Below are positions 1 through 57,323 of a stretch of 57,323 nt of DNA, one piece after another. The stretch lies in assembly GCA_964641945.1 (NCBI GenBank), contig CAZXLQ010000002.1, positions 1 through 57,323 of the forward strand. The letters run 5' to 3'. The notes beneath the pieces were generated by a model. The model searched no databases. It worked only from the letters and a program-made list of their open reading frames with translations, and had not been told where the DNA came from. The position numbers and the translations under genes are program-made. The DNA comes from an uncultured Clostridia bacterium (GTDB lineage Bacteria; Acidobacteriota; Blastocatellia; UBA7656; JADIYM01). Numbering within the stretch: the first letter of the stretch is position 1; the number at the start of each line of letters is the position of its first letter.

Positions 1-224
1 CACCGCGGCTGGAGTCCGCTCGTCGGTGCACATCGCGAACTGGCGGCCGGACGCTCCCGGCGCTGACTCGACTTGGCACCTATGACCGCGCCGAGAGGTG
101 TGTGGTTTGGACATGCTCTAGCAACGGAGACGGCGCCGATTCCGGCGTCGCGAGGATCCTAACTCCCCCGCCACCTGGTCTACCGCAGACTTCCGCAAAA
201 ACCGCATTTCGCACCGCGAAGTAG

Positions 225-2018
225 CTAGAATCCGGGGCCCTTCCAGTCACCAGAGAGCGGCGCACTCGCAGCGGCTCCATATGAGAACGAGAGGTCTGCC
301 GGACCCGAAGAATTCGCGTTTCGAACGAAGAAAGTTGAAGAGCCTGCTGCGTAGATGCCGATCGTATCGCCGCCGACGCCATCCCAGTTTCCAGCGAGCG
401 GTACGAAACCTGCACCGCCCGGACCGAACTGGAACGCGACGTCCGCCGCTCCGGACGCATTCGAGTTCTTCAGGAAGAACACTCCCGTCGAAACGACATA
501 GACGCCGACCGTATCCGTGCGGGTCGCGTCCCAGTCGCCGACGACCGGCAGCGCGACGCCTCCACCGGGACCGAACGAGAAGACCGCATTCGCCGGACCG
601 GGGCTGTTCGAATTTCGAAGGAAGAACGTCCCCGTGGATGCGAGATAGAGCCCGACGGTCTGGATTCCGTCGCCGTCCCAGTCTCCGACGACGGGTGCAT
701 ATCCCCCGCCGGCAGCCCCGAACTGGAACGCCGCATCGGCTCCGCCTCCGGAATTCGAGTTCCTGAGAAAGAACGTCGACGTCGCCGGATTGTAGGCGCC
801 AATCGTTGTCGTGCCGTCACCGTTCCAGTCGCCCGACAATCCCACGAAGCCGCTACCTCCGGGGCCAAACGAGAGAATGGTGTCGGCGACACCTGAGGCG
901 GGCGAATCCCGCAGAAAGAAGGCGCCCGAGGACGACACGTACGTCGCAACGCCGTCGAACCCCTTGTTCGGCGCCGACGGAAAGGCGAACGACCAGAGGC
1001 CCGACCCGATGTCGCTCAAATACACGTTCGTCGAGCCAGCACCGGACCGATCGGCAAAGATTCCCCATGCGCCGACAAAACAGCCGGTCCCGCCGCCGAA
1101 GGTGGGATAGTCGGCAACCTCGAACGGAGTCACCGGATTCGTCACGTCGATGATGCGGAGCCCGTGGCGGTAGTAGGACATGTAGATTCGGTCGTCGACC
1201 CACATGCCGTTGTGGACGCACGTGTTGCCCTGATCGAAGACGCCGTACTGCGACACGAACGTAATGGTCGGGAGGTTCGAAACGTCCCAGATCTTCAGAA
1301 TGCCGGTGCCGCACGTCTCGTCGGTCGTACAGACGTAGTGACCGTCACCGCTCGGCCAGATGTTGTGGGTGTATGAGCCCGGGATTGTCTGAACGCCAAG
1401 TGAGACCGGCGCCGCGGGATTCGAGACATCGAGAATCTGGAAGCCGCCGTCGCCGTTCGCGAGATACGCCCGCATGCCCCGCACCGTCAGGTCGTGGCAG
1501 CCACCCGGATTGTCGAACGTCGTGATCGCCTGTGGGGAAGCCGGATTCGTCACGTTCACAATGTGCAGATTCGAAGCGCTCGCATCGTCGACGTAGTAGA
1601 GCGTCGGGCCATTGATGAACAGGTCGTGCACGCCGGATGCACTGGTGTTGAACCGCGTGACGAAAACCGGAGTCGCGGGAACCGTGATGTCGACAATGTC
1701 AATGCCGGCGGAATCGAGCGCAACATAGAGGAAGTTGCCCTGAGCCTGCAGGTCCTTCACCCACGAGGAATTCGACGTCGAATAGGTGCCGACGAGCGCG
1801 GCATTCGAAGCATTGGCGATGAAGACCTTGCCGGGAGTCGACAGCGTTCCGATGAAGGCCAGTCCATTGTGGTAATAGACTTCTGAGTACTGGCTCGCAC
1901 CGGCGTAGGTCTGGTGTCCCGAAACCGTCACTCCGGTACCCTGGGCGAGCGCCGAACCGGATACATGCACCAAGAGCATCAATGCACAAACGGACTGGAG
2001 GAGTGTCTTCAATGTCAT
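225..2018 (-). CDS. Secreted LVIVD-repeat beta-propeller protein with C-terminal FG-GAP/VCBS-like tandem repeats
   Basis: 597-aa ORF with an AAGGAG RBS upstream and signal peptide MTLKTLLQSVCALMLLVHVSGSALAQG. Repeated xIDV(T/S)NP motifs are present (GIDIVDITVP, LHIVNVTNP, FQILDVSNP, LKIWDVSNLP, LRIIDVTNP). The C-terminus has about five ~47-aa repeats of the form GDW(D/N)GDG...G(V/L/I)Y...TFFLRNSNS. Confidence 0.8.
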   Translation of the reverse strand: MTLKTLLQSVCALMLLVHVSGSALAQGTGVTVSGHQTYAGASQYSEVYYHNGLAFIGTLSTPGKVFIANASNAALVGTYSTSNSSWVKDLQAQGNFLYVALDSAGIDIVDITVPATPVFVTRFNTSASGVHDLFINGPTLYYVDDASASNLHIVNVTNPASPQAITTFDNPGGCHDLTVRGMRAYLANGDGGFQILDVSNPAAPVSLGVQTIPGSYTHNIWPSGDGHYVCTTDETCGTGILKIWDVSNLPTITFVSQYGVFDQGNTCVHNGMWVDDRIYMSYYRHGLRIIDVTNPVTPFEVADYPTFGGGTGCFVGAWGIFADRSGAGSTNVYLSDIGSGLWSFAFPSAPNKGFDGVATYVSSSGAFFLRDSPASGVADTILSFGPGGSGFVGLSGDWNGDGTTTIGAYNPATSTFFLRNSNSGGGADAAFQFGAAGGGYAPVVGDWDGDGIQTVGLYLASTGTFFLRNSNSPGPANAVFSFGPGGGVALPVVGDWDATRTDTVGVYVVSTGVFFLKNSNASGAADVAFQFGPGGAGFVPLAGNWDGVGGDTIGIYAAGSSTFFVRNANSSGPADLSFSYGAAASAPLSGDWKGPGF

Positions 2019-2102
2019 GATCCGTCTCCTTCACTGCAACCGCACGTATTTCGTTCTTGCCACCCGATCAGGAGCGTCCTGCGCATCGAGGTGATACGCC
2101 CT

Positions 2103-2927
2103 TTATCGCGATTTGCGGCGATTGGGGCTGGCGGCCTCGAATGTCAGCGTCGTGAAGTCACTCTCCCAGTTCCCCGTTCCCGGTGCCATTCGAAGATCCG
2201 TACCTCTCAGCATCCAGCGACCGGCTGAACCTATCCGAAACGCGACACGGCCGTCGACATCGGTGCGACGCAGATCGACGGATTTGCCGTTCGGTCCGAC
2301 AAGCCCGACCGCAAATCCTGCCGCGGCGACGCCGTTGCGCAGGACTCGGACCACGAGATCGTCGCCACGCTTCACGGTCGTCGGATCGACCTCCGGAACG
2401 AGCTCGAGCCGCAAGCCGACCGGTTCGGCCCACGAGCGGTCGCCGTCGAAACGCCCGACGCGCACGAACGTCTTCGCGTGCTTCGCATATGTCTCGTGCC
2501 ACACCCGCGGCTCCGGAGACGATGCCCAGGCCTTGCGGACTTCATCCGACGCTCCGATCTCGTCGAGATACCCCTCCACCTGTGACGGCGTCAGGTCGAG
2601 CGACTTCGGCGCAAGAGAGGCCCAGATGGTGGCGACTCCCTCGACTGAGGGTCGGGTTCGCAGCGACAGCGAGCGCCGCGCCGCCGTCCGGGCATCGATC
2701 GACGACACCTTGCCACCGAGACGCATTGACGCGACCGAAACGCGATCCGGCTTGATGGCGACTTCGAGCGCCGGGTAGTTCATTCCGCTCGTCAGCTCGA
2801 TCACAACGGGACTGCCGGCCGCGGCTCTGAACGAACGTGGGCCCATCCACGTGTCGTGAGCCGGTGTCGAACCGGCGGCAATGACAAGCCCGGCAAGTAC
2901 TGCCAGTCCACGGGTTGCGATCTTCAT
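2103..2927 (-). CDS. DUF4198-like periplasmic protein (NikM/CbiK-type metal-binding family)
   Basis: Start moved to the internal ATG (MKIATRGLAVLAGLVIAAGSTPAHDTWM), which is preceded by AGGAGG. It has a signal peptide followed by an HDTW motif, and the start lies 2 nt after the stop of the upstream kinase gene. The family assignment is from memory of the N-terminal motif only. Confidence 0.6.
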   Translation of the reverse strand: MKIATRGLAVLAGLVIAAGSTPAHDTWMGPRSFRAAAGSPVVIELTSGMNYPALEVAIKPDRVSVASMRLGGKVSSIDARTAARRSLSLRTRPSVEGVATIWASLAPKSLDLTPSQVEGYLDEIGASDEVRKAWASSPEPRVWHETYAKHAKTFVRVGRFDGDRSWAEPVGLRLELVPEVDPTTVKRGDDLVVRVLRNGVAAAGFAVGLVGPNGKSVDLRRTDVDGRVAFRIGSAGRWMLRGTDLRMAPGTGNWESDFTTLTFEAASPNRRKSR

Positions 2928-2928
2928 C

Positions 2929-4041
2929 CTAGCCTCCTTTTCCCGCTGAGCCGTCTGCGGCGCCTTCGCCGGCCGGAAGTGTAAGTCGGAATACGGCGCC
3001 CGCATCGCCATTGCGGACGGTGATCGAGCCGCCGTGCTCGGCGACGATGCGGTAGGCGATCGAGAGCCCGAGACCGAGGCCCCGCTCCTTGGTGGTCACG
3101 AACGGATCGAAGACGCGATCGAGCAGGGCTGGGTCGATTCCCGCGCCCTGGTCAGCAACTTCGATCGAAACGATTCGTTCGTCATCACTCAGCTCAGTCC
3201 GGACCCGAATCCGTCCGCCGTCGGGCATGGCGTCGAGCGCGTTGAGAAACAGATTGATGAGCACCTGCGTGAGCTGCTCCGAGTCGACCATCGCGAGTGG
3301 GGACTGGGACGACGACGCGATTTCGAACAACACGCCCCGACTCGCAGCCCGGTGCTCGACCAGTGTAGCCGTCGTCCGAACGAGACGATCGACATCGGTC
3401 GGAGCGACCACGGGCTTCGGCGGGCGAGCGAACGTAAGGAAGTGCTCCACGATCCCGTTCAACCGTCCGATCTCGCGAAGGGCGATACCCGCGAATTCGC
3501 GCCGGGGACTGTCGGTTGCGATCTCGTCCTGGAGAATTTCGACCGCTCCCTGAATCGATGCGAGCGGATTGCGGATCTCGTGGACCACAGACGCCGAGAG
3601 CTCTCCAAGCGAAGTCATGCGATCGGCCTGTACCAGCTGATCGAACGTTCGGCGCAGTTCCGCGTAAGCGCGGCGGAGTTCCTCGGCGGATCCTTCCGCA
3701 CGCAACCGTGCGTGACGCGAACGGTCGCCGAGCACGCCGACGGCGACTCCGACGACGTTGAACAGCACGATCTCGAGATACTGGTTGATCGCATAGGCCG
3801 GCGCTTCGTGGTGCCAGTGCAGCGCAATGTGCGGAAGGTAGGCTGCGCTCGCGAAGAGCGCAGCCGCGAGCCCGCCGCGCAACCCGAAGGCAAGCGCGGC
3901 GACGATGATCGGGACGTAATATGCGCGCTGCAGGATCTCGTGGACGACGATCTGATCGAGCGGCGCCAGCAGGTGAAGGGCCGTCACGGTGATGATGGCC
4001 GCCGCGATCGCAGCACCGCGCAGAACGTCCGATCTCTTCAC
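2929..4041 (-). CDS. Sensor histidine kinase (HisKA + HATPase_c) with a membrane-embedded N-terminus and no obvious periplasmic domain
   Basis: H-box is SVVHEIRNPLASI; N, G1 and G2 boxes are present (LINLFLNALDAM, DQGAGI, GLGLGLSIA). About four N-terminal TM helices carry a HIALHWHHE cluster. GTG start overlaps the upstream stop (GTGA). Confidence 0.85.
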   Translation of the reverse strand: MKRSDVLRGAAIAAAIITVTALHLLAPLDQIVVHEILQRAYYVPIIVAALAFGLRGGLAAALFASAAYLPHIALHWHHEAPAYAINQYLEIVLFNVVGVAVGVLGDRSRHARLRAEGSAEELRRAYAELRRTFDQLVQADRMTSLGELSASVVHEIRNPLASIQGAVEILQDEIATDSPRREFAGIALREIGRLNGIVEHFLTFARPPKPVVAPTDVDRLVRTTATLVEHRAASRGVLFEIASSSQSPLAMVDSEQLTQVLINLFLNALDAMPDGGRIRVRTELSDDERIVSIEVADQGAGIDPALLDRVFDPFVTTKERGLGLGLSIAYRIVAEHGGSITVRNGDAGAVFRLTLPAGEGAADGSAGKGG

Positions 4042-5441
4042 GACTCGGACTCCTCGTCACCGCTGGCTGGATCGACCGTCAACCCGTGTTTCTGCATCCG
4101 GTAGATGAGCGCGCTGCGCGTGATGCGCAGAAAGCGCGCGGCGCGGGTCTGATTGCCGTCGTGCCGCTCGAGGGCGAGTCGAAGCAATTCGCGCTCGACG
4201 TCGTCGAGCGACACGCCGTCCTCCGGCAATTCGAGGACGACACCGGCGACGTGGCGCGCACGATTGCCGATTGCCTCCGGCAGATCGTCGAGCGAGAGGA
4301 CCTCGGTCCGCGCCAGAACCACCATCCGCTCGATGACGTTCGAAAGCTCGCGGACGTTGCCGGGCCAGTCGTGCGAAGCCAGGGCCTCGATGACGCTGCG
4401 ATCGAGCCTGATACCGGACCGTCGGTGCCTCTCGAGGGATCGCGCAAGAAGGTGGGCGGCGAGCAGCGGGATGTCTTCGCGACGGTTCCGCAGCGGCGGC
4501 AGCTCGATCGGCACGACCGCAAGCCGAAAGAAGAGGTCTTCGCGGAACTCGTGCCTTCCGACCAACGCACCGAGGTCGCGATTCGAGGCAGCAATCACCC
4601 GGACATCGATGGCTCGTGGAGCGGACTCGCCGAGACGCACGACCTCGCGTTGCTCGAGGACGCGAAGCAGTTTCGGCTGAAGCGCGAGTGGCATCGAGCC
4701 GATCTCGTCGAGAAACAGGGTCCCGCCGGACGCGGCCTCAAATGTCCCGGTCGCATCCGTGGTCGCACCGGTGAAAGATCCCTTCCGGTGGCCGAAGAGC
4801 TCCGACTCGATGAGCGATTCGGGAATGGCGGCGCAATTGATCGCAACGAACGGCCCGGTCGCGCGCGGACTCGCGAGATGGATTCCCCGCGCAATCATTT
4901 CCTTGCCGGTGCCGGACTCGCCGGTCAGCAGAACGGACACGTCTGTTTCGGCGACCCGTTCGGCCATGTCGAGCACACGGCGCATCGCCTCGGACTCTCC
5001 GACGACGTTCTCGATGCGGTAGCGTTCGTGGAAGGCCCGCTTGAGCTGCCGGTTCTCGGAGATCGCCGCGCCAAACCGCAGCGCCTTCGCCACCGTCGCG
5101 AGCATCTGATCGCGGTTGTACGGCTTCGTCAGGTAGTCGAAGGCGCCGGCGCGAAGCGCCTCGACCGCCGTTTCCATGTCGCCGAATGCCGTCAGCACGA
5201 TGACCGGCGTCTCGGGCTGTACGGCGCCGATTCGACGGAGCAGGTCGATGCCCGAGATCCCGGGCATGCGGACGTCGGTGAGAACGCAGTCCACGTCGCT
5301 CGCCGCGACGTGCTGCGCCGCACTCTCGCCATCCTGAAGAGACGTCACCGCATGGCCGGCCTCAGTGAGCTGAAACTCGAGGATCCGCCGTATGCTCTCG
5401 TCGTCTTCGACGACGAGCACACGAGCCTTCCGCTTCGTCAT
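4038..5441 (-). CDS. Sigma54-dependent response regulator (NtrC/ZraR family: REC-AAA+-Fis HTH)
   Basis: Start at MTKRKARVLVVEDD, an ATGA overlap with the upstream gene. Walker A is GESGTGKE, the sigma54-contact loop is GSFTGA (GAFTGA variant), and the C-terminal HTH is AARFLRITRSALIYRMQKHGL. The longer 616-aa ORF in the track is an Arg-rich artefactual extension. Confidence 0.9.
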   Translation of the reverse strand: MTKRKARVLVVEDDESIRRILEFQLTEAGHAVTSLQDGESAAQHVAASDVDCVLTDVRMPGISGIDLLRRIGAVQPETPVIVLTAFGDMETAVEALRAGAFDYLTKPYNRDQMLATVAKALRFGAAISENRQLKRAFHERYRIENVVGESEAMRRVLDMAERVAETDVSVLLTGESGTGKEMIARGIHLASPRATGPFVAINCAAIPESLIESELFGHRKGSFTGATTDATGTFEAASGGTLFLDEIGSMPLALQPKLLRVLEQREVVRLGESAPRAIDVRVIAASNRDLGALVGRHEFREDLFFRLAVVPIELPPLRNRREDIPLLAAHLLARSLERHRRSGIRLDRSVIEALASHDWPGNVRELSNVIERMVVLARTEVLSLDDLPEAIGNRARHVAGVVLELPEDGVSLDDVERELLRLALERHDGNQTRAARFLRITRSALIYRMQKHGLTVDPASGDEESES

Positions 5442-5941
5442 CACTCGCCCGCCCACACCCGAGTCGCCTCGAGCGCCTTCACGGCGTCGTCTGTTCGGCC
5501 GGAGCGCACGAGCTCGGAGAACTCCAGATAACCGCGAGAAAGATCGTCGACGCGTTTCGCGTCCGCGGAAATGGCGTGCACGATCTCCATGGCCCGTTCG
5601 TCGTTTCGCACCGATGGCATCGCCGAGATGAGCCGCCCGTTGCTGACCAGCCGGACCGCCGGGCTGTCGACCCGTCGATGGAAGGCCACGATCGCATCCT
5701 CGAGCGCCTCGAGCTCGCGCTCGCGCCAGTTCGACCGCCACAGCGCCCAACCGAAGGCCACGGCCACGGCGACGAACATCGAACGGAACACGACCTGAGT
5801 CGCTCCCGGGTTGAAGACCTCGGCGATGAAGGAACTGGCTCCGAACGGTTCGCCGATGTGGCGATGCATGACGGCGTCGACGAGCCACATGAGCAACCCG
5901 AGCGCGCCTCCGAACACGATTTCCTTGTAGCGCCTGAGCAC
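5441..5941 (-). CDS. Small membrane protein of unknown function, translationally coupled to the sigma54 activator
   Basis: 166 aa with two predicted TM helices followed by a helical cytoplasmic tail. High GC3. It starts 15 nt downstream of the RND pump stop and has an ATGA overlap with the next gene. Confidence 0.6.
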   Translation of the reverse strand: MLRRYKEIVFGGALGLLMWLVDAVMHRHIGEPFGASSFIAEVFNPGATQVVFRSMFVAVAVAFGWALWRSNWRERELEALEDAIVAFHRRVDSPAVRLVSNGRLISAMPSVRNDERAMEIVHAISADAKRVDDLSRGYLEFSELVRSGRTDDAVKALEATRVWAGE

Positions 5942-5956
5942 GGCGTCCTCCTTCCC

Positions 5957-8900
5957 CTACGTCCCGGGATTCGGCAGCGGATCGAGCGGCGCTCCGGGGG
6001 ACCCCGCATGCGGCTTCCCTGTTTCCGGCGCCGTCGGTCGGACTTCGCCGTCGCGCTCGCGAATGACGCGTTCGGCAATCTTTCGCCCATAGAGCGAGAA
6101 GATTGCTGGCGTGACGAGCTGATCGAGCAGTGTCGAAGTCAGAATACCGCCGAGCAGAACGACGGCCATCGGATGCAGGATTTCCTTGCCGGGCTGGTCG
6201 GCAGCCAAAATCAGCGGAAGCAGTGAGAGTCCCGCAATGAGCGCCGTCATCATGACGGGCACAAGCCGTTCGAGCGATCCCCGGATGATCATCGACTCCG
6301 AGAATTCCTCGCCCTCTTCGCGCAGCAAGTGCATGTAGTGAGAGACCATCATGATGCCGTTCCGACTCGTGATGCCGATGAGCGAGACAAAGCCGACGAG
6401 CGTTGCAACCGAGAAGACGCCTCCGGTGAGAAACAGCGCCGCGATCGCTCCGATCAGCGCCAGCGGCACGTTCACGAGCACCTGGAGCGCCGAGCGCCAG
6501 TCGCCCAGGGCCTTGAAGAGTAGCAGGAAGATGGCGATGAGCGAGAAGAGCGACAGCACGAGCAGCCGCTGGGTCGCCTGCTGCTGCGCTTCGAACTGAC
6601 CGCCGTATTCCACGAAGTAGCCCTCGGGGAGCCTGGCCCCGGCCCCGATGCGCTGCCGCATTTCGGCCACGACGGAGCCGAGGTCGCGCCCGGCAACGTT
6701 CGCCGAGATGACGATGCGTCGGAGTGTGTTCTCGCGCAGCACCTGGTTGGGCCCGGGCAGCGATTCGATTGCGGCGACGGCCGACACGGGGATCTGCGTG
6801 CCCTGGGGTGTGTCGATCGTGACGGCGCGCAGGGCGTCCAGACTGCCGCGCGACGCGTCGTCGAACCGCACGACGACGTCGAACCGGCGCTGTCCCTCGA
6901 GCGCCTGCGAAACCCGACGTCCGTTGAGCGCCATCTGGAGCGTCTCGGCGACCTCGCCCGGTCGCACTCCGTACCGCGCGGCAGCCGTTCGGTCGATCGT
7001 GTACCGGATCTGCGGTATGAGCACCTGCTTCTCGATCTGCACGTCGACGGCGCCCGGGACCGTCGTCATGAGGTTGCGGATCTCCTCCGCCGTCGAGCGA
7101 AGCTGCGCGAGGTCGTCGCCGAAGAGCTTCACGGCGATCTGCGCCCGCACGCCCGACTGAAGATGGTCGATGCGATGCGAAATCGGTTGGCCGACACTCG
7201 TGTTCACGCCGGGAATGAGGGCGAGCTTCTCGCGGATGTCGGCGAGGACCTCGTCGCGCGGGCGGCCGTCGTGGTCGAGGTCGACGTCGATTTCGGTGTA
7301 GTGGACGCCCTCGGCGTGTTCGTCGAGCTCAGCGCGACCGGTACGCCTCCCGGTCGAAATGACATCGGGCACTTCGAGCAGCAGCCGTTCGGCAATCGAT
7401 CCGATCCGATCGCTTTCGGCTAGGCTCGTCCCTGGCTCGGCGAAGACGTTGATCGTGAGCGTTCCCTCGTTGAACTCGGGCAGAAAACTGGTTCCGACGA
7501 ACGGAAGCGCCGCCATCGACACAACGAAGAGCAGTGCGGCCGTCGCCACGACCTTCCACGGATTCCGGAGCGTCCGGCGAAGCAGGCGCTCGTCCCAGCG
7601 CTTCAGGAATCGCACGAGCCAGCTGTCACCGCCGTCGTCCCGGAATTTCATCTTCGGCAGCAGGAACGACGCGAGAACCGGCGTCACCGTGAGGCTCACG
7701 ACAAGCGACGCAAGCAGCGACGCGATGTAGGCAAGGCCGAGCGGAGCGAGGAGCCTGCCTTCGACGCCGGTCAGCGCGAAAAGCGGCAGAAAGACGAGCG
7801 CCACGATGAACGTCGCGTAGACGATGCTCGACCGGACCTCGAGCGAAGCGCGGAAGATCACCTCGATGACGGGGCGCGGCGCGGCAAGCAGACGGTTCTC
7901 CTTGATCCGGCGAAAGATGTTCTCGATATCGACGATCGAGTCGTCGACGAGCTCGCCGATCGCCACGGCCAGGCCGCCGAGCGTCATCGTGTTGATGGAC
8001 GAGCCCGTCGCCCAGAAGACGAGAAAAGCGATGACGAACGAGAGCGGAATCGCGGTGAGCGTGATTGCCGTCGTCCGCAGGTTCATCAGGAAGAGGAACA
8101 GCACGATGACGACGAGAATCGAGCCGTCCCTGAGCGCGTGAAGGATGTTGTCGATCGACGTGTTGATGAAGTGCGCCTGGCGGAAGAGCTGCGGGTTGAT
8201 CTCGATGTCGTCGGGCAGCGTGCGCCGAAGGTCCGAGATGGCGGCATCGATCGTGTCGGTGAGCTCGAGCGTCGAAGCGCCCGGCTGTTTCTGGACCGAC
8301 ATGATCACGGCCGGTTTGCCGTTGGCTCCCGCGTCACCGCGCTTGATTCTCGGACCGAACTCGACCGTGGCGACGTCGGCCAGCAGCACCGGCGTGCCGT
8401 TGCGGTACGCGACAGCCGTCTGCCCGAGCTCTTCCGGCGTGTAGAACCGGCCAAGCGTCCGGACCAGGTACTCCTGCGACTGCTCGTCGACGAAACCGCC
8501 CGTTGCGTTCACGTTCGACTGCTCGAGCGCCGCCGAGACTTCCTCGATCGTGACGCCGAACTGGGCGAGCTTCTGCGGCGAGACGAGCGCCTGGTATTGC
8601 TTCACACCGCCACCGATGTTGATGACCTGCGAGACGCCGGGGATTGTCAGGAGGCGCGGCCGAATCGTCCAGTCGGCCACGGATCGGACCTCGAGCGGAT
8701 CGGTCTCGCCGGACTTCGAGCTGACGGAGATGAGCAGGATCTCGCCCATGATCGACGAGATCGGCCCCATCGTCGGGGCGACGCCCGGCGGGAGCTGTTC
8801 GCGGGCAAGGGTCAGCTTCTCGGAGACGAGCTGCCGGTTCTTGAAGACGTCGGTGCCCCAGTCGAACTCGACATAAACGATTGACAACCCGATGCCGCTC

Positions 8901-9154
8901 TGCGAACGAACGCGCGTGACGCCGGGCGCCCCATTCATCGCCGTCTCGATCGGATAGGTGACGAGGGACTCGACTTCTTCCGGAGCGAGTCCCTCGGCCT
9001 CCGTGAGAATCGTGACGGTCGGCCGGTTCAGATCCGGCAGGACGTCGATCGGCAGCTTCACCGCCACGTAGCTGCCCCAGACGAGCAGCAGTGCAGCGAC
9101 CGCCACGACGAGCAGCCGGTTGTCGAGCGACCATCGAATGAGCGCGTTGAGCAT
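5957..9154 (-). CDS. CusA/CzcA-family heavy-metal efflux RND transporter (pump 1)
   Basis: 1065 aa. The N-terminus MLNALIRWSLDNRLLVVAVAALLLVWG...LPIDVLPDLNRPTVTILTEAEGLAPEEVESLVTYPIE is typical of the HME-RND family, with a 12-TM architecture. Confidence 0.9.
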   Translation of the reverse strand: MLNALIRWSLDNRLLVVAVAALLLVWGSYVAVKLPIDVLPDLNRPTVTILTEAEGLAPEEVESLVTYPIETAMNGAPGVTRVRSQSGIGLSIVYVEFDWGTDVFKNRQLVSEKLTLAREQLPPGVAPTMGPISSIMGEILLISVSSKSGETDPLEVRSVADWTIRPRLLTIPGVSQVINIGGGVKQYQALVSPQKLAQFGVTIEEVSAALEQSNVNATGGFVDEQSQEYLVRTLGRFYTPEELGQTAVAYRNGTPVLLADVATVEFGPRIKRGDAGANGKPAVIMSVQKQPGASTLELTDTIDAAISDLRRTLPDDIEINPQLFRQAHFINTSIDNILHALRDGSILVVIVLFLFLMNLRTTAITLTAIPLSFVIAFLVFWATGSSINTMTLGGLAVAIGELVDDSIVDIENIFRRIKENRLLAAPRPVIEVIFRASLEVRSSIVYATFIVALVFLPLFALTGVEGRLLAPLGLAYIASLLASLVVSLTVTPVLASFLLPKMKFRDDGGDSWLVRFLKRWDERLLRRTLRNPWKVVATAALLFVVSMAALPFVGTSFLPEFNEGTLTINVFAEPGTSLAESDRIGSIAERLLLEVPDVISTGRRTGRAELDEHAEGVHYTEIDVDLDHDGRPRDEVLADIREKLALIPGVNTSVGQPISHRIDHLQSGVRAQIAVKLFGDDLAQLRSTAEEIRNLMTTVPGAVDVQIEKQVLIPQIRYTIDRTAAARYGVRPGEVAETLQMALNGRRVSQALEGQRRFDVVVRFDDASRGSLDALRAVTIDTPQGTQIPVSAVAAIESLPGPNQVLRENTLRRIVISANVAGRDLGSVVAEMRQRIGAGARLPEGYFVEYGGQFEAQQQATQRLLVLSLFSLIAIFLLLFKALGDWRSALQVLVNVPLALIGAIAALFLTGGVFSVATLVGFVSLIGITSRNGIMMVSHYMHLLREEGEEFSESMIIRGSLERLVPVMMTALIAGLSLLPLILAADQPGKEILHPMAVVLLGGILTSTLLDQLVTPAIFSLYGRKIAERVIRERDGEVRPTAPETGKPHAGSPGAPLDPLPNPGT

Positions 9155-9184
9155 CTTTCTCCCCGAGCAGCGGCGCGTTCGGCG

Positions 9185-10081
9185 CTAGGCGCCGATCTGC
9201 AGGACGAATGGCACCGTGATGACCTTACCGGCACGCTGGAACTGCGCCCACACCTTGTAGAGACCGGCCTTCGGAAACTCGGTGTGCGCCATGACCTGAC
9301 TCGGACTGCCGGCCGCCTCGTGCGTGTTGCCGTGCGACCCGCCGTGATTCATCGCGCCATGGTCCATCCCCCCGGAATGCGCGTCCCCTTGGCCGTCCAT
9401 GTCTCCCGACATCGGATGGGCGTGCAGGAACTCCGAACCATCCTGGCTGATGAGGACGAAGTGGGCGTATTCACCGAGGTACTTCTCGAGGTTCGTGACC
9501 GGGTTGCCGCTGACCGCGTCCTTCACGTCGAAGTACAGCGTCGTGGGAGACCCGGGTTTCAATGCGCCGTCCGGCCGCAGTGTCACCGTGAGTCCATCGA
9601 CCGATTTCACGAGCGACGTATCGGCGACGAGCGCCTCTGGCGCACGTTGCGGTCCTTCGACATTGACCGGGATCGTGTCGACGGTCGCCTTGCCGCCTTC
9701 GGGCTTGTAGTCGGCATACAGCAGATACGGCCCACCGCTCGCGAATGTGTGCGTAACGGTCAGGCTGCCGTCGGCATTGGCCTGCGGGTGAATGTGGCTG
9801 AAATCGGCGAGGTCCTTCGAGACGACGAGCAGGTGCAGGGTCTTTTCGTGGACGACATCGAGGTTCCTGACGACGGCGCCGGAGGCATCCTTGACCGTGA
9901 ACGTAAGCTTGACCGGCTCACCGGCCTTGATGGTTGCCGGCTCCGTTGTCAGCTGCGCCTTCGCGACTCCCGTGGGCGTGGCTTTCTCAGCGGGCGCTCC
10001 GCCGCACGCAATCAACAGGGTCGCTCCACCAGTCAGCGCAACGGTCAGACATCCGATCAACAATCGATTCCCTGTTCGCAT
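9185..10081 (-). CDS. Lipoprotein with two tandem Ig-like (YtkA/FixH-like) domains and a His/Met/Asp-rich loop; putative periplasmic metal binder
   Basis: Start at MRTGNRLLIGCLTVALTGGATLLIACGG (lipobox), preceded by AAGGAG. Two related halves each end in an H-x-HP motif (FSHIHPQ and FLHAHPM). The second half carries HPMSGDMDGQGDAHSGGMDHGAMNHGGSHGNTHE. Confidence 0.65.
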   Translation of the reverse strand: MRTGNRLLIGCLTVALTGGATLLIACGGAPAEKATPTGVAKAQLTTEPATIKAGEPVKLTFTVKDASGAVVRNLDVVHEKTLHLLVVSKDLADFSHIHPQANADGSLTVTHTFASGGPYLLYADYKPEGGKATVDTIPVNVEGPQRAPEALVADTSLVKSVDGLTVTLRPDGALKPGSPTTLYFDVKDAVSGNPVTNLEKYLGEYAHFVLISQDGSEFLHAHPMSGDMDGQGDAHSGGMDHGAMNHGGSHGNTHEAAGSPSQVMAHTEFPKAGLYKVWAQFQRAGKVITVPFVLQIGA

Positions 10082-10125
10082 GGTTCTTACTCCTTCTTGG
10101 CGCCTTATTGGGCGCATTCCCGCAA

Positions 10126-12048
10126 CTACGGCTTCGTTGCACGAAGCTGGTACAGACCCTCGACGACGACGGCGTCGCCCGCCTTCAGGCCGGATGTCAC
10201 CGCGACGTACTCCTGACCCTCGCCGCCGATGGTGATCGGCCGCCGCTCGAACGACTCGCCGCCCGTGTGGACATAGACGTAGGTCTGGCCCTGATCGGAC
10301 ACGACGGCCAGCCTTGGAATCGCCAAAGCCGGGACCGCATCGGTCGTGTCGATCGTTACGTCGATGAACTGACCGTCGCGAAGCTGGTTGCCGGGATTCG
10401 GCACTGTGAAGACGACGGGCAAGGTGCGGGTCGCGGGATCGACGATCGACCCGATCGACACCAGTCGTCCGTTCCCCTCCCCGATGCGATAGACGACGTC
10501 CGGCTGTCCCGACAGGGTGAACGTCGCCGCGGTGAGGCCGCGGATCGCTTCGAGATGTCCCTCGAAGACTCTGGCCTCGACGTAGATACTCGACAGGTCG
10601 ACGATGCGCACGAGCTCGACACCGGCGTCGACCTGCTGGCCGCTCGTTGCGAGGATGTCGGTGACGATGCCCCCTACTGGCGCGATGAGCGGAAACGACC
10701 GGGATGCGCCCGTCGATCCGATGGACTTTTCGGCGACGGCAGCCTGCGCGTCGGCGGCCCTGGCGCCGGCCTCGGCCGTTGCGACCTCGAGCTCGGCGAT
10801 CCGCACGGCCGCTTCGGCTTCGTCGAGCCGCTTCTTCGGCGCCGCACCGATCTCCACGAGCGCTCTGGCTCTTGTGAGCTCGCGCTCGGCGACGGTGAGT
10901 CGCGCCCGCGCCTGGCTTGCTTCGCTTCGCTGCGCTGTCGCCAGCGCGCGCTGCTCGAGTGCGCGCGAGCGCAACTCGACGCGTTGGCCCTCGAGTTGCG
11001 CCTGTTCGGACGCGCCAAGCACTTGCTCGATCGATCCGATCGCCTGGCCGCGGCCGACGCTCGCGCCGATCCGAATGCCACCACCGAGCGTCAATCGGCC
11101 TGAGACCGGCGGCGAAACGATACCCTTCGCATCGGGCCGCGACTGGACCACGCCCGGCGCCTTGACACCGGCGACGACCGGACGCTCACCTGCTTCGACG
11201 GTGCGAATGCCGAAGAGAAGTTGTGACTGCTTCGGGATCGAAACGCTCAGGATCGATCCCGCCTCCGGTGCCGAGGCTGGTCCAGCCGCGGCGGATCCAC
11301 CGGGTTCCCGCTGCTCTCGTATTGGAACGAGCAACGACACGGCAGCGATGCCTGCGAGCAGGAGCGTGGCCGAGGCCGCGATTGGCCGGATCGGTCCTCG
11401 AAAGACACCCTGGTCGCGACGGCCAATGATCCGGAACGCCGGCAACGTCGCCGCAGCGCCGACCAATACGGCCAGGAGCCCATACCAGAAGAAGGCATTG
11501 ACCGGTGCCGCAATGATCGCAAGCGGAAAGTCGGTCGCGATCGTCCTCCCGTCCGACGTACGGACGTCGACCACGAGCCGTGCATCGCCCTGATCGTCGA
11601 AACGCATCGTCGTTGAATAGGCGCCGGACTCGGACGACGCCGCGATGCTCACGGGTTTGCCCGCAGCAGCGCCCGACAGCAGCGTCGGCGTGAGGCTCAC
11701 GGTCGCACCGACGATGGGCACGTCTCCGGTCGGGCCCCCGAATCCCCCTTCGACGAGCTCGACCACCGTCACTTCGACGAGCACCTGTTCGCCCGCCCGC
11801 GGGTCGATCGGCGAGTGCCAGAGCCCGACGCGGAACTGGCCTCCGTCGGTCGTGACGGTTCGTTCGGCGCGCCGACCGGGCGCACCGGCCGTCGACGCTC
11901 CGCTCGTCGCTGTGGCTTTCGGCGCCGCGGAGTCGTGACTGTGATCGTCGCCGCCATCCGCCAACGCCATCGCCGGGAGAATTGCGAGTAGCGCCGCGAC
12001 GGTCGAGAGCCGCACGAAGGCTCGCTGACTTGTGGAAGACGTTCGCAT
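10126..12048 (-). CDS. RND periplasmic adaptor (MFP/HlyD-type) with a ~250-aa N-terminal extension (signal peptide, His-rich tag, Ig-like domain, TM hairpin)
   Basis: The C-terminal ~380 aa has typical MFP features: a coiled-coil hairpin rich in A/E/R, then a beta-barrel and membrane-proximal domain (LIAPVGGIVTDI..., VYVHTGGESFERRPITIG). The N-terminus is MRTSS...ALADGGDDHSHDS, followed by a beta-rich domain and two TM helices. Confidence 0.85.
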   Translation of the reverse strand: MRTSSTSQRAFVRLSTVAALLAILPAMALADGGDDHSHDSAAPKATATSGASTAGAPGRRAERTVTTDGGQFRVGLWHSPIDPRAGEQVLVEVTVVELVEGGFGGPTGDVPIVGATVSLTPTLLSGAAAGKPVSIAASSESGAYSTTMRFDDQGDARLVVDVRTSDGRTIATDFPLAIIAAPVNAFFWYGLLAVLVGAAATLPAFRIIGRRDQGVFRGPIRPIAASATLLLAGIAAVSLLVPIREQREPGGSAAAGPASAPEAGSILSVSIPKQSQLLFGIRTVEAGERPVVAGVKAPGVVQSRPDAKGIVSPPVSGRLTLGGGIRIGASVGRGQAIGSIEQVLGASEQAQLEGQRVELRSRALEQRALATAQRSEASQARARLTVAERELTRARALVEIGAAPKKRLDEAEAAVRIAELEVATAEAGARAADAQAAVAEKSIGSTGASRSFPLIAPVGGIVTDILATSGQQVDAGVELVRIVDLSSIYVEARVFEGHLEAIRGLTAATFTLSGQPDVVYRIGEGNGRLVSIGSIVDPATRTLPVVFTVPNPGNQLRDGQFIDVTIDTTDAVPALAIPRLAVVSDQGQTYVYVHTGGESFERRPITIGGEGQEYVAVTSGLKAGDAVVVEGLYQLRATKP

Positions 12049-12056
12049 CGTGGTTC

Positions 12057-12668
12057 TCAGTGGCTATGCGCCTTGCCGTAGAGCGTCTGCATCACGTGCG
12101 AGTCCTGTCGCACGGCGTCGGCGATCGCTTTCGCCGTGGCTTCGTCGACGCCCGCGGCCTTGATGTCCTTCCCGACGGCGATGGCGTCGTCGTGCCCCTT
12201 GTTCTTGAACTGCGAAAGGAACGCTTCGTCCACGCCTGCAGCCCGAACTTCGCGAATCATCGGCAGGCCGTTGTGGCTGTCGTAGACGATGACGAGCTCG
12301 GTTCCGCCCGCCTTGACGACGGTTGCGGCGCCGATCTGCTTGCGAGCGCCCGAGCCGGTCTCGTAGGCGATGTAGGTGTGGTGGTCGCGGTCGGCGATCT
12401 TCGTCTCTGTACCCTTCTCGACCGTGGCGACCTGCTCGTCGGTCAGAGCCTTGTGCTCGATCGTCACCGATTGCGCCGTCGCGAACACAGCCTTGACGGC
12501 TGCGGGCACGTCGTCACTGGTCGCCTTCGGAGCGTTCGCGGCCGACGGCGCGGCGGCATCCGGTTTCGCGGTGGGCTTTGCCCCATCGCCGGCAGGCGGC
12601 GAGCCGGAGCACGCCGTGAGGCCCGAAAGCGCCGCCGCAAGAAGAAGAATCGACAATCGAATGTGCAT
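12057..12668 (-). CDS. Lipoprotein of unknown function
   Basis: Signal peptide and lipobox MHIRLSILLLAAALSGLTACSG. High GC3. Tightly packed between the OMF gene (stop 3 nt upstream) and the adaptor gene. Confidence 0.6.
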   Translation of the reverse strand: MHIRLSILLLAAALSGLTACSGSPPAGDGAKPTAKPDAAAPSAANAPKATSDDVPAAVKAVFATAQSVTIEHKALTDEQVATVEKGTETKIADRDHHTYIAYETGSGARKQIGAATVVKAGGTELVIVYDSHNGLPMIREVRAAGVDEAFLSQFKNKGHDDAIAVGKDIKAAGVDEATAKAIADAVRQDSHVMQTLYGKAHSH

Positions 12669-12670
12669 GG

Positions 12671-14152
12671 TCAGTTTCCTTTCAATTCGGTCGTGCCGTC
12701 CGGCGTGCGAGCCGGTGGCGTGATGATGGGCGCACCTTCCGAGGCAGGACCCGGTGGCGCCGGGATCGGTGTGGGCGGTGTGACACGCTCAACGGTCACG
12801 AGTGGAGCGCCGACCGCCGCTTCGAGGACCGCCAGGGCCGCATACGTGTCGCGAAGCGCGGCTGCGTACGCCGTCTCGATCTCGACCGTCCTGCGCTGCT
12901 CCGCAAGGACGTCGAACACCGACAGTCCGCCGAGCCCATAGGCCTGCCGGACGCTTGCGAGCGCCCTTCGCTGACGCGGGAGCATTGCCGTCGCGTAGAG
13001 CGTGAGAGACTCGGAAGCGGCACGGTAGCGCGCGAAGGCGTCGGCGACGTCACGCGTGATCGTCGCCTCGACCGCTTCGCGCTCGGCAAGTGCCTGCGAC
13101 CGGGCGGCCACGCTCGAGAGGATCTCGCCCTGGTTCCGGTTGGCGACCGGGATTTCGATCGAGATGCCGAACCTGAGCGTTCGCTCCGGGAGCGTACCCG
13201 TTACAGCGCCTGACTCAACGTTATGAAGCGTGGACGTCGAGTACCGAACGGAGGCGACGACGTCGGGAGTGCGCCCCGCCTCGGCAAGCCGCAATCGTGC
13301 CGCGGCGGCCTTCTCGGCGGCGCGCGCAGCGATAAGTTCGGGCCGAGACTGCCGGGCGAGCAGTGAGAGTTCATCAGCACTCTGGGCCACGAGCGGTGGC
13401 GACTCCGGAAGCGGTGCGATGACAAGCGCTTCGCCTGGAGCAAGTCCGACAAGCTCGCGAATCCCGGCGACCTCGACAGCGAGGCTTGCACGGGCTTCGA
13501 TCATCTGGACGCGAAGGCGGTCGGACTCCTGCTCGATGAGCGCGAGGTCGAGCCCCGACGCGTCGCCTTCGGCGAGCCGCGCTCGAGTCAGTCGCGCGAG
13601 ATCGTCATTGAGTCGCACGAGCTCGCTGTAGGCGGCGAGCAGCCGGTCGGCGCCCTGCGCGCGAGCGACGGCGCCGCGGACATCAGCCGAGAATCGATTC
13701 AGCACTGCATCGACCCCTGCTCGCGCTCGTTCGGTCTCGGCCTCCGCGACGTCGATGCGGCGTGTGCGCTTTCCGCCGAGCTCGAATCGCTGCGCGACGC
13801 CAACCTCGAATTCCTGCTTGTTCGTCTCGCCGAAGATCCCGGGCGGACCGACGACGGTCTCGAGCTCGGGATTTGGTCGAAGGCCTGCCTGCACTCGGGC
13901 GCCTTCGGCAATGTCGACCTGCAGTCGCTCGGCCCGAAGAGCCGGACGCCGGCTACGTCCGAGTTGAATGATCTGGTCGACCGTTTGTCCCGCCGTGTCG
14001 AAGAGCTCGCTCCGGTAAGGTGCGACGGCTGGGGGTGCCGCAGTCGCGGGATTCGCGGACTCCTGCGCGGACGCAATGCCAGGCCCGGCGATAGACAACG
14101 CGAGCACCACGGCTGCACACACGAGCCGGCGCATACGGTGAATGCGCCTCAT
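12671..14152 (-). CDS. TolC/CzcC-family outer-membrane efflux factor (OMF 1)
   Basis: Start set at MRRIHRMRRLVCAAVVLALSIAGPGIASAQ, which forms an ATGA overlap with the upstream ORF stop. An alternative ATG lies 18 nt downstream. Two repeated helical OEP-type halves are present. Confidence 0.85.
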   Translation of the reverse strand: MRRIHRMRRLVCAAVVLALSIAGPGIASAQESANPATAAPPAVAPYRSELFDTAGQTVDQIIQLGRSRRPALRAERLQVDIAEGARVQAGLRPNPELETVVGPPGIFGETNKQEFEVGVAQRFELGGKRTRRIDVAEAETERARAGVDAVLNRFSADVRGAVARAQGADRLLAAYSELVRLNDDLARLTRARLAEGDASGLDLALIEQESDRLRVQMIEARASLAVEVAGIRELVGLAPGEALVIAPLPESPPLVAQSADELSLLARQSRPELIAARAAEKAAAARLRLAEAGRTPDVVASVRYSTSTLHNVESGAVTGTLPERTLRFGISIEIPVANRNQGEILSSVAARSQALAEREAVEATITRDVADAFARYRAASESLTLYATAMLPRQRRALASVRQAYGLGGLSVFDVLAEQRRTVEIETAYAAALRDTYAALAVLEAAVGAPLVTVERVTPPTPIPAPPGPASEGAPIITPPARTPDGTTELKGN

Positions 14153-14739
14153 ACCGGTATCGCAACGGCGTTTCGGCGTCTCGAAATGCGCGGCCACAGA
14201 GCCACGACCCAGATGCCGGCAACGACCAGGAAAAACGCCGAGATGACGAGCGTGAACGGCGAGAGGGCGGACCTGCTGCCGACCGGCGCGGCCTTCGGTG
14301 CAGCAACGGTCAATGCGCCAACCTTCACGTCGAAGGTCTCGCCTCCGCGCTCGATCTGGACTGCGAGATCGTAGGTGCCCGACGGTTGCGCCGAGACGTC
14401 CGCAAACAGCATTCCCGGAATTTCACCAGTCGCGGCGCTCGTTCGAACGCTGCCCACGACGAGCGTGAGCTTCGCATCCGCGATCGGCGCGTTCGTGGCG
14501 GCATCGGTCAGGAAGAGCTCGGCGAGCCAGGGCGTGTCGGGAAGGACGGCGTCGTGTTTGACGACGATCTCCATTTCATGCGCTGTCGCGGTTCGAACGA
14601 CCTTCGAGCCGGCTTCGTTGACGACCTTGGCGGCGTCTTCACTGTGGTCCTCGCCGCCGTGTCCCAGAGCCGGCATCGCTGAGACAAGCGCAGCTGTCAA
14701 GACGAACAGAGCGACGGTGAAACGATGGAGCCTTCGCAT
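14149..14739 (-). CDS. Secreted, C-terminally TM-anchored His-tagged Ig-like protein; stand-alone paralogue of the adaptor N-terminal module
   Basis: 196 aa. Signal peptide, then a mature N-terminus HGGEDHSED, a beta-rich domain, and a TM helix (LSPFTLVISAFFLVVAGIWVVALW). It is the first gene downstream of a consensus sigma54 promoter. Confidence 0.65.
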   Translation of the reverse strand: MRRLHRFTVALFVLTAALVSAMPALGHGGEDHSEDAAKVVNEAGSKVVRTATAHEMEIVVKHDAVLPDTPWLAELFLTDAATNAPIADAKLTLVVGSVRTSAATGEIPGMLFADVSAQPSGTYDLAVQIERGGETFDVKVGALTVAAPKAAPVGSRSALSPFTLVISAFFLVVAGIWVVALWPRISRRRNAVAIPV

Positions 14740-14780
14740 ATCTTGATCCTCCCCCGACTAACGAGAACCTCAGGGACGTA

Positions 14781-14795
14781 GCAAACAACGTGCCG
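14781..14795 (-). promoter_or_regulatory. Sigma54 promoter P1 (GGCACG-TTGT-TTGCT) for the 10-gene RND1 operon
   Basis: The minus strand reads CCGGCACGTTGTTTGCTAC, an exact GG-N10-GC match to the extended consensus. The -12 element lies ~40 nt upstream of the ATG at 14739. Confidence 0.75.
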
Positions 14796-14894
14796 GGCCG
14801 ACACCGGGACACGGTCGACGCAGAAGTTGCTGCGATAGATGCCCTAGTGAATCCATTCGGCACGATACTTAGTATGTTGGACGCGCCGCCAAAC

Positions 14895-14930
14895 GTCTGG
14901 TTTCAGACAGCGGGCTGTTTGAAACCAGAC
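14895..14930. promoter_or_regulatory. 36-bp near-perfect palindrome (17-bp arms, one mismatch); candidate enhancer (UAS) for P1
   Basis: Sequence is GTCTGGTTTCAGACAGC-GG-GCTGTTTGAAACCAGAC. It is centred ~117 bp upstream of the P1 -24 element and contains GTCTG-N4-CAGAC, which is also found upstream of P5. It could alternatively be the terminator hairpin of the decayed upstream gene. Confidence 0.45.
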
Positions 14931-14971
14931 AGTCCGTTCTAGCGTTGAAGGGGTTCGAGCACGTCGCGCCG

Positions 14972-15217
14972 TCAGTCAGCTTGTCCGCGCAGCATCCGCG
15001 TGCCGTAGGACCACACGTAGTCGCCGGCCTTGTCAGGCGTGAACTCGATCGTCGTCGTCGTTGATCGAGGGCACGTCGCGCGCAACTCCGAAGTGGCCGA
15101 ACACAACGTGCTGGCTGCACTGTGCCACTCGCACTCTCGGTGGCCATGTCGCGTGCGCCGACTGCACATTCCGGCACGCCATGCTGCCATCCGGACCTCG
15201 GTCTAGACCGAGGTCAT
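14972..15217 (-). pseudogene. Decayed cupredoxin-like (plastocyanin/EfeO-N type) gene remnant
   Basis: A GGGAGGA RBS and ATG are followed by an in-frame TAG after 4 codons. One frame gives ...CSQHVVFGHFGVARDVPSINDDDD and, after a frameshift in the GAC repeat, IEFTPDKAGDYVWSYGTRMLRG. The expected family motif is ...EFTP.KAGEY.F.CGMGMLRG, and the Cys/Met ligands are mutated. Confidence 0.5.
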
Positions 15218-15366
15218 GTAAATCCTCCCGTCGGCGTCGGCGAATAGGTACAGCGCCGCGCCTCCGGTCGAGGAAGAGTCCTGACTTTGCGATCGGCCTC
15301 GGCCCGGGTTGCAGCCCGAGCCGGGATCGAGGCCGGGCGCGTCGAAGATGACGAATCTGTCACGTA

Positions 15367-15825
15367 TCAGGAACCCGCCGGTAACACCTTGATCGTGTCA
15401 ACCTTCAGGTAGTGCTTGTCGCCCTCATGCCGCGCCGTTCCCGTGACTTCAGCGTGGACGCCCGTGTGCGCGGTCCAATCCTTACCATCCTTCTTGAGCG
15501 ACATCTTGCCGTCCTCGAGGATGTATAGCCGAGTCTCACCGTTCTCGGTCACCGCGAGTGCACCGGGCACGTCACTCTTGGCGCAGCGGACGGCACATGT
15601 CTTATCAGCCTCGGTCCCGTAGGCAACCGTCTTGCGATCGGCTTCAAACCAGCACATCGAACAGACGACCTGGCCTCTGAGCGTAACCGTCGCGGCGGAA
15701 GGATGCGCATGCTCGTGTTGATCGGGTCCGTGTTCTGCGTGGTTGTGTTGGGCGCGAACGGGCATCGTGGCCGCGCCTGCGACCAGCAACATCACGCTCG
15801 CGAGAGAGAATGCAAGGGTCTTCAT
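15367..15825 (-). CDS. Secreted His-rich, four-Cys protein of unknown function (last gene of the DUF2318-ABC cluster)
   Basis: Start at MKTLAFSLASVMLLVAGAATMPVRAQ, preceded by AGGAG. The mature N-terminus is HNHAEHGPDQHEHAH. A CxxC-X17-CxxxC pattern is present (CSMCWF...KTCAVRC). Confidence 0.65.
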   Translation of the reverse strand: MKTLAFSLASVMLLVAGAATMPVRAQHNHAEHGPDQHEHAHPSAATVTLRGQVVCSMCWFEADRKTVAYGTEADKTCAVRCAKSDVPGALAVTENGETRLYILEDGKMSLKKDGKDWTAHTGVHAEVTGTARHEGDKHYLKVDTIKVLPAGS

Positions 15826-15901
15826 TCGATCACTCCTTCTGATTGACAGTCGTATTTCCGGTTCATCTCCTTCGAATCCGCTCGGACCCGATACACGGCG
15901 A

Positions 15902-16663
15902 TCACCTTCGTGACTCGACGGCCGCGCGGTCATGGTCGTCGAGGAACTCGGCCTGTGGATCGCGTGCGGGGTCGGAGTCGCCCAACGAGCTGTCACCGAC
16001 TACCTGCCCGTCGAGGAGGCGTACGACCCGGCGAGCGAGGCGGGCGACCGACTCGTCGTGCGTGACGACGACGACCGTGTGTCCGGCGCGGTTGAGTTCC
16101 GAGAGCAACTCCATTACCGCTCGACCGGTGCCGCTGTCGAGGTTGCCTGTGGGCTCGTCGGCCAGGATGAGCGGGGGCTCGTTGACCACGGCTCTGGCGA
16201 TGGCGACGCGCGCCTGTTCGCCGCCCGAGAGCTCCGACGGCAGACGACGCTCCATGTCCCCGAGGCCGACCGACTCGAGCGCTCGAAGCGCCAGCTCCCG
16301 CTTCTCTCGCGCCCCCAGCCTTGTGACGACGAGCGGGAGCTCGACGTTCTCGACCGCAGTCAGGTATGGCATGAGGTGGTGTTGCTGGAAGACAAAGCCG
16401 AGGTATTCGTTCCGAAAGTCGGCCCGCCTCTCATCAGTGAGCCCGTAGACGTCGATTCCTTCGAATCGGACGCTCCCTCGTGTCGGCTTGTTCATTGCGC
16501 CGAGAATCGTCAAAAGTGTCGACTTGCCCGAGCCCGATGGCCCCATGAGCGCGACGAACTCGCCCTCGGAGATCGAGAGGTCGACGCCGTCGAGCGCCGG
16601 CAGGTCGGCCACCGCGTAAAGCTTCCAGACATCCTCGAGCGAGATGAAGTCCCGATCAGACAT
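15902..16663 (-). CDS. ABC transporter ATP-binding protein (MacB/LolD-type)
   Basis: Start at MSDRDFISLEDV. Walker A is GPSGSGKST, the signature is LSGGEQARVAIARA, and Walker B is LILADEPTGNLD. It overlaps the permease gene by 8 nt. Confidence 0.9.
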   Translation of the reverse strand: MSDRDFISLEDVWKLYAVADLPALDGVDLSISEGEFVALMGPSGSGKSTLLTILGAMNKPTRGSVRFEGIDVYGLTDERRADFRNEYLGFVFQQHHLMPYLTAVENVELPLVVTRLGAREKRELALRALESVGLGDMERRLPSELSGGEQARVAIARAVVNEPPLILADEPTGNLDSGTGRAVMELLSELNRAGHTVVVVTHDESVARLARRVVRLLDGQVVGDSSLGDSDPARDPQAEFLDDHDRAAVESRR

Positions 16664-17927
16664 TGCGGAGCGCCTCCGTGGGGTCGAGTCGCGAGGCCCT
16701 GAGCGCCGGATAGAGAGCGCCGAGTGCGCCGAGCGCGACCGCGCCGCCAACGGCGACGAGCGCGACGATCGGGTCCGCCTCGACGGCCAGGGCGGCCCCT
16801 TGCGTGAAATACCGAATGGCGAGCGCCCCGACCCCGAGCCCGAGCCCCCAGCCGACGAACCCTCCGACCGCGGAAACGGCCGCGATCTCGATGCCGAGGA
16901 TGCAGAGGATGTGCGACCGGCGGAAGCCGACCGCGCGGAGGACGCCGATTTCGCGCCGCCGCTCGGTGACCGAGCTCGTCACCGTGACGAATACCAGCAG
17001 CGCGCCTACGACGAGAACGACCATGGCGAGCGCCGCGCCGAAGCGGCCGACGCGCGCGAGCGTCATCGAGCGGGCCTTGACGGCCTGCTGCACGGCCGTC
17101 ACCTGCGCGTTCGGAAGTGCGTCCGAGATCTGGGCGACCATCATCTCGACCGGACATTCGATGCAGAGCGCCGAGACCTCGACGAGGCTCAGCTCGCCGG
17201 GCCGGCCGAGGAGTTCCTGGGCCGTGGCAAGGTCGACGAACGCCATCCGGTCGTCGGCCGAGCCCACGGGCGCAAGCACGCCCGCGACCCGGAAATCGCG
17301 CCCGCCGAGCCTGACCAGGACATGGGCGAGCTCGACGGGGCTCGCTTCCTGCGTGCCCTCGGCCGGTTCCGCTCTCGTCGCTCGACCTGCGTGCGTCGCG
17401 TGGCGCGACGCGTCTTCGGACTCGGGCGCCTCGGCCGCGACGCCGGCGAGCACGGCCGCAGCCTCGCTGCCGAGCAACACCTCGTCGCGAGCGGTGGGGA
17501 GGCGGCCGTCGACGTGCCACCATGACTTCAACCGGGTCGTCTCCTCGAAGTCGACGCCCGCCACCGGGACGCGCCGGCCTCCGGCGTCGACCGAGCCGAC
17601 GAGCGCAGGGGCGACGACGGCGAGTCGCTCGGCGTATTCGATCGAGCGAATCGCATCGAGATCCTCGAAGCGAAGCCGCTCGACCTCGTAAGAGACGCCC
17701 GAGACCGAGACTCCACCGTAGCTCACCTCGAGGCCGTCGGTGCGCGGCGCAACGACGATGTTCGCGCCGTAGCGGTCGATCTCCTCGCCAAGGTGACGTT
17801 CGAGCGCCGTCGTGACGCCGGCAAGCGCCACAGCCGTCGCGACGCCGATTGCGAGCCCGACGGCGACGAGCGCGGCGCGGGCCTTGCCGCGCCGCAGGTG
17901 CTCAAATGCGATGCTCGCGAGTCTCAC
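16656..17927 (-). CDS. FtsX/MacB-type ABC transporter permease
   Basis: GTG start gives VRLASIAFEHLRRGKARAALVAVGLAIG, 10 nt after the upstream stop. It has a large periplasmic domain between TM1 and TM2 and a C-terminal FtsX-like 3-TM bundle. The start codon is uncertain. Confidence 0.75.
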   Translation of the reverse strand: MRLASIAFEHLRRGKARAALVAVGLAIGVATAVALAGVTTALERHLGEEIDRYGANIVVAPRTDGLEVSYGGVSVSGVSYEVERLRFEDLDAIRSIEYAERLAVVAPALVGSVDAGGRRVPVAGVDFEETTRLKSWWHVDGRLPTARDEVLLGSEAAAVLAGVAAEAPESEDASRHATHAGRATRAEPAEGTQEASPVELAHVLVRLGGRDFRVAGVLAPVGSADDRMAFVDLATAQELLGRPGELSLVEVSALCIECPVEMMVAQISDALPNAQVTAVQQAVKARSMTLARVGRFGAALAMVVLVVGALLVFVTVTSSVTERRREIGVLRAVGFRRSHILCILGIEIAAVSAVGGFVGWGLGLGVGALAIRYFTQGAALAVEADPIVALVAVGGAVALGALGALYPALRASRLDPTEALRNV

Positions 17928-17937
17928 AAGCAGCGCC

Positions 17938-18573
17938 TCAGAACCACCGGACGCCGGACGCGACGTCACTTCGTTTGACGACGATCGAATCGCCAGCGGT
18001 CGTAGACGGAAGCGAGATCGGGTGGCAGCCGCCCTTGCCACCCATTTCGGTAATCTCGGCGATGGCGAACGTCTTGCCACACTTGCGGCACTGCATGTGG
18101 TCGCCCTTCTGGACGTAGCCCTTCTTGGCCTCCGCGCAAACCTGGCATGCATCGAGCGCAACGTGTACGCGGCCCGCGGCGTCGCGCACGGCGAAGAACG
18201 GCACCTTCGTTCCGTTCATGTCGGCCGTGAAGAAGGCCGCCTCTGTCGTGATCCCGGCCGCGGGCACACGGACCACCTCACCGTCGAACGCAATCGGCTT
18301 GGCCGCCGACGCTGACGCCCCGGACGGAGCGCCGTTGTTACTCGCGACGCCTGTGGCACCGGTCGAGGGCGCCGCCGAGCCTCGGTCGACTCCCTCGCCT
18401 GAGTTGCCCCCTTTCGTGAAGAAGAACGCACCTGCAATCACGATGGCAACGGCGACGAACCCGACGAGGAGGGCGCTGCGGTTCCCTACTGACTTTGGCC
18501 GGGTTTCGTCGAAGCGGAGCCGCTTGCGATCTCGGTTCCCAACCGTGCTCTGGTCCGTGTTACTCATACTCAC
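17938..18573 (-). CDS. DUF2318-type membrane-anchored Cys-rich protein
   Basis: N-terminal TM helix (ALLVGFVAVAIVIAGAFFF). The extracytoplasmic domain carries CQVC...X17...CRKC plus GGCHP. The DUF2318 assignment is from memory of this architecture next to FtsX/ABC genes. Confidence 0.65.
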   Translation of the reverse strand: MSMSNTDQSTVGNRDRKRLRFDETRPKSVGNRSALLVGFVAVAIVIAGAFFFTKGGNSGEGVDRGSAAPSTGATGVASNNGAPSGASASAAKPIAFDGEVVRVPAAGITTEAAFFTADMNGTKVPFFAVRDAAGRVHVALDACQVCAEAKKGYVQKGDHMQCRKCGKTFAIAEITEMGGKGGCHPISLPSTTAGDSIVVKRSDVASGVRWF

Positions 18574-18638
18574 CTCTCACTTGACCGCGACCTCAAAGTG
18601 GTTCGTCAAACAGTGTAGCGCGCGAAGATAAAACCAAC

Positions 18639-18812
18639 TTAAACGTGTCGACGTGGCGCGGCGGACTCCAACACGTCCTCGGGGGCCGGGATGATCTCGG
18701 GCTCGAGCGCGTCGGCGACCTCGTGGACCGGTGCTGCATCGAGGTGCGAGTCCTCGGGCCAGATGAAGTTCTCGTCGTCAAGGGTCATCCTGCATGTCCC
18801 GCACTGTTTCAT
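18639..18812 (-). CDS. Possible 57-aa acidic CxxC protein translationally coupled to the GH57 gene
   Basis: Not in the ORF track (below 60 aa). Sequence is MKQCGTCRMTLDDENFIWPEDSHLDAAPVHEVADALEPEIIPAPEDVLESAAPRRHV. It has an ATGA overlap with the GH57 stop and a strong GC3 bias. Confidence 0.45.
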   Translation of the reverse strand: MKQCGTCRMTLDDENFIWPEDSHLDAAPVHEVADALEPEIIPAPEDVLESAAPRRHV

Positions 18813-21268
18813 GATGACTCCTCTCCTTGGGCAACGGCAGCGTTGCGTGTGACGTTCGAAGTGACCTGTCTCGCATCGTCGACACCTTCATCCTCGCGTT
18901 CGCTGGGGTATCGCGACGCCATCGAGTCGATCACGTCGGCGGCGGGTCGCGCACCCGCGTCGCGAGGCGACTCGCGAGCGGAGTCCGCGTCGCCGACACG
19001 CACCCGCGTCACGCGCGCTTGGCAGCAAGAGTGCGTCTTCGTGCAGCCCTCGTGCTGGCATTCGAACATGAACTCGAGGAGGCTGGCCTCCGCTCCGAAG
19101 GGCCCGAGCACGAAAGAGTATCGACCCCTGCCCGCCATTACGCCGCCTTCGGGCGCGAGGTCCGCGCTCTCGGGTGCCGTGCCGTCGATCATCCAGCTGA
19201 GCCTCCCCGGGCAGTGCGTGCGGATCGTCAGGCGGTCGCGCGGTCCGACGCCGGCGACGGGCCGGCTGTGGGTCCAGACGACCGTGTGCAGCGCGATGTG
19301 CTCGTCGAGACGGCGCGGTGCGGCGGCGCCGAGCGACGCGTAGATCGCTTTCAGATGGCCCCGGTACACCTCGTCGAAGACCTCGTCGCGCCCCGAGTTC
19401 TGATCGTCGCCGTACCACCAGAACCAGTCGCTGCCCTCGGCCATGTAGGCCGAAAGGTAGGCCGACGGCGCGTCGGCCGGGGTCGCGCCGCTTGCGGCGA
19501 GAAACCGCCGCGCTTCGGCCAGGAGCCGCCACGCGCGGTTCTCCTCGTCCTCGCCGATCCACGTTCCGAGGTCGACGCCGGGCCGCGACCCCGCTTCGTC
19601 GATCCACGACCCGGTGAACAGGTCGTAGATTGCGGGCATCCGGTCGATCGGATGCGGCGCGACGCGGCGCAGAGCGTTGCCGCGGATGTACTCGCCGAAC
19701 GTCACGGTCCGCAGCTCGGGATCCCGCTCGAGCAGGTAGTACAGGGCCCGCAGGAACGGCCTGGCGTCCTCGCGGTACGACCCCCACGCGTTCTCGCCGT
19801 CGAGCGCGATCGCGAGGACTCGGTCGCCGGTGTCGCCGACCCGACGAGCGAAGCGCCCCTTCACGTCCGCGACGAATGCGCGAGCGGCGGCTTCGGGATC
19901 GTCGTACCGCCGAAAGTGGAATCCGATCGCGTCCGAGAGCCACGTGTCGCGGAAGTACACACACGGTCGCTCGAGATCGAAGGGGCGGTAGGGCTGGCAC
20001 AAGACGTCCGGAAGGTCGGCGTCGTATCCCCACCGGCCCGACCGCGCCAGGACGCCCTTGTCGGACGCCACCCACTCAATCCCATTTTCTTCGAACAGTG
20101 GAAGGACATCGTGCCCAACCGCGCCCTCCGCGGGCCACATGCCGGTCGGCCGCCGACCGAAGGCCCCCTCGTACCATTCGACGGCGAGCCGCACCTGTGC
20201 CGCCGCGTCTTCGGGGTAGTGGAACCGCAGAGGCAGTTTGGTACCCGGTCTATCCAGGGTCGCCCGATCCGTATCGACCAGCAACGGGAGGATGGGGTGG
20301 AAGAACGGCGTCGTCGAGATCTCGATCTGCCCGCAGTCCTGGAGGTAGCGGTGTAACGGGATGATGGCCTCCATGATCTTGTACTGCTCTTCGACCATCT
20401 CGTCGAGTTCGCTCGTCGTGAAGCCGCGCCCCTGCTCGACGAATCGCCGCACGCTTGCCGTCTCGCCCGTCGCGAGGTGGACGACGCCGTCGCGGAACTC
20501 CTTACCGAACCAGGCGAGGTTGAACCACATCTGCAGGTCGCGCACATCCTGCGCGTCGAAGGCCGCTCCTTCGTGCCGCTGCGCGAACAGCTCCGCGTAG
20601 CGCTCGTGGCCGAGGATCTGGTTGTGCCAGTCGGCGTCGAAGAAGCTCGACAACACGGCTTCACGCTCGGCGTCGTCGAGGAGTTCAGCCGGCTTGAGCG
20701 TGAGGTCGAGGGCACGGTCGGTGGCGCCTCGCTCGACGTAGTCCTCGATCTGCCACGCGAGAGCGGGCGTCAGGTTGATCGTTAGATGCAGATCGGGGTG
20801 CGCCGCGACGAGGTGCGCCATCGAGTAGTAGTCGCGTATCGCGTGTAGCCGGACCCACGGCAGCGCGTAGCTCCCATCCTGAACCGGGTGAAGCTCGTTT
20901 TTGTAAACCGGCTGGTGGTGGTGCCAGAGCATCGCGACGAAGAGCTTCGGCCCGACACGAAACGAGAAGTCCTCGGTCGCCGCGTCGCCGTCGTCGCCGC
21001 GCGCCCGGATGCGGTAGGTCACGTCGTCGCCATCGGCGAATGGCCCGAGGGTCGCAGACCAATAACTGTTCTCGCCGCGATTCTCTCGCCATCCGCATGG
21101 CGCGATGTCGGATCGCAGCCCGCCGTCCGTGCCGCGAACCCTCACCTCCACCCATACCCTTTGCCTCGGCGCGACGGGCCACGTGCCCGCTTGCATGGTC
21201 GCCCTCTCGCCCGCGCTGACCCGCCGCGGCTCTCGCTGAGCATCTGGTGTCGAGTGCCAGACATGCAT
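18809..21268 (-). CDS. Glycoside hydrolase family 57 protein with N- and C-terminal extensions
   Basis: 819 aa. The GH57 core motifs are MLWHHHQPVY..., PWVRLHAIRDYY and TINLTPAL. GGAGGG RBS. It has a ~110-aa N-terminal beta-rich domain and a long C-terminal region. Confidence 0.8.
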   Translation of the reverse strand: MHVWHSTPDAQREPRRVSAGERATMQAGTWPVAPRQRVWVEVRVRGTDGGLRSDIAPCGWRENRGENSYWSATLGPFADGDDVTYRIRARGDDGDAATEDFSFRVGPKLFVAMLWHHHQPVYKNELHPVQDGSYALPWVRLHAIRDYYSMAHLVAAHPDLHLTINLTPALAWQIEDYVERGATDRALDLTLKPAELLDDAEREAVLSSFFDADWHNQILGHERYAELFAQRHEGAAFDAQDVRDLQMWFNLAWFGKEFRDGVVHLATGETASVRRFVEQGRGFTTSELDEMVEEQYKIMEAIIPLHRYLQDCGQIEISTTPFFHPILPLLVDTDRATLDRPGTKLPLRFHYPEDAAAQVRLAVEWYEGAFGRRPTGMWPAEGAVGHDVLPLFEENGIEWVASDKGVLARSGRWGYDADLPDVLCQPYRPFDLERPCVYFRDTWLSDAIGFHFRRYDDPEAAARAFVADVKGRFARRVGDTGDRVLAIALDGENAWGSYREDARPFLRALYYLLERDPELRTVTFGEYIRGNALRRVAPHPIDRMPAIYDLFTGSWIDEAGSRPGVDLGTWIGEDEENRAWRLLAEARRFLAASGATPADAPSAYLSAYMAEGSDWFWWYGDDQNSGRDEVFDEVYRGHLKAIYASLGAAAPRRLDEHIALHTVVWTHSRPVAGVGPRDRLTIRTHCPGRLSWMIDGTAPESADLAPEGGVMAGRGRYSFVLGPFGAEASLLEFMFECQHEGCTKTHSCCQARVTRVRVGDADSARESPRDAGARPAADVIDSMASRYPSEREDEGVDDARQVTSNVTRNAAVAQGEESS

Positions 21269-21283
21269 CGACTGTCCCTCCTC

Positions 21284-21427
21284 TCAGACTCCGAGACTTC
21301 GGCGATTCCACGACGGCATGGGCCTCGTGACCGGCCAACAGATAGATCGACCCGCCGCGACGAGCACGCTGAGCGCGATCGTGCTCCAGGCCGTCGATCC
21401 GATATGCTGTTTGCTGTTTTCCACCAT
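21284..21427 (-). CDS. Possible 47-aa single-TM leader ORF upstream of GH57
   Basis: Sequence is MVENSKQHIGSTAWSTIALSVLVAAGRSICWPVTRPMPSWNRRSLGV. It has GC3 bias, ends inside the GH57 RBS region, and begins ~83 nt downstream of sigma54 promoter P6. The RBS is weak. Confidence 0.3.
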   Translation of the reverse strand: MVENSKQHIGSTAWSTIALSVLVAAGRSICWPVTRPMPSWNRRSLGV

Positions 21428-21509
21428 GACCGTACCTTTGCGGTGGCGAGCCTAAAGCGACCGGCGGTGTGAATCCGGGCCGCGGGGTCGCTCTCGCCGT
21501 ACAGAGTGG

Positions 21510-21524
21510 GCAACTGGCGTGCCG
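21510..21524 (-). promoter_or_regulatory. Sigma54 promoter P6 (GGCACG-CCAG-TTGCC) upstream of the GH57 cluster
   Basis: The minus strand reads GCCGGCACGCCAGTTGCCC, an exact GGCACG-N4-TTGC match. It is intergenic and correctly oriented. Confidence 0.65.
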
Positions 21525-21666
21525 GCGCGCGGCCCGGCGACATCGCGCGAGCATCAGGGGCGCAAACCTTGATGAGCAGGGCGCCACGGGCGGCCTCGTC
21601 CAGATGCCGCGAGGCGCGATCCCAATCCGGGGTGCGGAAAACCGCGCTCCCCGCCGCGAACTATTC

Positions 21667-21720
21667 CGTAAGTTTATATTCTATTTAGATTTACGAGTTT
21701 ATCTTGTGTTTATGTTCGTC
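21667..21720. repeat. AT-rich block with four phased (G/A)TTTA(T/G) boxes (copy A)
   Basis: Sequence is CGTAAGTTTATATTCTATTTAGATTTACGAGTTTATCTTGTGTTTATGTTCGTC, with box spacing 11-14-11. By hand alignment, 46 of 54 positions are identical to the reverse complement of 43712-43765. Confidence 0.6.
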
Positions 21721-21869
21721 TGACGCTCTTGTTATCCGACGCTGGCTTTGACGGACTCAGCGTGCCACTTGTCGCGACGCCAATTGAGCGTTGGCGGAGC
21801 AGCGTTCGGCCCGGAGGCCCGAAGCAGGCGGCTTTCTCGTTTCACAGACGAGAGGCCAAATCCAGATCG

Positions 21870-21885
21870 CGGTACGGCGATTGCC
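21870..21885 (+). promoter_or_regulatory. Sigma54-like promoter retained in the OMF relic (CGGTACG-GCGA-TTGCC), pointing at the LTXXQ gene
   Basis: Correct GG-N10-GC spacing. It is identical in core to the element upstream of OMF 2 (43539-43554). Confidence 0.4.
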
Positions 21886-22127
21886 GAAGAAACGTCGTAC
21901 GCATGTCGATCGCGATCTCGGGGGCGCGCCCCCCAACTGCTTCTTGATGACGTCATCGCGGAGGCACTCGAGCACAACCCGGTGCGAGAACTCTTCAGTC
22001 CCAGAACGGCCAGCAATGCCGAGGAATAACTGATTTAGGAACAGTTATCGTGAATTTAACAACTGCGATGGGATCAATGTACAGAAGGGCGCAAATCATT
22101 CGATCTTGGCAGCGGGCGCGACGGCCG

Positions 22128-22143
22128 TGGCGCTTTACTTGCT
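22128..22143 (+). promoter_or_regulatory. Weaker sigma54-like promoter P3 (TGGCGCT-TTAC-TTGCT) upstream of the LTXXQ gene
   Basis: Correct GG-N10-GC spacing with TGGC and TTGCT. It lies 117 nt upstream of the ATG at 22260 and has two mismatches in the -24 half. Confidence 0.35.
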
Positions 22144-22259
22144 CTTCCGAATGGCGTCTCCGATCCATTGCCTTGTCGTTGTCGGGATGCGCGAGCACGT
22201 TATGTTCGATGTTCCCGCAATCAACAACAGAATAGCCAATGCCCGATAGGAGGTTTGTC

Positions 22260-22799
22260 ATGGAAATCACCGTGTTCCGACGATCCATCGCGACGGTGCT
22301 GCTCGCGATGCTCGTGCCAGCGGCTGTCGTGGCGCAGCACGACAAGCGACCGCCGGCGGCACGCGGAAAGAGCACCTTTCTCGGAGACGGCATGGGTACG
22401 ATCACCCCGAGCCTCATGGAGGTCGCGACGAAAACGAACCTCTTTCTCGCGATCGCCGACCAGATCAGTTTGACCGAGGCGCAGCGCCGCGAGATCACCG
22501 ACATCGTATTTCGATTGCAGCGCGACGCCGGTGAGACGAGGGGCGACCTCGGCGTGGCGCAAGCGGAGTTTCAGCGTATGCTCGGCCGCGACCGAATCGA
22601 CCTCGAGGCGCTCCGAACCAATCTCGCTCAGGTCCGTGCGCTCGAGACCGACCTCGAGTTCCTCACCTTCGAGGCGTTGCTGCGGGCGATCGGCGTCCTG
22701 ACGCACGAGCAGCACCTCCGCGTCATCGGCCTCGCGACGATGCCAGGTCGCGCACAGGCCGCCGCCCCCGTGCGGCCTGGCCCGGACGAATTCCGCTAG
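22260..22799 (+). CDS. LTXXQ-motif periplasmic protein (Spy/CpxP/ZraP family)
   Basis: Start at MEITVFRRSIATVLLAMLVPAAVVAQ, preceded by TAGGAGG. Two LTXXQ motifs are present (SLTEAQRREI and VLTHEQHLRV) in a helical, charged sequence. Confidence 0.75.
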   Translation: MEITVFRRSIATVLLAMLVPAAVVAQHDKRPPAARGKSTFLGDGMGTITPSLMEVATKTNLFLAIADQISLTEAQRREITDIVFRLQRDAGETRGDLGVAQAEFQRMLGRDRIDLEALRTNLAQVRALETDLEFLTFEALLRAIGVLTHEQHLRVIGLATMPGRAQAAAPVRPGPDEFR

Positions 22800-22910
22800 G
22801 ACTCGCGCTCCGGCAGGACTCGTAGCTGTACGCAGAGGCGCGAGCGTCGACGGCAGCGGCGAGCGGGAGTCGCACGCCGACGGCGATGTCCGGACGGGCA
22901 CATTGTCGGG

Positions 22911-22980
22911 GGAGTGCAAGGGCAAGGAACGGACGAGGACGGGTCAACAGTTCTCGCCAATCCGTCGTCGTGTCCACGAT
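22911..22980. repeat. 70-bp direct duplicate of an internal MFS-gene segment
   Basis: About 64 of 70 positions match 24433-24502 by hand alignment (the region encoding DTTTDWR.LL.R.RP.LALAL). It abuts the transposase fragment. Confidence 0.7.
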
Positions 22981-23330
22981 AGGCGCGCTGCGCCTCCTCG
23001 GTCATCTGCCAGTCGCTGATTCGCTTGAGCTGCTTATAGGCAACACCCTGCGTGATCTGGGCCATCGTGTGCAGGCCGATGTTGCAGCCGTGCGCCAACG
23101 TTGCTGCCAGGATCATGCACACGTCTTCGGAATCCCGTCCTCCTCGCTGGGCCGGAGACAGGAAGTGATCGGTGAAGCGCAAGTCGTTATCGACCTCGAT
23201 GAGCAGGTCCGGAAGCCGGCTCGTGCGCATCTGCCTGGTCAGCCATCGTTTCAGGTCGCCCAGCCGTGTTTGCGCCGCTTCGTCCAACGTCTCGGTGGCG
23301 TCGGTGGACAGGCGCCATCTGCCTTTGTCC
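22981..23330 (-). mobile_element. Internal fragment (~116 aa) of a Tn3-family transposase
   Basis: Sequence is ...RLPDLLIEVDNDLRFTDHFL...DSEDVCMILAATLAHGCNIGLHTMAQITQGVAYKQLKRISDWQMTEEAQRA. This resembles the central DDE_Tnp_Tn3 region. It is truncated at both ends by unrelated sequence, and no terminal inverted repeats were recognised. Confidence 0.6.
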
Positions 23331-23748
23331 ACCGATGAGCGACAGCTTTCCAGGCCACATCATTTCCTGCTGTGACGGTGACGATGCGGCGGCTCGACGG
23401 GTCGCCGTTCTGGACGTCGAAGGGGACGATGCTCCCCATCGAGTCGACCTCGAACATCGGCTGAGGCCAGGCTTTCGCTTGCGGAGTGCGAGCCTGCATT
23501 GCATCGAAGCTGCGAGCCATGGCCGCGATCGCGGGGTTGTGCTCGAGCGCGTCATCCACCAGCTCGCGGAGCACCGCGACGGAGTGTGCGGGCACGGAGC
23601 GCTCCGGCACCGGTGCGGCGATATTGATCGAGGGGCGCGGCGCAGGAAGCTCTGCCGAGCTCGACGGCTGCGCCTGCCCGTAAGCGCTCGTGCCGGGAAG
23701 CGTGAGCACGATGAGTACGAGAGCCCTCAACGCCTTCTTCGTATGCAT
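23331..23748 (-). pseudogene. 5'-truncated copy of an OMF gene (N-terminal ~135 aa), interrupted by the transposase fragment
   Basis: GGAGGA RBS and signal peptide MHTKKALRALVLIVLTLPGTSAYGQ. The segment VDDALEHNPAIAAMARSFDAMQARTPQAKAWPQPMFEVDSMGSIVPFDVQNGDPSSRRIVTVT is about 80% identical to OMF 2. A frameshift follows, then QEMMWPGKLSLIG, and homology ends. Confidence 0.7.
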
Positions 23749-23902
23749 GGCATGTCCTCCGGGTTCCTGGGGCCAGGCCGTTCTTCGCTCGAGCCGACGG
23801 CAACTGCCGTGCCAGTCAACGTGGATTCGTGGGCAGTCATCGGTCGGCGCAGTCACGGATTCCCTCGCGAGTTGACGTCCGCTGTTGCGGTCGTTTTCTT
23901 CA

Positions 23903-25138
23903 TCAAGCGAGTCTGGCCTCGCGAGCCCGATCCAGCACGTTCCAGGCGACCATCAATGCGAGCGCGACCAGCAACGCACCACTGAGCAAATACGGCGCGT
24001 CGACATGCCAGATGAAGAGCATACCGCCCAGGAGGGGTCCGATCGCCTGTCCGAGACTGTTGGCGGCGTTCTGAATACCGAGCGACGCCCCGGTACTTCC
24101 TTCTCCGCCGCGCGTCGAGATGAGGGCCGCCAGATTCGGCGCGATGAAAGCCATCCCGAATGCGAGCAATGCGACAAAGGCGAAGACAAAGAACGATGTC
24201 CGAGCTGTCGCAAGCAACGCGATGCCGGTACCCATCAAGGCAAAGCCAATGCCAATCTGGAGCATCTCGCCAACTCGTCCGGCAAGGAATCCAACAGCGC
24301 CTGCCTGAAAGACGGTCATCACCAGGCCGCACACGACAAAGATGTATCCGACCTCGACGGGTCCGAAATCGAACTTCGCCTTCGCGTAGAGCGCGATCGT
24401 CCCCTCGAACATCGTCAGGGCAAGTTGTCCGGCGAGTGCAAGGGCAAGGAGCGGACGAAGACGGATTAACAGTCCTCGCCAATCCGTCGTCGTGTCCACG
24501 ATCGGCTCATCCGCCGGTCCTGCTGGCCTGGACTCCGGCAGCCAGCGCAATGCCGCAAACAGCGTCACAAGACCTAACACCGCTGCCGCAAAAAACGGAA
24601 TCGAAAAGGCGTCAAACGTTAAGTGGCCGATGCTCCATCGCAAATGAATCTCACTGCGAGACAGCAATCCGCCAAGTGCTGGTCCGACAACGACGCCGAG
24701 ACTCACCGCCGTGCCGAGCCACGCCATTCCGCGACTTCGCTGCTCTGGCGTCGTCATATCGGCAACGTAGGCCGCAGAAACCGGCAATGTCGCCGACGAC
24801 AATACTCCTCCGACGATTCGCGCTGCGTACAAGAGCCACAGCGACGTGGACAAACCGAACATCACTTGCGCCACAACGTAGCCCGCGATGCCAATGAGAA
24901 TCAGCGGTCTCCTGCCGATGCGATCCGACCAGCGTCCCCACAAAGGTGCGAAGACGAGTTGAGCGAGCGCGTACACACCAGTCAAAAGGCCGACGTGCAT
25001 CACCATTGACTGTTGCGTCGATCCCTCTTCCAACGCGAGGCGCTCCACGTAGAAGGGCAGCACGGGCATCGTAATGCCCAGGCCGATCATGACGACGAAC
25101 AGGCAGGCGAGAAGTACGAAGAGGTGCTTGTTGATCAC
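23903..25138 (-). CDS. MFS transporter (DHA1/tetracycline-efflux-like, 12 TM)
   Basis: 411 aa. Motif A-like sequence is GRWSDRIGRRPLILIG. The hydropathy pattern is typical of the family. Confidence 0.85.
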   Translation of the reverse strand: MINKHLFVLLACLFVVMIGLGITMPVLPFYVERLALEEGSTQQSMVMHVGLLTGVYALAQLVFAPLWGRWSDRIGRRPLILIGIAGYVVAQVMFGLSTSLWLLYAARIVGGVLSSATLPVSAAYVADMTTPEQRSRGMAWLGTAVSLGVVVGPALGGLLSRSEIHLRWSIGHLTFDAFSIPFFAAAVLGLVTLFAALRWLPESRPAGPADEPIVDTTTDWRGLLIRLRPLLALALAGQLALTMFEGTIALYAKAKFDFGPVEVGYIFVVCGLVMTVFQAGAVGFLAGRVGEMLQIGIGFALMGTGIALLATARTSFFVFAFVALLAFGMAFIAPNLAALISTRGGEGSTGASLGIQNAANSLGQAIGPLLGGMLFIWHVDAPYLLSGALLVALALMVAWNVLDRAREARLA

Positions 25139-25265
25139 GCCGAGGTCCTTCCGTGCGATGCGCTACAGGCGGTGACACGCACGGGCCGAGTCGCATCAGG
25201 CTCGCGACACCTGAGGACCGTTGGCGCGTTGCTTCTTGTCCAATTGCCGGCAAGGGGCTGTGGAC

Positions 25266-25280
25266 GCAACCCTCGTGCCG
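25266..25280 (-). promoter_or_regulatory. Sigma54 promoter P5 (GGCACG-AGGG-TTGCG) for the MFS transporter
   Basis: The minus strand reads CGGCACGAGGGTTGCGTC, an exact GGCACG-N4-TTGC match ~125 nt upstream of the ATG at 25138. Confidence 0.7.
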
Positions 25281-25352
25281 ACAAACGACGTCCTGAAATC
25301 CCGCTTTTCGTGCGTACTTTCTCGGACGAAGCGGAGCATCGCCCCACGAAAT

Positions 25353-25366
25353 GTCTGTCTTCAGAC
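25353..25366. promoter_or_regulatory. GTCTG-N4-CAGAC inverted repeat; candidate UAS for P5
   Basis: Sequence is GTCTGTCTTCAGAC, 73-86 bp upstream of the P5 -24 element. The same 5-4-5 element (GTCTGGTTTCAGAC) lies 100-113 bp upstream of P1. Confidence 0.4.
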
Positions 25367-25864
25367 ACGTCGATGTCTGCAGAGCCGTGATTCCCTGTCA
25401 TGGCAGCGACAGGGCCAACAGCGAGGAGCAGGCGACCGTCGCTGGAGACCTGCACGTTGTAGGGAGAGATGGACGTCGCAATCGATTTGACCTGACCGGT
25501 GCTGAGATCAATCACGGTGATGGAGTTGCCCCGCCCGTCGGCCGTAAACGCGAAACCCGCCCCCGGCAAAACCTCCGACGAGGCGGCGGCGGAAGACCCA
25601 TTGGAGTTGCCTGTTCGCTCCTGGTGAACGGCAGCTGGCCGTGAACAGGCGGCTACGAGAACAAACAGGGCCGTGAGTAATGCAGGCCAGGCGAATTTGT
25701 TCATTGAAAAGTCCCCCTTTTCGGAGATCCGAGTTGCCCGGAACCGTCTCTCCGGAGCGGGCAATCGGTGTCTCGAGTCGCTCACCAGTTGCGATCTCGG
25801 ACAGGCACATCGAATCGACAGAGACACGGCCAGCCGCACGCCAGTCGCTCTCCTTCCGTTCATC

Positions 25865-26260
25865 TCACACGGCGCCCTGCGACTTCTCCAGGCGGTGGAC
25901 GCTGACGGTGCCGCAGCAGCCTCCGGCGCTGTCTACGACGGGCAGGCTCGTCGCGCCGTGCTCGTGGAGTTTCCGGCGCGCATCGTCAACGGGCTCGTCT
26001 GCGCCACAACACGCCGACAACGGTCGCATTATCTCCTCGACGCGAACGGCCGAGGCATTGCGGTCTTCGGCAACCACGCCGCAACAGACATCGCGCTCGG
26101 TGACGACGCCGACCATCTTGAGGGTGTCTGTATCCTCGACGACAGGCGCGCAACCGCAGCCTGAATCGCGCATCGCCCGGGCGGCGTGTGCCGCCGTGTC
26201 CCGTGGCGAGCAGCACGAGGACGCTTCAATTGGTGTCATCACTTCATTGCAACAAGTCAT
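25865..26260 (-). CDS. CBS-pair domain protein with 12 cysteines arranged as five CC pairs and one CGC
   Basis: 131 aa with CBS-like periodicity (MTP...P.DT...A...M...G.G..PVVED...L.GVVTERDV, then EEIM...ADEPV..A...L.EHG...LPVVD). Cys pairs are TCCN, SCCS, GCGC, VCCG, ACCG and GCCG. Confidence 0.75.
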   Translation of the reverse strand: MTCCNEVMTPIEASSCCSPRDTAAHAARAMRDSGCGCAPVVEDTDTLKMVGVVTERDVCCGVVAEDRNASAVRVEEIMRPLSACCGADEPVDDARRKLHEHGATSLPVVDSAGGCCGTVSVHRLEKSQGAV

Positions 26261-26478
26261 GGTTTTGTTCTCCTTCAGATCGCATGATCAAGATTAACGA
26301 GCGTGGCGCTCAGCGCGACAACGAGGCAATTGTCACATCGATGACCGGTGTCGCGTCGCCCGCATCATCACGTGAACGGAACGGCGCTGTGCCTACCTTT
26401 CGAACCCCACCCGAAACCCGATGCGTCCGTGACCAAGCACACCTGGATCAACTACGACGCGTCCATCCAGCTAGTCAT

Positions 26479-26643
26479 TCACGCCTCGGCTGCCTTGCTT
26501 GCATACTGCTCCGGGTGTTCATCAAATTTCGTTTTGCAGCCTTCGCCGCAAAAGTGATACGTGGTCCCCTGGTGTGTTGACTGCAGTGCGGCCGTTTGAT
26601 CTTCGATCGTCATGCCGCAGACAGGATCTGTATGTGTCGCCAT
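26479..26643 (-). CDS. YHS/TRASH-domain mini-protein
   Basis: Start at MATHTDPVCGMTIEDQ...YHFCGEGCKTKFDEHPEQY, preceded by GAGGAG. The ORF-track start lies 30 codons further upstream. Confidence 0.8.
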   Translation of the reverse strand: MATHTDPVCGMTIEDQTAALQSTHQGTTYHFCGEGCKTKFDEHPEQYASKAAEA

Positions 26644-26805
26644 TGGTTTGTCTCCTCTCAAGTTGAAAGTTCGAAAACTGTCGCATGCACTGACCTCAGC
26701 GCACTCCGGTGACACCGGTCGATGCAGGGGCAAGGATTAGTACGGCTGCGCACTCTGGCGACGGTGCTGGGATGCAATGTGCACGTGCCCGCATTGTTGT
26801 GTCCT

Positions 26806-29391
26806 TCAACGAGTCGTTCCGGTTGCTGACACCGCTGGGACGGCATCGCCGTTTGATGTCGGCTTCGGGATGGCGGCACCCAGTGCAGGCGCCGAGGACT
26901 CGGTCATCTTCACGCGCTTGAGCAACAGCGCGTTGGCGACCACGATCAAGGTTGAACCGGACATCGAGAGTGCTGCGACCTCGGGGCTCAGCAGCCATCC
27001 GGTCATCGGATAGAGCACGCCGGCGGCGAGCGGGAAGGCAATGACGTTGTATCCGGCGGCCCACCACAGGTTCTGCCGCATCTTGCGCCTCGTGGCACGG
27101 CTCAGGATGACGGTGCCGATCACGTCGAACGGGTCGCTCTTCATTAGCACCACATCGGCGGTCTCCATTGCCACGTCCGTGCCCGCGCCGATGGCGATGC
27201 CAACGTCAGCCTGCGCCAGCGCCGGTGCATCGTTGATGCCGTCGCCCACCATGCCGACGCGCAGCCCGCGCGCCTGCATCTCTTTGACCTTCTCCGCCTT
27301 CTCGCCCGGCTGGACCTCGGCGAAGACCGTCGTGATGCCGAGCGCTTTGGCAACCAGGTTGGCAGTGCCTTGATTGTCACCCGTCAACATCGCCACCTCG
27401 ATGCCGAGCGCCGCCATTCGGTCGATCGCCTGTTTCGCGTTCGGGCGAATCGCGTCGGCGATGGCGATGAGTCCGCCCGCAAAACCATCAATGGCGCAGT
27501 AGACGACGGTGTTTCCTTTCTGCTCGAGCGCCCGCGCCCGGTCGTCCAGTCTCTCGAGGGAAATGCGGTTGTCGTCCATCAGCTTGCGATTGCCGGCGAG
27601 CACTGTGCGCCCGTCGACGGTCGCACGCGCGCCGTGCCCCGGAATCGCCTCGAAATTCGACGGCGCGCTGAGCGTCACGCCGTCAGCCTTCGCCTTCTCG
27701 ATGACGGCTTGCGCCAGCGGATGCTCACTCGATTGCTCGAGCGACGCGACGAGCCGCAACAGTTCCTTGTCATCGACAGGCGTTGCGTCGACGACGATCT
27801 CAATGACTTGAGGCTGGCCAATGGTGAGCGTGCCCGTCTTGTCGAAGATGATCGCTTGCAGTCGGCCCGCCTCTTCGAGCGCGGTCGCATCCTTGAACAG
27901 TACGCCGTTCTCGGCGCCCTTGCCGCTCGCGACCATGATCGCCATGGGCGTCGCGAGCCCAAGCGCGTCGGGACAGGCGATGACCACGACCGTAATCGCG
28001 AGCAGCATGGCGAAGACCGCGGTCGCTCCGGCGAGCCAGAACCAGACTACGAACGTTGCGAGGCCGAAGACGACTGCCGAGATGGTCAGCACCTGCGCGG
28101 CGCCGTCGGCGAGTCGCTGCGACGGTGCTTTGGAGTTCTGCGCGGCCTGGACGAGCTTGACGATCTGGGCGAGTGCGGTTTCGGCCCCGACTCTGGTGGC
28201 GCGGAAGCGAAACGTCCCAATCTTGTTGATCGTCGCGCCGATGACCGCATCGCCGACACCCTTTCTGACAGGCATACTCTCGCCCGTGATCATTGATTCG
28301 TCGACGTTCGACTCGCCCTCGATCACGTCCCCGTCCACCGGGAGCTTGTCGCCCGGGCGGATCATCACGATGTCGCCCGTGACAACCTCGGAGGTCGGAA
28401 CCTCGACAGGCAGACCCTCGCGTATCACCGTCGCTTTCGGCGGCGCGAGGCTGAGAAGCGTCTGAACGGCTTTCGATGCTCCGGCCCGAGCGCGCATCTC
28501 CAGCCAGTGCCCGAGCAGAATGAAGACGAGCAGCATGGCGACCGCTTCGTAGAAGACTTCGGCCGTGAAGAAGAAGGTGGCACCGACGCTGAAGAGATAG
28601 CCCGCCAGCACGGAGAGTGAAACGAGCACCGCCATGTTGGCGACACCGTTCCTGAGCGCCCGCCACGCGCCCACGTAAAAGACCCACCCGCCGTACACGA
28701 CCGCCGGAGTTACAAGCAGAAACCCCAGCAGTTCCTTCGAGATTCCAAACGGCGTTGACAACGCAATGCCAGTGAGTTGCTGGAACATCGGCGCGTAGAG
28801 GTAGATGAGGAATGCGAGGGCGAGCGTTACGAAGAAGCGGTTGCGCATGTCGCGCACCATCCCGTCCATTGACGCTCCCATCCCGTGACCCATCTCCTGG
28901 GCCATCTCCGTCTTGTCCCGCCCCATCTCGTACGCCCTATGACCGGCGTGATCGTCAGCCTTCGCGACGCTCGCGGGCGGCCGGGGTTCAGCCTTGCCCT
29001 TGTGCTCCAGCGGTTTGACAACTTGTGGCGTGGCTGGGGCTGCCGCCGTGATTCTCTCGGCAATCGGTTTGAGCGCCGAGGGCGTCGGAGACAGCGGCCC
29101 GTCATGACCCTGATGCTCCATCGCGCCGACAGCCGGCGTCTCAGCCGGTGTGTCCGGCTTGCAAACGTGCGCCGGCACGACCGCGCCGCGGCAGTGGTAT
29201 CCGCAATCGGCAATGAAGCGGTTGATGTCATCCAGCGCGACGCGAGCCTCGTCGTAATCGATGGTCGCCGTACCAGTCAGAAAGTTGACGTCCACGCGCA
29301 CGACACCGGCGCGGCGTCTGAGCCGCTTCTCGACGCCTGCGTGGTCGAGAACTGACATCATCCCGTCGATTGCCACAGATGTTGTCTTCAT
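26806..29391 (-). CDS. Heavy-metal P1B-type ATPase, CopB-like, with a CPD transmembrane motif and a degenerate HMA domain
   Basis: Start at [10 protein letters not shown]. Catalytic motifs are TGES, DKTGTLT, SEHPLA and [12 protein letters not shown]6 reads [12 protein letters not shown], and TM8 reads MSGST (P1B-3-like MSxST). The N-terminal ferredoxin-like domain has GMMSVLDH instead of GMTCxxC. A His/Met-rich linker is present ([31 protein letters not shown]). Confidence 0.9.
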
Positions 29392-29614
29392 GATTTGCGT
29401 CAGCGAAGCCCTGAGGATGATTCGCCTGCCCACCGCACATGAACACTCCGGCGTCGCCGCCGATGCTCGAGCCGCGGGCAGGCTCGCGAACTGAAGAAAC
29501 CCGTTGTGATCTGTCGGTGCGAGACGGTTGTTTCTCGGGAAAGGAAGAAACCGGCGGCCTGCCTGCGCTAGAAGCACCGTGACGAGAAACTGAGTCGCTC
29601 GACGAACCTCCAAG

Positions 29615-29630
29615 GGCAATCAGCGTGCCA
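29615..29630 (-). promoter_or_regulatory. Sigma54 promoter P2 (TGGCACG-CTGA-TTGCC) for the ATPase operon
   Basis: The minus strand reads GATGGCACGCTGATTGCCC, a full consensus match. The -12 element lies ~225 nt upstream of the ATG at 29391. Confidence 0.75.
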
Positions 29631-30024
29631 TCAGCCGAAGACGCATCGATGCCGCGCGTTCGTTGCTGCAGATGAGACCTGCGCCAGCATGAATGGATGC
29701 GTTCGTTGCACAACATCCGTACAGGTGCACCAAAGCAGGACACTCGTCAAATGCCAAATGAATGCCGCAGGATGGAGAGTCCGACACTTGCCTTGTGTTC
29801 CGGACGAGCGACGCACAGTTCATGCCAAAGACCTCGCCGGGGAGGCCGCCCCTCCCGAAAGGACCTGAATCCGGAGCACGAGTGACGGGCTATCCTCGAC
29901 GTTTTGGGTCGGCGGCGGATTGAAATGAACGTGGCCGGAAGCGGCGGGCCGGATCCATGCCAGCACGCTGGCCCGAATCGAACTCCGGCCCTGCGGGAGC
30001 TCTCGCGGCCGCACCTTTCCTCGA

Positions 30025-30038
30025 GGCACGTGAATTGC
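30025..30038 (+). promoter_or_regulatory. Sigma54 promoter P7 (GGCACG-TGAA-TTGCG) for the Met/His-rich protein operon
   Basis: The plus strand reads GAGGCACGTGAATTGCGCT, an exact GGCACG-N4-TTGC match ~185 nt upstream of the ATG at 30222 and divergent from P2. Confidence 0.7.
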
Positions 30039-30221
30039 GCTAGGGACTGCAGGTAGGTGCGACTCCGTCGCCGTTATTCGAGACAGTCATTGCCCGGCGT
30101 CGACTGGAAAACAGCGACCGACGCGAACGGAGTGAAACGCGCCCCACGAGACCCGGTGCATGAGCGCCGAAACACGGAATTCGAGCGTGCTCGTCCACGA
30201 GCACAGAAGGAACGACCAATC

Positions 30222-30767
30222 ATGAAGACAAGAGCAGAGATCTCGATAGTCGCGTTGCTCGCGCTGACGATATTCGGCGCGGGAAGCGCGATGGCGCTCG
30301 CCCGACAGCATCATGGTGCGGAAAAGCCGATGCAGCACGGCACGGGGAAAATGGACATGTCCGGAATGATGGCCGAGCCGCACCACGTGCTCGCCATGGC
30401 CTACATGCAGAACCTGGGAGCATTCACGCACGCCCTGCGCCATCAGTCCGAAGCGGTCAGTCCGCTCGACGCGGCCTTTGCCCGCTCCGCGGTCGATGAG
30501 ATCAAGCGGAGCTTCGACGAGATGGAGAAGCATCACGGCGAGCACATGAAGACGATGAGCACTGAAATGCGCACGCACATGGAAGCGATGATGAAGGAAA
30601 TGGGTATGCACCGGGCCATGCTCAAGGACTCGGTCGGTGCTCTCGACAGGGACGTTCAATCCGACCATATCGACGCGAAGAAGGTGGCGGCGGACTGCGC
30701 GGTCATTCTCGAGCATCTCGATGCGATGTCGAAGATGCACGCCGACAAGAAGCCGATGAAGATGTAG
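30222..30767 (+). CDS. Secreted Met/His-rich all-helical protein (possible CopM/DUF305-like periplasmic copper binder)
   Basis: Start at MKTRAEISIVALLALTIFGAGSAMALA. The mature part has HHGAEKPMQHGTGKMDMSGMMAEPHH and EKHHGEHMKTMSTEMRTHMEAMMKEMGMH. The family name is a guess. Confidence 0.65.
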   Translation: MKTRAEISIVALLALTIFGAGSAMALARQHHGAEKPMQHGTGKMDMSGMMAEPHHVLAMAYMQNLGAFTHALRHQSEAVSPLDAAFARSAVDEIKRSFDEMEKHHGEHMKTMSTEMRTHMEAMMKEMGMHRAMLKDSVGALDRDVQSDHIDAKKVAADCAVILEHLDAMSKMHADKKPMKM

Positions 30768-30786
30768 TCGTCGTACTTCGTGCTCC

Positions 30787-30827
30787 GTCACGTCGCCGCG
30801 CGACGATCGCATCGCGCGCCACGTGAC
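30787..30827 (+). terminator. GC-rich imperfect hairpin after the Met/His-rich gene
   Basis: Sequence is GTCACGT..GCGCGA-loop-TCGCGC..ACGTGAC, 20 nt after the stop codon. There is no U-tract, so its terminator function is uncertain. Confidence 0.25.
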
Positions 30828-30931
30828 CGAGTCCGCGGTGGAATCGGACGGCTCCTGCACTTGTCAAATTGCGTCGAACAGGGGGAACACCATAGAGTCT
30901 CGGTCTTTCGAACCGGTCGCACAGTAGGCCC

Positions 30932-31123
30932 TTGAACGTTGCACTTGTCGTTGTCGTCGCACTCGGGGTGATCCTCGGCATCGGAGCCTGGACGGGATCT
31001 CGAATCAGCGGCGGAATGATGGGAAATAGAATGGTCGGCGGGTTCAGCTGGATGTGGATCTCGGCTTTTCTGGCTCTCGGTGCGGGCGTCGTCCTTCGGT
31101 GGATGATCTTCGTTAGGAGGTAG
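30932..31123 (+). CDS. Possible small two-TM membrane protein
   Basis: 63 codons with a TTG start. Hydrophobic segments are [17 protein letters not shown] and [18 protein letters not shown]. No clear RBS was seen. Confidence 0.35.
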
Positions 31124-31253
31124 TCCGGTCGCCGGTCCTCATGCACGGCGCGACGGCAATAGCCGACGAACGAAGCTTGGATGCACCATATCCATGCGCG
31201 ACGTGGGCCCGCGACTGCTCGTCAGTTCATTCGATCGGTCAAGGAGCATGAAA

Positions 31254-31661
31254 ATGAGCGCAGAACAACCACGAATCTCTTCGTATGGCTACAGCCGCAC
31301 ACTTGACGTCCCTTTCGGGGAAGCAGTGGAGCGTGCACGCAAGGCTCTCGGCGTCGAGGGCTTCGGCGTGCTCTGCGAGATCGACATCCGCGGAAAGCTG
31401 AAGGAGAAACTCGGCGTCGACTTCCGGAACTACGTGATTCTCGGCGCCTGCAACCCGGCACTCGCGTACGAGGCCCTGCAGGAGGAGATTGGCATCGGCC
31501 TGCTCCTGCCATGCAACGTCGTTGTCTACGAGGATGAAGGGCATATCGAGGTCTCTGCCGTGGATGCGGCGAGAATGCTCTCGATTGTCGGAAATCCAAA
31601 CCTGTCGGCGGCTGCCGACCAGGTGAACGAGAGGCTTCATCGCGTCATCGACAACCTTTAA
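31254..31661 (+). CDS. DUF302-domain protein
   Basis: Second ATG chosen because AAGGAG lies 7 nt upstream. The sequence ...[40 protein letters not shown]...[12 protein letters not shown] is typical of DUF302. Confidence 0.75.
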
Positions 31662-32010
31662 GGAGGTCGAGTCGACGTATCTTCGAGAGTGAGTCGTTTC
31701 GGCGATGGAGCGGTATTCCCATTTCACCCTGGACCTGTGAGCGAGTCGGGAGCCCACGGGTCCGAGCGTACGGTTCCTGCCGTATCCGAACATGTCGAGA
31801 CGCTCGGGGAGCGACGTCGGGCCAGTCGCCGGGCAGCGTTTCAGCAGTGCGAGCGAGCAGGCCGCACAGGACTGCATCGATCCCCGTCAACGGGACCCGC
31901 TTGCGGTACTGATCCTGCCAAGTTATCGGCCGGTCCCGAGAATGGCGCTTACCCACGCTGCTCGAGACAATGTGACGAGTCATAGGACGGAGCTGCAAGA
32001 AGCACAGTGC

Positions 32011-32508
32011 CTACTTGCGCTCCGACATCGCGAACGCTCGCCCGGCAATCCACGCTGTAAGCCAGAACGCAAACGGAAAGAGCAGGAGTAGCTGGGCCAC
32101 CGGCAGGACCGATACACCGATACCGGGAATTCGCGGATTCTCGGCCGAGTAACTCCAACGACCGGACGCAATGGCGTACAGCTCAACGGCAACGCTCATC
32201 ACGAGAGCCGTGCCGACGAGCGAGCCCCATACCTTCCATGTCCACCCGTCGAACGGCCAGTTCCATCGACGTGTGGCAAGAGTAACGGTTGTATATGCCA
32301 GCCACGTCATCGCGACGTCCCCGAGTGTCGCCCGCACCATGTCGACTTGAGTCGGAGCTTCCGTAGCATGCACGAAGAAGGCACCGCATTGAGCGTTCTC
32401 CCAAGCGAAGTGGAGGGCAAACGCGATGGCGCTCAGAAGTGCCACGAACCTCGCATCCACTCGATCCGTGGCTCCCGACTCCGTCACAATCTCCTCGTGT
32501 CGACCCAT
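32011..32508 (-). CDS. Integral membrane protein of unknown function (last gene of the cus2 operon)
   Basis: Start at MGRHEEIV. Four or five hydrophobic helices with an HFAWENAQCGAFF motif. High GC3. Confidence 0.55.
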   Translation of the reverse strand: MGRHEEIVTESGATDRVDARFVALLSAIAFALHFAWENAQCGAFFVHATEAPTQVDMVRATLGDVAMTWLAYTTVTLATRRWNWPFDGWTWKVWGSLVGTALVMSVAVELYAIASGRWSYSAENPRIPGIGVSVLPVAQLLLLFPFAFWLTAWIAGRAFAMSERK

Positions 32509-32635
32509 GCCGGCTTGTCCTCCGCGCGATCGACCCGCACACCGGCAGGGTCGCGACTGATTTTTGGGACGCCACTTCTCTGGAGTGCCATCGAGCCCGC
32601 CGCGATCCGCGACGGGCACCTTCAGCAATCGCCCT

Positions 32636-33493
32636 TCACACTCGGATCAGGTCGACGGAAACCTCGAAATCGTCCGAAACCGTGAGGATGTGATTCGGAG
32701 CGACCCGTTTCCAACCGCGTCGTTCCTCCGTGAGAGGCTCGGAAGCGACGATTACCGACGGCTCGTCGGGCGGCCGACGTTCGAGCTTCGCCATTCCGTC
32801 GTCGAGGACGAGCTTCAGCCCAACGGCGAAATAGAGCGACACCGGCTCGAGCTGTGAGTCCGACCCGTAGCGGGCCATCGCCAGTCGCTCGCCGTCGGTG
32901 ACCGCGAAATTGTAGAAGGAAGGGGCGCAAACGCCGGCCTCCGAGGACCAGCGCTCGAGCCGTCGGATTGTCTCGACGAGCGCCTCACCCAGCGCGCTCG
33001 CCGAGTCGGGGCTGCCATCGCGAATGAGAGAGAGGAACACCGCGAAGGCGTGCTCGGAATCGGTCGTCCCCTGAATGCTCTCGTAGGCCGCGTCGTCGAG
33101 CGACGCGCGCAGTCGCCGCTTGATACTCGCGAATCCACCAATCGCGCCGTTGTGCATCCAGAGATAGGGGCCGCACTGGAACGGGTGGCAGTTCTCCTCG
33201 GAGACTCGCATCCCCGCGGAAGCGGCTCGCACGTGGGCGAAGAAACAGGGCGACCGGATGTGCCCCGCAAGGCGGCGCAGGTTCTGATTCCCCCAGGCGG
33301 GAGTCACGCTCGTGAAGACGCAGGGGGTCGCGTCCACGCCCGGTACGTACCACCCGACGCCGAATCCATCTCCATTGAGTGGTTCGGCCCGCTCGCGAGC
33401 CTTGTACGACTGCGTGATCAACGAATTCGGCGGTCCACAAAGCAGCTCTTCGAGAAGCAGCGCTGGCCCGCGATAACAGATGAACCTACACAT
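32636..33493 (-). CDS. Class-II (Ntn) glutamine amidotransferase, YafJ/EgtC-like
   Basis: N-terminal MCRFICYRG provides the Cys nucleophile directly after Met1. NGDGFGVGWY and HPF...WMHNGAIGGF motifs are present. It overlaps the upstream YHS gene by 8 nt. Confidence 0.75.
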   Translation of the reverse strand: MCRFICYRGPALLLEELLCGPPNSLITQSYKARERAEPLNGDGFGVGWYVPGVDATPCVFTSVTPAWGNQNLRRLAGHIRSPCFFAHVRAASAGMRVSEENCHPFQCGPYLWMHNGAIGGFASIKRRLRASLDDAAYESIQGTTDSEHAFAVFLSLIRDGSPDSASALGEALVETIRRLERWSSEAGVCAPSFYNFAVTDGERLAMARYGSDSQLEPVSLYFAVGLKLVLDDGMAKLERRPPDEPSVIVASEPLTEERRGWKRVAPNHILTVSDDFEVSVDLIRV

Positions 33494-33665
33494 CGTGCGC
33501 CACGTCGAGGGCGGGCGCCTCCTCGCCGGCGTAGTCCTCCGGATGGCGCTCGAATTCGAGCAGGCAATGCTCTGAGCAGAAGAGATAAACGCAGCCGCCG
33601 TATTCGAGCTCGAATGTCTCGGAGTCTCGACTGACGGCCATGCCGCAAACCGGATCCCAGGTCAT
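33486..33665 (-). CDS. YHS/TRASH-domain mini-protein
   Basis: Start at MTWDPVCGMAVSRDSETFELEYGGCVYLFCSEHCLLEFERHPEDY, with AGGAGG 7 nt upstream. Confidence 0.8.
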   Translation of the reverse strand: MTWDPVCGMAVSRDSETFELEYGGCVYLFCSEHCLLEFERHPEDYAGEEAPALDVAHDV

Positions 33666-33724
33666 ATGAACACCTCCTTTCAGCATTGTCACCGTCGGGC
33701 CGCGGCAGCGGATGCGATCTCCGC

Positions 33725-35269
33725 CTAAACGGCGATCTCGAAATTGCGCGCCATACCGGCGTCGGAATGCTCGAGGTTGTGGCAGTGCACGAGATACACG
33801 CCCGCGAAGTCGTCGAACCTCACCAGCACGCGCACTCGTTCGCCCGGCATCACCAGTACCGTGTCCTTCCATCCCTCGTCGACGAAACCGGCTGACACCG
33901 ATCGCCACCCGGCTTCGAATCGAGGGTCGATCTGTCGCTCGAAGACCTGAAACTGGAAGCCGTGAAGATGGATCGGGTGCGCCATACCCGCACCGTGCAT
34001 TCCGGCGCTCGTGTTCTCGATGTCCCAGGCCTCGAGTGCACCGAGGCGCACGACTTCGTCGGGCAGGACTTCGTCCATCTCGAACGTGCGACCGTTGATC
34101 GACCAGCCGAACGGCGGATCCATGGTGAGCGCGAGGCGGCGCGGGCTGACCGCATTCGTCGCGTCCTCGAGCCGATAGCGGGAAATGGTCGACAAGCGCG
34201 AGGGCATCTCGAATCCCTGCGGCCCACGCCGCCGCATCCGGACGGTGAAGACGGAAAACTCGGCCCCGTTCGGGATTCTGGTGTTGCCCATCATCCCGCC
34301 CATGTCCGCTCCCGAGAATGCACGACTCAGCATCCGGAGCGACGTGCCTTTGCGATAGCGCCGGAAGTCGGCAATCACGTCGACGCGCTCGCCCGGCGCG
34401 AGGGTCACGTAGGGCCGGGCCAACGGCGCTTCGAGCAGCCCCCCGTCGGTCGAGATGACGGTCAAGGGCGACTCGTCACTCCATCCGAGCTTGTAGATGC
34501 GCGAGTTCGACGCATTGACGAGCCGCAGGCGATAGACCGACCTCTGCACATCGAGCGTGAATCCGGCCCGCCCGTTGACGAGGATCGTATCTCCAAGCGC
34601 GCCGCCGAAGTGGCCGCCGTGTCCCATCGAGGTGTACGTGAACTGGTTCGCCGAGTCGAATGACCGGTCCTGGATCACGAGCGGGATGTCGTAGTCGCCC
34701 GATGGCAGACGCGCCGCGTCTTCCTCCTCGTCGGAGACGAGGAGCAATCCCGCGAGACCGTTGTACACCTGCACGCCCGTTCGACCGTGTGGGTGGGGAT
34801 GGAACCAGTAGGTGCCGGCCCGGTCGGTGATCGGAAACTCGTACGCGTATTCGGCACCCGGCGCGACGGCGTCGCGGGGATGGCCGTCCATTTCCGGTCT
34901 GACGTGCATGCCGTGCCAGTGCACGATCGACGGCTCACGCAAACCGTTGATGAATCGGACTCGCATCGACTGGCCGCGTCTCGCACGGATGATCGGACCA
35001 AGATACCCGTCGGCAATCGGCGTCGCGGCCGACGCGTCGCCGACAAGCACGCGAGCCGTGTACGCCCACGTGTTCGTTGTACGTCCTGGAAGCAGCTGCG
35101 ATGTCGCGGGCGACGCGGTCAATTGGAGGTCGAGTCCAGCGGCCGTCTTCGTCGATCCCTCGATGGTCTGCCCGTCCAGTGCAAGCACGGGTCTGGCTGC
35201 AAGTGTGCACATCCCCAATCCGACCCAGGAGAGGAAATCGCGCCGGTCAAGCGTCGTTCTGGACGACAT
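33725..35269 (-). CDS. Multicopper oxidase (CueO/CopA/PcoA type), TAT-exported
   Basis: Twin-arginine signal is SSRTTLDRRDFLSWVGLG. Copper-ligand motifs are HWHGM, WFHPHPHG, HPIHLHG and HCHNLEHSDAGM. Confidence 0.9.
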   Translation of the reverse strand: MSSRTTLDRRDFLSWVGLGMCTLAARPVLALDGQTIEGSTKTAAGLDLQLTASPATSQLLPGRTTNTWAYTARVLVGDASAATPIADGYLGPIIRARRGQSMRVRFINGLREPSIVHWHGMHVRPEMDGHPRDAVAPGAEYAYEFPITDRAGTYWFHPHPHGRTGVQVYNGLAGLLLVSDEEEDAARLPSGDYDIPLVIQDRSFDSANQFTYTSMGHGGHFGGALGDTILVNGRAGFTLDVQRSVYRLRLVNASNSRIYKLGWSDESPLTVISTDGGLLEAPLARPYVTLAPGERVDVIADFRRYRKGTSLRMLSRAFSGADMGGMMGNTRIPNGAEFSVFTVRMRRRGPQGFEMPSRLSTISRYRLEDATNAVSPRRLALTMDPPFGWSINGRTFEMDEVLPDEVVRLGALEAWDIENTSAGMHGAGMAHPIHLHGFQFQVFERQIDPRFEAGWRSVSAGFVDEGWKDTVLVMPGERVRVLVRFDDFAGVYLVHCHNLEHSDAGMARNFEIAV

Positions 35270-35413
35270 GGTTCACCTCGAGTTGGTGAGCTTGCCTCTT
35301 TCGAGGAAACGCCGAGAGTCATAGCCTCGGCACCGTGAGAAGTCGCAACGAAATCGACGCGCCGCCAGAAGGACCATGATGATAGTACTCCTCGTGCGTA
35401 CATCACGCCTGAA

Positions 35414-38400
35414 CTACACCGAAACGGGATTCACGGCAGGCGCCGTCCACCGTGCCTTCACCTCGCCGTGCCACCTCCAGAGTGCGAAGATCGCCGGATA
35501 GACGGCGAGCTCGAGCACGAACGACGTGAAGATGCCGCCGATCATTGGCGCCGCAATGCGCTTCATCACGTCGGCGCCGCTCCCCGTCGACCACATTATG
35601 GGAACGAGTCCCATGAACATCACCCCCACCGTCATCACCTTCGGCCGCAGCCGCTTGACCGCGCCGTCCAGAACCGCCAGTCGCAGGTCGTTCCAGTTGC
35701 GCATCAGCCCCTTCTTCTTTCGGTCCTCATACGCGATGTCGAGATAGAGCAGCATGAACATCCCGGTCTCGGCATCGACGCCCATCAGCGCGATCAGACC
35801 GACCCAGACGGCGACGCTCATGTTGTAGTCGAGCGCGTAGAGGAACCAGATCGCGCCGACGGCCGAAAACGGGACCGCCACGAGGATGAGCATCGTCTTC
35901 GCGACCGACCGCGTGTTGAGGTAGATCAGCAGGAAAATTGCGAAGATCGTGATCGGAACGACCACCATCAAGCGCTCCTTCGCGTGCTCCATGTTCTCGA
36001 ACTGTCCGCTCCAGATGAGCTCGTACCCGGGCGGCTGCTTGACGCGTTCGCGAACCGCCTTCTTTGCGTCTTCGACGTAGGACCCGACGTCGCGCTTCGA
36101 CGTGTCGAAATCCACGAAGACGTATCCCGACAGGCGGCCGTTCTCGTTGCGGAGCATTGCCGGCCCTTCGACGAACTTGATCTCGGCGATCTGGGCGAGC
36201 GGGATCTGCGCCATGCCGTCCATTGAAACGAGCACGCGGCCGAGCCGGTCCGGGTCGCTTCGGAAGTCGCGCAGGTACCGAACGTTGATGGGGTATCGCT
36301 CCCGCCCTTCGACGGTCGTCGAGACGTTCTCGCCGCCGATAGCCTGCATCACGGCCATGTTGGCTTCCTCGACGCTCAGTCCGTACCGGGCGAGCTGCTC
36401 CCGTTTCAACTCGAAGTCGAGAAAGTACCCGCCGGCTGTCCGCTCCGCGAACACGCTCTTCGTTCCCGGCACGTCGGCCAGGGCGCCCTCGATCTCGAGC
36501 CCAACGCGCTGGATCTCGGCCAGGTCCGCACCGAGCACCTTGATTCCGATCGGGGTCCGTACGCCGGTCGTGAGCATGTCGATCCGGCCCTTGATCGGCA
36601 TGGTCCACGCGTTCGTGACGCCCGGGATCTGGAGCGCTTCGTTGAAGCCGCCGGGACCGTAGATGACTTCGTCGACGCTCTTGTGGTCCGGCCACGCGCG
36701 ACGGAGCAGCCCCTGAAGCCAGTCCGGCGCCCACGAGGAGTACCAGCGTTCCGACTTCGGCCACTCGGACTCGGGCTTGAGCACGACCACGGTTTCGAGC
36801 ATCGAGAACGGCGCCGGGTCGGTGGCCGTGTCGGCGCGACCGGCCTTGCCGAACACCCGTTCCACCTCCGGGTAGGACTTCAGGATTCTGTCCGTCGTCT
36901 GCAAGAGGGTGTTCGCCTCGGTCACGGAGATGCCGGGCATCGTCGTCGGCATGTAGAGAAGCACGCCCTCGTTGAGCGGCGGCATGAACTCGGAACCGAG
37001 CTTCTGGAATACCGGCACGGTCAGGGCCACGACGAGCACGGCCATGCCGATCGTCAGCCACGAGTTCCGGAGCACCCACTCGCAAACCGGGTGATAGAGC
37101 TTCATCAGGGGACGGCTGATGGGGTGGTTCTCTTCGCTGTGGATCTTGCCGACCAGAACGGCGTTCGTGACCCGGGCAGCCAGCTTCGGCCTGAACACGT
37201 ACGGATCCATTCGCGTGAACATCAGCCGGATCGCCGGGTCGAGGGTGATTGCAAGAAACGCCGCGATCGCCATCGCGAAGTTCTTCGTGTAGGCGAGCGG
37301 CGAAAAGAGCCGCCCTTCCTGCCCTTCGAGCGTGAAGACGGGCACGAACGCGACGGCGATGACGAGAAGCGCGAAGAAGCTCGGGCCTCCGACCTCCTTC
37401 ACCGCTCCGATGACGACGTCCTTGTAGTTGCCGGGACGTCCGTCCGCATTCCAGTGCTCGAGCTTCTTGTGTGTCTGCTCGACGACGACGATCGCCGCGT
37501 CGACCATCGCGCCGATGGCAATCGCAAGGCCACCGAGCGACATGATGTTCGCCGTCATTCCGCTCCCGTACATCGGGATGAACGCGATGACGATCGTGAT
37601 CGGAATCGTGACGATCGGCACGAGCGCCGACGGGAAGTGCCAGAGGAAAATCATGATCACGAGCGAGACGATCAGGAGCTCCTCGACGAGGGTGCCCTTG
37701 AGCGTTTCGATCGAACGCTCGATGAGCTCGGCGCGGTCGTAGGTCGTGACGATCTCGACGCCTTCGGGGAGCGAAGGCTTCAGCTCCTCGATCTTGTTCC
37801 GAACGCGCTCGATGACGTCGAGGGCGTTCTCGCCATACCGCATGATGACGATGCCGCCGACCGTTTCGCCCTGCCCATCGAGCTCGGCAACGCCTCGCCG
37901 CATGTCGGGACCGAGCGCCACGACGCCGAGGTGCTTGAGCAGGACGGGCGTCCCGCCTTTCGCGTTCGTCGCGACAACGATGTTCTCGATGTCTGCGACG
38001 CTCTTCACGTAGCCGCGGCCGCGAATCATGTACTCGCGGCCGGCGACTTCGAGGAGGCGTCCTCCGATTTCCTGGTTTCCACCGCGCACGGCCTCGAGAA
38101 CGCGCTCGAGCGTCACGTTGTAGGCGGCCAGGGCGTTCGGGTCGAGGTTGACCTGATACTGGCGGACGAAGCCCCCGAGCGGCGCGACCTCCGCGACACC
38201 GGGCAGCGACTGCAGCGCGTACCGCAGGTTCCAATCCTGGAAGCTGCGCAGCTCCGCGAGATCGAGGTTCCCCGTCCGGTCGACGAGCGCATACTCATAG
38301 ACCCAACCGACGGCCGTCTCGTCCTTCGCGAGCTCGACGGTCACGCCTTCGGGCAGCCGCGGAGTGACGTTGCTCAGGTACTCGAGCGTGCGGCTGCGCG

Positions 38401-38713
38401 CCCAGTAGATGTCGGTCCCCTCCTCGAAGACGACATAGACGTACGAGAACCCGAAGTCCGAGAAACCTCGAATGTCCTTGACCCGCGGCATTCCGAGCAT
38501 CGACGAGACGATGGGGTAGGTCAGCTGGTCCTCAACGATGTCGGGACTGCGGTCCCATTTCGAGTAGACGATGACCTGCGTATCCGAAAGGTCCGGGATC
38601 GCGTCGAGCGTCACTCGGCGCATGGACCAGACCCCGCCGATCGTCAGGGCGCCGACCGCCAGGAATACCAGGAACGGGTTTCGCGCCGAGGCCTCGATGA
38701 TGCGATTGATCAT
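35414..38713 (-). CDS. cusA: CusA-type Cu(I)/Ag(I) efflux RND transporter (pump 2)
   Basis: 1099 aa. The N-terminal 180 aa aligns closely by eye with E. coli CusA (DAIPDLSDTQVIVYS..., GFSYVYVVFEEGTDIYWARSRTLEYL, GWVYEYALVDRTGNLDLAELRSFQDW). Confidence 0.9.
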   Translation of the reverse strand: MINRIIEASARNPFLVFLAVGALTIGGVWSMRRVTLDAIPDLSDTQVIVYSKWDRSPDIVEDQLTYPIVSSMLGMPRVKDIRGFSDFGFSYVYVVFEEGTDIYWARSRTLEYLSNVTPRLPEGVTVELAKDETAVGWVYEYALVDRTGNLDLAELRSFQDWNLRYALQSLPGVAEVAPLGGFVRQYQVNLDPNALAAYNVTLERVLEAVRGGNQEIGGRLLEVAGREYMIRGRGYVKSVADIENIVVATNAKGGTPVLLKHLGVVALGPDMRRGVAELDGQGETVGGIVIMRYGENALDVIERVRNKIEELKPSLPEGVEIVTTYDRAELIERSIETLKGTLVEELLIVSLVIMIFLWHFPSALVPIVTIPITIVIAFIPMYGSGMTANIMSLGGLAIAIGAMVDAAIVVVEQTHKKLEHWNADGRPGNYKDVVIGAVKEVGGPSFFALLVIAVAFVPVFTLEGQEGRLFSPLAYTKNFAMAIAAFLAITLDPAIRLMFTRMDPYVFRPKLAARVTNAVLVGKIHSEENHPISRPLMKLYHPVCEWVLRNSWLTIGMAVLVVALTVPVFQKLGSEFMPPLNEGVLLYMPTTMPGISVTEANTLLQTTDRILKSYPEVERVFGKAGRADTATDPAPFSMLETVVVLKPESEWPKSERWYSSWAPDWLQGLLRRAWPDHKSVDEVIYGPGGFNEALQIPGVTNAWTMPIKGRIDMLTTGVRTPIGIKVLGADLAEIQRVGLEIEGALADVPGTKSVFAERTAGGYFLDFELKREQLARYGLSVEEANMAVMQAIGGENVSTTVEGRERYPINVRYLRDFRSDPDRLGRVLVSMDGMAQIPLAQIAEIKFVEGPAMLRNENGRLSGYVFVDFDTSKRDVGSYVEDAKKAVRERVKQPPGYELIWSGQFENMEHAKERLMVVVPITIFAIFLLIYLNTRSVAKTMLILVAVPFSAVGAIWFLYALDYNMSVAVWVGLIALMGVDAETGMFMLLYLDIAYEDRKKKGLMRNWNDLRLAVLDGAVKRLRPKVMTVGVMFMGLVPIMWSTGSGADVMKRIAAPMIGGIFTSFVLELAVYPAIFALWRWHGEVKARWTAPAVNPVSV

Positions 38714-38719
38714 GGATGC

Positions 38720-40402
38720 CTACTTCCGTTTCGGAGACTTGCTCTTGCCGGTACGGACCGGCTCGAGGTTCATCCCGCAGTACGGGCATTTTCCCGGCTG
38801 GTCCGAGATGTAGCTGGGGTGCATCGAGCAGGTCCACTTGCCTTCGACAGGCTCCTTTGGCGGGGCCGCCGACGGCTTCGCTCCAGAGCTGGAGTGATCC
38901 GTCTTCGAATGATCAACCGGCGCCGGGTCCGGCGCGGGAGTCTGGTTCGATCGATCCGCCGCCGGGGCCTCACCACCGGCCGGCGCGCCGCCGTGACCCG
39001 CGTGCGGTCCTCCCATCGCCGCTGCCGCGCTCTTGAGCTGGCTCTCGGAGTCGACGAGGAAATTCCCCGACGTGACGACGCGCTCGCCGGCCGCGAGCCC
39101 GGCCAGCACGACGTACTTCCCTTCGAACCGCTCGCCGATCGTGACCTCGCGCGGCTCAAAGTATCCGCCTTCGAGCGCGACGAAGACCCTGTCCTTGAGG
39201 CCCGAACGCATCACGGCCTCCTCGGGCACGAGCAACTGCTCGCCGGAGTCGACGGCGATCTCGACGTCGGCGTACATGTCGGGCTTGAGCTCGAAGCGCG
39301 GGTTCGGCAGGTCGATCCGCACCTTCAGCGTCCGCGTGTCGGCGTTCAGCTCCGGATAGATGTACGAGACCCTGCCGCGGAACGAGCGGCCCGGAAAGGC
39401 CGCCAGCGTGACCGTCGCCGGTTGCCCCACCCGCACCTGGGCCGACTCGTACTCGTAGACGTCGGCGATGATCCAGACGGTCGAAAGATCCGTGAGGGCG
39501 TAGAGCTCCGTCTCGGAAGTCACACGCTGTTTGAGAAATGCATTTCGCGCCGTGACGAATCCGGTGGCCTGCGCGTGAAGGGTGATCGTTCGCGACGCAG
39601 TTCCGCGCTTCTCGATCGCGTCGATCTCTTCAGCCTTGAAGTCGAACAGCTCGAGCCGCCGCCGCGCGGCCCGGTAGAGCAGATCTCCACTCTCGGGAAC
39701 GCCGGCGACGCCGCTTCCCGCGAGCTCCTGTCGCGCTCGACGCGCGAGCAGCAGCTCCTCCTGTGTCTGGTGGATTTCCGGACTGTAGATGTCGACGAGT
39801 GGTTCGCCCACACCGACGAGTTTGCCGACGGAATCGACGTGCACCCGCTCGACCCAGCCGTCGTACTTTGCGTGCACCTTGGTGACCTTGGTCTCGTCAT
39901 AGGCGAGCCGGCCGACGGCGCGGATCGATCTCGACACCCGTTCGGAGGTGACGTCGCCGAGCCGGACACCGATCAGCTGCTGTTTCTGCGCGCTGATCTC
40001 GATGACTCCCGGCGGCAGAGTCGAGTTGCTCGCGCCGCCGTCGGCGTACACCGGGACGAGGTCCATTCCGCAGTCGGGCGCCGTCCCCGGCTTGTCGGAG
40101 GTGTAGGCCGGGTGCATCGGGTCCACCCAGTACAGGACCTTCCGTTCTCCGGCGTCCTCCTCCGTTTTTCCCATTCCGAAGAGTCGATCCCGAAAGGCAT
40201 ATGCGCCTCCGGCCGCAACAAGGATGAGGAGGACGACGATGGCCGTTCGGCCACTTCGCGAAGGTGAGCCGGAACCCCTCTGGTCGGACTCGGAAGCGAC
40301 GTTGTCGGACTGCTGCACCGGCTCGTCAATGCTGCGCTCGGACCCAGATCCTGTTTCGGTGCCCTGCGGGTCCTTCGCATCGTCATTGTCGATTGTGCTC
40401 AT
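38720..40402 (-). CDS. cusB: CusB-type RND adaptor carrying heavy-metal-binding (HMBD/YHS-like) motifs at both ends
   Basis: 560 aa with an MFP core. The N-terminal motif is YWVDPMHPAYTSDKPGTAPDCGMDLVPVY and the C-terminal motif is WTCSMHPSYISDQPGKCPYCGMNLEPV. Confidence 0.85.
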   Translation of the reverse strand: MSTIDNDDAKDPQGTETGSGSERSIDEPVQQSDNVASESDQRGSGSPSRSGRTAIVVLLILVAAGGAYAFRDRLFGMGKTEEDAGERKVLYWVDPMHPAYTSDKPGTAPDCGMDLVPVYADGGASNSTLPPGVIEISAQKQQLIGVRLGDVTSERVSRSIRAVGRLAYDETKVTKVHAKYDGWVERVHVDSVGKLVGVGEPLVDIYSPEIHQTQEELLLARRARQELAGSGVAGVPESGDLLYRAARRRLELFDFKAEEIDAIEKRGTASRTITLHAQATGFVTARNAFLKQRVTSETELYALTDLSTVWIIADVYEYESAQVRVGQPATVTLAAFPGRSFRGRVSYIYPELNADTRTLKVRIDLPNPRFELKPDMYADVEIAVDSGEQLLVPEEAVMRSGLKDRVFVALEGGYFEPREVTIGERFEGKYVVLAGLAAGERVVTSGNFLVDSESQLKSAAAAMGGPHAGHGGAPAGGEAPAADRSNQTPAPDPAPVDHSKTDHSSSGAKPSAAPPKEPVEGKWTCSMHPSYISDQPGKCPYCGMNLEPVRTGKSKSPKRK

Positions 40403-40455
40403 TGCGGCTCCTCTTCATGTCACTGCCCGTGTGGCGCACGACGTGCAGCACGACG

Positions 40456-41214
40456 TCAGTGCTGATGCTCCGCCGGTGGCGGCGCTGCGACGCGCAACGG
40501 AGCCGGACGGTAGATCCGCTCCCAGATTGCCTCGTAGGCTGCGTCCGGCATGGCTTCCTTCACCGCGAACGTGTAGGCCTTTGGCCCGCCCGATTCGCGC
40601 TCCCAGGTCGCGAGCTCGAGCCGGAACGGGTCCGGCCGGCTCACGCCTCGAAGATCGGACCAGAGCCACGTGCGCGATCCCTTTCCCGAGTCGGAAACGA
40701 AGACGAGCCGGTCGTCGTAGACCGCGATCGTCCCCTGGCAACCACCGAACCGGTGGTGGTGCTTGACGGCCAACTCGGCGATCGGCTGCCCTTCCCGGTC
40801 GGTGAACCAGGTGATGAACGGCTTCGGCATGCGGCTGCGCAGAAAGTCACTCACTTCGCTCGTCAGCTCGCCGCCGACGATCTCGAGCGTGAAGACCCTG
40901 TCCATTCCAAAGAACTTGTTGTCCTCGTAGGTCGTGATTCGAATTCGGGTCTTCGAAAGGACTTCGAGCCGCTGGATGTCGCGATACGTCCACGATCCGC
41001 CGTGCTCGCCGTCCTTCGATCGATACTCGACCTTCTCGGCGGTAAGCGTCAGCGTGCCGTCGCGGTCTCGCAGCATCCGGCCGTGCCGGACGGTAAACGT
41101 GTACTCCTGTGCATCCGGACCGTCCGCACTCGCCTTCGTCGACAACGACACCAGCGCCAGCGCGCACGCCGCGAGTGCCAGGATGACCCTTGTCGTGATG
41201 ATTCCGCTCTGCAT
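40456..41214 (-). CDS. Secreted protein of unknown function with two related ~100-aa repeats
   Basis: Start at MQSGIITTRVILALAACALALVSLSTKASA, preceded by GGGAGG. The two halves share a G.L.L....V.F.S......W.Y.DI pattern. An HHHRFGGCQG motif is present. The track ORF of 476 aa is an artefactual extension. Confidence 0.6.
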   Translation of the reverse strand: MQSGIITTRVILALAACALALVSLSTKASADGPDAQEYTFTVRHGRMLRDRDGTLTLTAEKVEYRSKDGEHGGSWTYRDIQRLEVLSKTRIRITTYEDNKFFGMDRVFTLEIVGGELTSEVSDFLRSRMPKPFITWFTDREGQPIAELAVKHHHRFGGCQGTIAVYDDRLVFVSDSGKGSRTWLWSDLRGVSRPDPFRLELATWERESGGPKAYTFAVKEAMPDAAYEAIWERIYRPAPLRVAAPPPAEHQH

Positions 41215-41233
41215 CGTGCGCCTCCCGATCCGA

Positions 41234-42136
41234 CTATTCCTTCCTGTCCCGTTGCGGCTCCGCGTCCATTCGCGACCAGATCGCGAGAACGGACGGGACA
41301 TACGCCAGCGTTTCGGCCGGCAGGAGCCGTCGCCTCGACATCTCGTCAAAGTCCCGGACTCCGGTCCGGCGAATGACGCTCCAGACTCTTCCCTCACCTG
41401 CGTTGTAGGCTGCGAGCGCGAGCTTCCAGTCGCCGAACTGGCCGTGCAGATCCCGCAAATACCGGGCTGCAGCTCGCGTCGCAAGCGCAGTGTGGGTCCG
41501 ATGATCGACCGCACCGTCAACCGAGAGCCCGTATCGGCGCGCAGTCGCCGGCATGAACTGCCACACACCGCGAGCGCCCTTCGGCGAGAGCGCCATCGGG
41601 TTGAACCCGCTCTCGACATACGCGACCGAGAGCAGGGCAAGCGGCACTCGCTCCTCGGCGAGTATCGGGCCGAGCGACACGCGCGCGGCGGCGAGTCGCG
41701 TGTGAAGCGCCCGGGGCAAGGGGCGCGCGTCGGGAAACACGAACCGCTCGGCAAGAGGCGTGGGCGACAAGGCCTCACGTTCAAGGGCGATCGCCTTTGC
41801 AAGTTCCCCGGCGAGGCTGTCGACGCTCGCGGGACCGAGCTCGGCGGCGATGTTCTCCGCAAATGCGAGAGAGGTGCTGGCCGCAACCATGTCGCCGCGC
41901 TTTCGCGCCACGACGCCTTCCGAGACGTGACGCGACGCTTCGATCACCTGCTCCGCGGTTCGAGCGCTTGCCTCGATCGAGCTCTCGATCCGCGCCATGG
42001 CGAGCGATACCGGATCGGTGGCGGGCTCCGGGGACGGCGCCTGCCATGCACCCGCCTCCGAGCCGAACGCGAACACGATGGCCAGGAGTGCGAGGATCGC
42101 TCGTTCGATCCGGAGAGACTTTCGGGAATCCGTCAT
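41234..42136 (-). CDS. Lytic transglycosylase (SLT domain) protein
   Basis: The catalytic region is LLSVAYVESGFNPMALSPKGARGVWQFMPATARRYGL, followed by AAYNAGEGRV. An N-terminal signal/anchor is present. It overlaps the OMF stop by 4 nt. Confidence 0.8.
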   Translation of the reverse strand: MTDSRKSLRIERAILALLAIVFAFGSEAGAWQAPSPEPATDPVSLAMARIESSIEASARTAEQVIEASRHVSEGVVARKRGDMVAASTSLAFAENIAAELGPASVDSLAGELAKAIALEREALSPTPLAERFVFPDARPLPRALHTRLAAARVSLGPILAEERVPLALLSVAYVESGFNPMALSPKGARGVWQFMPATARRYGLSVDGAVDHRTHTALATRAAARYLRDLHGQFGDWKLALAAYNAGEGRVWSVIRRTGVRDFDEMSRRRLLPAETLAYVPSVLAIWSRMDAEPQRDRKE

Positions 42137-43464
42137 CGGAGTAGCCTGCCGACGAGTGGCTCGATCATGGCAATGGCCTTCTCGAGGTTCGCCAGCTGTT
42201 CGTAGTAGCCGAGCTCGTAGGTAAAGAGCGTCTTCAGGTCGTCGAGCAGCATCAGGAAGTCGATGCCACCGGTTTCGTACGCGGCGATCCCGGACTCGAG
42301 CGTGAGCGTCGCCTGCGGTATCGTGGCCGTCGCGTAGAGATCCGCGAGCTTCTCGGACGTGAGCGCCATGAGATAGGCGTCCTTGATCTTGAAGAAGAGC
42401 AATGCCTGGGCGCTCTCGAGCCGCTTGCGTTCCGCTGCCATTGCCGAGGAGGCTTCGGCGACTGCCGGACGCTGTCTCTGCCAGAAGTAGAGAGGGAGCT
42501 TCACGCCGAACATCACGCCGTGCATTTCGGGCATGCCGGGCCGGTTGACGTAGGTGTAGGCGACGGACATGTCCGGGTAGAACTGCTTCTCGGCGAGCCG
42601 CAGGGCGAACTGCTCACGGTCGATGCGGCTTCTCTGCTGCCTGAGGATCGGGCTTGCCTGCGCCATTTCGTTGAGCAGATCGAGCGTGAAGTCGATCGGC
42701 CGCCGGACGATGTCCGCCGGCGCACCGAGCGGCGAGTCCGGGTCGCGGTACATCAACACGTTGAGCCGGGCCGCGGCCGACGCCTGGCGCTGCTCGAGCA
42801 TCGTGAGCATCTCGGTCATCCGCGTGACCTCGAGCTGCGCCTTCAGCAAGTCCTGCTGCATGCCCTTGCCGACGGCATACCGAGCCTCGGCGATCTTCGT
42901 CACGCGCTCCATCAGCAGCCGGTTCTTCGTGACGGTCTCGATGGCTTTCGCCAGGTAAGCAAGGTCGAAGTAGACGGCCTTGACGTCGGCGACGACCATT
43001 CGGCGAGACTGCTCGAAGGCCCACCACTCGGCTTCGGCCTCGGAGCCGGCCATCTTGCCCATCAGCGCGAGCTTGCCGGGCCACATGATCTCCTGTGTGA
43101 CGGTCACGATGCGGCCGCTCGACGGGTCGCCGTTCTGGACGTCGAACGGAACGATGCTGCCCATCGAACCGACCTCGAGCATCGGCTCGGGCCAGGCCTT
43201 GGCCTGCGGCACGCGAGCCGTCATGGCGTCGAAGTTGCGCGCCATCGCCGCGATCTCGGGGTTGTGCTCGAGCGCCTCGGCGATGACGTGATCAAGAAGC
43301 AGTTGCGGGGGTGCGTCCGGCGCGGAGCCGGCGCGAGCTTCTGCGCGAGGCGGTGTCGGCGTCGCGGACCCCGTCTCCATTCTTCCCTGCGCGAAAACAC
43401 TGCCGTGGGAAAGAACCACGGTCGCCACTGACACGGCGGTGAGTACTCGGTTCGTTCGGTTCAT
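42133..43464 (-). CDS. TolC/CusC-family outer-membrane efflux factor (OMF 2)
   Basis: Start at MNRTNRVLTAVSVATVVLSHGSVFAQG, preceded by GGAAGGA. It has a typical two-repeat OEP sequence. Confidence 0.85.
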   Translation of the reverse strand: MNRTNRVLTAVSVATVVLSHGSVFAQGRMETGSATPTPPRAEARAGSAPDAPPQLLLDHVIAEALEHNPEIAAMARNFDAMTARVPQAKAWPEPMLEVGSMGSIVPFDVQNGDPSSGRIVTVTQEIMWPGKLALMGKMAGSEAEAEWWAFEQSRRMVVADVKAVYFDLAYLAKAIETVTKNRLLMERVTKIAEARYAVGKGMQQDLLKAQLEVTRMTEMLTMLEQRQASAAARLNVLMYRDPDSPLGAPADIVRRPIDFTLDLLNEMAQASPILRQQRSRIDREQFALRLAEKQFYPDMSVAYTYVNRPGMPEMHGVMFGVKLPLYFWQRQRPAVAEASSAMAAERKRLESAQALLFFKIKDAYLMALTSEKLADLYATATIPQATLTLESGIAAYETGGIDFLMLLDDLKTLFTYELGYYEQLANLEKAIAMIEPLVGRLLR

Positions 43465-43538
43465 AGGCCGTTTTCCTTCCTGCGAGCCGAGTCGACGTGC
43501 CCACGAGATCACGAATCGACACGCGCGCGAGTTCCTTG

Positions 43539-43554
43539 AGCAATCGCCGTACCG
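43539..43554 (-). promoter_or_regulatory. Sigma54-like promoter P4 (CGGTACG-GCGA-TTGCT) for the OMF2-cus2 operon
   Basis: The minus strand reads GCGGTACGGCGATTGCTC, with correct GG-N10-GC spacing, ~75 nt upstream of the ATG at 43464. The same element is conserved in the relic copy at 21870-21885. Confidence 0.55.
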
Positions 43555-43711
43555 CAATTCTGATCCGGCTTCTCGACTGGACTTCGAGCAGTTCGCCAGC
43601 ATCGTGCCTAAAGACCAGGCGCTGCTCCGGGCCGGGCGCAATTGGCGTTGCCTGTTCGACTTCCGCTGCATTCGAGTCCGCAACAGACAGCGTCGGACAG
43701 CAAGAATGCCA

Positions 43712-43765
43712 GACGAACATAAATACAACTTAAACTCGCAAATCTAAACGCAACATAAACTTACG
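43712..43765. promoter_or_regulatory. AT-rich block with four phased TAAA(C/T) boxes (copy B) between OMF 2 and the divergent response-regulator gene
   Basis: It is the reverse complement of copy A with 8 mismatches in 54. Box spacing of 11-14-11 bp is preserved. Candidate functions are an OmpR-family binding array, a DNA bend, or the promoter of the divergent two-component operon. Confidence 0.4.
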
Positions 43766-43939
43766 AAATAGTCCGCGCCACGGTGAGTCATTCTTCTCAT
43801 CGAGCGAATCGCGAGGTGCGAGGTTGGGCCCGGTTGGCATCACGTGGTGAATTCCAACGTCCGAACTCAACCTGCTGGCGAAACGGCGGTAGACTGGTCG
43901 TCTTCCCAAATTCAGGACACCCGGGATGGACAGGATCGG

Positions 43940-44632
43940 ATGCGAGTTCTCGTTGTCGAAGACCAGAAAAACGTCGCACGCTTTCTCGCAAAGGGTCTGC
44001 GCGAACAGGCCTATGCCGTCGATGTCGCCAGAGATGGCCTGGACGGGTTCGCCATGGCCGATGCCACGCAATACGACATCATCATCCTCGACCTCATGTT
44101 GCCCGGAATCGACGGCTTCGAAGTCTGCCGGCGCCTTCGCGCCCGTGGCTCGGAAACGCCGATCCTGATGCTCACGGCTCGGGACGATCTGAGCTCGAGA
44201 GTCGAGGGCCTCGATACGGGAGCGGATGACTACCTGACGAAGCCGTTCGATTTCGACGAGTTGCTCGCTCGAATGCGCGCCCTGCTGCGCCGAGGGTCTC
44301 GCGAGTACCGGCCGCCGTCGATCTCGGTCTCAGACCTCGAGCTCGATACGACAACGCACGGAGTTCGGCGCGCGGGGCGCGAGATTGCGCTCACCGCGAA
44401 GGAGTTCGCCCTGATCGAATACTTCCTGCGTCATCCTGGACGGCCGATCAGCCGGGTCGAGATCGCAGAGAACGTGTGGGACGAGTCGTTCGATCCGTTT
44501 TCGAACACGATCGAGGTCTACATTGCGCGCCTCCGAAAGAAGATCGACGGAGAGTCTGCCGTGAAGCTCATTCACACCCGACGCGGCGTTGGCTACGTGC
44601 TCGAGCCACGCGGCGAGGCGGAGGAGGCGTGA
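43940..44632 (+). CDS. OmpR/PhoB-family response regulator (CusR/CopR-like)
   Basis: Start at MRVLVVEDQKNVARFLAKGL. The REC domain has DLMLPGIDG. The winged-helix C-terminus is LTAKEFALIEYFLRHPGRPISR...IEVYIARLRKKI...IHTRRGVGY. Confidence 0.9.
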   Translation: MRVLVVEDQKNVARFLAKGLREQAYAVDVARDGLDGFAMADATQYDIIILDLMLPGIDGFEVCRRLRARGSETPILMLTARDDLSSRVEGLDTGADDYLTKPFDFDELLARMRALLRRGSREYRPPSISVSDLELDTTTHGVRRAGREIALTAKEFALIEYFLRHPGRPISRVEIAENVWDESFDPFSNTIEVYIARLRKKIDGESAVKLIHTRRGVGYVLEPRGEAEEA

Positions 44633-46167
44633 CGGCGCGTCGCGCCGGTCTCTTCGGCACCATTCGAGCGCGCCTCGTCGCGCTCAGTGTCGGGGTGCTC
44701 GCCGTCTCACTCGCACTCTTCGGCTACTTCTCGTACGCCGTGTTCTCGTACTCGCTCTGGCAACGCCACGACGCGGGACTCGAGGCGACGGTCGACACGG
44801 TTGCAACCGCATTCGAGACGGGCATCAGGGTCGAGAAGGGCGACGAGCTCGAAGCGGCGCACCACATGCTCAACGAGCTGAGGTTCCCGAGCCGCAGGAT
44901 TGGCGTGTACACGCTCGACGGCAAGCCCTTCCCTCGCGAGCGCTCGAAACCCGACGACCCGCACCACGCACACGGACCCGAGGTCGATCTTTCGGAGTCT
45001 GAGATCGTTTCGCTCGTCCGCGAGTACGGCCTCGACGAAAGTCTCGGCAAGGCCGTTTTGCTCACGCGCGAAAAGGAACACGGCGCGGTGCGGATATGCC
45101 TGGAAGGGTTTGGTTCGACGACGGGCAGCAGGTACGTGATCGTGGTGGAGGAATCGAACGCGGACGTTGCGGCGACGATCGCGCTGCTCCGGAATGCGCT
45201 CGCCGTCGCCGTGCCGTTCTTCCTCATCGTTGCGTGTGTGGCCGGCTGGTTTCTCGCCGAGCGCAGCCTCGCACCGATTGCCGCGATGTCGGAGCGCGCC
45301 CGGACGATTGGTGAGACGAATCTCGATGCCAGGCTGCCCGTTGCGAACGAACGAGACGAGCTCGGCGAGCTCGCTCTCGTCTTCAACGAGCTGCTCGACC
45401 GGCTCGAGCGCGCGTTCGGCCAGCTCGAACAGGCCTACGGCCAGATGCGGCAGTTCATCGCCGACGCCTCGCACGAGCTCCGGTCACCGTTGGCGGCGGT
45501 TCGCGGCGAAGTACAGGTTGCGCTCAAGCGTCCCCGCGACGAGGCCGAGTACCGCGAATCGCTCGACGTCATCCACGACGAAGCGAGACACATGTCGAGG
45601 ATCGTGGAGGATCTGTTCATGCTCGCCCGCGCAGACGCCGGCGAGCGTGTGGTCAATCGCGTTCCCCTCTATCTCGACGAGCTCGTCGTCGAGTGCTGTC
45701 GCATCGTTCGACCTTTGGCTGAAGAGCGTGGCGTTGCATTCACGGTGGAGCCGGTCAATGGCGAGATCGAGGTCGTTGGCGACGAGGTGCTCCTGCGCCG
45801 GGCGGTATTGAACCTGCTCGACAACGCCGTGAAATACACGGAGTCAGGCGGGGCGGTCCGCGTCGCCGTGATTCGCGATGATGACGATGTCAGGGTAGAC
45901 GTCTCGGACACAGGCGTCGGGGTACTTCCCGAGGATGTCGAGCGGATTTTCGAGCGCTTCTATCGCGTCGACAAGGCTCGTTCACGCTCGGACGGCGGCG
46001 CTGGCCTCGGGCTCTCGATTGTCCGCTGGGCCGTCGAGGCCCATGGCGGTTCCGTTTCGGTTCAGAGCGAACTCGGCCGCGGCAGTACCTTCTCGATCCG
46101 GTTGCCTGTCGATCCGGCGCCGCGACATGGCCCAACCAAGATCAAGGAGACGATGGCGGACGCGTAG
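44629..46167 (+). CDS. Sensor histidine kinase (CusS/CopS-like: TM-periplasmic-TM-HAMP-HisKA-HATPase)
   Basis: GTG start overlaps the regulator stop (GTGA). The H-box is FIADASHELRSPLAAV, and the N and G boxes are LLDNAVKYT, DTGVGV and GGAGLGLSIV. Confidence 0.85.
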   Translation: MTARRAGLFGTIRARLVALSVGVLAVSLALFGYFSYAVFSYSLWQRHDAGLEATVDTVATAFETGIRVEKGDELEAAHHMLNELRFPSRRIGVYTLDGKPFPRERSKPDDPHHAHGPEVDLSESEIVSLVREYGLDESLGKAVLLTREKEHGAVRICLEGFGSTTGSRYVIVVEESNADVAATIALLRNALAVAVPFFLIVACVAGWFLAERSLAPIAAMSERARTIGETNLDARLPVANERDELGELALVFNELLDRLERAFGQLEQAYGQMRQFIADASHELRSPLAAVRGEVQVALKRPRDEAEYRESLDVIHDEARHMSRIVEDLFMLARADAGERVVNRVPLYLDELVVECCRIVRPLAEERGVAFTVEPVNGEIEVVGDEVLLRRAVLNLLDNAVKYTESGGAVRVAVIRDDDDVRVDVSDTGVGVLPEDVERIFERFYRVDKARSRSDGGAGLGLSIVRWAVEAHGGSVSVQSELGRGSTFSIRLPVDPAPRHGPTKIKETMADA

Positions 46168-46229
46168 GCGCGGACGGCGCCCAGTCTATCCACGGCGCGT
46201 GTTCGAGAGCAGCGTGCCACTCACGTAAG

Positions 46230-46324
46230 GATCAGAACCGGGAGCGGTAGCGACCGGGTGGTCATCAAAGCTCACCTCGTCCGGCCACACGACGACCCGG
46301 TCGCTACCGCTCCCGGTTCTGATC
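46230..46324. repeat. 29-bp perfect inverted repeat (long GC-rich hairpin, 37-nt spacer) between convergent genes
   Basis: GATCAGAACCGGGAGCGGTAGCGACCGGG at 46230-46258 is the exact reverse complement of 46296-46324. Confidence 0.8.
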
Positions 46325-46444
46325 TGGAGACGCGTGGACGGCTCCACCATGCGTGCCTCATTAGGACCGCAACCTTGTCATTGCAGCGAGGATCATCTTC
46401 TTCGACGGAGACTGGAGGAGGGCGCCGCCCTCCCGGTAGAGACG

Positions 46445-46771
46445 TCAGCCGAAACTCGACGGCCGCTTCTCGACCTCCGGTCCCTCGACGTCGATGCCAT
46501 CAATCACGACGCTCGGCGAGCCGTGAAACTTGAGGCGCTCCGACGCCGCGAGACTGCGCACGACAACGACGCGAATTCTCACCTTCCGGTCGAGTTCGCG
46601 CCCGCATTCTTTGACGGTCGCGACCGCGTCCTTCCACGCTCCGCATTCACCCGACCTGTAGACGACGACGTCGACCGGCCCGGTGCGGGGTCCAGGTCCG
46701 GATCCGACGTCGGCACCCGCCGGCAACGGATCGGCGCCAGAGGCCCCGGCAGAGAACAGAACAAGGAACAT
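46445..46771 (-). CDS. Secreted thioredoxin-fold-like protein lacking the canonical CxxC
   Basis: Start at MFLVLFSAGASGA. The sequence VDVVVYRSGECGAWKDAVATVKECG...VVVVRSLAASERLKFHGSPSVVIDGIDVEGP matches the pattern V.VLY..GCP......EA..L.F.GSPT..V.G.D. seen in small Trx-like proteins of mer/ars/cop loci. Confidence 0.5.
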   Translation of the reverse strand: MFLVLFSAGASGADPLPAGADVGSGPGPRTGPVDVVVYRSGECGAWKDAVATVKECGRELDRKVRIRVVVVRSLAASERLKFHGSPSVVIDGIDVEGPEVEKRPSSFG

Positions 46772-47042
46772 CCCAAGTCTCGCACCGCGCTTAGCCCACG
46801 AATCGTGAGCACATCCGCCGCCGCTTCCGGTGTCTAGTTGCGGACGACGCGAGGTCCACTGCGTCAAAGTCTCGCTCTGGGCGTGGTCTGGCACGATTTG
46901 TTTTCTCCGTGTCACGAGGTGGAACTGCAGAAGCTACCATCCGTAGCAGCGCTGTCCATAGGTCTCCGAAGTTTGCCGGGCGCATGATCCCGCTCGATTG
47001 TTCGAGAAGGATCACCGTGCTACCGTTTTCGCGTTGGAATCC

Positions 47043-47447
47043 ATGACTACCTGTTCCCCACGTTCTGAATGGTCTCGTGCGACTCTGCACGGCTGGCTCG
47101 CAATCGTCTTGCTCGTGATTGCGGTCGTCGATCTCGGCACGACCCTTCCATGCTGCGCCGAGGACTTCGGACTCCCGGTATGCGCCGCTGACTCGGGAAG
47201 CCCGATCGCAGCCGGACGTGGATTCGAGCAGGCGCACGAGCAAGAGTGTCTGCCGTCCTCGGACGAGAGGTCGACGGATCATCCTGTCACCGATTCGGAT
47301 GGCTGCTTCTGTTGCGCGCTCGGAACGCTTGCCATACTGCCGGCCGCCGAACAGCCTTCCGAATTCAAGCCGGCACTCGAGCCTCGTGCCGTGACTCTCC
47401 CGACTTCGCCGCCGAGCAGTCCTTTCCGACCTCCGCGAATCGCCTGA
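47043..47447 (+). CDS. Small Cys-rich membrane-anchored protein of unknown function heading the RND3 operon
   Basis: 134 aa from the internal ATG, with a TM helix (LHGWLAIVLLVIAVVDLG). Cys clusters are LPCCAEDFGLPVC, ECLP and DGCFCCA. The C-terminus is FRPPRIA. Its GC3 is lower than the neighbours'. Confidence 0.5.
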   Translation: MTTCSPRSEWSRATLHGWLAIVLLVIAVVDLGTTLPCCAEDFGLPVCAADSGSPIAAGRGFEQAHEQECLPSSDERSTDHPVTDSDGCFCCALGTLAILPAAEQPSEFKPALEPRAVTLPTSPPSSPFRPPRIA

Positions 47448-47647
47448 CCTGAACGCGCCGTTTCGTCGGCGCCCGTGAATCGGAACCGAGACCGGTGCCG
47501 ATTCTCGTGTCGGTTGCCGGCCTGTCCTCGCGAACGGGCCGTCCGACCGTGTTTCCACGCATTTCCGGAAAGGCGATCCCATGCTCCGATATTTCAATGG
47601 CGTACACGCGCCAGCCGGGAAGCTTCGCGTCAGAAAGGATGAAACCC

Positions 47648-49096
47648 ATGACCGATAAGACCATCCCCAGGGAGGAACGAACTTCGGCTGGTCCTGCAAA
47701 CGACGGGGTCACGGATGTGGCCGTCCCGGGTCCGAACCGCCGCCGGCTCATCGGCATCGCCGCCGCAGTCGCGCTCGTCGTGTTTGTCGCCCTCTTCGCC
47801 TTCTGGCCCCGCGGGAAGACGACCGTCTCGGTGCGCGAGACGCCGCCCGTGCTCGAAGGCCACGAGGAGGGCGGCGAGCATACCGACGAGCACAGCCAGG
47901 AAGGCGTCATCGAGCTCGAGGACGGGACTGCCGAACTGATGGGCGTCGAGACCGAGGAGGCCGTGGAGGCCGGCATCGACGAGACGATCGCGACGACGGG
48001 CCGGGTGCTCGTCGCGCCGAACGCGCAGGCCATCGTCGGCGCGAAGGTCTCTGGCCGCGTCGTTCGTGTCTCGGCCGAGCCGGGGCAGGCAGTCCGTGCC
48101 GGGCAAACGCTCGTCGTCGTCGACAGCCCCGAAGTTGCCGAGTTGCGAGGTCAGCTCGCCGAGGCGCGGGCTCGCGTATCGATCGCGGAGGCGGCCGTCG
48201 CGCGTGTCGGAAAAGCCGAATCGCGGTCGGCGGCCATCCAGGCGAAGAACCGCCTGGATCTCGCCGAAACCACGGTCAACCGCAAGCGGCGACTCGTCGA
48301 GATCGGCGCCGTCGCGCGCAGCGAGCTCGAGGCGGCCGAAGCCGAGTTCCGCAACGCGAAGGCCGAATACGACTTCCAGTCCAACGTCCAGGTCGCCCGT
48401 GAGCAGTCCGAAGCGAAGGGAGAAGCCGAAGCCGTGCGCGCCACGGCCGCCCGGCTCGCCGACCAGCTTTCGGCCCTCGGCGCCTCTCCGAATGCGAAGG
48501 GTGGCCAGATCGCGCTCTCGTCGCCCGTTTCCGGCACCGTCATTGATGTGCAGGTCGTGGTCGGCGAGGCCGTGACCCCCGACAAGGCGTTGCTCACGGT
48601 GATGAACCTCTCGAATGTGATCGTCGAGGCACAGCTCCCCGAGTCGCAGGCGGCTCGGATCGGCCGTGGACGGCGCCTCGTGGCGCGCGTGCCCGGCGTA
48701 CCCGACGGCGTCTTCGAGGGGACGGTCGAGTCGATTGGCCAGATGGTCGATCCTGCGAAGCGCACGGTCCCCGTGAGGGCCCGAGTCACGAACACCCGGT
48801 CCCTGCTTCGGCACGAGATGGGTGTCGAGGTGCAGATCGCGTCCGGCGAGCGAAAGCAGGCGGTCACCGTCGCGGTGACGGCGCTCGTCGACGAGGAGGG
48901 GCTCAAGGTCGTGTACGTCAAGGAAGGCGAGCGCTACGAGCGTCGCGTCGTGACCGTCGGTGCGATCAGCTACGACCGCGCCGAGATCCTCTCAGGCGTC
49001 GAGACGGGCGAAGACGTCGTCTCGAAGGGCGCCTATCAGCTTGCCAACGCCCGCAAGGGAGGCGGCGAGGAGGGAGGGCACGACGATGACCACTGA
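47648..49096 (+). CDS. RND periplasmic adaptor (MFP) with an acidic/His-rich N-terminal periplasmic stretch
   Basis: Start at MTDKTIP, with AAAGGA 8 nt upstream; an alternative ATG lies at 47639. After the TM anchor comes EGHEEGGEHTDEHSQEG. The MFP core follows (VVVDSPEVAELRGQLAEA..., VVYVKEGERYERRVVTVG). Confidence 0.85.
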   Translation: MTDKTIPREERTSAGPANDGVTDVAVPGPNRRRLIGIAAAVALVVFVALFAFWPRGKTTVSVRETPPVLEGHEEGGEHTDEHSQEGVIELEDGTAELMGVETEEAVEAGIDETIATTGRVLVAPNAQAIVGAKVSGRVVRVSAEPGQAVRAGQTLVVVDSPEVAELRGQLAEARARVSIAEAAVARVGKAESRSAAIQAKNRLDLAETTVNRKRRLVEIGAVARSELEAAEAEFRNAKAEYDFQSNVQVAREQSEAKGEAEAVRATAARLADQLSALGASPNAKGGQIALSSPVSGTVIDVQVVVGEAVTPDKALLTVMNLSNVIVEAQLPESQAARIGRGRRLVARVPGVPDGVFEGTVESIGQMVDPAKRTVPVRARVTNTRSLLRHEMGVEVQIASGERKQAVTVAVTALVDEEGLKVVYVKEGERYERRVVTVGAISYDRAEILSGVETGEDVVSKGAYQLANARKGGGEEGGHDDDH

Positions 49097-52000
49097 CGCG
49101 CGGCGTTCTGGACTGCTCAACCTTGTCATCGAGACGTCGATCCGAAATCGGCTGATGGTCGCCTTCTCGATCGTGCTCGCCACTGCACTCGGCGTTCTCG
49201 CGTATCGAGCGCTCGAGACGGACCTGTTTCCCGACCTCTCCTCGCCCGTGATCACGGTGATCGTCGAGAACCCGGGACTCGCGGCCCAGGAGGGTGAAAC
49301 ACTCGTCGCGCGGCCCCTCGAGTCTGCATTCCGCAGCCTGCCGAACGTCGTGCGGGTGCGAAGCGAGTCGGAGGTGGGCGTCGTCACGGTTCGCACCGAG
49401 TTTCGGTTCGGCACCGATTACTACCTCGCGCGCCAGCTTCTCGCGGAGCGTCTGGCGACGGCGGCGAGGAACTTCCCGGACGGTACGGAGCCGCCGGTTC
49501 TCTCATCGGCGGCCTCCCGCCTCGGTGAGGTGATGCAGTTCTACGTCGCCCGAGAGCACGAGGAGTCAGGCGCGAAGACGCCGCTCGAGCTCACGGCACG
49601 CCCACACGACGATCGTGGCGACGAGGCCGGTGCCGAGAAGGCGCACCGCGACGAAGGCGGCGCGCCCTCCGTGGAACAGGGCGAGCACGCCGGCGACGAA
49701 CATGACGACGACAAACAGATCGGCCAAGCGGACGAGGACCTTCGCGACGCGGACTCCGGCCCGAACGCCTCACCCGCGGCGCCGGCCGGCCCGCCAGTCG
49801 ACCCGACCGCTCTCGAACGCGCGGCAGCCGAGTCGGCGGCCAACAAGGAGCTCAAGGAGACCGCCGACTACCTGATCCGGTACAAGCTCCAGACCGTCCC
49901 CGGCATCATTCGCATCACGTCGCACGGAGGCGAGCGCCGCCAGTACGAGGTCACGCTCAACCCGGAGCGAATGCGCTCGTACGATGTCTCGCTCGACGAA
50001 GTGGTCAAGGCACTCGCAGAGTCGAACGAGAACTTCTCGGGTGGATTCATCACCAGAACTGCGACCGAGATGGACGTGCGCGGGCTCGGACGTATCACCT
50101 CGCTCGAGGACGTCGGCCAGGTGGTCGTCGCCGTTCGCGACAACGTGCCCGTGCTCGTGCGCGACGTCGCCGACGTGCGCGACGGATCCGCCATCCGGCG
50201 GGGCATTGCCCGCGTCGACGGCAAGGAAGCCGTCGTCATGACGGTCGCCAAGCAGTTCGGCTCCGATACCCTGACGGTCGTCGGGAGCGCGAAGAAGGCC
50301 CTCCGCGAGCTCGAGCCGTATCTGCCGGCGGGTGTCACGACTCACGTGATGTTCGACCAATCGGAACTGATCGGTGTCGCGACCACGACACTCGAAGAGG
50401 CGCTCCTCGTCGGCGGTGTCGCCGTCGTGCTCGTCATCTTTCTCTTCCTCGGGAATGTGCGTTCGACGCTCGTCGCGGCCGTGACGATCCCGGTGGCGGT
50501 CGTGATCAGCTTCGTTTTCCTGAGGCTTGCGGGGGTTTCGCTCAACATCATGTCGCTCGGGGGCCTGGCTGTCGGGCTCGGCATCATGGTCGACGCGGCG
50601 ATCGTCGACACCGAGAACATCTTCCGCCACCTCAGGGCGCGCCCCGACGAGCCGCTCGCTGCCACACTTCGCGGCGCAAGCGAGGTCCGGCGCCCGGCTG
50701 CCTACTCGACCGCGATCATCATCGCGGTCTTCCTTCCGCTGCTGTTCCTGTCCGGGCTCGAGGGGAAGATCCTCGCGCCGTTCGCGATCACGGTCGTCGT
50801 CCTCATGGCCGTGGGCCTCGCGCTTTCGCTCACGCTCACGCCGGCGCTCTGCTACACGCTCCTGCGGAAGGTGGCGCCGAAGCTCGACGAGGAGAGCTGG
50901 CTTGCGAGGCAATGCGAGAAGGTCTACGAACCGGTCCTTCGGGCGTCGCTCAGGCGGCCGCTCGTCGCCGTCGCGAGCGCGCTCGGAATCTTCGTCCTCT
51001 CGCTCGTGAGCTTGCCGTTTCTCGGTACCGAACTGCTCCCGAAGATGGACGAAGGCGCGATCCTCGTCTCGATGAATACGCCCTCGGGCACGTCGCTTGG
51101 AGAGACGGATCGGGTCGCGTCGCAGGTGACGCGAATCCTCGAAGGCGGGCCCGACATCGCTGCCGTCATCCAGCCGGCCGGCCGGGCCGAAGGCTCAGAG
51201 GACCCGATGCCGGTCACAAATTCGGAGGTCTTCCTTCAGCTCGTCGAGCGCGAAAAGCGCGAGCACACGATTCCGGAGATCGAATCGTGGGTCCGCGAGC
51301 GGCTCGAGGCGATCCCGGGCGTCTCGGCCGAGATCACGACACCGCTGCAGATGCGCATCGACGAATCGATCTCGGGGACGTCGGCCGCGCTCGCCGTCAA
51401 GGTCTTCGGCGGCGACCTCGAGACCCTCGCCGCGAAGGGCGCCGAGGTCAAGGAGATCGTCGAGAAGGTGCCCGGCGTCGTCGACGTCAAGCTCGAGCAG
51501 CTCGAGGGCATTCCGCAAGCCATTATTGCTGTCGACCGCGCGCGAGCGGCACGTTACGGCCTGAACCCCGGCGACGTGGGCCATTCGGTCGAGGCTCTGC
51601 TCGGAGGACTCGAAGTGACGACCGTGCTCATGGACCAGCTCAAGGAGTACCCGGTCGTCGTGCGGCTGCCAGTGCAGTCGCGCGACGATCCGGCGAAGCT
51701 CGCCGGTCTGATGATCGATACGCCGACCGGCGCCAGGGTGCCGCTCTCGGACATTGCCGACGTGCGCATTCAGCGCGGTCCCGCGACGATCAAGCGCGAG
51801 GACCAGGTCCGTCGGATTCAGGTGACGATGAACGTCGAGGGGCGCGATATCGGTTCGGTCGTCGGCGACATCGAAAAGGGGCTCGCTGGACTGAGACTTC
51901 CGCCCGGGTACTTCGTGAGCTACGGCGGCGGGTACGAGCGACAGCAGGAGCTGGCAGGCCAGCTTCTGGCCGTCTTCGCCGTTTCGGCTCTTCTCGTTTT

Positions 52001-52523
52001 CATCCTGCTCTACCTGGCGTTTCGGTCGATCTGGCAGGCGCTGCTCATCGTCGCGACGATTCCCCTCGCGCTCGCCGGCGGCTTCCTGGCCCTGTGGCTG
52101 ACCGGCACGACGCTCAACGTGTCGTCACTCATCGGCCTGCTGGCTCACTTCGGCCTCTCGGTTCAGAAGGGGCTCATCATGGTCGAGTACGTGAACCAGC
52201 TGCGGTCCGAGGGACAACCGCTTCGCGAGGCGCTTTACCTCGGGGCGCGTACCCGAATGCGGCCGGTGCTGATGACGGCGGCGTCCGCGGGCCTCGGAGT
52301 CCTGCCGATCGCGATCGGGTGGGGTGCCGGGGCGGAGTTGCAGCAACCGCTGGCGATCGCGCTCATCGGGGGCCTCGTGACGTCGACGATCCTGACGCTC
52401 GTGGCACTGCCCGCGCTGTACGAAATCGGCGAAGGGTGGCACCTCCGGCTTCAATCGACGTGGAACGGATGGTCGCGAGGTGCGGGTGCCGAGCCGCCGG
52501 CGCCGGCCGCAGTTGGCGGCTAA
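49086..52523 (+). CDS. CusA/CzcA-family RND transporter (pump 3) with a ~90-aa acidic/His-rich periplasmic insertion
   Basis: Start at MTTDARRSGLLNLVIETSIRNRLMV, an 11-nt overlap with the adaptor gene. The family N-terminus is LETDLFPDLSSPVITVIVENPGLAAQEGE. The extra segment is EHEESGAK...HDDRGDEAGAEKAHRDEGG...GEHAGDEHDDDKQIGQADEDLRDADSG.... Confidence 0.9.
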   Translation: MTTDARRSGLLNLVIETSIRNRLMVAFSIVLATALGVLAYRALETDLFPDLSSPVITVIVENPGLAAQEGETLVARPLESAFRSLPNVVRVRSESEVGVVTVRTEFRFGTDYYLARQLLAERLATAARNFPDGTEPPVLSSAASRLGEVMQFYVAREHEESGAKTPLELTARPHDDRGDEAGAEKAHRDEGGAPSVEQGEHAGDEHDDDKQIGQADEDLRDADSGPNASPAAPAGPPVDPTALERAAAESAANKELKETADYLIRYKLQTVPGIIRITSHGGERRQYEVTLNPERMRSYDVSLDEVVKALAESNENFSGGFITRTATEMDVRGLGRITSLEDVGQVVVAVRDNVPVLVRDVADVRDGSAIRRGIARVDGKEAVVMTVAKQFGSDTLTVVGSAKKALRELEPYLPAGVTTHVMFDQSELIGVATTTLEEALLVGGVAVVLVIFLFLGNVRSTLVAAVTIPVAVVISFVFLRLAGVSLNIMSLGGLAVGLGIMVDAAIVDTENIFRHLRARPDEPLAATLRGASEVRRPAAYSTAIIIAVFLPLLFLSGLEGKILAPFAITVVVLMAVGLALSLTLTPALCYTLLRKVAPKLDEESWLARQCEKVYEPVLRASLRRPLVAVASALGIFVLSLVSLPFLGTELLPKMDEGAILVSMNTPSGTSLGETDRVASQVTRILEGGPDIAAVIQPAGRAEGSEDPMPVTNSEVFLQLVEREKREHTIPEIESWVRERLEAIPGVSAEITTPLQMRIDESISGTSAALAVKVFGGDLETLAAKGAEVKEIVEKVPGVVDVKLEQLEGIPQAIIAVDRARAARYGLNPGDVGHSVEALLGGLEVTTVLMDQLKEYPVVVRLPVQSRDDPAKLAGLMIDTPTGARVPLSDIADVRIQRGPATIKREDQVRRIQVTMNVEGRDIGSVVGDIEKGLAGLRLPPGYFVSYGGGYERQQELAGQLLAVFAVSALLVFILLYLAFRSIWQALLIVATIPLALAGGFLALWLTGTTLNVSSLIGLLAHFGLSVQKGLIMVEYVNQLRSEGQPLREALYLGARTRMRPVLMTAASAGLGVLPIAIGWGAGAELQQPLAIALIGGLVTSTILTLVALPALYEIGEGWHLRLQSTWNGWSRGAGAEPPAPAAVGG

Positions 52524-52551
52524 CAATCAGATCGATGGATAGGAGGAGCCT

Positions 52552-53205
52552 GTGAGCGAACAGTTCATCACGATCGGCATTTCGGACCGGGCCGCGCTCG
52601 TGCGACGTGGGCGGCGGCTCGAGTACTTCACGATTGCCTACAACAGCCTTGAAGGGCTTTTGGCAGTCTTTCTGGGTCTGCTCGCTGGCAGCATCGCGCT
52701 CGTTGGCTTTGGCTTTGACAGCGTAATCGAGGTCACCTCGGGCGCGGCACTGCTCTGGCGACTCGGTGTCGATGCAGACGCCGCGAAACGCGAGCGGGCC
52801 GAAGCGACAGCGCTCGCGGTCGTCGGCTGGTGCTTTCTCGCTCTCGCGGCTTATGTCGCCTACGATTCCATCGCGTCGCTCGTGAGGCGCGAAGCTCCTG
52901 AGGAGAGCTTCCCGGGAATCGTGCTTGCGGCGGCGTCGCTCGCGATCATGCCGCTTCTGGCACGAGCCAAGCGGCGCGTGGCGGCTGAGATCAGCAGCGG
53001 GGCGCTCACGGCCGACGCGAGGCAGACAGTGCTGTGCACGTACCTCTCTGCCATCCTGCTCGGCGGTCTGGCGCTCAACGCGCTCGCCGGCTGGTGGTGG
53101 GCGGACCCGGTCGCCGCACTCGTCATGGTGCCGATCATCGCCAAGGAGGGCGTCGACGCGCTGCGTGGCAAGAGTTGCTGCGATGACGCTGGGTGTCACT
53201 CCTGA
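52552..53205 (+). CDS. CDF-like six-TM cation transporter lacking a C-terminal cytoplasmic domain
   Basis: GTG start preceded by AGGAGGAG. The sequence LEYFTIAYNSLEGLLAV...GFGFDSVIEVTSG...TADARQTVLCTYLS resembles short cation-efflux proteins. It ends in KSCCDDAGCHS. Confidence 0.65.
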   Translation: MSEQFITIGISDRAALVRRGRRLEYFTIAYNSLEGLLAVFLGLLAGSIALVGFGFDSVIEVTSGAALLWRLGVDADAAKRERAEATALAVVGWCFLALAAYVAYDSIASLVRREAPEESFPGIVLAAASLAIMPLLARAKRRVAAEISSGALTADARQTVLCTYLSAILLGGLALNALAGWWWADPVAALVMVPIIAKEGVDALRGKSCCDDAGCHS

Positions 53206-53259
53206 ACACGCCGGAAGAGCGCCCTTGCTCGACTGTCGGTTCTCTCGTTGCAGCGTCAG

Positions 53260-54543
53260 CTACGGACGTCGCGGCGTCTCGCGCATTCGTCCGGCGACGA
53301 TCATCCCAGATGCGAACGTGAGCGCGGCGACGAGCCACATCGCGGCCGAGAGTCCCATTGCGTCGGCCGTCGCGCCCGCGACTATCGCGCCGATCGCGTA
53401 GCCGAGGTCGCGCCAGAGCCGGTAGACGCCAACCGACGACGCCCGCCACGACGGGTGCGCGACGTCGCCGATAGCCGCGAGCAGCGTCGGATATACCATC
53501 GCCGTCCCGAGGCCGAGCAGCGCCGCTGCGGCAGCGAACATTGCGAATCCCGGCGCGACGGCAATTGCCGCGATCGCTCCCGCCTGCACCCACATACCCG
53601 ACGCGATGAGCCATTTGCGCCCCACGCGGTCGGACCAGGCGCCGGTCAGGATCTGCGCGAGGCCCCACGTCGCAGGATAAACCGCCGCAAGCGTTCCGAT
53701 CTGTTCGAGGTTCATTCCCGCTGCAGCGAAGACGAGCGGAAAGAGCCCCCATGCCATGCCGTCGTTGAGGTTGTTGACGAGCCCCGCCTGACTCACGCTC
53801 GAGAGGTTCCGGTCGACGAGCGTCGTGCGCCAGAAGACCTCCCGCTGCGAAGGCATGCCTTCCGGCGGAAGCTCGCCGTGGAGCTTCGATTCGGCATCTG
53901 CGTGGTGCCTCGTCTCGCGGACCACGAAGGCCGAGAGCCCAAGCCCGACCGACACGAAGACCACGCCAAGGTAGAAGGGCTCGGGTCGCAGTCCGTACCC
54001 CGCCGCTACGTAGCCGGTCGCGAGCGCCGCGCCGGCGAGCGCGAAGTAACCGGCGAACTCGTTGAGCCCCATGGCGAGCCCGCGCCGCGCGGGCCCCGCC
54101 AGGTCGATCTTCATGATCACGGTCGTCGACCAAGTGAGCCCCTGGCTCGCCCCGAGCAACACGTTGGCCGCCAGGACCCAGTTCCAGCTCGGCGCCCACA
54201 TCAGCATGAAGGGTACCGGCACGGCGACGAGCCAACCTGCGACAAGGACCGCCTTGCGGCCCACGCGGTCCGATAGCCGACCGGCGACGTAATTGGTCAA
54301 CGCCTTGACGACGCCAAATACGACGATGAACGAGAGGATTGCGGTTCTGGCGGCCAGGTGGAACTCGGTCTCGGCGATCGCCGGCAGGATGCTGCGCTCG
54401 AGCCCGACCATCGCGCCCACGAAGGCATTGACGAGGACGAGCAGGCTGAACTGACCGAGGTTGGCTCGCAGTCCGAGCGCGAGCGGCGACTCGGACGGCA
54501 CCATTCGCGGTTTGACCGTCGCATTCGAGCTATGCCCTCCCAC
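53260..54543 (-). CDS. MFS transporter (12 TM)
   Basis: 427 aa from a GTG start; the exact start is uncertain. Motif A-like sequence is GRLSDRVGRKAVLVAG. It lies 21 nt downstream of the ArsR-rhodanese gene. Confidence 0.8.
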   Translation of the reverse strand: MGGHSSNATVKPRMVPSESPLALGLRANLGQFSLLVLVNAFVGAMVGLERSILPAIAETEFHLAARTAILSFIVVFGVVKALTNYVAGRLSDRVGRKAVLVAGWLVAVPVPFMLMWAPSWNWVLAANVLLGASQGLTWSTTVIMKIDLAGPARRGLAMGLNEFAGYFALAGAALATGYVAAGYGLRPEPFYLGVVFVSVGLGLSAFVVRETRHHADAESKLHGELPPEGMPSQREVFWRTTLVDRNLSSVSQAGLVNNLNDGMAWGLFPLVFAAAGMNLEQIGTLAAVYPATWGLAQILTGAWSDRVGRKWLIASGMWVQAGAIAAIAVAPGFAMFAAAAALLGLGTAMVYPTLLAAIGDVAHPSWRASSVGVYRLWRDLGYAIGAIVAGATADAMGLSAAMWLVAALTFASGMIVAGRMRETPRRP

Positions 54544-54564
54544 GGCTCTCGTACGGCTGGATGA

Positions 54565-55248
54565 TCATCGCTTGACCTCCTCGTCTTCTCTGATCTCGAC
54601 GGGATGCCCTTCGGCGCTCCACTCGGGAAATCCGTCGACGAGACGACGCGCATTGCGCCCTGCGGCCCGCAAGGTCTCGACCGCGCGGTGCGACCAGACG
54701 CAGTAGGGGCCGCGGCAGTAGGCGACGACCTCCTTGCTCCGCGGCAACTCGCCGAGCCGCTCCTCGAGCTCGTCGATGGGAATGGAGACGGCGCCCGGGA
54801 CGTGGCCCGCCTCGAATTCCTCGGAGGGCCGAACGTCGAGGACGACGACGCGCCCCGATCTCGCGCGCTCGAGCAACTCGTGCCTCGGCACGGGCTCAAG
54901 CTCGTCGCGATGGCCGACGTAGGCCGAGACGATGCGGTCGACCTCGGCGAGCCGTCGCTCGGCAAGCGCACGCACCGACTGCAGCAGATCGTAGACGCCT
55001 GGCTCGGCGAGACGGTAGTAGACCCGCAGTCCCTGCTTTCGCGACTCGACGAGCCCTGCCTCGCGCAGAACCTGTAGATGACGCGACCCGTTGGCCACCG
55101 ATAACGAGGCGCGTTCGGCAAGCACCTCGACCGAGCGTTCACCTTGCGCGAGCACGTCGAGCAACTCCAGGCGCGCGGGACTCGCAAGCGCCCCGCCGAC
55201 CCGCGCGAACTGCTCGTACAACCTGTTCTTCAACTCCCGATCGCTCAC
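54565..55248 (-). CDS. ArsR/SmtB-family transcriptional regulator fused to a rhodanese domain
   Basis: GTG start preceded by GAAGGAGGG. The wHTH is LASPARLELLDVLAQGERSVEVLAERASLSVANGSRHLQVLREAGLVESRKQGLRVYYRL. The rhodanese half is VVLDVRPSEEFEAGHVPGAVSIP...VVAYCRGPYCVWS. Confidence 0.85.
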   Translation of the reverse strand: MSDRELKNRLYEQFARVGGALASPARLELLDVLAQGERSVEVLAERASLSVANGSRHLQVLREAGLVESRKQGLRVYYRLAEPGVYDLLQSVRALAERRLAEVDRIVSAYVGHRDELEPVPRHELLERARSGRVVVLDVRPSEEFEAGHVPGAVSIPIDELEERLGELPRSKEVVAYCRGPYCVWSHRAVETLRAAGRNARRLVDGFPEWSAEGHPVEIREDEEVKR

Positions 55249-55266
55249 GAGTTCCCTCCTTCTGAT

Positions 55267-55294
55267 ATTCAAGTAATTCGTTGAATACTTGAAT
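55267..55294. promoter_or_regulatory. Candidate ArsR operator: nested palindrome ATTCAAGTA-N10-TACTTGAAT
   Basis: It sits in an AT-rich patch 19 nt upstream of the ArsR-rhodanese start. The 9-bp arms are exact reverse complements, with an inner TTCAA/TTGAA pair. Confidence 0.45.
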
Positions 55295-55790
55295 TGAGGC
55301 GCTCGTGTCAAGCGAGGGCAGTGCGCACGATCCGCGCAGCACACAACCGATTGCGAGCGGCCTTACAGTCTGTCCGCGAGCAAACCGGACGGCGCGAGTG
55401 CGCGAATCGTCTTCGCCGCACGCGCGCCTCTCGGCTAACCGGCGGCCGTAACGCACCGACCGCGGAGCGGTCGCATCTTCAGTCCCAAAGATAACGTGCG
55501 TCGTAGGCGACACCGGGCTCGTCGAGCATTGAAACCAACTCCTCGTCGCAGGACACGCGCCGGTGGTGCTCCTCAGTGCGACCGCTCCGCGGTCAGTGCG
55601 TGACGGCTGGCGGTTCCCGCGGTCGCCGACCAACGGCTATCCGGAATCGGCATTGACGGCTCGAGGTCGCCCTCAGGGCCGGGTCGTTGCGGCTCGAGGC
55701 CGCATCCGCAACAATCGTCTTCGCGTCGGCACCCGCGAATGACTCCTGTACTGCGCCACTGCCCGACTCGTCGACAGCACTCGTTGCGAT

Positions 55791-57119
55791 ATGAAACCTG
55801 GTGTCCCCTTCGAGAAAACGACCGGCATCGTGGAGGCTCTCCTGGAGATCCGCGAACGCACCCTCGAGCTCGTAGCCGATCTCGACGAGGAGAGGATGCT
55901 CGGTCCCCGGCTTGCGATCGTGAACCCGCCGCTGTGGGAGATCGGTCACGTCGGCTGGTTCCAGGAGTATTGGGTCCTCAGACACACGCGCGGACTCGCC
56001 CCGCTCCTTGCGAGAGGCGACGCCGTCTACAACTCCGCGGTCCTCGCCCACGACGACCGCTGGGATGCCCCCCTGCTCTCGATATCCGAGACGAAGGACT
56101 ACCTCGGTCGCGTCCTCGATCGTGTCGTCCAGGGCTCGGAGCGAGATCGCACGGACGCGGAGCGATATTTCCTCATCCTCGCGCTGCTGCACGAGTGCAT
56201 GCACGCCGAGGCGTTCACCTACACGCGGCAGACCCTCGGTTATGCCGCTCCCCGATTCGTCGATCCACTGATTTCGAGCCAGGTGCACGAGGCCGCCGGC
56301 GAGTCGCTCGGCGACGCCTTTGTCCCTGGAGGGAAGCTCCTTCTTGGCAGCACACGCGTCGAAGGGTTCGTCTTCGACAACGAGCAGTGGGCGCACGAAG
56401 TCCCGATCGAGCCGTTCCGCATCGCTCGAACTGCAACGTCGAACGGCGAGTTCCTGGCCTTCGTCGAAGCAGGAGGCTACCTGACTCGTGAGTACTGGAG
56501 CGACGAAGGCTGGAGGTGGCGAGCGGAAACGAGCGCCGATCATCCGGTGTACTGGCTGCGCTCGGATGGCGAGTGGGTTCGGCGAGAGTTCGACAGACTC
56601 GTTCCGCTCGACGACCGACTCCCGGTCCTTCACGTCAACTGGTACGAAGCCAACGCGTACTGCAGGTGGGCGGGACGCCGCCTCCCGACCGAGGCGGAAT
56701 GGGAGGCCGCGGCAGCCGCCGACGTGTGCCGGGACGGCGCGTCGCTCGACGGTCGAAAGCGCAGGTACCCCTGGGGCGAGGACCCGCCGGACCCGCGCCG
56801 CGCCAACCTCGACTGGCGCGTGGGCGGCACCTTGCCCGTCGACGCGCTCACGGAAGGCGCGAGCGCCGTGGGATGCCGGCAGATGATCGGCAACGTCTGG
56901 GAGTGGACCGCAAGCGATTTCCACCCGTATCCGGGCTTCGAGCCGGGACCGTACAAGGAGTACTCGGCGCCGTGGTTCGGGACGCACAAGGTGCTCCGGG
57001 GCGGGTCGTGGGCGACGTCCTCGCTCGTCGCCCGGCCTGCATACCGGAACTTCTACACCCCGGAACGCCGTGATGTGTGGGCAGGCCTTCGCACCTGCGC
57101 GATCCAGGATTCGCCGTGA
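55791..57119 (+). CDS. EgtB/SenA-family sulfoxide (or selenoxide) synthase: DinB_2 + FGE-sulfatase domains
   Basis: 442 aa. The DinB-like N-terminus is NPPLWEIGHVGWFQEYWVLRH. The FGE/SUMF1 C-terminus has HVNWYEANAYCRWAGRRLPTEAEWEAAA, GNVWEWTASDF and RGGSWAT. Confidence 0.8.
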   Translation: MKPGVPFEKTTGIVEALLEIRERTLELVADLDEERMLGPRLAIVNPPLWEIGHVGWFQEYWVLRHTRGLAPLLARGDAVYNSAVLAHDDRWDAPLLSISETKDYLGRVLDRVVQGSERDRTDAERYFLILALLHECMHAEAFTYTRQTLGYAAPRFVDPLISSQVHEAAGESLGDAFVPGGKLLLGSTRVEGFVFDNEQWAHEVPIEPFRIARTATSNGEFLAFVEAGGYLTREYWSDEGWRWRAETSADHPVYWLRSDGEWVRREFDRLVPLDDRLPVLHVNWYEANAYCRWAGRRLPTEAEWEAAAAADVCRDGASLDGRKRRYPWGEDPPDPRRANLDWRVGGTLPVDALTEGASAVGCRQMIGNVWEWTASDFHPYPGFEPGPYKEYSAPWFGTHKVLRGGSWATSSLVARPAYRNFYTPERRDVWAGLRTCAIQDSP

Positions 57120-57323
57120 GAATCGGACTCGTCACCCCGGCCTCAGCCCGCTCGCGTTTCGGAAACCGCATCACGGCAGAGCGTTGGTCCAGTATCCTGC
57201 GCGAACTCGGGCACCGCGCGACGGTCGCCGAAAGCTACGGCGGCGAGGGGTACGACCTCTTGGTCGCGCTGCACGCCAGGCGCAGCCACGCGGCCGTTCG
57301 GGCCTTTCGACGGCATCGCCCAG
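57116..57323 (+). CDS. 5' part of a glycosyltransferase-like gene (SenB/TIGR04348-like?), running off the window
   Basis: Not in the ORF track. GTG overlaps the upstream stop (GTGA). Translation is VRIGLVTPASARSRFGNRITAERWSSILRELGHRATVAESYGGEGYDLLVALHARRSHAAVRAFRRHRP, with very high GC3. The family assignment is from memory of similar N-termini. Confidence 0.5.
   Translation, partial: MRIGLVTPASARSRFGNRITAERWSSILRELGHRATVAESYGGEGYDLLVALHARRSHAAVRAFRRHRP

Follow-up and report, generated by a model that had tools for sequence, protein, structure and literature searches.

Why does one metal-efflux pump operon carry an Ig-like module twice, and what might the module do for the pump? The operon belongs to a wastewater bacterium and lies in the window, the whole 57,323-nucleotide stretch of DNA analyzed here. 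The module occurs in the operon's opening gene, ORF1 (14149..14739, 196 aa), and at the N-terminus of the periplasmic adaptor (MFP; 10126..12048, 640 aa). Both reading frames were confirmed on the minus strand, on which all features given below also lie. ORF1 and adaptor residues 1-241 have one architecture: a signal peptide and an [H/D]GG[E/D]DH motif, then a flexible linker leading to an Ig-like sandwich, and finally a membrane anchor. The positive-inside rule places the two Ig domains and the body of the adaptor in the periplasm. The preliminary description had proposed that signal peptides are followed by His/Asp tags and by beta-rich Ig-like domains, that one transmembrane helix stands against a hairpin, and that the domains are exposed to the periplasm; all of this holds.

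A candidate sigma-54-type promoter, CGGCAC-N5-TTGC (14781..14795; one mismatch to TGGCAC-N5-TTGC), lies 5' of ORF1, and resembling elements lie 5' of ORF1-like genes in loci L001, L007, L013, L014 and L015. The RNA contigs start within 14752 to 14795. Metatranscriptome contigs end at 14752, none lies within 14796 to 15200, and RNA-Seq contigs cover 14503-14752 and 11605-12013. A strong Shine-Dalgarno sequence, GGGGGAGGA (14747..14755), can be read 7 nt ahead of the ORF1 ATG. Next comes an outer-membrane factor of the TolC/OEP family (12671..14152; PF02321, E 5e-42), whose likely ATG at 14152 gives a 4-nt overlap with the ORF1 stop, an overlap also called in L001. It is followed by a 203-aa lipoprotein of unassigned family (12057..12668), which matches nothing in Pfam or NCBIfam and sits between outer-membrane factor and adaptor in all acidobacterial loci. 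After the adaptor come a 310-aa lipoprotein (9185..10117), which has another YtkA-like Ig domain as well as a loop rich in His and Met, and the RND pump (5957..9154). The order ORF1, outer-membrane factor, lipoprotein, fused adaptor and RND is kept in six Acidobacteriota loci. A sigma-54-type response regulator and a kinase are encoded downstream of the pump.

The adaptor ATG lies 8 nt past an upstream stop codon. The signal peptide (aa 1-30, ...AMALA; 11959..12048; AF2 helix 6-28) is followed at the mature N-terminus by the motif DGGDDHSHDS (aa 31-40; 11929..11958; dN/dS 0.15), in which G32, G33, D35 and H36 are conserved with P0002. A flexible Ala/Pro/Thr/Ser linker (aa 41-58; 11875..11928; pLDDT about 50) leads to the YtkA-like Ig domain (aa 59-183; 11500..11874; pLDDT above 95; dN/dS 0.18), whose beta sandwich occupies aa 59-179 and ends ...DFPLAIIAAP. 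The transmembrane hairpin (aa 184-241; 11326..11499; AF2 helices 185-211 and 220-240) has the basic cytoplasmic loop RRDQGVFRGPIR. Residues 242-640 (10126..11325) form a canonical adaptor body matching HlyD_D23, HlyD_3 and TIGR01730 RND_mfp (139 bits over aa 367-636, cut-off 94.9). Mean pLDDT is 86. The N-terminal extension is genuine coding sequence: motif, Ig domain and hairpin are under purifying selection (dN/dS 0.15-0.20), the region is transcribed, and it is conserved in the six Acidobacteriota loci. In the adaptor-module family, an H-x4-H type motif follows the signal peptide in 25 of 43 members, while most others begin AH..; the window adaptor has Asp in place of the first His.

ORF1 repeats this plan with a single anchor. 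Its signal peptide (aa 1-26, ...AMPALG; 14662..14739; hydrophobic helix 2-20 in the model) precedes an H-x4-H, HGGEDHSED, at the mature N-terminus (aa 27-35; 14635..14661); in the family the motif comes after AxA or AxG. Residues H27, G28, G29, E30, D31 and H32 are invariant in A1, and H[GE][GD]E[DE]H occupies the predicted mature N-terminus of 98/119 free proteins, the others having a different His-rich tip. The YtkA-like domain (aa 38-148; 14296..14628) has eight AF2 strands, which span aa 38-145 and end ...VGALTVAAP, and contains E57, N83, P85 and G109, which are invariant across phyla. The C-terminal anchor (aa 161-190; 14170..14259; an AF2 helix) ends in the basic cytoplasmic tail RISRRRN; such an anchor with a basic tail explains the 'LPXTG/MYXO-CTERM' names of ORF1 relatives. 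ORF1 dN/dS is 0.21 (versus L001). Its AF2 model is weak (pLDDT 65), and a structural search with it returned no significant match.

The two modules resemble each other beyond chance, yet remotely. With BLASTP the alignment (E 8e-4) is limited to the last part of the signal peptide plus the His motif, and shallow profiles bring no improvement. On deep family alignments, hhalign gives a probability of 98.9% (E 1.7e-17, 160 columns) for the whole module, much of it from the signal peptide, motif and transmembrane segments, and 88% (E 2.8e-6, 47 columns) for the Ig core alone. An HMM of the adaptor-module Ig core matches acidobacterial ORF1 orthologues at 4e-6 to 1e-4, with the best reversed decoy at 5e-4, near some of these cross-matches; it does not match the window's own ORF1. 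YtkA-like (PF13115), the one Pfam family that both module families reach, is matched by 7/30 ORF1-family members (best E 2.9e-7) and 19/29 adaptor-module members; the window's own two modules fall below PF13115 detection and individually reach no Pfam model.

These data bear on the possibility of convergence, in which unrelated Ig-like domains would separately have gained signal peptide, His/acid tip and transmembrane anchor, with no paralogy. The signal-peptide-and-motif-only alignments from BLASTP and shallow profiles, the missed window ORF1 and the one decoy at 5e-4 speak for it. Against it, the deep profile comparison spans the whole module including its core, both families match YtkA independently, acidobacterial ORF1 orthologues match the core HMM at 4e-6 to 3e-5, and fusions of ORF1-type modules to adaptors recreate the same overall architecture. 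We regard convergence as improbable. On sequence evidence, ORF1 and the adaptor module are remote homologues, old and divergent subfamilies rather than close paralogues. The adaptor Ig domain is nearer to the first domain of the 310-aa lipoprotein (aa 53-154, E 1.6e-9), whose orthologues reach YtkA and have a C-terminal Cupredoxin_1 domain, than to ORF1, with which its module shares about 20% identity; the earlier label of 'free-standing paralogue' therefore holds only remotely.

The pump places the operon among heavy-metal exporters. It matches TIGR00914 at 870 bits, and its best PDB relative is CusA, with N, Y and H at the Met triad positions. Its motifs are EHAEGVH (aa 612-618), SHRIDH (aa 659-664) and, in TM4, AIGELVDDSIVDIEN. 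Every locus bearing an ORF1-like or fused module encodes an RND with RAE[LM]DEHAEGVH, PISHR[IL]DH and GxxVDD[AS]. By these motifs the pump belongs to the putative 'NieA' clade of HME-RND pumps, which has HAEGVH and HRxDH motifs and lacks the CusA methionine triad. In the nieIC-cep-nieBA operon of Cupriavidus neocaledonicus STM 6070, an outer-membrane factor, a small exported protein, an adaptor and an RND with HAEGVH and HRLDH are encoded in this order; nickel was proposed as its substrate solely from the motifs, and cep ('conserved exported protein') was given neither function nor fold, nor were fusions reported (PMC7060636). The window's pump motifs agree with those published, and L002-L006 and L018 have exactly this operon order and these motifs. 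Judged by synteny and by the motifs of the pump, cep appears to be an ORF1 relative.

The module is found both split and fused across taxa. In proteobacterial relatives, an ORF1-like gene lies between outer-membrane factor and adaptor, the cusF slot of cusCFBA, and the adaptors carry the same His motif at their own N-terminus. Betaproteobacteria have the split form, with CusS/CusR-type sensors, CopK, CusF and DUF411 as neighbors. The free-type module is fused to the adaptor in Methylobacteriaceae, with independent fusions in Methylobacterium aquaticum (WP_203159499.1) and M. extorquens AM1 (a second HGGEDHG past the hairpin), and in Thiothrix (521 aa, no transmembrane helices). In the L017 and L019 fusions, hairpin helix 2 still resembles the adaptor's old signal peptide, and the Methylobacteriaceae hairpin preserves, as a fossil, the anchor together with the signal peptide. 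The suggestion of a module 'caught in both fused and unfused states' is borne out across taxa; within this operon the two copies belong to divergent subfamilies and are not one module in two states.

A rival reading makes the modules accessories for structure or assembly: Ig domain and transmembrane helix would stabilize or position the adaptor hexamer on the pump, and the His motif would take no part in substrate transfer. The small protein AcrZ, which binds AcrB, is a model for this. Some fused adaptors lack the motif yet keep both Ig domain and hairpin, so the motif cannot account for all of the function; constraint on Ig core and hairpin equals that on the motif; and, the tail excepted, no Cys, Met or His cluster that could serve as an internal metal site is conserved in the Ig domains. 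Nevertheless, a His-rich tip is found on all the free proteins, mostly as the motif itself, and the motif recurs on proteobacterial adaptors. The Thiothrix fusion lacks a transmembrane segment, so membrane docking is not essential, and the Pfam and fold neighbors are metal-trafficking proteins. A purely accessory role is therefore unlikely.

The top Foldseek PDB matches of the adaptor Ig domain are the periplasmic copper proteins CrdA, FetP/P19, CopC and PmoD, in a list that includes generic Ig-like domains (complement, OST subunits, arrestin). CrdA of Helicobacter pylori (CopC family; PDB 9ll2, 9ll4) is a copper protein of the periplasm whose gene accompanies that of an RND pump (PMC9182242, PMC12319023), and crdA, like ORF1, opens its operon (crdAB-czcBA), which also encodes outer-membrane factor, adaptor and RND. 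In contrast to the module, CrdA is a soluble protein that lacks His and Cys and binds metal by a Met-rich loop (PMC9182242). This Ig-like protein ranks first among the structural matches of the adaptor module and aligns with the predicted model at E 8e-5 (TM-score 0.67 normalized to CrdA), with 12% sequence similarity. To our knowledge, CrdA has no N-terminal tip, membrane anchor or fusion.

The description had also called the module functionally CusF-like and unrelated in sequence, which operon position, Rosetta-stone fusions, fold and family-level YtkA matches support, with metal binding as the inferred part. CusF (E. coli cusCFBA) and the CusF-like C-terminal domain of SilB (Cupriavidus metallidurans) are, as predicted for the module, a small periplasmic metal-binding fourth component of HME-RND systems. 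The CusF domain is known on its own and as a part of the adaptor SilB (PMC4446572), and the CusF gene lies between outer-membrane factor and adaptor (PMC4446572, PMC6235853), as do proteobacterial ORF1-like genes. CusF, however, is a soluble OB-fold with a Met2His Cu(I)/Ag(I) site, whereas the module is a membrane-tethered Ig sandwich with a His/Asp/Glu tip, fused N-terminally via a transmembrane hairpin, and its pumps, unlike CusF's, lack the CusA Met triad. Neither the CusF_Ec nor the DUF1775 model matched window proteins or module families.

YtkA domains function in extracytoplasmic copper delivery (PMC13344008). Bacillus subtilis CtaK and the YcnJ C-terminal domain are, like the module, membrane-anchored extracytoplasmic YtkA-like Ig domains implicated in this process (PMC13344008); unlike the module, CtaK is lipid-anchored and acts in CuA assembly of cytochrome oxidase, not efflux. 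YcnI (DUF1775) and PmoD share with the module a signal peptide, an extracytoplasmic beta-sandwich copper domain and a C-terminal transmembrane helix, but their context is uptake or enzyme assembly rather than RND efflux. YcnI employs the mature protein's N-terminal His (10.1101/2021.06.11.448128), which lies inside the folded domain, whereas the module's tip is on a disordered linker.

We consider it probable that the module is a tethered periplasmic metallochaperone of NieA-type pumps, best read by analogy as a variation on the CusF/SilB and CrdA theme. The operon would then hold one type of module in two divergent copies. In each, a YtkA-like Ig sandwich would sit on the periplasmic side of the inner membrane, and a flexible linker of 20-30 residues would bear a short His/Asp/Glu motif, typically H-x4-H, at the mature N-terminus of the protein. 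As fourth component, it would serve pumps whose periplasmic entry site of His, Asp and Glu (HAEGVH, HRxDH) may replace the CusA methionines. The tethered motif would catch a periplasmic metal ion close to the membrane and hand it on by ligand exchange, either to the N-terminal motif of proteobacterial adaptors or directly to the pump's His-rich site, while docking on the adaptor-pump complex would fall to the Ig domain. Joining module and adaptor in one chain would set stoichiometry and proximity, and the transmembrane hairpin may be a remnant of the module's C-terminal anchor and the adaptor's signal peptide. We somewhat favor copper as the metal over nickel, cobalt or zinc; like metal binding and the direction of transfer, this is inferred.

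A metal-binding tip beside the pump would equally suit a periplasmic sensor or switch, so the same data are shared by a reading in which the modules activate the pump allosterically, as proposed for CusB on CusA, or buffer metal as PcoE/SilE do, and never hand the ion on. Direct activation of CusA by CusB has been reported (PMC4446572). One short motif per protein offers little buffering capacity, however, the cytoplasmic part is a short basic tail with no signalling domain, and a dedicated two-component system is already there. We give a sensor or switch only a small chance of being the correct reading.

In this operon, the two copies are probably a metal hand-off device, of a module type that has been noticed before and never studied.

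The genes under study form a close-packed row on a single strand (-), running from ORF1 to a histidine kinase. ORF1 (14739..14149, 196 aa), which encodes the free-standing form of the module, is followed by a TolC-type outer-membrane factor (about 14152..12671, PF02321), a 203-aa lipoprotein (12668..12057), the 640-aa adaptor (12048..10126), a 310-aa lipoprotein with the lipobox LLIAC (10117..9185), a CusA/CzcA-family RND pump (9154..5957), a 166-aa membrane protein and, last, a sigma-54-type response regulator and histidine kinase. The pump matches TIGR00914 (CusA/CzcA heavy-metal RND) over its full length at 870.5 bits (cut-off 701.45). Biofilm metatranscriptome contigs cover ORF1 as far as 14752 and no RNA contig in three metatranscriptome runs covers 14796-15200, so ORF1 is taken as the first gene of the transcription unit; this evidence consists of assembled contigs, in which DNA carry-over is possible.

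Upstream of ORF1 on the same strand we read from the sequence GGGGGAGGA and a sigma-54-like element, CGGCAC-N5-TTGC (14795..14781, -). Sigma-54-like elements also lie 5' of the ORF1-like gene in five related loci. Over the window, 10 sigma-54-type promoter matches were found where 2.5 were expected, and no shuffle reached 10; two of them, at 23800 and 29616, are perfect, and other matches lie at 21510, 22128, 22305, 24240, 25266 and 30024. A second metal-looking cluster is located upstream (15367-18573, -). A 209-aa ORF there encodes a protein with several Cys and a His-rich tip (AQHNHAEHGPDQHEHAHP); the cluster also includes a MacB/FtsX-type ABC pair and an FtrD-like protein (PF10080, E 2.6e-25).

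The preliminary description gave the adaptor an extra N-terminal unit with a TM hairpin, and ORF1 a signal peptide, HGGEDHSED, a beta-rich domain and a single TM helix. Sequence reading and AlphaFold2 models agree with every detail. In the adaptor, a signal peptide (aa 1-30, ending ...AMALA) is followed by the His/acid motif DGGDDHSHDS (aa 31-40), an Ala/Pro/Thr/Ser linker, a beta sandwich (aa 59-179) and two TM helices (185-211 and 220-240) separated by the basic loop RRDQGVFRGPIR. After this hairpin comes an ordinary adaptor body, which scores 139.1 bits against TIGR01730 RND_mfp (cut-off 94.9) at aa 367-636, the barrel-sandwich/lipoyl/beta-barrel region, and 70.9 bits against HlyD_D23 (cut-off 30). 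The model of the adaptor module, based on 29 family members, has a mean pLDDT of 86, rising above 95 in the sandwich. ORF1 consists of a signal peptide (aa 1-26, ending ...AMPALG), the tip HGGEDHSED directly after it, an eight-stranded sandwich (aa 38-145) and a TM helix (aa 161-190) whose tail reads RISRRRN. The ORF1 model has lower confidence (pLDDT 65, from 13 close sequences). The positive-inside rule places the adaptor body and both sandwiches on the periplasmic side, which bears out the exposure proposed for the two modules.

An extra N-terminal unit of this kind could be the artefact of an over-extended ORF. Purifying selection, conservation and transcription rule this out. The position of the adaptor ATG, 8 nt past the upstream stop codon, also speaks for a genuine start. 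Against a relative 85-90% identical, dN/dS is 0.15 in the motif and linker, 0.18 in the Ig domain and 0.20 in the hairpin (signal peptide 0.56; start of the adaptor body 0.04). Six Acidobacteriota loci whose adaptors (613-692 aa) are only 29-41% identical to the window adaptor all contain the module in frame, and RNA contigs cover 11605-12013 at a depth at least that of the adaptor body. The earlier concern that the upstream start might be unused is answered by the same evidence. In the annotation of one public gene caller the adaptor begins at M27 (614 aa) and ORF1 at M22 (175 aa). Either start would cost the protein its signal peptide, and we consider both to be errors.

ORF1 was initially called a free-standing paralogue of the fused module. 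A BLASTP alignment of ORF1 with the adaptor is limited to the signal-peptide end and the His motif, and hhalign of first, shallow alignments likewise aligned only these features. Since BLASTP and shallow profiles are insufficient to call homology, deeper families were needed. With the adaptor module as query, a word-indexed search for homologues gave 2 proteins and exhaustive HMMER gave 90 clusters (50% identity) of the module, with many proteins of 600-690 aa; a profile search gave 154 ORF1 relatives. Comparing the deep families, hhalign reports a probability of 98.9% (E 1.7e-17) over 160 columns spanning the motif, sandwich and first TM helix, and 88% (E 2.8e-6, 47 columns) with the signal peptide, motif and TM removed. 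With an HMM of the adaptor-module Ig core, the 310-aa lipoprotein is matched in its first domain (E 1.6e-9) and acidobacterial ORF1 orthologues are matched at 4e-6 to 1e-4 (best reversed decoy 5e-4); the window's own ORF1 does not match this HMM. The YtkA-like family PF13115 is matched by 19 of 29 adaptor modules (best E 9.4e-7) and 7 of 30 ORF1 relatives (best 2.9e-7), with no match at E up to 1 for the window's own ORF1 and adaptor module. The core-only profile match and the YtkA matches common to both families weaken the alternative that the two modules converged without homology. We conclude from these profile comparisons that ORF1 and the adaptor module are remote homologues, members of one domain superfamily with shared accessory features. 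The relationship first proposed thus holds as remote homology, detectable along the whole module with deep family profiles, and does not extend to recent paralogy. The window operon holds at least three Ig domains of this superfamily.

PDB sequence searches returned nothing meaningful for ORF1, the 310-aa lipoprotein or the adaptor module, and the low-confidence ORF1 model had no significant structural match in Foldseek. For the adaptor module, the best structural matches in Foldseek were Helicobacter pylori CrdA (E 8e-5, TM 0.67 on CrdA length), FetP, P19, FtrA, CopC (5icu, fold similarity at E 3e-4), DUF4426 and PmoD, with generic Ig-like domains ranking after these. In H. pylori, CrdA is encoded by the first gene of crdAB-czcBA, an operon that likewise has an outer-membrane factor, adaptor and RND pump; the protein is periplasmic, binds copper and belongs to the CopC family (PMC9182242, PMC12319023). 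Extracytoplasmic copper delivery is the role of YtkA domains, which occur in CtaK and as the C-terminal domain of YcnJ (PMC13344008).

Several known families were considered for the modules and rejected. CusF is an OB-fold barrel with a Met2His(Trp) site; the modules have no sequence match to PF11604 (CusF_Ec) and no Met-rich site, and are modelled as Ig sandwiches. CopC binds Cu(II) through His1 and another His inside its fold; PF04234 is matched by a single one of 29 members (E 0.026), and the His tip of the modules is on a disordered linker. YcnI / DUF1775 was dismissed for want of a PF07987 match. ORF1 is not an LPXTG protein: LPxTG is absent, matches to PF00746 are weak (best E 0.0033, 12 of 30 relatives) and driven by the TM helix and RRR tail, and the hosts are diderm. 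Public names of ORF1 relatives (NCBI, JGI) are 'hypothetical', 'LPXTG cell wall anchor' and 'MYXO-CTERM', the last two being annotation artefacts of the TM helix and Arg-rich tail. The LPXTG and MYXO-CTERM names and the M27 and M22 starts are annotation errors worth correcting.

At the tip, H[GE][GD]E[DE]H stands directly after an AxA/AxG signal-peptidase site in 98 of 119 ORF1 relatives, and the remainder have GGDSSDGH[TS]H or GDGHDHG there. Such a motif is found in 25 of 43 adaptor modules; of the others, the majority begin with AHE.. or AHG.., and a few lack any. In both modules the segment that bears the tip has a pLDDT near 50, which suggests a flexible tether. G29, H32, E57, N83, P85 and G109 are invariant across phyla in ORF1 relatives. 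Besides the tip, the modules have no conserved Cys, Met or His cluster. A literature search on the motif strings found nothing relevant.

The nearest solved relatives of the window pump are CusA (E 6e-159) and then ZneA (2e-144). Assignment as a CusA-type Cu(I)/Ag(I) pump was rejected: the Met triad M573, M623 and M672 is replaced by N, Y and H in an alignment to 3k07_A (chain numbering offset of +8, derived by hand). The pump has EHAEGVH at aa 612-618, SHRIDH at aa 659-664 (Ile for Leu) and the TM4 motif AIGELVDDSIVDIEN (RND 5957-9154, -). The motifs RAE[LM]DEHAEGVH, PISHR[IL]DH and, in TM4, GxxVDD[AS][IV]V[DG][IV]EN are present in this pump and in 13 of 13 related pumps adjoining an ORF1-like or fused module. 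NieA, encoded by the nieIC-cep-nieBA operon of Cupriavidus neocaledonicus, carries HAEGVH and HRLDH, and a new HME class ('class 6') for nickel was proposed from these motifs alone (PMC7060636). With HAEGVH and an HRLDH-type motif at the putative proximal site, the window pump falls in the NieA clade. A cep ('conserved exported protein') gene was noted between the outer-membrane factor and adaptor of the nie operon (PMC7060636). An ORF1-like gene occupies this slot in Denitratisoma, other Betaproteobacteria and a Ralstonia plasmid, and it is also the slot of cusF in cusCFBA. From operon slot and pump motifs we infer that cep of C. neocaledonicus STM 6070 is a probable member of the ORF1 family.

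The module was thought to be caught in both fused and unfused states, and both were found. Acidobacteriota loci (Pyrinomonadaceae, Blastocatellia and an 'Actinomycetota' bin) all have free ORF1 and fused adaptor together in identical gene order. In Candidatus Thiothrix namsaraevi, a 521-aa adaptor starts with HGGEDHSH after ...ALA, and an ORF1-type sandwich runs straight into the adaptor with no TM segment. The N-terminal part of a Methylobacterium aquaticum pMaqPC1 protein (WP_203159499.1) has a signal peptide, HAGHDHG, an ORF1-type sandwich, a TM helix and HRRR, followed by a second hydrophobic helix ending SSAFA and then the adaptor. A similar fused adaptor is on the M. extorquens AM1 megaplasmid (related locus L019, 5893-7686; unannotated in the PLSDB table). 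It has two His motifs, HEGHDHG after AYA before the Ig domain and, directly after the TM hairpin, whose second helix ends TNAFA, HGGEDHG. Unfused betaproteobacterial adaptors carry a like motif at their own mature N-terminus (HGDEDHG after ARA in locus L002). Because the second motif matches this N-terminus, the proteobacterial hairpin is read as the module's C-terminal anchor joined to the adaptor's former signal peptide. By its sequence the M. extorquens adaptor is clearly a fossil of a cep-adaptor gene fusion, and the acidobacterial hairpin likely has the same origin.

The fusions are Rosetta-stone evidence for a functional link between module and adaptor. There is a precedent in the CusF domain, which is free in Escherichia coli and C-terminal in SilB (PMC4446572). 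The link might be that of a purely structural accessory, a reading that the near-universal tip and the Thiothrix fusion without a TM segment make less likely.

The MAG labelled Actinomycetota (L014) has a complete operon of this type, with outer-membrane factor, adaptor and RND pump. Its proteins resemble those of the Blastocatellia bin L015, and the label is probably a binning or labelling error.

Other small proteins accompany these systems. In the 310-aa lipoprotein (9185-10117, -) the N-terminal Ig domain is a nearer relative of the adaptor module (E 1.6e-9) than ORF1 is, and there is also a His/Met-rich stretch, HPMSGDMDGQGDAHSGGMDHGAMNHGGSHGNTHE. Its orthologues in L007, L013 and L014 have a YtkA match and a C-terminal Cupredoxin_1 domain (E 1e-16 to 1e-21), the latter missing from the window protein. 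The 203-aa lipoprotein (12057-12668, -) is kept in its place between outer-membrane factor and adaptor in every acidobacterial locus (phmmer 1e-19 to 1e-62), belongs to no Pfam or NCBIfam family and has no counterpart in proteobacterial systems. In those systems the pump is followed directly by a small secreted protein (121-151 aa), whose mature N-terminus is often rich in His (L003 12824-13273, L005 13084-13455, L006 12814-13269, L017 10842-11207, L018 10845-11243 and L019 10879-11244). These proteins are homologous to one another (1e-5 to 1e-61) and align to the ORF1 family in hhalign with a probability of 93% (E 2.6e-7), or 16% for the core only; they may represent a third paralogue, one that is soluble. 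The 166-aa protein behind the window pump is not related to them.

Fold and Pfam neighbours, operon position, the fusions, and like His motifs on module, adaptor and pump together make a membrane-tethered metallochaperone the best-supported reading of the module, for which we infer metal binding, transfer and docking. On this reading the flexible tip would bind an ion in the periplasm and hand it on to adaptor or pump, and the Ig domain would be the docking body. The role first suggested, CusF-like with an unrelated sequence, is consistent with the cusF slot and the fusions on the one hand and with the lack of a CusF_Ec match and the predicted Ig sandwich on the other. Sequence data do not tell a sensor, switch or buffer role apart from that of a chaperone. 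More tentatively, the modules could form an unrecognised class of tethered periplasmic metallochaperones whose H-x4-H tip mirrors the HAEGVH entry site, so that ions are handed on among similar motifs of cep, adaptor and pump; recurrent fusion would have hard-wired this relay, leaving the anchor and signal peptide as a TM hairpin. We regard this fuller scheme as plausible and somewhat short of probable.

As the candidate transported metal we place copper, possibly Cu(II), slightly ahead of nickel, cobalt and zinc. Copper is suggested by the fold neighbours of the adaptor module and the Pfam neighbours of both modules; by the CusS-type sensor domains, CopK, CusF and DUF411 adjoining betaproteobacterial systems; by the P-type ATPase (Cu-ATPase), HTH regulator and HMA protein adjoining the Methylobacterium system; and by the Cupredoxin_1 domain on orthologues of the 310-aa lipoprotein. 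The Methylobacterium system lies in what have been described as copper clusters having 'CusAB' without CusC and CusF (PMC9948745). Nickel, cobalt or zinc is favored by the hard His/Asp/Glu ligands in place of Met, the NieA motif argument (PMC7060636), and the CsoR/RcnR-type repressor and CDF transporter beside the Ralstonia system.

That a fourth component can bind metal in the periplasm, in some cases as part of the adaptor, was already known (CusF/SilB, CrdA), as was the free gene under the name cep. The literature we searched contains no description of the fold assignment, the His-tipped tether, the link between free and fused forms, the fusion-fossil hairpin or the strict tie to the NieA-type pump clade across four bacterial groups. 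The best-understood RND metal hand-off runs from CusF to CusB to CusA through soft methionine sites for Cu(I)/Ag(I). The module points to a parallel solution that uses His/Asp/Glu ligands, another fold and a membrane tether. The pump clade that it serves has no characterised member and is found in Acidobacteriota and Alpha-, Beta- and Gammaproteobacteria. The finding gives a function hypothesis and a name-worthy family to proteins listed as 'hypothetical' or mislabelled 'LPXTG cell wall anchor', and accounts for the apparent absence of CusF from Methylobacteriaceae 'CusAB' clusters. The natural fused and split versions offer a means to study chaperone proximity versus efflux.

The nearest named relatives for the operon, in Pyrinomonadaceae and Blastocatellia, are about 40% identical. 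All sampled 31-letter words of window 10126-14900 (share 1.00) are present in about 20 metagenomes from several studies of activated sludge, wastewater, bioreactors, biofilm and compost. The host is a widespread wastewater bacterium common in activated sludge, and the system may therefore bear on metal tolerance in wastewater communities.

Follow-up and report, generated by a model that had tools for sequence, protein, structure and literature searches.

The window analysed here, a stretch of 57,323 nt from an uncultured soil-type bacterium, carries a metal-resistance island which, to judge from its sequence, has a mosaic make-up, with cassettes, truncated genes and the remnant of a Tn3 transposase, and which is probably mobile. 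The remnant is a Tn3-family transposase fragment (22796-23332, minus strand; PF01526, E = 2.8e-14, profile positions 1-75 of 389 only) within a scrambled segment at 21.6-23.9 kb, and the gene is also called in locus L256. Nine near-consensus sigma-54-type elements were identified in the window: six GGCACG, two GGTACG and one TGGCGC element. The original prediction had listed eight of them, all of which are present where, and on the strand on which, it had placed them; its five exact GGCACG-N4-TTGC elements are all real, but the true count is six, the copy at 23800-23813 (minus strand) having been overlooked.

The element P14781 (14780-14795, minus strand; CGGCACGTTGTTTGCT) is an exact, intergenic GGCACG-N4-TTGC match of 14.0 bits, located 40 nt ahead of an ATG with a GGAGG ribosome-binding site, and heads the operon unk196-OMF1-unk203-MFP1-unk298-RND1-unk166-EBP-HK1-DUF4198(-LVIVD). 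P21510 (21509-21524, minus strand; CGGCACGCCAGTTGCC), also exact, lies 78 nt ahead of the start of a small ORF at 21430 and heads a 48-aa membrane ORF, a GH57-like gene, a 49-aa ORF, FtrD-like, FtsX/MacB and ABC ATPase genes and a gene for a His-rich 152-aa protein. P21871 (21870-21885, plus strand; CGGTACGGCGATTGCC) is a relic GGTACG-N4-TTGC element from which the gene directly downstream is absent, while the intergenic TGGCGC element P22129 (22128-22143, plus strand; TGGCGCTTTACTTGCT; 11.8 bits) is positioned 116 nt ahead of the ATG of an LTXXQ (ZraP/CpxP/Spy-like) gene (22260-22799); this gene scores 26.6 bits with PF13801, under the cut-off of 29.2, and two LTXXQ motifs can be read in its sequence. 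P23800 (23799-23814, minus strand; TGGCACGGCAGTTGCC) contains the full TGGCACG, shares the window's top matrix score of 15.5 bits, and stands 50 nt ahead of an ATG with a GGAGGA ribosome-binding site; its target is a truncated, frameshifted OMF gene (23251-23748), a fragment homologous to OMF2 (repeat D1). The exact element P25266 (25265-25280, minus strand; CGGCACGAGGGTTGCG) is 126 nt ahead of the start codon of an MFS transporter gene (23903-25138), and together with its upstream sites falls within a truncated lipoprotein ORF, in its decayed 3' part. P29616 (29615-29630, minus strand; TGGCACGCTGATTGCC), again exact with the full TGGCACG and 15.5 bits, heads a P1B-type ATPase gene (26806-29433), YHS (26479-26643) and CBS (25865-26260) genes and a truncated YVTN lipoprotein gene, and is 181 nt ahead of the GTG start called for the 875-aa ATPase product. 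Divergent from it, the exact P30025 (30024-30039, plus strand; AGGCACGTGAATTGCG) lies 182 nt ahead of an ATG and heads genes for a Met/His-rich protein (30222-30767), a 63-aa membrane peptide and a DUF302 protein. P43540 (43539-43554, minus strand; CGGTACGGCGATTGCT), a GGTACG-N4-TTGC element of 12.8 bits located 74 nt ahead of a start codon, heads OMF2-SLT-unk252-CusB-like MFP2-RND2 (cus2), an operon of which the multicopper oxidase gene is possibly also part.

The frequency and placement of these elements depart strongly from chance. The exact GGCACG-N4-TTGC motif occurs six times in the window as against 0.20 expected from 100 dinucleotide-preserving shuffles (shuffle maximum 2), a 30-fold enrichment which bears out the original estimate of well under one chance match, and GGYRCG-N4-TTGC is found nine times as against 1.1 expected. 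All eight GGYACG-N4-TTGC matches are intergenic, although intergenic DNA makes up 14.4% of the window (0.144^8, or about 2e-7), and all eight are co-oriented with the next gene; the intergenic, gene-facing placement that had been claimed was confirmed for all nine elements, which are 40-182 nt from a start codon, with ribosome-binding sites of the GGAGG type at several of the start codons downstream. A scan of the window with a sigma-54 scoring matrix (our approximation of the published consensus; threshold at least 10 bits) returned 12 intergenic matches as compared to 1.6 expected under an intergenic-composition Markov model, and 7 coding matches as compared to about 6 expected, so that matches are approximately 10-fold denser in intergenic DNA with no excess in coding DNA. 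One of the 12 intergenic matches (26570, plus strand) is antisense in the small YHS gene on the refined gene map. A TTGACA/TATAAT scan found no sigma-70 consensus promoter in any of the element-bearing intergenic regions. As regards deviations from consensus, the T before GG is absent in five of the nine elements, and TTGC is followed by C or G in six of nine, in contrast to the A or T favoured by the E. coli consensus. At the targets that had been named (RND1, GH57, LTXXQ, MFS, P-type ATPase, Met/His-rich and OMF2-cus2) the elements behave like sigma-54 promoters.

The description of the island as largely RpoN-dependent was too broad, as a sigma-54-type promoter is present on only about 8 of approximately 14 transcription units, all between 14.7 and 43.6 kb. 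The matrix scan found none at RND3-CDF, MFS2, the ArsR gene or the CopR-type two-component genes, and a fourth RND/ATPase cluster just past the window is likewise without one. Other types of regulator are also encoded in the window, namely an ArsR-rhodanese protein and a CopR/CusR-type two-component pair.

The window encodes, as had been noted, a single enhancer-binding activator; Pfam profiles and tblastn located no second enhancer-binding AAA+ gene in it. This NtrC-type enhancer-binding response regulator (EBP; 4038-5444, minus strand; PF00072, PF00158, PF25601, PF02954) comprises receiver, sigma-54 AAA+ and Fis-type HTH (HTH_8) domains with GSFTGA at residue 222, and scores below every NCBIfam equivalog cut-off. 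Its gene lies inside the P14781-headed RND1 operon together with that of its partner histidine kinase HK1 (2929-4041, minus strand; Pfam HisKA and HATPase, orthologue alignment), whose N-terminal region is membrane-located with conserved histidines and lacks a periplasmic sensor domain. A candidate enhancer of P14781 (14894-14931) consists of two 16-bp palindromes, CGTCTGGTTTCAGACA and TGTTTGAAACCAGACA, with centres 22 bp apart, 108 and 130 nt upstream of the -24 GG. The candidate enhancer of P25266 (25352-25411) starts 80 nt upstream of the -24 GG with the exact palindrome TGTCTGTCTTCAGACA (25352-25367), which is followed by a TGTCTG half-site at 25374 and by TGTC-N8-GACA at 25396-25411; the centres are again 22 bp apart. 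With at most one mismatch, TGTCTG-N4-CAGACA matches three times in the window as against 0.05 expected, each time at enhancer distance from one of only two promoters (P14781/RND1 and P25266/MFS), and only once in approximately 2.5 Mb of unrelated loci. The remaining upstream regions were not found to be linked by any common k-mer or palindrome, leaving six or seven promoters without a recognisable common enhancer.

We consider it probable, with some room for doubt, that RpoN promoters head the mosaic cassettes, that the island's own NtrC-type pair acts on RND1 and MFS, and that the remainder respond to other activators. The elements would be genuine -24/-12 promoters, one per cassette of the resistance island, on each of which sigma-54 holoenzyme would sit as a closed complex, firing only after an upstream-bound AAA+ enhancer-binding protein hydrolyses ATP; metal would presumably be the signal. 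As the NtrC-type activator is encoded inside the RND1 operon, this operon is probably self-activating: the pair 2929-4041/4038-5444, from its 3' end, most likely activates its own operon (positive autoregulation) and most likely the MFS gene also, the predicted route being the tandem TGTCTG-N4-CAGACA sites with 22-bp phasing some 80-130 nt upstream of the -24 element. The palindrome is missing at the promoters of the GH57 cluster, LTXXQ, truncated OMF, ATPase and Met/His-rich genes and cus2, which would probably be served by other enhancer-binding proteins encoded elsewhere.

The cus2 control region invites a different explanation, possible though rather unlikely in our judgement, in which this operon and the 21.9 kb relic are controlled by the CopR/CusR-type system on a sigma-70 promoter through an AT-rich box, the GGTACG-N4-TTGC element being incidental or secondary. 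The CopR/CusR-type (OmpR-family) response regulator and HAMP histidine kinase (43940-46167, plus strand; Pfam) are divergent from cus2 in a classic cusRS/cusCFBA-like layout and constitute a second, non-sigma-54 regulator of the island; the response regulator scores 261 bits with the heavy-metal response-regulator model TIGR01387 (cztR_silR_copR), the cut-off being 279. The AT-rich box (43715-43775), between P43540 and the regulator gene, carries four GTTTA/ATTTA repeats at offsets 0, 11, 25 and 36, i.e. two pairs with 11 bp within the pair, an arrangement typical for the OmpR family, and has a second copy at 21660-21720 (inverted repeat I1, 104 nt, 82% identity); no further copy was present in the loci compared. 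The function of the box can be suggested from its sequence and position only. It has been counted as the best-conserved block of the duplicated region, and the -24 element of cus2 is GGTACG, not GGCACG. Against this reading, the stretch from the box to OMF2 contains no sigma-70 consensus, and with 160-230 nt separating it from the gene-proximal element the box is too distant to activate sigma-70 directly at that start site. The segment 21655-21980 is a decayed inverted copy, approximately 330 bp long, of the P43540 region and the 5' end of an OMF gene (alignment A1; inverted repeats I1 and I2), so that P21871 and P43540 are not independent. In alignment A1 the 16-mer with its adjacent leader is the best-conserved block, and it also speaks against this reading that the 16-nt sigma-54-like sequence is almost perfectly conserved in copies otherwise about 71% identical. 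Both controls may moreover coexist at cus2, as at Myxococcus xanthus copA.

The presence of only one enhancer-binding protein gene in 57 kb had implied a single RpoN regulon, in which all eight or nine promoters, and with them the whole island, answer to regulator 4038-5444 and to one sensor. Enhancers can work across kilobases or from weak sites, and a looser TGTC-N8-GACA match occurs at 21248-21263 near the GH57 start. We regard such a regulon as improbable: the shared palindrome ties the regulator to 14781 and 25266 only, the remaining upstream regions have neither k-mer nor palindrome in common, and the looser pattern is close to chance (4 matches in the window as against 0.97 expected). 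Bacteria of the candidate phyla typically encode many enhancer-binding activators. Dual control is seen for copA of M. xanthus (PMC3707914).

We give still less credence to the view that the elements are non-productive sigma-54 sites (parking or roadblock) or chance matches, with transcription from unrecognised sigma-70 or ECF promoters. Many non-productive and intragenic sigma-54 sites are described for E. coli (PMC4591121), one strong intragenic match (24239-24254, minus strand, 13.8 bits) lies within the MFS gene here, and a TTGACA/TATAAT scan may miss the sigma-70 promoters of uncultured high-G+C phyla; the enrichment, the exclusively intergenic position, the invariably correct orientation, the sensible start-codon distances and the presence of an activator gene and enhancer-like palindromes all argue otherwise. 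We consider it very improbable that the 14-mer is no promoter but marks the core of a dispersed repeat or of a mobile-element end, or serves as operator for an unrelated DNA-binding protein: the island does contain duplicated fragments and a Tn3 remnant, and two elements do sit in a duplicated segment, but the flanks of the 16-mers are mutually unrelated apart from that pair (21871/43540), so the elements are not a dispersed repeat, the N4 spacer is free while the GG and GC blocks and the distance between them do not vary, the hallmark of sigma-54, and the elements are asymmetric and always face a gene.

Comparison with other genomes lends support to the preferred reading. Orthologues of the activator-kinase pair (47-56% identity) adjoin heavy-metal RND operons with strong sigma-54 sites in other MAGs (18.7 bits in locus L091, 15.6 bits in L089), each with its own upstream repeats, and three Acidobacteriota-type MAGs have a conserved TGGCTCGTGGTTTGC upstream of the multicopper oxidase gene. 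In other genomes few orthologues of the target genes carry such promoters (MFS 0 of 7, ATPase 1 of 43, Met/His-rich 0 of 3, DUF302 1 of 15), so placement is not confirmable by conservation, and the further island copies that were found are all 100% identical, which makes phylogenetic footprinting impossible.

Sigma-54 elements before metal-efflux operons extend a known but uncommon switch for metal resistance, and the mechanism is not new. The arrangement is less unusual than had been supposed, given the orthologous pairs beside sigma-54-headed RND operons in other MAGs and two characterised precedents. In the CorSR-curA system of M. xanthus, sigma-54 and an NtrC-type regulator govern copper resistance, with four putative sigma-54 promoters (PMC3707914). 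The island, known from sequence alone, resembles it in having the regulator and kinase genes inside a metal-resistance cluster, several putative sigma-54 promoters spread along that cluster, a multicopper oxidase, a P1B-type ATPase and a His-rich or cupredoxin protein, and an additional type of regulator (the ECF sigma factor CorE there, the CopR-type system here). It differs in that CorS has a periplasmic sensor and HAMP whereas HK1 has a membrane-embedded N-terminal region only, in that its sigma-54 units include heavy-metal RND operons, MFS, LTXXQ and the GH57/FtrD/ABC cluster, and in the number of its promoters (eight or nine) and of its enhancer types (at least two). The enterobacterial ZraSR-ZraP system combines sigma-54 with an NtrC-family two-component system in Zn/Pb envelope stress (PMC4987338). 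Shared with it are autoregulated two-component genes (proposed, in the island) and a periplasmic LTXXQ-family target, the island LTXXQ gene having its own sigma-54-like promoter; this gene is, however, 17 kb from the two-component genes, not divergent from them and without the activator-linked palindrome, and HK1 lacks the periplasmic domain of ZraS. The island activator was rejected as a ZraR orthologue (391 bits as against the 760-bit equivalog cut-off), and ZraSR is not known to drive efflux pumps. cus2 recalls the CusRS/CopRS-cusCFBA systems in its OMF, CusB-like MFP with a heavy-metal-binding domain and RND genes, and in its divergent CopR/CusR-like regulator-kinase pair and intergenic repeat box, although the AT-rich box seems to differ from the E. 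coli CusR box, and, unlike in those OmpR-family, sigma-70 systems, the gene-proximal element is of the sigma-54 type with no sigma-70 consensus found. The candidate enhancers, finally, recall those of GlrR and NtrC: inverted repeats made up of TGTC...GACA half-sites stand in tandem some 100-150 nt upstream of the promoter and are spaced by an integral number of helical turns. For GlrR the site reads TGTC-N10-GACA (PMC4987338), whereas the island sites have N8 between TGTC and GACA, a longer TGTCTG/CAGACA half-site and unrelated targets.

In the 57.3-kb window, with its G+C content of 64.8%, the motif GGCACG-N4-TTGC has six matches, as against 0.20 expected from dinucleotide-preserving shuffles, and a count of six was reached in none of 100 shuffles. 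The five such elements of the original prediction were all recovered, together with one it had overlooked, TGGCACGGCAGTTGCC at 23800-23813 (-), which has the equal-best score; two GGTACG-N4-TTGC elements (21871, plus strand, and 43540, minus strand) and TGGCGCTTTACTTGCT at 22128-22143 (+) were likewise found where they had been placed. The criterion for a sigma-54-type element was a pair of conserved dinucleotides, GG and GC, at a distance of exactly 10 nt in TGGCACG-N4-TTGCW; all nine elements, named here by P and their position, show this canonical spacing. All eight matches to GGYACG-N4-TTGC fall within the intergenic 14.4% of the window, and for these the claimed intergenic placement and orientation toward the next gene hold; all nine elements are intergenic and co-oriented, at 40-182 nt from start codons, P21871 being a relic that no gene follows directly. 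Scanning with a matrix that is our own approximation of the published sigma-54 consensus returned 12 intergenic matches of at least 10 bits, where an intergenic-composition model predicts 1.6, and seven coding matches, where about six are expected. The density is about 10-fold higher in intergenic than in coding DNA and 10 of the 12 intergenic matches are co-oriented with the downstream gene, so that the finding is not refuted on the grounds named beforehand for rejecting it, equal density in coding sequence or wrong orientation. As the flanks of the elements are unrelated to one another, apart from one duplicated pair, the elements are not a dispersed repeat. A consensus scan detected no TTGACA/TATAAT-type (sigma-70) promoter in any intergenic region carrying them, a terminator scan of the intergenic regions gave no informative matches, and Rfam and tRNA scans of the window gave none. 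We consider the sigma-54-type promoters to be very probably real.

The units behind these promoters were mapped by combining Pfam with codon statistics and publicly available gene calls. P14781, with a start codon 40 nt away, heads a long operon on the minus strand that encodes a 196-aa His-rich membrane-anchored protein, the outer membrane component OMF1, a 203-aa protein, MFP1, a 298-aa His-rich protein, the pump RND1, a 166-aa protein, an NtrC-type activator, its kinase and a DUF4198 protein; the LVIVD protein gene is probably also part of this operon. P21510 (78 nt from the start codon) heads genes for a 48-aa membrane ORF, GH57-like, FtrD-like and FtsX/MacB proteins, an ABC ATPase and a His-rich 152-aa protein. 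P22129 lies 116 nt before an LTXXQ (ZraP/CpxP/Spy-like) gene, P23800 50 nt before a truncated OMF gene and P25266 126 nt before an MFS transporter gene. P29616, at 181 nt from the start of the 875-aa ATPase call, heads the P1B-type ATPase, YHS, CBS and truncated YVTN lipoprotein genes, and the divergent P30025 (182 nt) heads those for a Met/His-rich protein, a 63-aa peptide and a DUF302 protein. P43540, 74 nt from its start codon, heads the cus2 operon of OMF2, SLT, a 252-aa protein, a CusB-like MFP and RND2, a unit that perhaps also includes the multicopper oxidase gene. Additional sigma-54-like sites were noted inside the MFS gene (TGGCATTGGCTTTGCC, 24239-24254 (-), 13.8 bits) and in the intergenic region that contains P29616, some 200 nt upstream of that promoter (TGGCATGAACTGTGCG, 29812-29827 (-), 11.4 bits). 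A plus-strand ORF at 25697-26164 was rejected as spurious, the region being occupied by the minus-strand CBS, YHS and truncated lipoprotein genes. Simply filtering ORFs by length misses two small genes for copper-binding YHS domains, one of them immediately behind the P-type ATPase gene (26479-26643 (-)) and the other behind the multicopper oxidase gene (33486-33665 (-)). The window also encodes a DinB_2 and FGE-sulfatase protein of EgtB/OvoA-like architecture (55791-57119 (+)) and an EgtC-like class-II glutamine amidotransferase (GATase_4; 32636-33493 (-)), which hints at thiol-histidine (ergothioneine-type) chemistry tied to metal stress.

Exactly one gene for an enhancer-binding protein is present in the window, that of the NtrC-type activator (4038..5444 (-)), the database product of which is 467 aa long and comprises a receiver, a sigma-54 AAA+ domain (PF00158, E = 2e-70) with the loop GSFTGA, a variant of GAFTGA, and a Fis-type HTH. 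It lies within the P14781-headed operon and is followed by the gene of its kinase, HK1 (2929..4041 (-)); since both partners are encoded in the operon, it is probably autoregulated, tied positively to its own activator. HK1, of 370 aa, has a DUF4118-like membrane region at its N-terminus and no periplasmic sensor domain, and from the conservation of histidines in this membrane region among orthologues we infer that they may be what senses the metal. Upstream activator sequences of sigma-54 promoters are sought about 80-150 nt from the promoter. Upstream of P14781 two 16-bp palindromes, CGTCTGGTTTCAGACA and TGTTTGAAACCAGACA, lie 22 bp apart, their distances to the -24 GG being 108 and 130 nt, and upstream of P25266 the exact palindrome TGTCTGTCTTCAGACA starts 80 nt from the GG, with a TGTCTG half-site 22 bp further and TGTC-N8-GACA another 22 bp out. 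Allowing at most one mismatch, TGTCTG-N4-CAGACA has three matches in the window compared with 0.05 expected, and a single occurrence in about 2.5 Mb of unrelated loci. These tandem sites look like a classical phased enhancer and are put forward as a candidate one; the palindrome shared between P14781 and P25266 suggests that the RND1 operon and the MFS gene are probably both under the island's activator. K-mer sharing across six upstream regions and a search for palindromes and direct repeats gave no enhancer common to all promoters, the TGTCTG-N4-CAGACA sites at the two promoters being all that emerged, and the upstream regions of the remaining promoters have no k-mer or palindrome in common. 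The remaining promoters are likely to depend on activators encoded elsewhere. Of the notion that a single activator serves the whole island, the presence of only one enhancer-binding protein in the window is upheld, while the shared palindrome ties that protein to two promoters only. Just upstream of P29616 an exact 11-nt direct repeat, GCGTTCGTTGC, occurs at 29656-29666 and 29699-29709, 43 bp apart; it is local to this promoter, with no other exact copy in the window, and may be a regulator site.

Regulators of other families are also encoded in the island. A CopR/CusR-type regulator-kinase pair is divergent from the cus2 operon, the regulator (PF00072 and PF00486) scoring 261.4 bits on TIGR01387, just below the 279.2 cut-off, and the kinase carrying a HAMP domain; an ArsR-rhodanese protein is encoded as well, and the RND3-CDF unit is without a sigma-54-like element. 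The original prediction of a largely RpoN-dependent island is consequently retained as to its promoters and qualified as to its extent: the island is not purely sigma-54-controlled. Between P43540 and the CopR-type gene lies an AT-rich box of 60 bp in a 65% G+C context (43715-43775), with a second copy at 21660-21720, in which four GTTTA/ATTTA repeats at offsets 0, 11, 25 and 36, paired at 11 bp, are kept in both copies. The adjacent CopR-type regulator may bind this box, which could alternatively be an IHF or bending site; in the first case cus2 may be under dual control by sigma-54 and the CopR-type regulator. Just 3' of the CopR-type kinase gene, 46230-46324 contains a 34-nt inverted repeat, 97% complementary and with a 27-nt loop, which could be a strong terminator or the end of a miniature mobile element.

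Related loci were gathered with the ATPase, the activator, the MFS protein (in metagenomes) and the GH57-like protein as queries. Sigma-54 sites precede the orthologues of the target genes in none of seven cases for MFS, one of 43 for the ATPase, none of three for the Met/His-rich protein and one of 15 for DUF302, the background rate being 0.019 per upstream window. As the orthologues mostly lack such sites, the predicted sigma-54 dependence is a property of the lineage or the island and not of the gene families, and conservation is unusable as a test of placement. No moderately diverged syntenic relative was present in the collections searched. The closest activator-kinase orthologues, 47-56% identical, come from Pyrinomonadaceae/Acidobacteriota-labelled and unclassified MAGs, where genes for P-type ATPases, CDF and RND proteins are linked to them. 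In two of these loci, L091 (18.7 bits) and L089 (15.6 bits), a strong sigma-54 site with its own upstream repeats heads an MFP-RND-OMF operon beside the activator-kinase pair, and a third, L090, also has the order OMF-MFP-RND-activator-kinase, with a weak sigma-54 site. The TGTCTG palindrome is absent near the activator orthologues, where different repeats are found. Three Acidobacteriota-type MAGs have a conserved sigma-54-like sequence, TGGCTCGTGGTTTGC, in front of a multicopper oxidase gene that adjoins a GH57 orthologue, at a distance of 70-90 nt (L176, 9032-9047; L178, 9084-9099; L189, 12628-12643); one of these MAGs, labelled Heliomicrobium, is probably a mis-binned contig. The GH57-like protein itself (18809-21268 (-), 819 aa, with an Lmo2446-like N-terminus) has full-length orthologues of 50-62% identity in many phyla (L176, L178, L182, L185, L188 and L193), often no more than a few kb from genes for a P-type ATPase, an RND or OMF protein or a multicopper oxidase, and is an unexpected companion of metal-resistance genes.

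The one duplicated pair of elements bears on how the island arose. The segment 21655-21980, which includes P21871, is a decayed inverted copy of the P43540 region (43259-43777) that takes in the AT-rich box and the 5' end of the OMF gene; the pair is about 71% identical, with the 16-nt promoter block and adjoining leader almost unchanged. A second OMF fragment, oriented opposite to this copy, lies at 23371-23553 and corresponds to 43096-43278, the OMF fragment behind P23800 has a frameshifted tail, and at 22896-22984 an 89-nt stretch from inside the MFS gene (24418-24506) is repeated; cus2-region, OMF and MFS pieces form a patchwork at 21.6-23.9 kb. A Tn3-family transposase fragment (22796-23332 (-)), likely a scar of rearrangements, is placed between the LTXXQ and truncated OMF genes and covers no more than the first 75 of the 389 positions of its profile. 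The ORF at 25135-25863 (-) begins as a lipoprotein with a YVTN beta-propeller-like repeat and after some 100 residues runs into the candidate MFS enhancer and P25266, so that the gene is truncated at a cassette junction. Given these duplicated, truncated and transposase pieces, the island looks assembled from promoter-plus-gene cassettes.

The island is present at 100% identity in dozens of public metagenome assemblies, its proteins recurring unchanged in 35-90 assembly blocks; samples that carry it include those of the SRR27422804-SRR27422821 and SRR31850039/SRR31850043 series. Every other copy of the island matches it with 100% identity across the ATPase/Met-His intergenic region, among them seven additional contigs that belong to different assemblies. 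Its left flank varies by sample, with Kelch/SBBP-type proteins 3' of the LVIVD gene in one (L166) and a toxin-antitoxin pair and an HMA protein in others (L167 and L168). The recurrence of unchanged proteins suggests a mobile or widely distributed element; a plasmid database search yielded no related plasmid. Best protein matches point two ways, to Gemmatimonadaceae-labelled MAGs for the ATPase (85%) and to Pyrinomonadaceae/Acidobacteriota MAGs for the activator (56%) and RND1 (74%). Past the right end of the window the island extends, on a contig of the same MAG (GCA_052035595.1; L163), into a glycosyltransferase gene, a fourth OMF-MFP-RND set and genes for a P-II family protein and a further HMA P-type ATPase; none of these has a sigma-54-like element of at least 10.5 bits.

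Taken jointly, these features could be read as a modular, mobile sigma-54 regulon, a reading which in its entirety we regard as possible and rather unlikely. Horizontally acquired resistance genes would each have been fitted with a near-consensus sigma-54 promoter that their orthologues elsewhere lack, in two cases carrying along an enhancer for the island's own activator, and Tn3-type or recombinational events would have shuffled the cassettes. Efflux of several metals would then be under tight enhancer-dependent control integrated by several activators, one of them with a kinase sensing metal via histidines within the membrane instead of a periplasmic domain.

Apart from this reading, the island offers a well-defined and testable case, in that sigma-54-type promoters precede most units of a multi-metal resistance cluster, spanning RND pumps, a P-type ATPase, an MFS transporter and periplasmic metal-binding proteins, in an uncultured soil-type bacterium. 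If this case is verified, enhancer-dependent, low-leak control of metal efflux would be commoner outside Proteobacteria than usually assumed, a candidate enhancer sequence and sensor would be at hand for this activator-kinase family, and promoter-plus-gene cassettes could be reshuffled inside a resistance island.

Metal-efflux regulation is mainly ascribed in textbooks to MerR, ArsR, CsoR and OmpR-type regulators acting at sigma-70 promoters. The regulation seen here had been called unusual, a description that gives way before the precedents of CorSR-curA (PMC3707914) and ZraSR-ZraP (PMC4987338). The curA copper cluster of M. xanthus carries, besides genes for a multicopper oxidase, a P1B ATPase and a His-rich cupredoxin, those for the sigma-54-dependent regulator CorR and its kinase CorS (PMC3707914), and the island likewise has an NtrC-type regulator and kinase within a metal-resistance cluster with several sigma-54 promoters; CorS differs from HK1 in possessing HAMP, a periplasmic domain and a signal peptide (PMC3707914). 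In enterobacteria ZraSR responds to zinc and drives zraP, encoding an LTXXQ protein, and zraSR itself from divergent sigma-54 promoters (PMC4987338). The activator is ruled out as a ZraR equivalog (NF007689, 390.6 bits against a cut-off of 760), and its best-scoring model, AtoC, also falls short of equivalog status (487 against 714). Only the HK1 kinase core (residues 126-357) matches ZraS, the ZraS-type periplasmic sensor domain being absent. The LTXXQ protein of the island, with 26.6 bits on PF13801, stays below the 29.2 cut-off; it has two LTXXQ motifs and gave no PDB sequence match. Its gene has a sigma-54-like element 116 nt upstream and lies 17 kb from the two-component genes, whereas zraP is divergent from zraSR. 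The TGTCTG/CAGACA half-sites resemble the GlrR site, TGTC-N10-GACA (PMC4987338). As in CusRS/CopRS, an OmpR-family heavy-metal regulator and kinase adjoin an RND operon, that of cus2; the scan of the cus2 intergenic region found no TTGACA/TATAAT-like promoter, and the AT-rich GTTTA-repeat box there may be a regulator site. In light of CorSR-curA and ZraSR, regulation of the island is another, larger example of a known design, and neither a new design nor a new mechanism.

What the first reader, a model, noticed from the sequence alone, without database searches (positions are those of the whole stretch)
14895..14930. Shared GTCTG-N4-CAGAC enhancer-like element upstream of two sigma54 promoters (RND1 operon and MFS gene)
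The 36-bp near-perfect palindrome at 14895-14930 contains GTCTGGTTTCAGAC, 100-113 bp upstream of the P1 -24 element. An independent GTCTGTCTTCAGAC at 25353-25366 lies 73-86 bp upstream of the P5 -24 element. Both the position and the dyad symmetry are what bacterial enhancer-binding proteins use. The P1 operon itself ends with the NtrC-type regulator, so this suggests an autoregulated circuit that also recruits the MFS exporter. A conserved GTTGCTGC box also sits ~31 bp upstream of the -24 element at both P1 (14826-33) and P2 (29662-69).
Basis: seen in the sequence. Interest (0 to 1): 0.65.

Follow-up and report, generated by a model that had tools for sequence, protein, structure and literature searches.

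The report
Enhancer sites for a metal-efflux regulator
The palindrome is really two adjacent binding sites (TGTCTG-N4-CAGACA) of the kind used by sigma-54 activator proteins; they are conserved in front of a heavy-metal efflux operon across distant Acidobacteria-like bacteria, which makes this an ordinary but well-supported new example of a known type of genetic switch.

Summary
The 36-bp palindrome (14895-14930) and the second GTCTG-N4-CAGAC (25353-25366) exist, lie 99 and 72 nt upstream of exact sigma-54 promoters, and are far above chance.

The reading as an enhancer (UAS) is strongly supported for P1. In 15 other promoter regions, with first-gene proteins down to 32-40% identical, the flanks diverge completely. 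Two 16-bp dyads TGTCTG-N4-CAGACA stay put, 21-22 bp apart (33 bp once) and 54-107 nt upstream of a sigma-54-like -24/-12 motif (no such motif follows on the L028 gene strand).

The large hairpin is not conserved and has no T-run, so it is not a terminator. A DNA-only scan of 185,579 genomes with the double-site pattern recovered distant homologues of the same operon in Pyrinomonadaceae MAGs. That is the clade holding the closest named relatives of the operon's NtrC-type regulator, whose recognition helix is invariant. In one relative the dyads also precede the regulator's own operon, so autoregulation is conserved.

For P5 (the MFS gene) the site matches the consensus perfectly and chance is excluded. 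It is absent upstream of MFS orthologues elsewhere, so that recruitment looks recent and is untested.

Binding by this particular regulator is inferred, not shown. This is a new member of a known kind.

The parts
14916..14931 (-). Promoter-distal enhancer site of P1. On the promoter strand it reads TGTCTGGTTTCAAACA.
   Evidence: PWM built only from sites of other loci scores it 22.8 bits against a null maximum of 16.7. Conserved in all orthologous promoters.
14894..14909 (-). Promoter-proximal enhancer site of P1. On the promoter strand it reads TGTCTGAAACCAGACG. It lies 22 bp start-to-start from the distal site and 99 nt from the -24 GG.
   Evidence: PWM 20.4 bits. Conserved as TGTCTG-WAAY-YRGAC. 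Spacing and distance.
14781..14794 (-). Sigma-54 promoter P1 (GGCACGTTGTTTGC). Predicted start near 14769.
   Evidence: Exact consensus hit. Conserved in all close orthologues. RNA contigs of two metatranscriptomes end at 14752 and 14745.
14820..14838 (-). Conserved box TCGCAGCAACTTCTGCG between enhancer and promoter. Function unknown.
   Evidence: Conserved in 9 of 9 close orthologues. Absent in the distant orthologues L021, L024, L027, L031 and L036.
2929..14739 (-). Predicted P1 operon, in transcription order: 196-aa His-rich secreted protein, outer-membrane factor, 203-aa protein, CusB/CzcB-like adaptor, 310-aa His/Met-rich protein, CusA/CzcA-family RND pump, 166-aa membrane protein, NtrC-type regulator (4038-5441), DUF4118 histidine kinase (2929-4041). 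DUF4198 (2103-3011) and LVIVD (225-2018) genes follow.
   Evidence: Pfam and NCBIfam. Same gene order in L032. Genes overlap or are at most 15 nt apart between the pump and the kinase.
4038..5441 (-). NtrC-family sigma-54 activator, the candidate binder of the dyads. It has a REC domain with the DVRMPG Asp, Walker A GESGTGKE, a GSFTGA loop and a C-terminal HTH_8.
   Evidence: Recognition helix ITRSALIYRMQK identical in the five aligned orthologues.
25352..25367 (-). Single enhancer site upstream of P5: TGTCTGAAGACAGACA on the promoter strand, a perfect match to the consensus. An extra CAGACA half-site lies 6 nt further upstream (25374-25379), in the same register as at P1.
   Evidence: 0 mismatches. 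PWM 20.7 bits. 72 nt from the GG. Not a copy of the P1 region.
25266..25279 (-). Sigma-54 promoter P5 (GGCACGAGGGTTGC) ahead of the MFS gene.
   Evidence: GGAAGGA ribosome-binding site before the GTG at 25138.
23903..25138 (-). MFS efflux-type transporter, the predicted second target.
   Evidence: Pfam MFS_1. Best NCBIfam matches fall below all cut-offs.
14978..15137 (-). Frameshifted remnant of a Cupredoxin_1-family gene, ending about 40-50 nt before the dyads.
   Evidence: tblastn with the intact L020 cupredoxin gives two frames, 62-63% identity.

Best explanation
The element is the upstream activating sequence (enhancer) of sigma-54 promoter P1. It consists of two 16-bp dyad sites, TGTCTG-N4-CAGACA, 22 bp apart and therefore on the same face of the helix, about 100 nt upstream of the -24 GG.

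Proposed mechanism:
1. The membrane histidine kinase (DUF4118-HisKA-HATPase) senses metal stress and phosphorylates the NtrC-family regulator encoded in the same operon.
2. Dimers of the regulator bind the two dyads through the C-terminal Fis-type helix-turn-helix and assemble into the active AAA+ ring.
3. DNA looping brings the ring to the closed sigma-54 holoenzyme complex at GGCACG-N4-TTGC.
4. ATP hydrolysis through the GSFTGA loop opens the promoter.

The transcript covers a CusA/CzcA-type heavy-metal RND efflux system with periplasmic His/Met-rich accessory proteins, and also the regulator and kinase. The circuit is therefore positively autoregulated. One further perfect site plus a half-site 72 nt upstream of P5 puts an MFS transporter under the same regulator in this genome.

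Shown here: the sites, their non-random occurrence, their conservation, spacing and position, their co-occurrence with the regulator's orthologues, and the absence of terminator features.

Inferred: which protein binds, the activating signal (a metal), looping, and activity at P5.
For: Presence and statistics:
-.

Phylogenetic footprint:
- In 9 close orthologous promoters with different upstream genes (HMA, cupredoxin, a 117-aa ORF, or none), only four things are kept: the two dyads, a box near -50, the -24/-12 promoter and the 5'UTR.
- In 16 promoter regions, the two-site ones have sites 21-22 bp apart (33 once); where a sigma-54 motif was found, sites lie 54-107 nt from the GG.

Independent rediscovery:
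- The double-site pattern scanned over genome contigs gave 11 hits, against about 2 expected by my estimate.
- Six hits are next to homologues of genes of this operon. L021, L024, L027 and L031 are at 32-46% protein identity. L022 is a close orthologue, and L028 lies next to a DUF4198 homologue.

PWM tests:
- A PWM trained without the window finds exactly the three window sites at 20-23 bits; the next hit scores 13.1 and the null maximum is 16.7.
- A PWM trained on the window and its close orthologues finds 24 hits of at least 15 bits in 178 kb of other loci. Seventeen lie 54-140 nt upstream of a sigma-54 motif, and none falls in the six MFS control loci.

Link to the regulator:
- Its closest named relatives are from Pyrinomonadaceae, Pyrinomonas and Acidobacteriota, the clade that gave 5 of the 11 DNA-scan hits, including 5 of the 6 next to operon-gene homologues.
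- L032 has the same operon, sites and regulator.
- L036 has sites before both the RND operon and the regulator-kinase operon.
- The Pyrinomonas MAG PSLQ01 carries the regulator (L038) and the target with sites (L024) on separate contigs.
- The recognition helix is invariant among orthologues and differs in a paralogue.
- The regulator has all activator motifs.

Transcription:
- RNA contigs of two biofilm metatranscriptomes cover the first gene and end at 14752/14745. That is about 17-24 nt downstream of the predicted +1, with nothing upstream.
Against: - No binding or expression experiment exists. Assigning the dyads to this regulator rather than another sigma-54 activator of the genome rests on linkage and co-occurrence.
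- L035 carries two activators next to the sites, so the assignment is not unique there.
- P5 is not conserved with the MFS gene in six orthologous loci.
- MFS transcripts were not assembled in the runs where the first P1 gene is expressed.
- The RNA evidence comes from assembled contigs, which show presence but not absence.
- L046 could not be used, because its operon promoter lies outside the fetched DNA.
- In this window the two sites also form a strong hairpin (-30.7 kcal/mol, z -3.8). It lies about 40-50 nt after a gene remnant, so an added structural role here cannot be fully excluded.
Confidence: 0.8

Rival explanations
1. The dyads are an enhancer, but for a different sigma-54 activator encoded elsewhere in the genome. 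The operon's own regulator would act on other targets.
For: The window has four more exact sigma-54 promoters without this dyad and no second activator gene, so other activators must exist in this genome. L035 has a second activator immediately downstream of such dyads.
Against: Sites and the orthologous regulator are linked in the window, L032 and L036. In L036 the sites precede the regulator's own operon. The recognition helix is invariant wherever the motif is invariant, whereas the L035 paralogue has a different helix. The taxonomic range of the motif matches that of the regulator's orthologues.
Confidence: 0.1
2. The palindrome is a transcription terminator or RNA-stabilising hairpin of the decayed upstream cupredoxin gene, with no role at P1.
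For: Strong hairpin in the window (-30.7 kcal/mol, z -3.8). It lies about 40-50 nt after the remnant's stop and 42 nt after the intact cupredoxin gene in L020.
Against: No T-run, and it is not called by the terminator scan. The long stem is not conserved: 9-12 of 17 positions in L014, L019, L020 and L001, while the half-sites are invariant, and folds of orthologues lose it. Its distance is fixed relative to the promoter, not to whatever gene lies upstream. The same dyads recur at P5 and before divergently transcribed operons in L036. No Rfam family matches.
Confidence: 0.03
3. The P5 site is a relic or a fortuitous capture. P1 is a true target, but the MFS gene is not activated through this site; the site and promoter may have been carried in by a rearrangement and be silent.
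For: MFS orthologues at 69-85% identity have no such site. The site lies in the non-homologous tail of a truncated ORF, in a region with a Tn3 transposase fragment and duplicated gene fragments. No MFS RNA contigs reach the promoter. There is only one full site instead of two.
Against: It is a perfect 16-mer match, with about 0.003 expected per window from my estimate of 57 kb/4^12 and 0.05 for up to one mismatch. It sits at enhancer distance from an exact sigma-54 promoter, followed by a good ribosome-binding site and an intact gene. The flanking half-site is in the same register as at P1. The segment is kept identical in 20 metagenomes.
Confidence: 0.25
4. The dyads are sites of a site-specific recombinase, such as res subsites of a Tn3-family resolvase whose half-sites also begin TGTC, or copies of a repeated palindromic element.
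For: A Tn3 transposase fragment lies 2 kb from P5. The resemblance of the half-site to resolvase sites is recalled from memory only.
Against: The sites are 16 bp long, whereas res subsites are 25-34 bp (from memory). There is no resolvase gene in the window. The sites are conserved at a fixed distance from sigma-54 promoters in loci showing no mobile-element genes next to the sites. Only three copies exist in 57 kb.
Confidence: 0.01

Closest known systems
NtrC enhancer at glnAp2 (enteric bacteria)
   Same: Tandem dyad sites for a REC-AAA+-HTH_8 response regulator, set on the same face of the DNA, about 100 bp upstream of a sigma-54 promoter. Activation by phosphorylation-driven oligomerisation. 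The regulator is part of its own regulon. (Established knowledge; the domain architecture was tested.)
   Different: Different sequence: TGCACC-N5-GGTGCA against TGTCTG-N4-CAGACA. Different signal and targets. The regulator scores 453 bits against the NtrC equivalog cut-off of 558.6, so it is not NtrC.
ZraSR-ZraP (HydHG), the metal-responsive sigma-54 two-component system of E. coli and Salmonella
   Same: An NtrC-family two-component system linked to metal stress, with sigma-54 promoters and autoregulation. The ZraR structure 1OJL is among the solved relatives.
   Different: The target here is an HME-RND efflux operon plus an MFS transporter, not a periplasmic Spy/CpxP-like protein. The kinase has a DUF4118 membrane domain instead of ZraS's periplasmic sensor. 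Scores are far below the equivalog cut-offs: 390.6 against 760 for ZraR and 192 against 479 for ZraS.
AtoSC
   Same: Best NCBIfam matches of both the regulator (487 bits) and the kinase (247 bits).
   Different: Below the cut-offs of 714 and 646. The gene context is metal efflux, not acetoacetate metabolism.
NifA upstream activator sequence TGT-N10-ACA
   Same: TGTCTG-N4-CAGACA satisfies TGT-N10-ACA and lies at a similar distance from a sigma-54 promoter. (The motif is established knowledge, recalled from memory.)
   Different: The regulator has a REC domain, not the GAF domain of NifA. The six-base half-sites are more specific, and there is no nif context.
CusRS/CzcRS control of heavy-metal RND operons
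   Same: The same kind of target, a CusA/CzcA-family pump with adaptor and outer-membrane factor. A second RND operon in this window sits next to an OmpR-type pair.
   Different: Those systems use OmpR-type regulators and sigma-70 promoters with promoter-proximal boxes. Here the control is a sigma-54 enhancer.

Membership tests
Enhancer (UAS) of a sigma-54 promoter bound by a bacterial enhancer-binding protein | A -24/-12 sigma-54 promoter downstream on the same strand | tested here: met
   GGCACGTTGTTTGC at 14781-14794(-) and GGCACGAGGGTTGC at 25266-25279(-). Six exact hits against 0.41 expected.
Enhancer (UAS) of a sigma-54 promoter bound by a bacterial enhancer-binding protein | Dyad-symmetric site(s) roughly 70-150 bp upstream, often two in helical phase | tested here: met
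   Two sites 22 bp apart, 99 nt from the GG at P1. One site plus a half-site at 72 nt at P5.
Enhancer (UAS) of a sigma-54 promoter bound by a bacterial enhancer-binding protein | Conservation of the sites at orthologous promoters while the flanks diverge | tested here: met
   Met for P1. Not met for P5: six MFS orthologue loci lack it.
Enhancer (UAS) of a sigma-54 promoter bound by a bacterial enhancer-binding protein | A cognate activator with a DNA-binding domain in the same genome, co-occurring with the motif | tested here: met
   REC-AAA+-HTH_8 protein in the operon. Orthologues are linked to the sites in L032 and L036 and present in the same MAG as L024. The recognition helix is invariant.
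Enhancer (UAS) of a sigma-54 promoter bound by a bacterial enhancer-binding protein | Direct binding by the activator and site-dependent activation | not testable with these tools
   Needs EMSA or footprinting and reporter assays.
Intrinsic (Rho-independent) terminator | GC-rich stem-loop followed directly by a T-run | tested here: not met
   Not called by the terminator scan. The tails read GTTTGG and AGTCCG.
Intrinsic (Rho-independent) terminator | Stem kept across relatives | tested here: not met
   Complementarity of the 17-nt arms ranges from 9 to 16 of 17, and the stem is lost in the L014 fold and the partial L001 fold.
ZraR / NtrC / AtoC equivalogs (NCBIfam) | Score above the curated equivalog cut-off | tested here: not met
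   AtoC 487 against 714, NtrC 453 against 558.6, ZraR 391 against 760. It is an NtrC-family member outside the named equivalogs.
CusA/CzcA heavy-metal efflux RND (the target operon) | Score above the TIGR00914 cut-off | tested here: met
   870.5 bits against 701.45.
Known structured RNA (Rfam) | Match to any Rfam covariance model | tested here: not met
   Only one chance-level hit elsewhere in the stretch (E 0.48) and none at P5.

The most novel reading that the evidence does not exclude
The TGTCTG-N4-CAGACA enhancer and its NtrC-type regulator form a portable sigma-54 control module for metal resistance. The module would be ancestral in Pyrinomonadaceae-like Acidobacteriota. It would wire in new targets (an MFS exporter here, an ECF sigma factor in L021, a second sigma-54 activator in L035) simply through a single 16-bp site appearing next to a -24/-12 promoter. 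It would now be spreading on a near-identical island found in sludge, sediment, soil and biofilm metagenomes worldwide.
Probability: 0.3. Interest if true: 0.5.

Novelty: new member of a known kind. Interest (0 to 1): 0.38.

Why it matters
It gives a concrete, testable binding motif and regulon for an uncharacterised NtrC-family two-component system. The predicted regulon comprises a heavy-metal RND operon, the regulator's own genes and, in some genomes, further targets. It lies in a phylum (Acidobacteriota) where I know of almost no experimentally described transcriptional regulation; my literature searches found no description of this system or motif.

It also shows heavy-metal RND efflux under sigma-54 enhancer control rather than the usual OmpR-type control. 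The island carrying it is widespread in wastewater metagenomes. The mechanism itself is textbook.

Tried and rejected
- Terminator reading: scan, folds and conservation of the long stem all speak against it.
- Known RNA family: none.
- P5 as a duplicate of the P1 regulatory region: only the 34 nt holding the sites align.
- Conservation of P5 with MFS orthologues: looked for in 6 metagenome loci and not found.
- Variation in near-identical runs: the P5 segment is 100% identical in 20 runs, so it gives no comparative information.
- RNA evidence at P5: only small internal pieces.
- Same dyad at the other four sigma-54 promoters: none above the null; they carry unrelated dyads.
- Aligning the P2/P30025 intergenic region with L022 to test the GTTGCTGC box: not alignable.
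- An additional orthologue locus, L046: the promoter lies outside the fetched DNA.
- Literature searches for the motif or for sigma-54 control of HME-RND pumps: nothing specific.
- An IHF site between enhancer and promoter: inspected by eye only, with no convincing conserved match.
- Resolvase res site or repeated palindromic element: rejected on site length, copy number and context. The properties of res sites are from memory.

Full report

The window is 64.8% G+C. At 14895-14930 there is an inverted repeat with 17-nt arms, 94% complementary, and a 2-nt loop.

The counts against chance are as follows.
- Exact GTCTG-N4-CAGAC occurs twice, at 14895 and 25353, against 0.07 expected. No shuffle out of 100 reaches two.
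- Allowing one mismatch adds only the second arm of the palindrome at 14917. At that looser setting the short pattern is not above chance: 3 found against 2.28 expected.
- The extended 16-mer TGTCTG-N4-CAGACA with up to one mismatch gives the same three places against 0.05 expected.
- Exact GGCAC-N5-TTGC occurs six times against 0.41 expected. Two of these are 14781-14794(-) and 25266-25279(-).

Read on the promoter strand, P1 is cTGTCTGgtttCAaACAg-N5-TGTCTGaaacCAGACg, followed by 99 nt and then GGCACGTTGTTTGC. P5 is CAGACA-N6-TGTCTGaagaCAGACA, followed by 72 nt and then GGCACGAGGGTTGC.

**2. Gene context**

P1 heads a tightly packed minus-strand cluster. In transcription order it encodes:
- a 196-aa secreted His-rich protein;
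- an outer-membrane factor;
- a 203-aa protein;
- a CusB/CzcB-like adaptor;
- a 310-aa His/Met-rich protein;
- a CusA/CzcA-family RND pump (TIGR00914, 870 bits against a cut-off of 701);
- a 166-aa membrane protein;
- an NtrC-family activator (REC, sigma-54 AAA+, HTH_8);
- a DUF4118-HisKA-HATPase kinase;
- DUF4198 and LVIVD proteins.

The activator carries the usual motifs: the phospho-acceptor Asp context, Walker A, a GSFTGA loop and a Fis-type helix-turn-helix.

It is the only sigma-54 activator gene in the window. The other regulators are an OmpR-type pair next to a second RND operon and an ArsR-rhodanese protein. The window as a whole is a metal-resistance island. It holds three RND systems, a P-type ATPase, a multicopper oxidase, a CDF transporter and MFS transporters.

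**3. Phylogenetic footprint at P1**

The first gene's product has only 13 homologues, all from metagenomes. I fetched their contigs and aligned nine non-redundant upstream regions.

Upstream of the dyads the sequences are unrelated, and the neighbouring gene differs: an HMA protein, a cupredoxin, a 117-aa ORF, or nothing intact. Four blocks are kept:
- TGTCTG-N4-C..ACAG, then 4-5 nt, then TGTCTG-WAAY-YRGAC;
- a box TCGCAGCAACTTCTGCG;
- the promoter CGGCACGT-N3-TTYGCT;
- the 5'UTR.

The roughly 55 nt between the proximal dyad and the box vary freely.

The large palindrome is not conserved. The 17-nt arms match at only 9-12 positions in L014, L019, L020 and L001, and the folds of L014 and L001 (the L001 range cut off its distal dyad) show no long stem. 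The '36-bp palindrome' is therefore a by-product of two adjacent dyads whose spacers happen to mirror each other in this genome.

**4. Independent rediscovery from DNA alone**

I scanned the 185,579-genome collection with TGTCTG-N4-CNNACAG-N4/5-TGTCTG-N6-GAC. This gave 11 places. My estimate for 20 specified bases in 596 Gb, two strands and two gap lengths is about 2 by chance.

Five hits are in Acidobacteriota/Pyrinomonadaceae MAGs, and one is a close orthologue of the window's operon.
- In L021, L024, L027 and L031 the double site lies upstream of a sigma-54-like promoter. Downstream lie homologues of the same first gene (32-40% identity) and, where the fetched DNA reaches them, of the outer-membrane factor (44-46%), the 203-aa protein and the adaptor.
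- L028 places the double site next to a DUF4198 homologue.
- The rest are two WOR-3 contigs, a tandem repeat, a Pontibacter site and a Geminicoccaceae site. They have no such context and are about what chance predicts.

Two PWM tests agree.
- A PWM built only from sites outside the window scores the three window sites at 20.4-22.8 bits. The next hit scores 13.1, and the maximum over 30 randomised windows is 16.7.
- A PWM built from the window and its close orthologues finds 24 hits of at least 15 bits in 178 kb of other loci. Seventeen lie 54-140 nt upstream of a sigma-54 motif. None falls in the six MFS-derived control loci.

**5. Link to the regulator**

The regulator's closest named relatives (57-64% identity) come from Pyrinomonadaceae, Pyrinomonas and Acidobacteriota. 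That is the clade that gave 5 of the 11 DNA-scan hits.
- L032 repeats the whole operon, with sites, promoter and a 96%-identical regulator.
- In L036 (Pyrinomonadaceae, 62% identity) the RND operon and the regulator-kinase operon are divergent. Each has its own sigma-54 promoter preceded by two dyads, 22 and 33 bp apart. Autoregulation is thus kept in a different gene arrangement.
- In the Pyrinomonas MAG PSLQ01 the regulator pair (L038) and the target with sites (L024) lie on different contigs.
- In L035 a TGTTTG variant of the double site precedes a sigma-54 promoter for a second activator.

The helix-turn-helix segment GNQTRAARxLxITRSALIYRMQK is identical in the five aligned orthologues. 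It differs in the L035 paralogue, which reads ISREQLRYRLKK.

All this fits the operon's regulator as the binder, but it remains inference.

**6. Rivals**

*Terminator.* The scan does not call one, and there is no T-run. The long stem is not conserved (section 3). The sites keep a fixed distance to the promoter, not to the upstream gene. The upstream gene remnant is real: a frameshifted Cupredoxin_1 fragment at 14978-15137.

In two biofilm metatranscriptomes the contigs over the first gene end at 14752 and 14745. That is 17-24 nt downstream of the +1 predicted from the -12 element (about 14769), and nothing lies over the dyads. Contigs show presence rather than absence, so this is supporting evidence, not proof.

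*Known RNA.* None.

*Repeat element or recombinase site.* Only three copies exist, the sites are 16 bp long, and there is no resolvase gene.

**7. P5**

The P5 site matches the consensus perfectly. It sits at enhancer distance from an exact sigma-54 promoter. A CAGACA half-site lies 6 nt upstream, in the same register as the distal P1 site. It is not a copy of the P1 region. Chance is excluded.

There are four cautions.
- MFS orthologues at 69-85% identity in six metagenome loci have no such site. L040 and L043 do keep a GG-N10-GC element close to the start codon.
- The site lies in the non-homologous tail of a truncated ORF. The surrounding region has a Tn3 transposase fragment and duplicated gene fragments.
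- No informative RNA was found.
- The segment is identical in 20 runs from sludge, sediment, soil, biofilm and plastisphere, so it gives no comparative signal.

The MFS gene is therefore a plausible, recently recruited target that remains untested.

**8. The GTTGCTGC box**

It sits at the stated coordinates, 31-32 nt from the -24 GG at P1 and at the ATPase promoter. At P1 it is part of a block conserved in all nine close orthologues. It is missing in the distant orthologues. I could not test its conservation at the ATPase promoter. Its function is unknown, and the shared 8-mer could be chance.

**9. Comparison and verdict**

The system works like the NtrC and ZraR enhancers. Tandem dyads in helical phase lie about 100 bp upstream of a sigma-54 promoter. 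They are bound by a phosphorylation-activated REC-AAA+-HTH_8 protein that also drives its own synthesis.

The regulator is not a member of the named NtrC, ZraR or AtoC equivalogs, since all scores fall below the cut-offs. The motif satisfies the NifA-type TGT-N10-ACA rule (recalled from memory), but the regulator is not NifA.

The target, a heavy-metal RND pump under sigma-54 control, is less usual than OmpR-type control. My literature searches found no description of this system or motif.

It is a new member of a known kind. The motif and regulon prediction are useful, but the mechanism is not surprising.

Noticed in passing
window 21510-21523(-), 23800-23813(-), 29616-29629(-), 30025-30038(+): Four further exact sigma-54 promoters lie ahead of a GH57 gene, an OMF fragment, a P-type ATPase and a 236-aa His/Met-rich protein. 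None has the TGTCTG dyad, and the window encodes no second sigma-54 activator. They must depend on a regulator encoded elsewhere.
   Followed up: partly
window 22026-22048 and 22128-22143 (+): A perfect 7-bp inverted repeat ATAACTG-N9-CAGTTAT lies about 80 nt upstream of a sigma-54-like TGGCGCTTTACTTGCT. Both sit ahead of a PF13801 'heavy-metal resistance' (Spy/ZraP-like) gene at 22239-22799. This may be another enhancer-promoter pair.
   Followed up: no
window 22723-23856: Rearrangement scars: a Tn3 transposase fragment (22796-23332, 75 of 389 profile positions), a duplicated MFS fragment (about 22723-22977), and an N-terminal fragment of an OMF2-like gene (23251-23856) that keeps its own sigma-54 promoter.
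   Followed up: partly
window 14978-15137 (-): A frameshifted remnant of a Cupredoxin_1-family gene, in two frames. The Cys of the WTCGMRM motif is replaced by Tyr. The gene is intact in L020, directly upstream of the same dyads.
   Followed up: yes
window 25400-25863 (-): An ORF with a signal peptide and beta-propeller-like repeats appears truncated. Its reading frame runs on through the P5 dyad and promoter without recognisable homology.
   Followed up: partly
window 25100-25900: This segment has 100% of its sampled words in 20 public runs from sludge, freshwater sediment, soil, biofilm and plastisphere metagenomes. That suggests a mobile island or a cosmopolitan wastewater organism.
   Followed up: partly
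L035 13830-13866 and 14128-15528: A TGTTTG variant of the double site with a sigma-54 promoter precedes a second sigma-54 activator that has a different recognition helix. This may be a regulatory cascade. Sigma-54-like promoter motifs lie near further metal-related genes (YtkA, OMF/RND) downstream.
   Followed up: partly
L021 2231-2246; L036 7768-8397: An ECF sigma factor gene neighbours the RND operon in two Acidobacteriota loci. In L021 a further perfect dyad and a GGAGC-type -24/-12 element lie upstream of the ORFs that contain the sigma-70 region-4-like segment.
   Followed up: no
L027, L028, L031 (downstream of the sites): In the Pyrinomonadaceae loci the first ORF after the promoter encodes a small protein with a conserved G(I/L)F(F/Y)KCP motif (followed by xGGFASL in L028 and L031). 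It precedes the 196-aa homologue and is absent from the window's operon.
   Followed up: no
L022 (record CAZQBW010000079.1): A contig labelled 'uncultured Clostridia bacterium' MAG carries genes 84-97% identical to this island, at 64% G+C. It is probably a mis-binned contig.
   Followed up: no
window 21640-21730: A sharply AT-rich stretch ends in TCGTCTGACGCTC. From memory this resembles the GTCTGACGCTC core of Tn3-type terminal inverted repeats, so it may be a transposon end.
   Followed up: no

Follow-up and report, generated by a model that had tools for sequence, protein, structure and literature searches.

Does the displaced upstream region of an outer-membrane factor (OMF) gene, found in front of a gene for a periplasmic LTXXQ protein, drive that gene today, or is it a product of genome decay? 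We addressed this question in a stretch of 57,323 nucleotides, in the following termed the window. A blastn comparison of 21400–22400 against the window identified 21655–21980 as an inverted paralogue of the region upstream of OMF2 (Table 1). The similarity is significant and extends beyond the AT-rich block into OMF codons. It comprises two matches, i.e., 21655–21928 (+) versus 43777–43496 (−) (72%, 284 columns, E = 3.7e-35) and 21922–21980 (+) versus 43318–43259 (−) (90%, 60 columns, E = 1e-16). In OMF2, the 177 bp that are missing from the relic (43495–43319) comprise RBS, start codon (ATG at 43464), and signal peptide. OMF2 residues 53–69 (PPQLLLD.VIAEALEHNP) map to 21931–21981 (tblastn, 94% over 17 aa), and the relic ends after OMF codon 69. 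An earlier note on this DNA had described an OMF2-type gene reduced to its promoter, leader, and first codons, shortened by about 180 bp including RBS, ATG, and signal peptide and ending after EALEHNP, and in these respects it was right; the AT-rich box, the dyad, and CGGTACGGCGATTGC are likewise present where it had placed them. Its pairing of the relic with the region upstream of OMF2 in this window (72%) requires correction, as the closest relative is the upstream region of an OMF2 orthologue from another metagenome (L022, 81%). Given the homology to a functional gene and the loss of start codon, RBS, and most of the body, the segment can be classified as a gene relic. Searches of Rfam with both copies (relic and OMF2 upstream region) and a plasmid search gave no match. 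An ORF at 21748–22029 was considered as a new small protein and dismissed, since it has no Pfam match and its start precedes the predicted transcription start.

Table 1. Features of the relic, its surroundings, and the OMF2 locus (positions in the window).
Feature	Position	Strand	Remarks
DUF2933-like pseudogene	21284..21427	−	ATG 21427; six-frame reading
Leftward σ54 −24/−12 element CGGCAC-GCCAG-TTGC	21509..21524	−	146 bp from box edge
GC-rich palindrome GGGGTGCGGAAAACCGCGCTCCCC	21629..21652		just left of box; common to L011, L024, L025
AT-rich box	21660..21722	+	two tandem 25-bp units; putative enhancer or regulator-binding array
Dyad TCCGAC-N11-CGGAC	21735..21756		kept in close copies only, not conserved in 75% orthologues
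Rightward σ54 −24/−12 element CGGTACGGCGATTGC (relic promoter)	21870..21884	+	predicted start about 21896
Leader remnant	21885..21930	+	ends at 177-bp deletion junction (about 21926–21930, GC-rich microhomology)
Remnant of OMF codons 53–69 (PPQLLLDDVIAEALEHNP)	21931..21981	+	without in-frame start codon or RBS; tblastn
Orphan spacer (220 bp)	21982..22201	+	absent from L011, L015, L016
Proximal σ54-like element TGGCGC-TTTAC-TTGCT	22128..22143	+	117 bp before LTXXQ ATG; in orphan spacer
Native LTXXQ upstream 58 bp	22202..22259	+	common to L011; RBS AGGAGG at 22248–22253
LTXXQ (Spy/CpxP/ZraP-like) periplasmic protein gene	22260..22799	+	179 aa; signal peptide; LTEAQ, LTHEQ
Tn3-family transposase, internal fragment	22796..23332	−	about aa 534–636 of 954; NF033527 E = 2.8e-18, PF01526 E = 2.8e-14
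Second, independent OMF2-like 5' fragment	23350..23748	−	aa 4–128, 50% identity, signal peptide intact
σ54-like element TGGCACGGCAGTTGCC	23799..23814	−	in front of truncated OMF fragment
OMF2 gene	42133..43464	−	first gene of OMF-SLT-x-MFP(HMBD)-RND-multicopper oxidase cluster
OMF2 σ54 element	43539..43554	−	90 bp before ATG at 43464
Functional-copy box upstream of OMF2	43710..43772	−
Heavy-metal two-component system	43940..46167	+	regulator 43940–44632, kinase 44629–46167; divergent from OMF2

Judging from the sequence, the relic is larger than the earlier note had said and appears to be the fossil of a divergent unit (21284–21981), with the layout DUF2933 pseudogene ← σ54/box/σ54 → OMF remnant. 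We assign a probability of roughly 0.55 to the model as a whole, i.e., that the region is the fossil of a complete divergent metal-resistance control region, and that LTXXQ most likely depends on its own proximal σ54-like element. In relatives, the intact unit would read DUF2933 ← σ54 ← (146 bp) box (about 205 bp) → σ54 → (~90 nt leader) OMF-SLT-x-MFP-RND; contig P0019 shows an intact arrangement of DUF2933 (−)/518 bp/OMF (+). Here, the OMF operon would have been lost, with codons 53–69 left after the internal deletion and truncation, the DUF2933 gene would have decayed to a pseudogene, and mobile-element activity would have scrambled the locus further, leaving the Tn3 transposase fragment and a second truncated OMF gene. 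The box would represent an enhancer-type binding array shared by both divergent σ54 promoters, most likely kept today by the leftward promoter, which would feed GH57 and genes beyond. LTXXQ would have been cut from its native operon at 22201/22202 and would most likely be transcribed from the proximal element. The relic may contribute to this, either as a distant enhancer of the proximal element or by read-through that starts at about 21896.

Each unit of the box has a pair of RTTTA half-sites at 11-bp spacing (GTTTA-N6-RTTTA at 21672 and 21697). The window contains two copies only (21660–21722 and 43772–43710; 0 expected by chance), and GTTTA-N6-RTTTA pairs 25 bp apart are confined to them. 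An nhmmer profile of the box yielded 56–61 bits in 8/8 copies and nothing comparable elsewhere, the only other match being a marginal one near a DUF2933 gene in L016 (E = 0.005); neither the proximal LTXXQ element nor other σ54-like sites are preceded by a degenerate box in this search. Scans of genome and metagenome contigs with the box core TTTAGATTTNCGAGTTTANNTTGT returned only chance matches in unrelated AT-rich genomes (Thioploca, Patescibacteria, and L019). The box is kept in every OMF2 orthologue down to 75% protein identity, with the spacer down to about 40% identity. The rightward element (CGGTAC-GGCGA-TTGC) has two mismatches to TGGCAC-N5-TTGC and lies 376 bp before the LTXXQ ATG at 22260. 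Its 17-mer is identical in L020/L022, the element itself also in OMF2, and both the relic and the OMF2 elements show GG at −24, GC at −12, and the exact 10-nt spacing of a σ54 promoter. Reading CGGTAC-N5-TTGC as a σ54 element, as had been proposed, is supported by the 75%-identity orthologues L023–L025, which carry a canonical TGGCAT-N5-TTGC at the aligned position, 86–93 bp before the ATG. The leftward element is canonical in L011 (TGGCAC-N5-TTGC) and in L024/L025 (TGGCAT-N5-TTGC). From the box, the −24 position is reached after 200–210 bp to the right in seven copies, and after 144–146 bp to the left in four (relic, L011, L024, and L025). Because distant orthologues carry the canonical element and the distance between box and promoter is constant, comparison of the copies indicates that both the CGGTAC-N5-TTGC element and the AT-rich box are genuine cis elements that have been conserved. 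In the relic, the box and both predicted −24/−12 elements are still intact. RNA contig X7 (43310–43548) ends at the OMF2 σ54 element. A σ54 activator gene is located in the window (4038–5888), and rpoN is not.

The earlier note had argued for constraint on the regulatory part, as the AT block seemed better conserved than the coding remnant. Between relic and OMF2, identity is 86% for the box (54/63) and 90% for the coding remnant, and only the leader/spacer is worse (64%); the argument is flawed since the remnant matches the box in conservation. In the relic, all 41 box columns without variation among functional copies are unchanged. On the relic branch, however, box (4/63) and spacer (11/145) change at about equal rates, so that the intactness may reflect recency alone. 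Together with flanking genes that are pseudogenes or fragments and mosaic surroundings with a Tn3 fragment, this equal rate is what would be expected if all of 21284–21981 were inert debris whose motifs are intact only through recent decay. We consider this unlikely, because the block 21597–21722 is 96% identical between the window and L011, compared to 84% in the flanks (Fisher p = 3.6e-4; dS 0.09–0.13), i.e., it is significantly better conserved than flanking non-coding DNA and below the synonymous rate. The leftward element, moreover, is retained, and RNA contigs at 21203–21481 (X29 and X30) fit its activity, as they end just inside the predicted leftward start (~21497). The leftward σ54 promoter, kept in both the window and L011, can account for the conservation of the box between them. 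This element points to the DUF2933 pseudogene and GH57. The frameshift of the pseudogene is common to L011, where the reading frame matches PF11666 DUF2933 (E = 1.7e-11), and the window has an extra 100-bp deletion at about 21308 (blastn).

An abundant transcript over 21400/21450–21760 overlaps the box and the leftward promoter and is unexplained by the fossil model. As a separate possibility, this ~300-nt transcript (21450–21760) might be a new regulatory RNA overlapping the enhancer; folding of 21447–21761 and 21507–21619 on both strands gave z-scores of −0.97 to +0.89 and no sign of a structured RNA.

The LTXXQ gene has lost its native operon context. Its neighbours are GH57, the Tn3 fragment, the OMF fragment, and an MFS gene; native contexts elsewhere are ECF-sigma/VWA, YHS/GATase, or the inside of RND operons. 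The module common to the window and L011 is restricted to 22202–22909, and the spacer 21982–22201 has no relative by blastn or tblastx in any of the loci or the window. The sister lineage L011 retains box and leftward promoter but has lost the rightward half of the relic, and its LTXXQ gene is found 3.6 kb away behind an integrase/ECF-sigma/VWA cassette. Orthologues of the LTXXQ protein carry the name Spy/CpxP family, and dN/dS versus L011 is 0.29. The earlier note had proposed that LTXXQ captured the relic promoter and has a weaker σ54-like element of its own. Such an element exists in this single lineage, but it is not the weaker one, with one mismatch to TGGCAC-N5-TTGCW compared to two in the relic. 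The relic is real, and its driving of LTXXQ is not supported: a better and closer σ54 match lies in the orphan DNA, L011 has lost the rightward promoter yet keeps LTXXQ, and only one unambiguous RNA run covers the relic-to-LTXXQ leader (21790–22250) versus nine for 21405–21761, all counted on unstranded, low-depth contigs from mixed communities. As σ54-dependent metal-inducible promoters are silent without inducer, the lack of RNA over this leader is weak evidence.

For these reasons, we find it doubtful that the box-activated relic promoter (start ~21896) is the working LTXXQ promoter, by which the chaperone would join the efflux regulon via a ~365-nt leader. That the box has changed as fast as the spacer on the relic branch also speaks against it. 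The same reading gains from the full intactness of box and −24/−12 element, from a preserved helical face (200 bp or 19.05 turns between box and promoter, versus 210 bp or 20.0 turns in the nearest relative), and from the position of all four relic-specific box substitutions in variable columns (4/4, p = 0.012). A terminator scan revealed no terminator-like site between 21200 and 23000, and LTXXQ is under purifying selection without its native promoter context. Blastocatellia relatives show co-transcription of LTXXQ with RND efflux genes, and an efflux–chaperone logic would thus be ancestral. If the relic did feed LTXXQ, this would be promoter capture by deletion, recreating the efflux–chaperone co-regulation of relatives. 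It is similarly improbable, in our estimate, that the orphaned enhancer and σ54 promoters were exapted after deletion of the efflux operon, such that the box couples LTXXQ and the GH57-FtrD-MacB row to the metal-efflux regulon; LTXXQ could be reached via the relic promoter or with the box as distant enhancer of the proximal σ54 element. Exaptation of the box would amount to regulatory rewiring by operon decay.

In E. coli and Salmonella, ZraR controls the divergent σ54 promoters of zraSR and zraP (PMC4987338). Similar to this zraP–zraSR region, a gene for a putative periplasmic LTXXQ-type protein lies here behind a −24/−12 promoter in a metal-stress context, and in the fossil module a single central element is flanked by two divergent σ54 promoters. 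In contrast to that system, the nearest σ54 activator gene is 16 kb away with no activator/kinase pair adjacent, and the box natively separates a divergent DUF2933 gene and OMF efflux operon, without LTXXQ as a partner. The box consists of direct repeats, and the LTXXQ protein stays under the Pfam cutoff (PF13801, 26.9 bits; cutoff 29.2) and has no NCBIfam match. The ZraPSR-like logic suggested earlier is not supported, since there is no adjacent ZraSR-like activator pair and the neighbour of OMF2 is an OmpR-family regulator of the CusR/CopR type.

This regulator and its kinase match TIGR01387 (261 bits) and TIGR01386 (299.5 bits, above its cutoff), respectively. As in cusRS–cusCFBA, copRS, and czcRS, a regulator of the cztR/silR/copR type and a kinase of the cztS/silS/copS type are divergent from OMF-MFP(HMBD)-RND at OMF2, with a conserved box in the intergenic region. 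Unlike in these systems, the OMF2 efflux promoter is of the σ54 type by comparison of orthologues, and the box lies about 180–240 bp upstream of the predicted start. We also take the box to be unlike the CusR box of E. coli. Could the box be the operator of this regulator (43940–44632) for σ70-type promoters, e.g., in autoregulation of the regulator–kinase pair, with the σ54 enhancer elsewhere? Direct-repeat half-sites 11 bp apart are typical for OmpR-family regulators and not for σ54-activator dyads. The four RTTTA half-sites in two pairs reproduce this OmpR/PhoB-family geometry of tandem direct half-sites (10–11 bp periodicity), the regulator and kinase genes point away from the box in the window, L020/L021, and L022, and an RNA contig that covers the 5' part of the regulator begins at 43815, only 51 nt off the edge of the box. 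The regulator adjoins the box in three loci and is absent in four. On the other hand, the box is also present in relic/L011, L023–L025, and the P0019 contig with no regulator gene beside it, the distance between box and σ54 promoter is constant across diverged spacers, and a scan detected no σ70-type promoter in either box region. We therefore regard an operator as a tentative possibility that is on balance rather unlikely. With respect to the enhancer function assumed in the fossil model, the box lies at a suitable position (~80–250 bp upstream of −24/−12, in either orientation), but its half-sites are direct repeats, not dyad sites for an activator with a Fis-type HTH; a weak CGTAA/TTACG dyad in the box is not conserved.

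Altogether, the comparison suggests that σ54 promoters serve the Cus/Czc-like OMF-MFP-RND operons in uncultured Acidobacteriota (Blastocatellia-like). These promoters would be coupled to an AT-rich box of 63 bp, not described before, that keeps a constant distance of ~205 bp, and the coupling would hold even where a CusR-type, σ70-style regulator adjoins. A literature search on σ54-dependent metal efflux in Acidobacteria returned nothing relevant. The locus offers a natural case to study the persistence of enhancers and promoters after they are orphaned, as well as their possible re-use.

The relic itself, with its regulatory motifs intact, is the product of ordinary genome decay within a metal-resistance island prone to rearrangement. 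Like other gene remnants with retained regulatory DNA, it consists of a 5' end with upstream homology, has lost start codon, RBS, and signal peptide along with most of the truncated body, and is accompanied by a transposase fragment and other gene fragments. Unlike those, it has all recognizable cis motifs intact, and between two lineages its box and left flank have diverged less than the non-coding DNA around them. It sits in rearrangement debris, formed by the Tn3 transposase fragment and the second truncated OMF gene (tblastn E = 3.6e-30; inverted repeat I5), which is truncated by the transposase fragment. This fragment and a resolvase gene next to the kinase in L020/L021 would fit a transposon origin, in which the sequence left of the box (GGGG...GAAAA...CGTAAG, 21629–21673), presumably resembling Tn3-family ends, is a terminal inverted repeat with box and OMF operon as cargo. 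Such an origin is highly improbable: the window holds no partner repeat, the exact pattern recurs in L024/L025 only, and all copies share homology in this segment, even where regulator–kinase genes lie on the other side. We accordingly rejected it as a Tn3-family terminal inverted repeat, for which an end of 38–48 bp (GGGG...TAAG) and its inverted partner would be expected. Inside the Tn3 transposase fragment, at about 23011, many assemblies break.

Similarity between the region left of the LTXXQ gene, which encodes a Spy/CpxP/ZraP-like periplasmic protein, and the upstream region of the outer-membrane-factor gene OMF2, as proposed in an earlier note, was borne out far above chance. Using blastn (21400-22400 against the window), 21655-21928 (+) matched 43777-43496 (-) with 72% identity (E=3.7e-35), and 21922-21980 (+) matched 43318-43259 (-) with 90% identity (E=1e-16), so that significant similarity reaches beyond the AT-rich block into a coding remnant. 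The decayed, inverted copy (relic) lacks the 177 bp that separate both matches in the OMF2 copy and comprise the RBS, the ATG (43464), and the signal peptide, confirming the proposed loss; OMF2 residues 53-69 were placed at 21931-21981 by tblastn. The dyad and the sigma54-like element CGGTACGGCGATTGC were found where the earlier note had located them, and a 63-bp AT-rich element (box) occurs in just two copies in the window (table). The coding remnant had been described as less conserved than the box, which is wrong: identity to the OMF2 copy was 90% for the remnant and 86% for the box, with only the spacer being lower (64%). The relic spacer has its closer match in the orthologous locus L022 (82%), not in the OMF2 copy of the window itself, and recent duplication of OMF2 is therefore not the origin of the relic. 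It is a true relic, one whose cis elements are bona fide regulatory motifs belonging to a family of efflux operons driven by sigma54; both the relic of a gene with its promoter and the enhancer-promoter module of the sigma54 type are of already-known kinds.

Features of the relic, its neighbourhood, and the OMF2 locus in the window
Feature	Position	Strand	Details
Sigma54 activator/kinase pair	2929-5888		behind a different OMF-MFP-RND operon
GH57 gene	18809-21268	-	left neighbour of relic
Decayed DUF2933 gene	ATG 21427		downstream of leftward sigma54 element
Leftward sigma54 element	21524-21509		CGGCAC-N5-TTGC
GC-rich palindrome	21629-21652		common to relic, L011, L024, L025
Box, relic copy	21660-21722
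Dyad	21735-21756
Relic sigma54 element	21870-21884		CGGTACGGCGATTGC
Proximal sigma54-like element	22128-22143		TGGCGC-N5-TTGCT
LTXXQ gene	22260-22799	+	right neighbour of relic
Tn3-family transposase, internal fragment	22796-23332	-	~aa 534-636 of 954; downstream of LTXXQ
Second OMF2-like 5' fragment	23748-23350	-	aa 4-128, 50% identity, E=3.6e-30
Sigma54-like site of second fragment	23814-23799	-	directly after MFS gene
OMF2	42133-43464	-	first gene of OMF-SLT-x-MFP(HMBD)-RND-multicopper oxidase cluster
Box, OMF2 copy	43772-43710
Heavy-metal two-component regulator	43940-44632		TIGR01387, 261 bits
Heavy-metal two-component kinase			TIGR01386, 299.5 bits

Upstream regions of OMF2 orthologues from related metagenome loci (L020/L021, L022, L023, L024, and L025; protein identity 92%, 91%, 75%) were aligned with both window copies and a third copy from L011, a sister lineage. 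The box is the sole upstream sequence kept in all aligned copies, with 41 of 63 columns invariant in five functional copies, and spacer identity falls to ~40% between distant copies. At the position aligned with CGGTAC-N5-TTGC, the 75% orthologues carry the canonical elements TGGCAT-GGCGG-TTGC and TGGCAT-CCAGG-TTGC; the box lies 200-210 bp from the -24 element, which lies 86-93 bp from the ATG. Judged from the alignment, box and element form a clear phylogenetic footprint of a putative sigma54 promoter with a linked upstream element, and because of this conserved box, the canonical elements, and the fixed spacing, the sigma54 assignment of the relic/OMF2 element is upheld. Two 25-bp units in tandem make up the box, and each contains a pair of RTTTA half-sites spaced 11 bp, a pattern restricted to the two boxes within the 57-kb window. 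The box could be bound by a sigma54 activator or by the CusR-type regulator (43940-44632).

The window (65% GC) is a metal-resistance island by means of Pfam and NCBIfam, from an uncultured bacterium recurrent in wastewater, sludge, and compost metagenomes with named relatives in Blastocatellia/Acidobacteriota. The heavy-metal two-component system is divergent from OMF2. Further sigma54-like -24/-12 motifs precede the OMF1 operon, a P-type ATPase, an MFS gene, and other metal genes (14780-14795(-), 29615-29630(-), 25265-25280(-), 30024-30039(+), and 47098-47150(+)), and sigma54 promoters seem to be shared across the island; the AT-rich box is absent at all of these sites. The long ORF 40456-41886 (-; region 40456-42136) has no Pfam match and is probably a wrong frame; in orthologous loci, OMF and MFP are separated by an SLT-domain gene (~295 aa) and a second gene of 252 aa.

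Left of the box, the relic, L011, L024, and L025 share the palindrome and a leftward sigma54 element 144-146 bp from the box (TGGCAC-N5-TTGC in L011, TGGCAT-N5-TTGC in L024/L025). The DUF2933 pseudogene has a frameshift common to the window and L011, and a further 100 bp are deleted from the window copy; PF11666 is matched by the reading frame of L011 (E=1.7e-11). Since the contig of a 75% orthologue (P0019) holds an intact DUF2933(-)/518 bp/OMF(+) arrangement, 21284-21981 represents an entire divergent unit in fossil form, in which the box lies between two sigma54 promoters, ~170-180 bp from each. This layout resembles the ZraR-controlled divergent promoters of zraP/zraSR (PMC4987338). In L016, a marginal box-like profile match (1009-1048, E=0.005) lies ~210 bp ahead of a DUF2933 gene, as would fit a role of the box at DUF2933 promoters too. 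GGGG-N4-GAAAA...CGTAAG, located to the left of the box (window 21629-21673, L024 523-565, L025 489-531), resembles a Tn3-family terminal inverted repeat, for which a partner was looked for in the window and not found.

The relic shows no changes at invariant box columns (0/41), its sigma54 17-mer matches that of L020/L022 exactly, and all four relic-specific box substitutions fall in variable columns (4/4, p=0.012). Intactness alone is no proof of present function, because change rates on the relic branch are about equal in box (4/63) and spacer (11/145), and the branch is partly older than the operon loss. A better constraint test is the comparison with L011, in which the block 21597-21722 is identical at 121/126 positions versus 209/250 in flanking non-coding sequence (Fisher p=3.6e-4), with dS of 0.09-0.13 in neighbouring genes. 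As L011 keeps a canonical leftward promoter without the rightward one, the GH57 gene row to the left is a more plausible target of the conserved function than LTXXQ.

Window 21308-21793, which comprises the GH57 flank, the DUF2933 pseudogene, the leftward promoter, the box, and the next 70 bp, is shared by L011 (92% identity), where a 3.6-kb integrase/ECF/VWA cassette follows. Homology is regained only at 22202, which is 58 bp upstream of the ATG, and stops at 22909; 21794-22201, where the relic's rightward promoter, the remnant of OMF, and the proximal sigma54 element all lie, is therefore specific to the window lineage, and 21982-22201 has no detectable relative. In place of 21794-22201, L011 6350-9943 carries a short tyrosine-recombinase gene, an ECF sigma factor, a 129-aa protein, a VWA protein, and decayed YHS and GATase fragments, with the breakpoint directly adjoining the integrase gene. 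Upstream of other LTXXQ orthologues lie ECF sigma, anti-sigma-like, and VWA proteins (L016) or YHS and GATase (L015). Two Blastocatellia MAGs (L027, L028) have MFP, RND, and SLT-fusion protein followed by LTXXQ with 30-bp gaps, which suggests that this chaperone family is natively linked in function to RND metal efflux; there, the homologue follows a Na/H-exchanger-SLT fusion gene within the MFP-RND operon (L027 3605-6519, L028 3701-6525). Because its native upstream context was replaced and the gene is under purifying selection (dN/dS 0.29), LTXXQ must be transcribed from something non-native.

Capture of the relic promoter, as had been proposed, is possible, given the intact motifs, a preserved helical phase (200 bp vs 210 bp), and the absence of any predicted terminator between relic and LTXXQ. 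The claim is nevertheless unsupported. The RNA data were weak, consisting of unstranded, low-depth Logan contigs from mixed-community runs. Among unambiguous runs, at least nine from different studies contain 21405-21761 and one contains 21790-22250; coverage of the relic-to-LTXXQ leader comprises the doubtful "RNA?" libraries X10, X13, and X5 and one short X6 contig, nothing else. The proximal element, which had been called weaker, is in fact closer to consensus (one mismatch) than the relic element (two). It is more likely that the proximal element drives LTXXQ and the box mainly serves the leftward promoter. Contigs 21203-21481 of libraries X29 and X30 fit the predicted leftward start at ~21497. 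One contig at the OMF2 locus stops at the sigma54 element (43548), and the box there is without coverage in four runs.

Recurrent RNA over ~21400/21450-21760 (within 21399-21761), seen in many studies, overlaps the leftward sigma54 element, the palindrome, and the box. Its contig ends cluster at 21447-21452 on the left and 21742-21761 on the right, and one library holds an adapter-flanked 113-nt insert (21507-21619, depth 9.7); no Rfam match or significant fold was found for this RNA. A sigma70-like TTGCTG-N16-TACCTT lies at 21411-21438.

The neighbourhood of the relic is rearrangement debris. The second OMF2-like fragment, independent of the relic and with intact signal peptide, is truncated by the Tn3 transposase fragment, in which many metagenome assemblies break (ends at ~23011), and part of the MFS gene (24418-24506) recurs in the transposase-fragment region (22896-22984) as a direct repeat of 89 nt (89% identity). 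The MFS-OMF order at the second fragment is the same as in an intact operon in L026. RNA contigs seldom cover the 5' half of LTXXQ, and a second hot spot (22540-23190; X4, X6, X7, X8) spanning the 3' half of the gene and the transposase fragment could represent antisense transcription or read-through.
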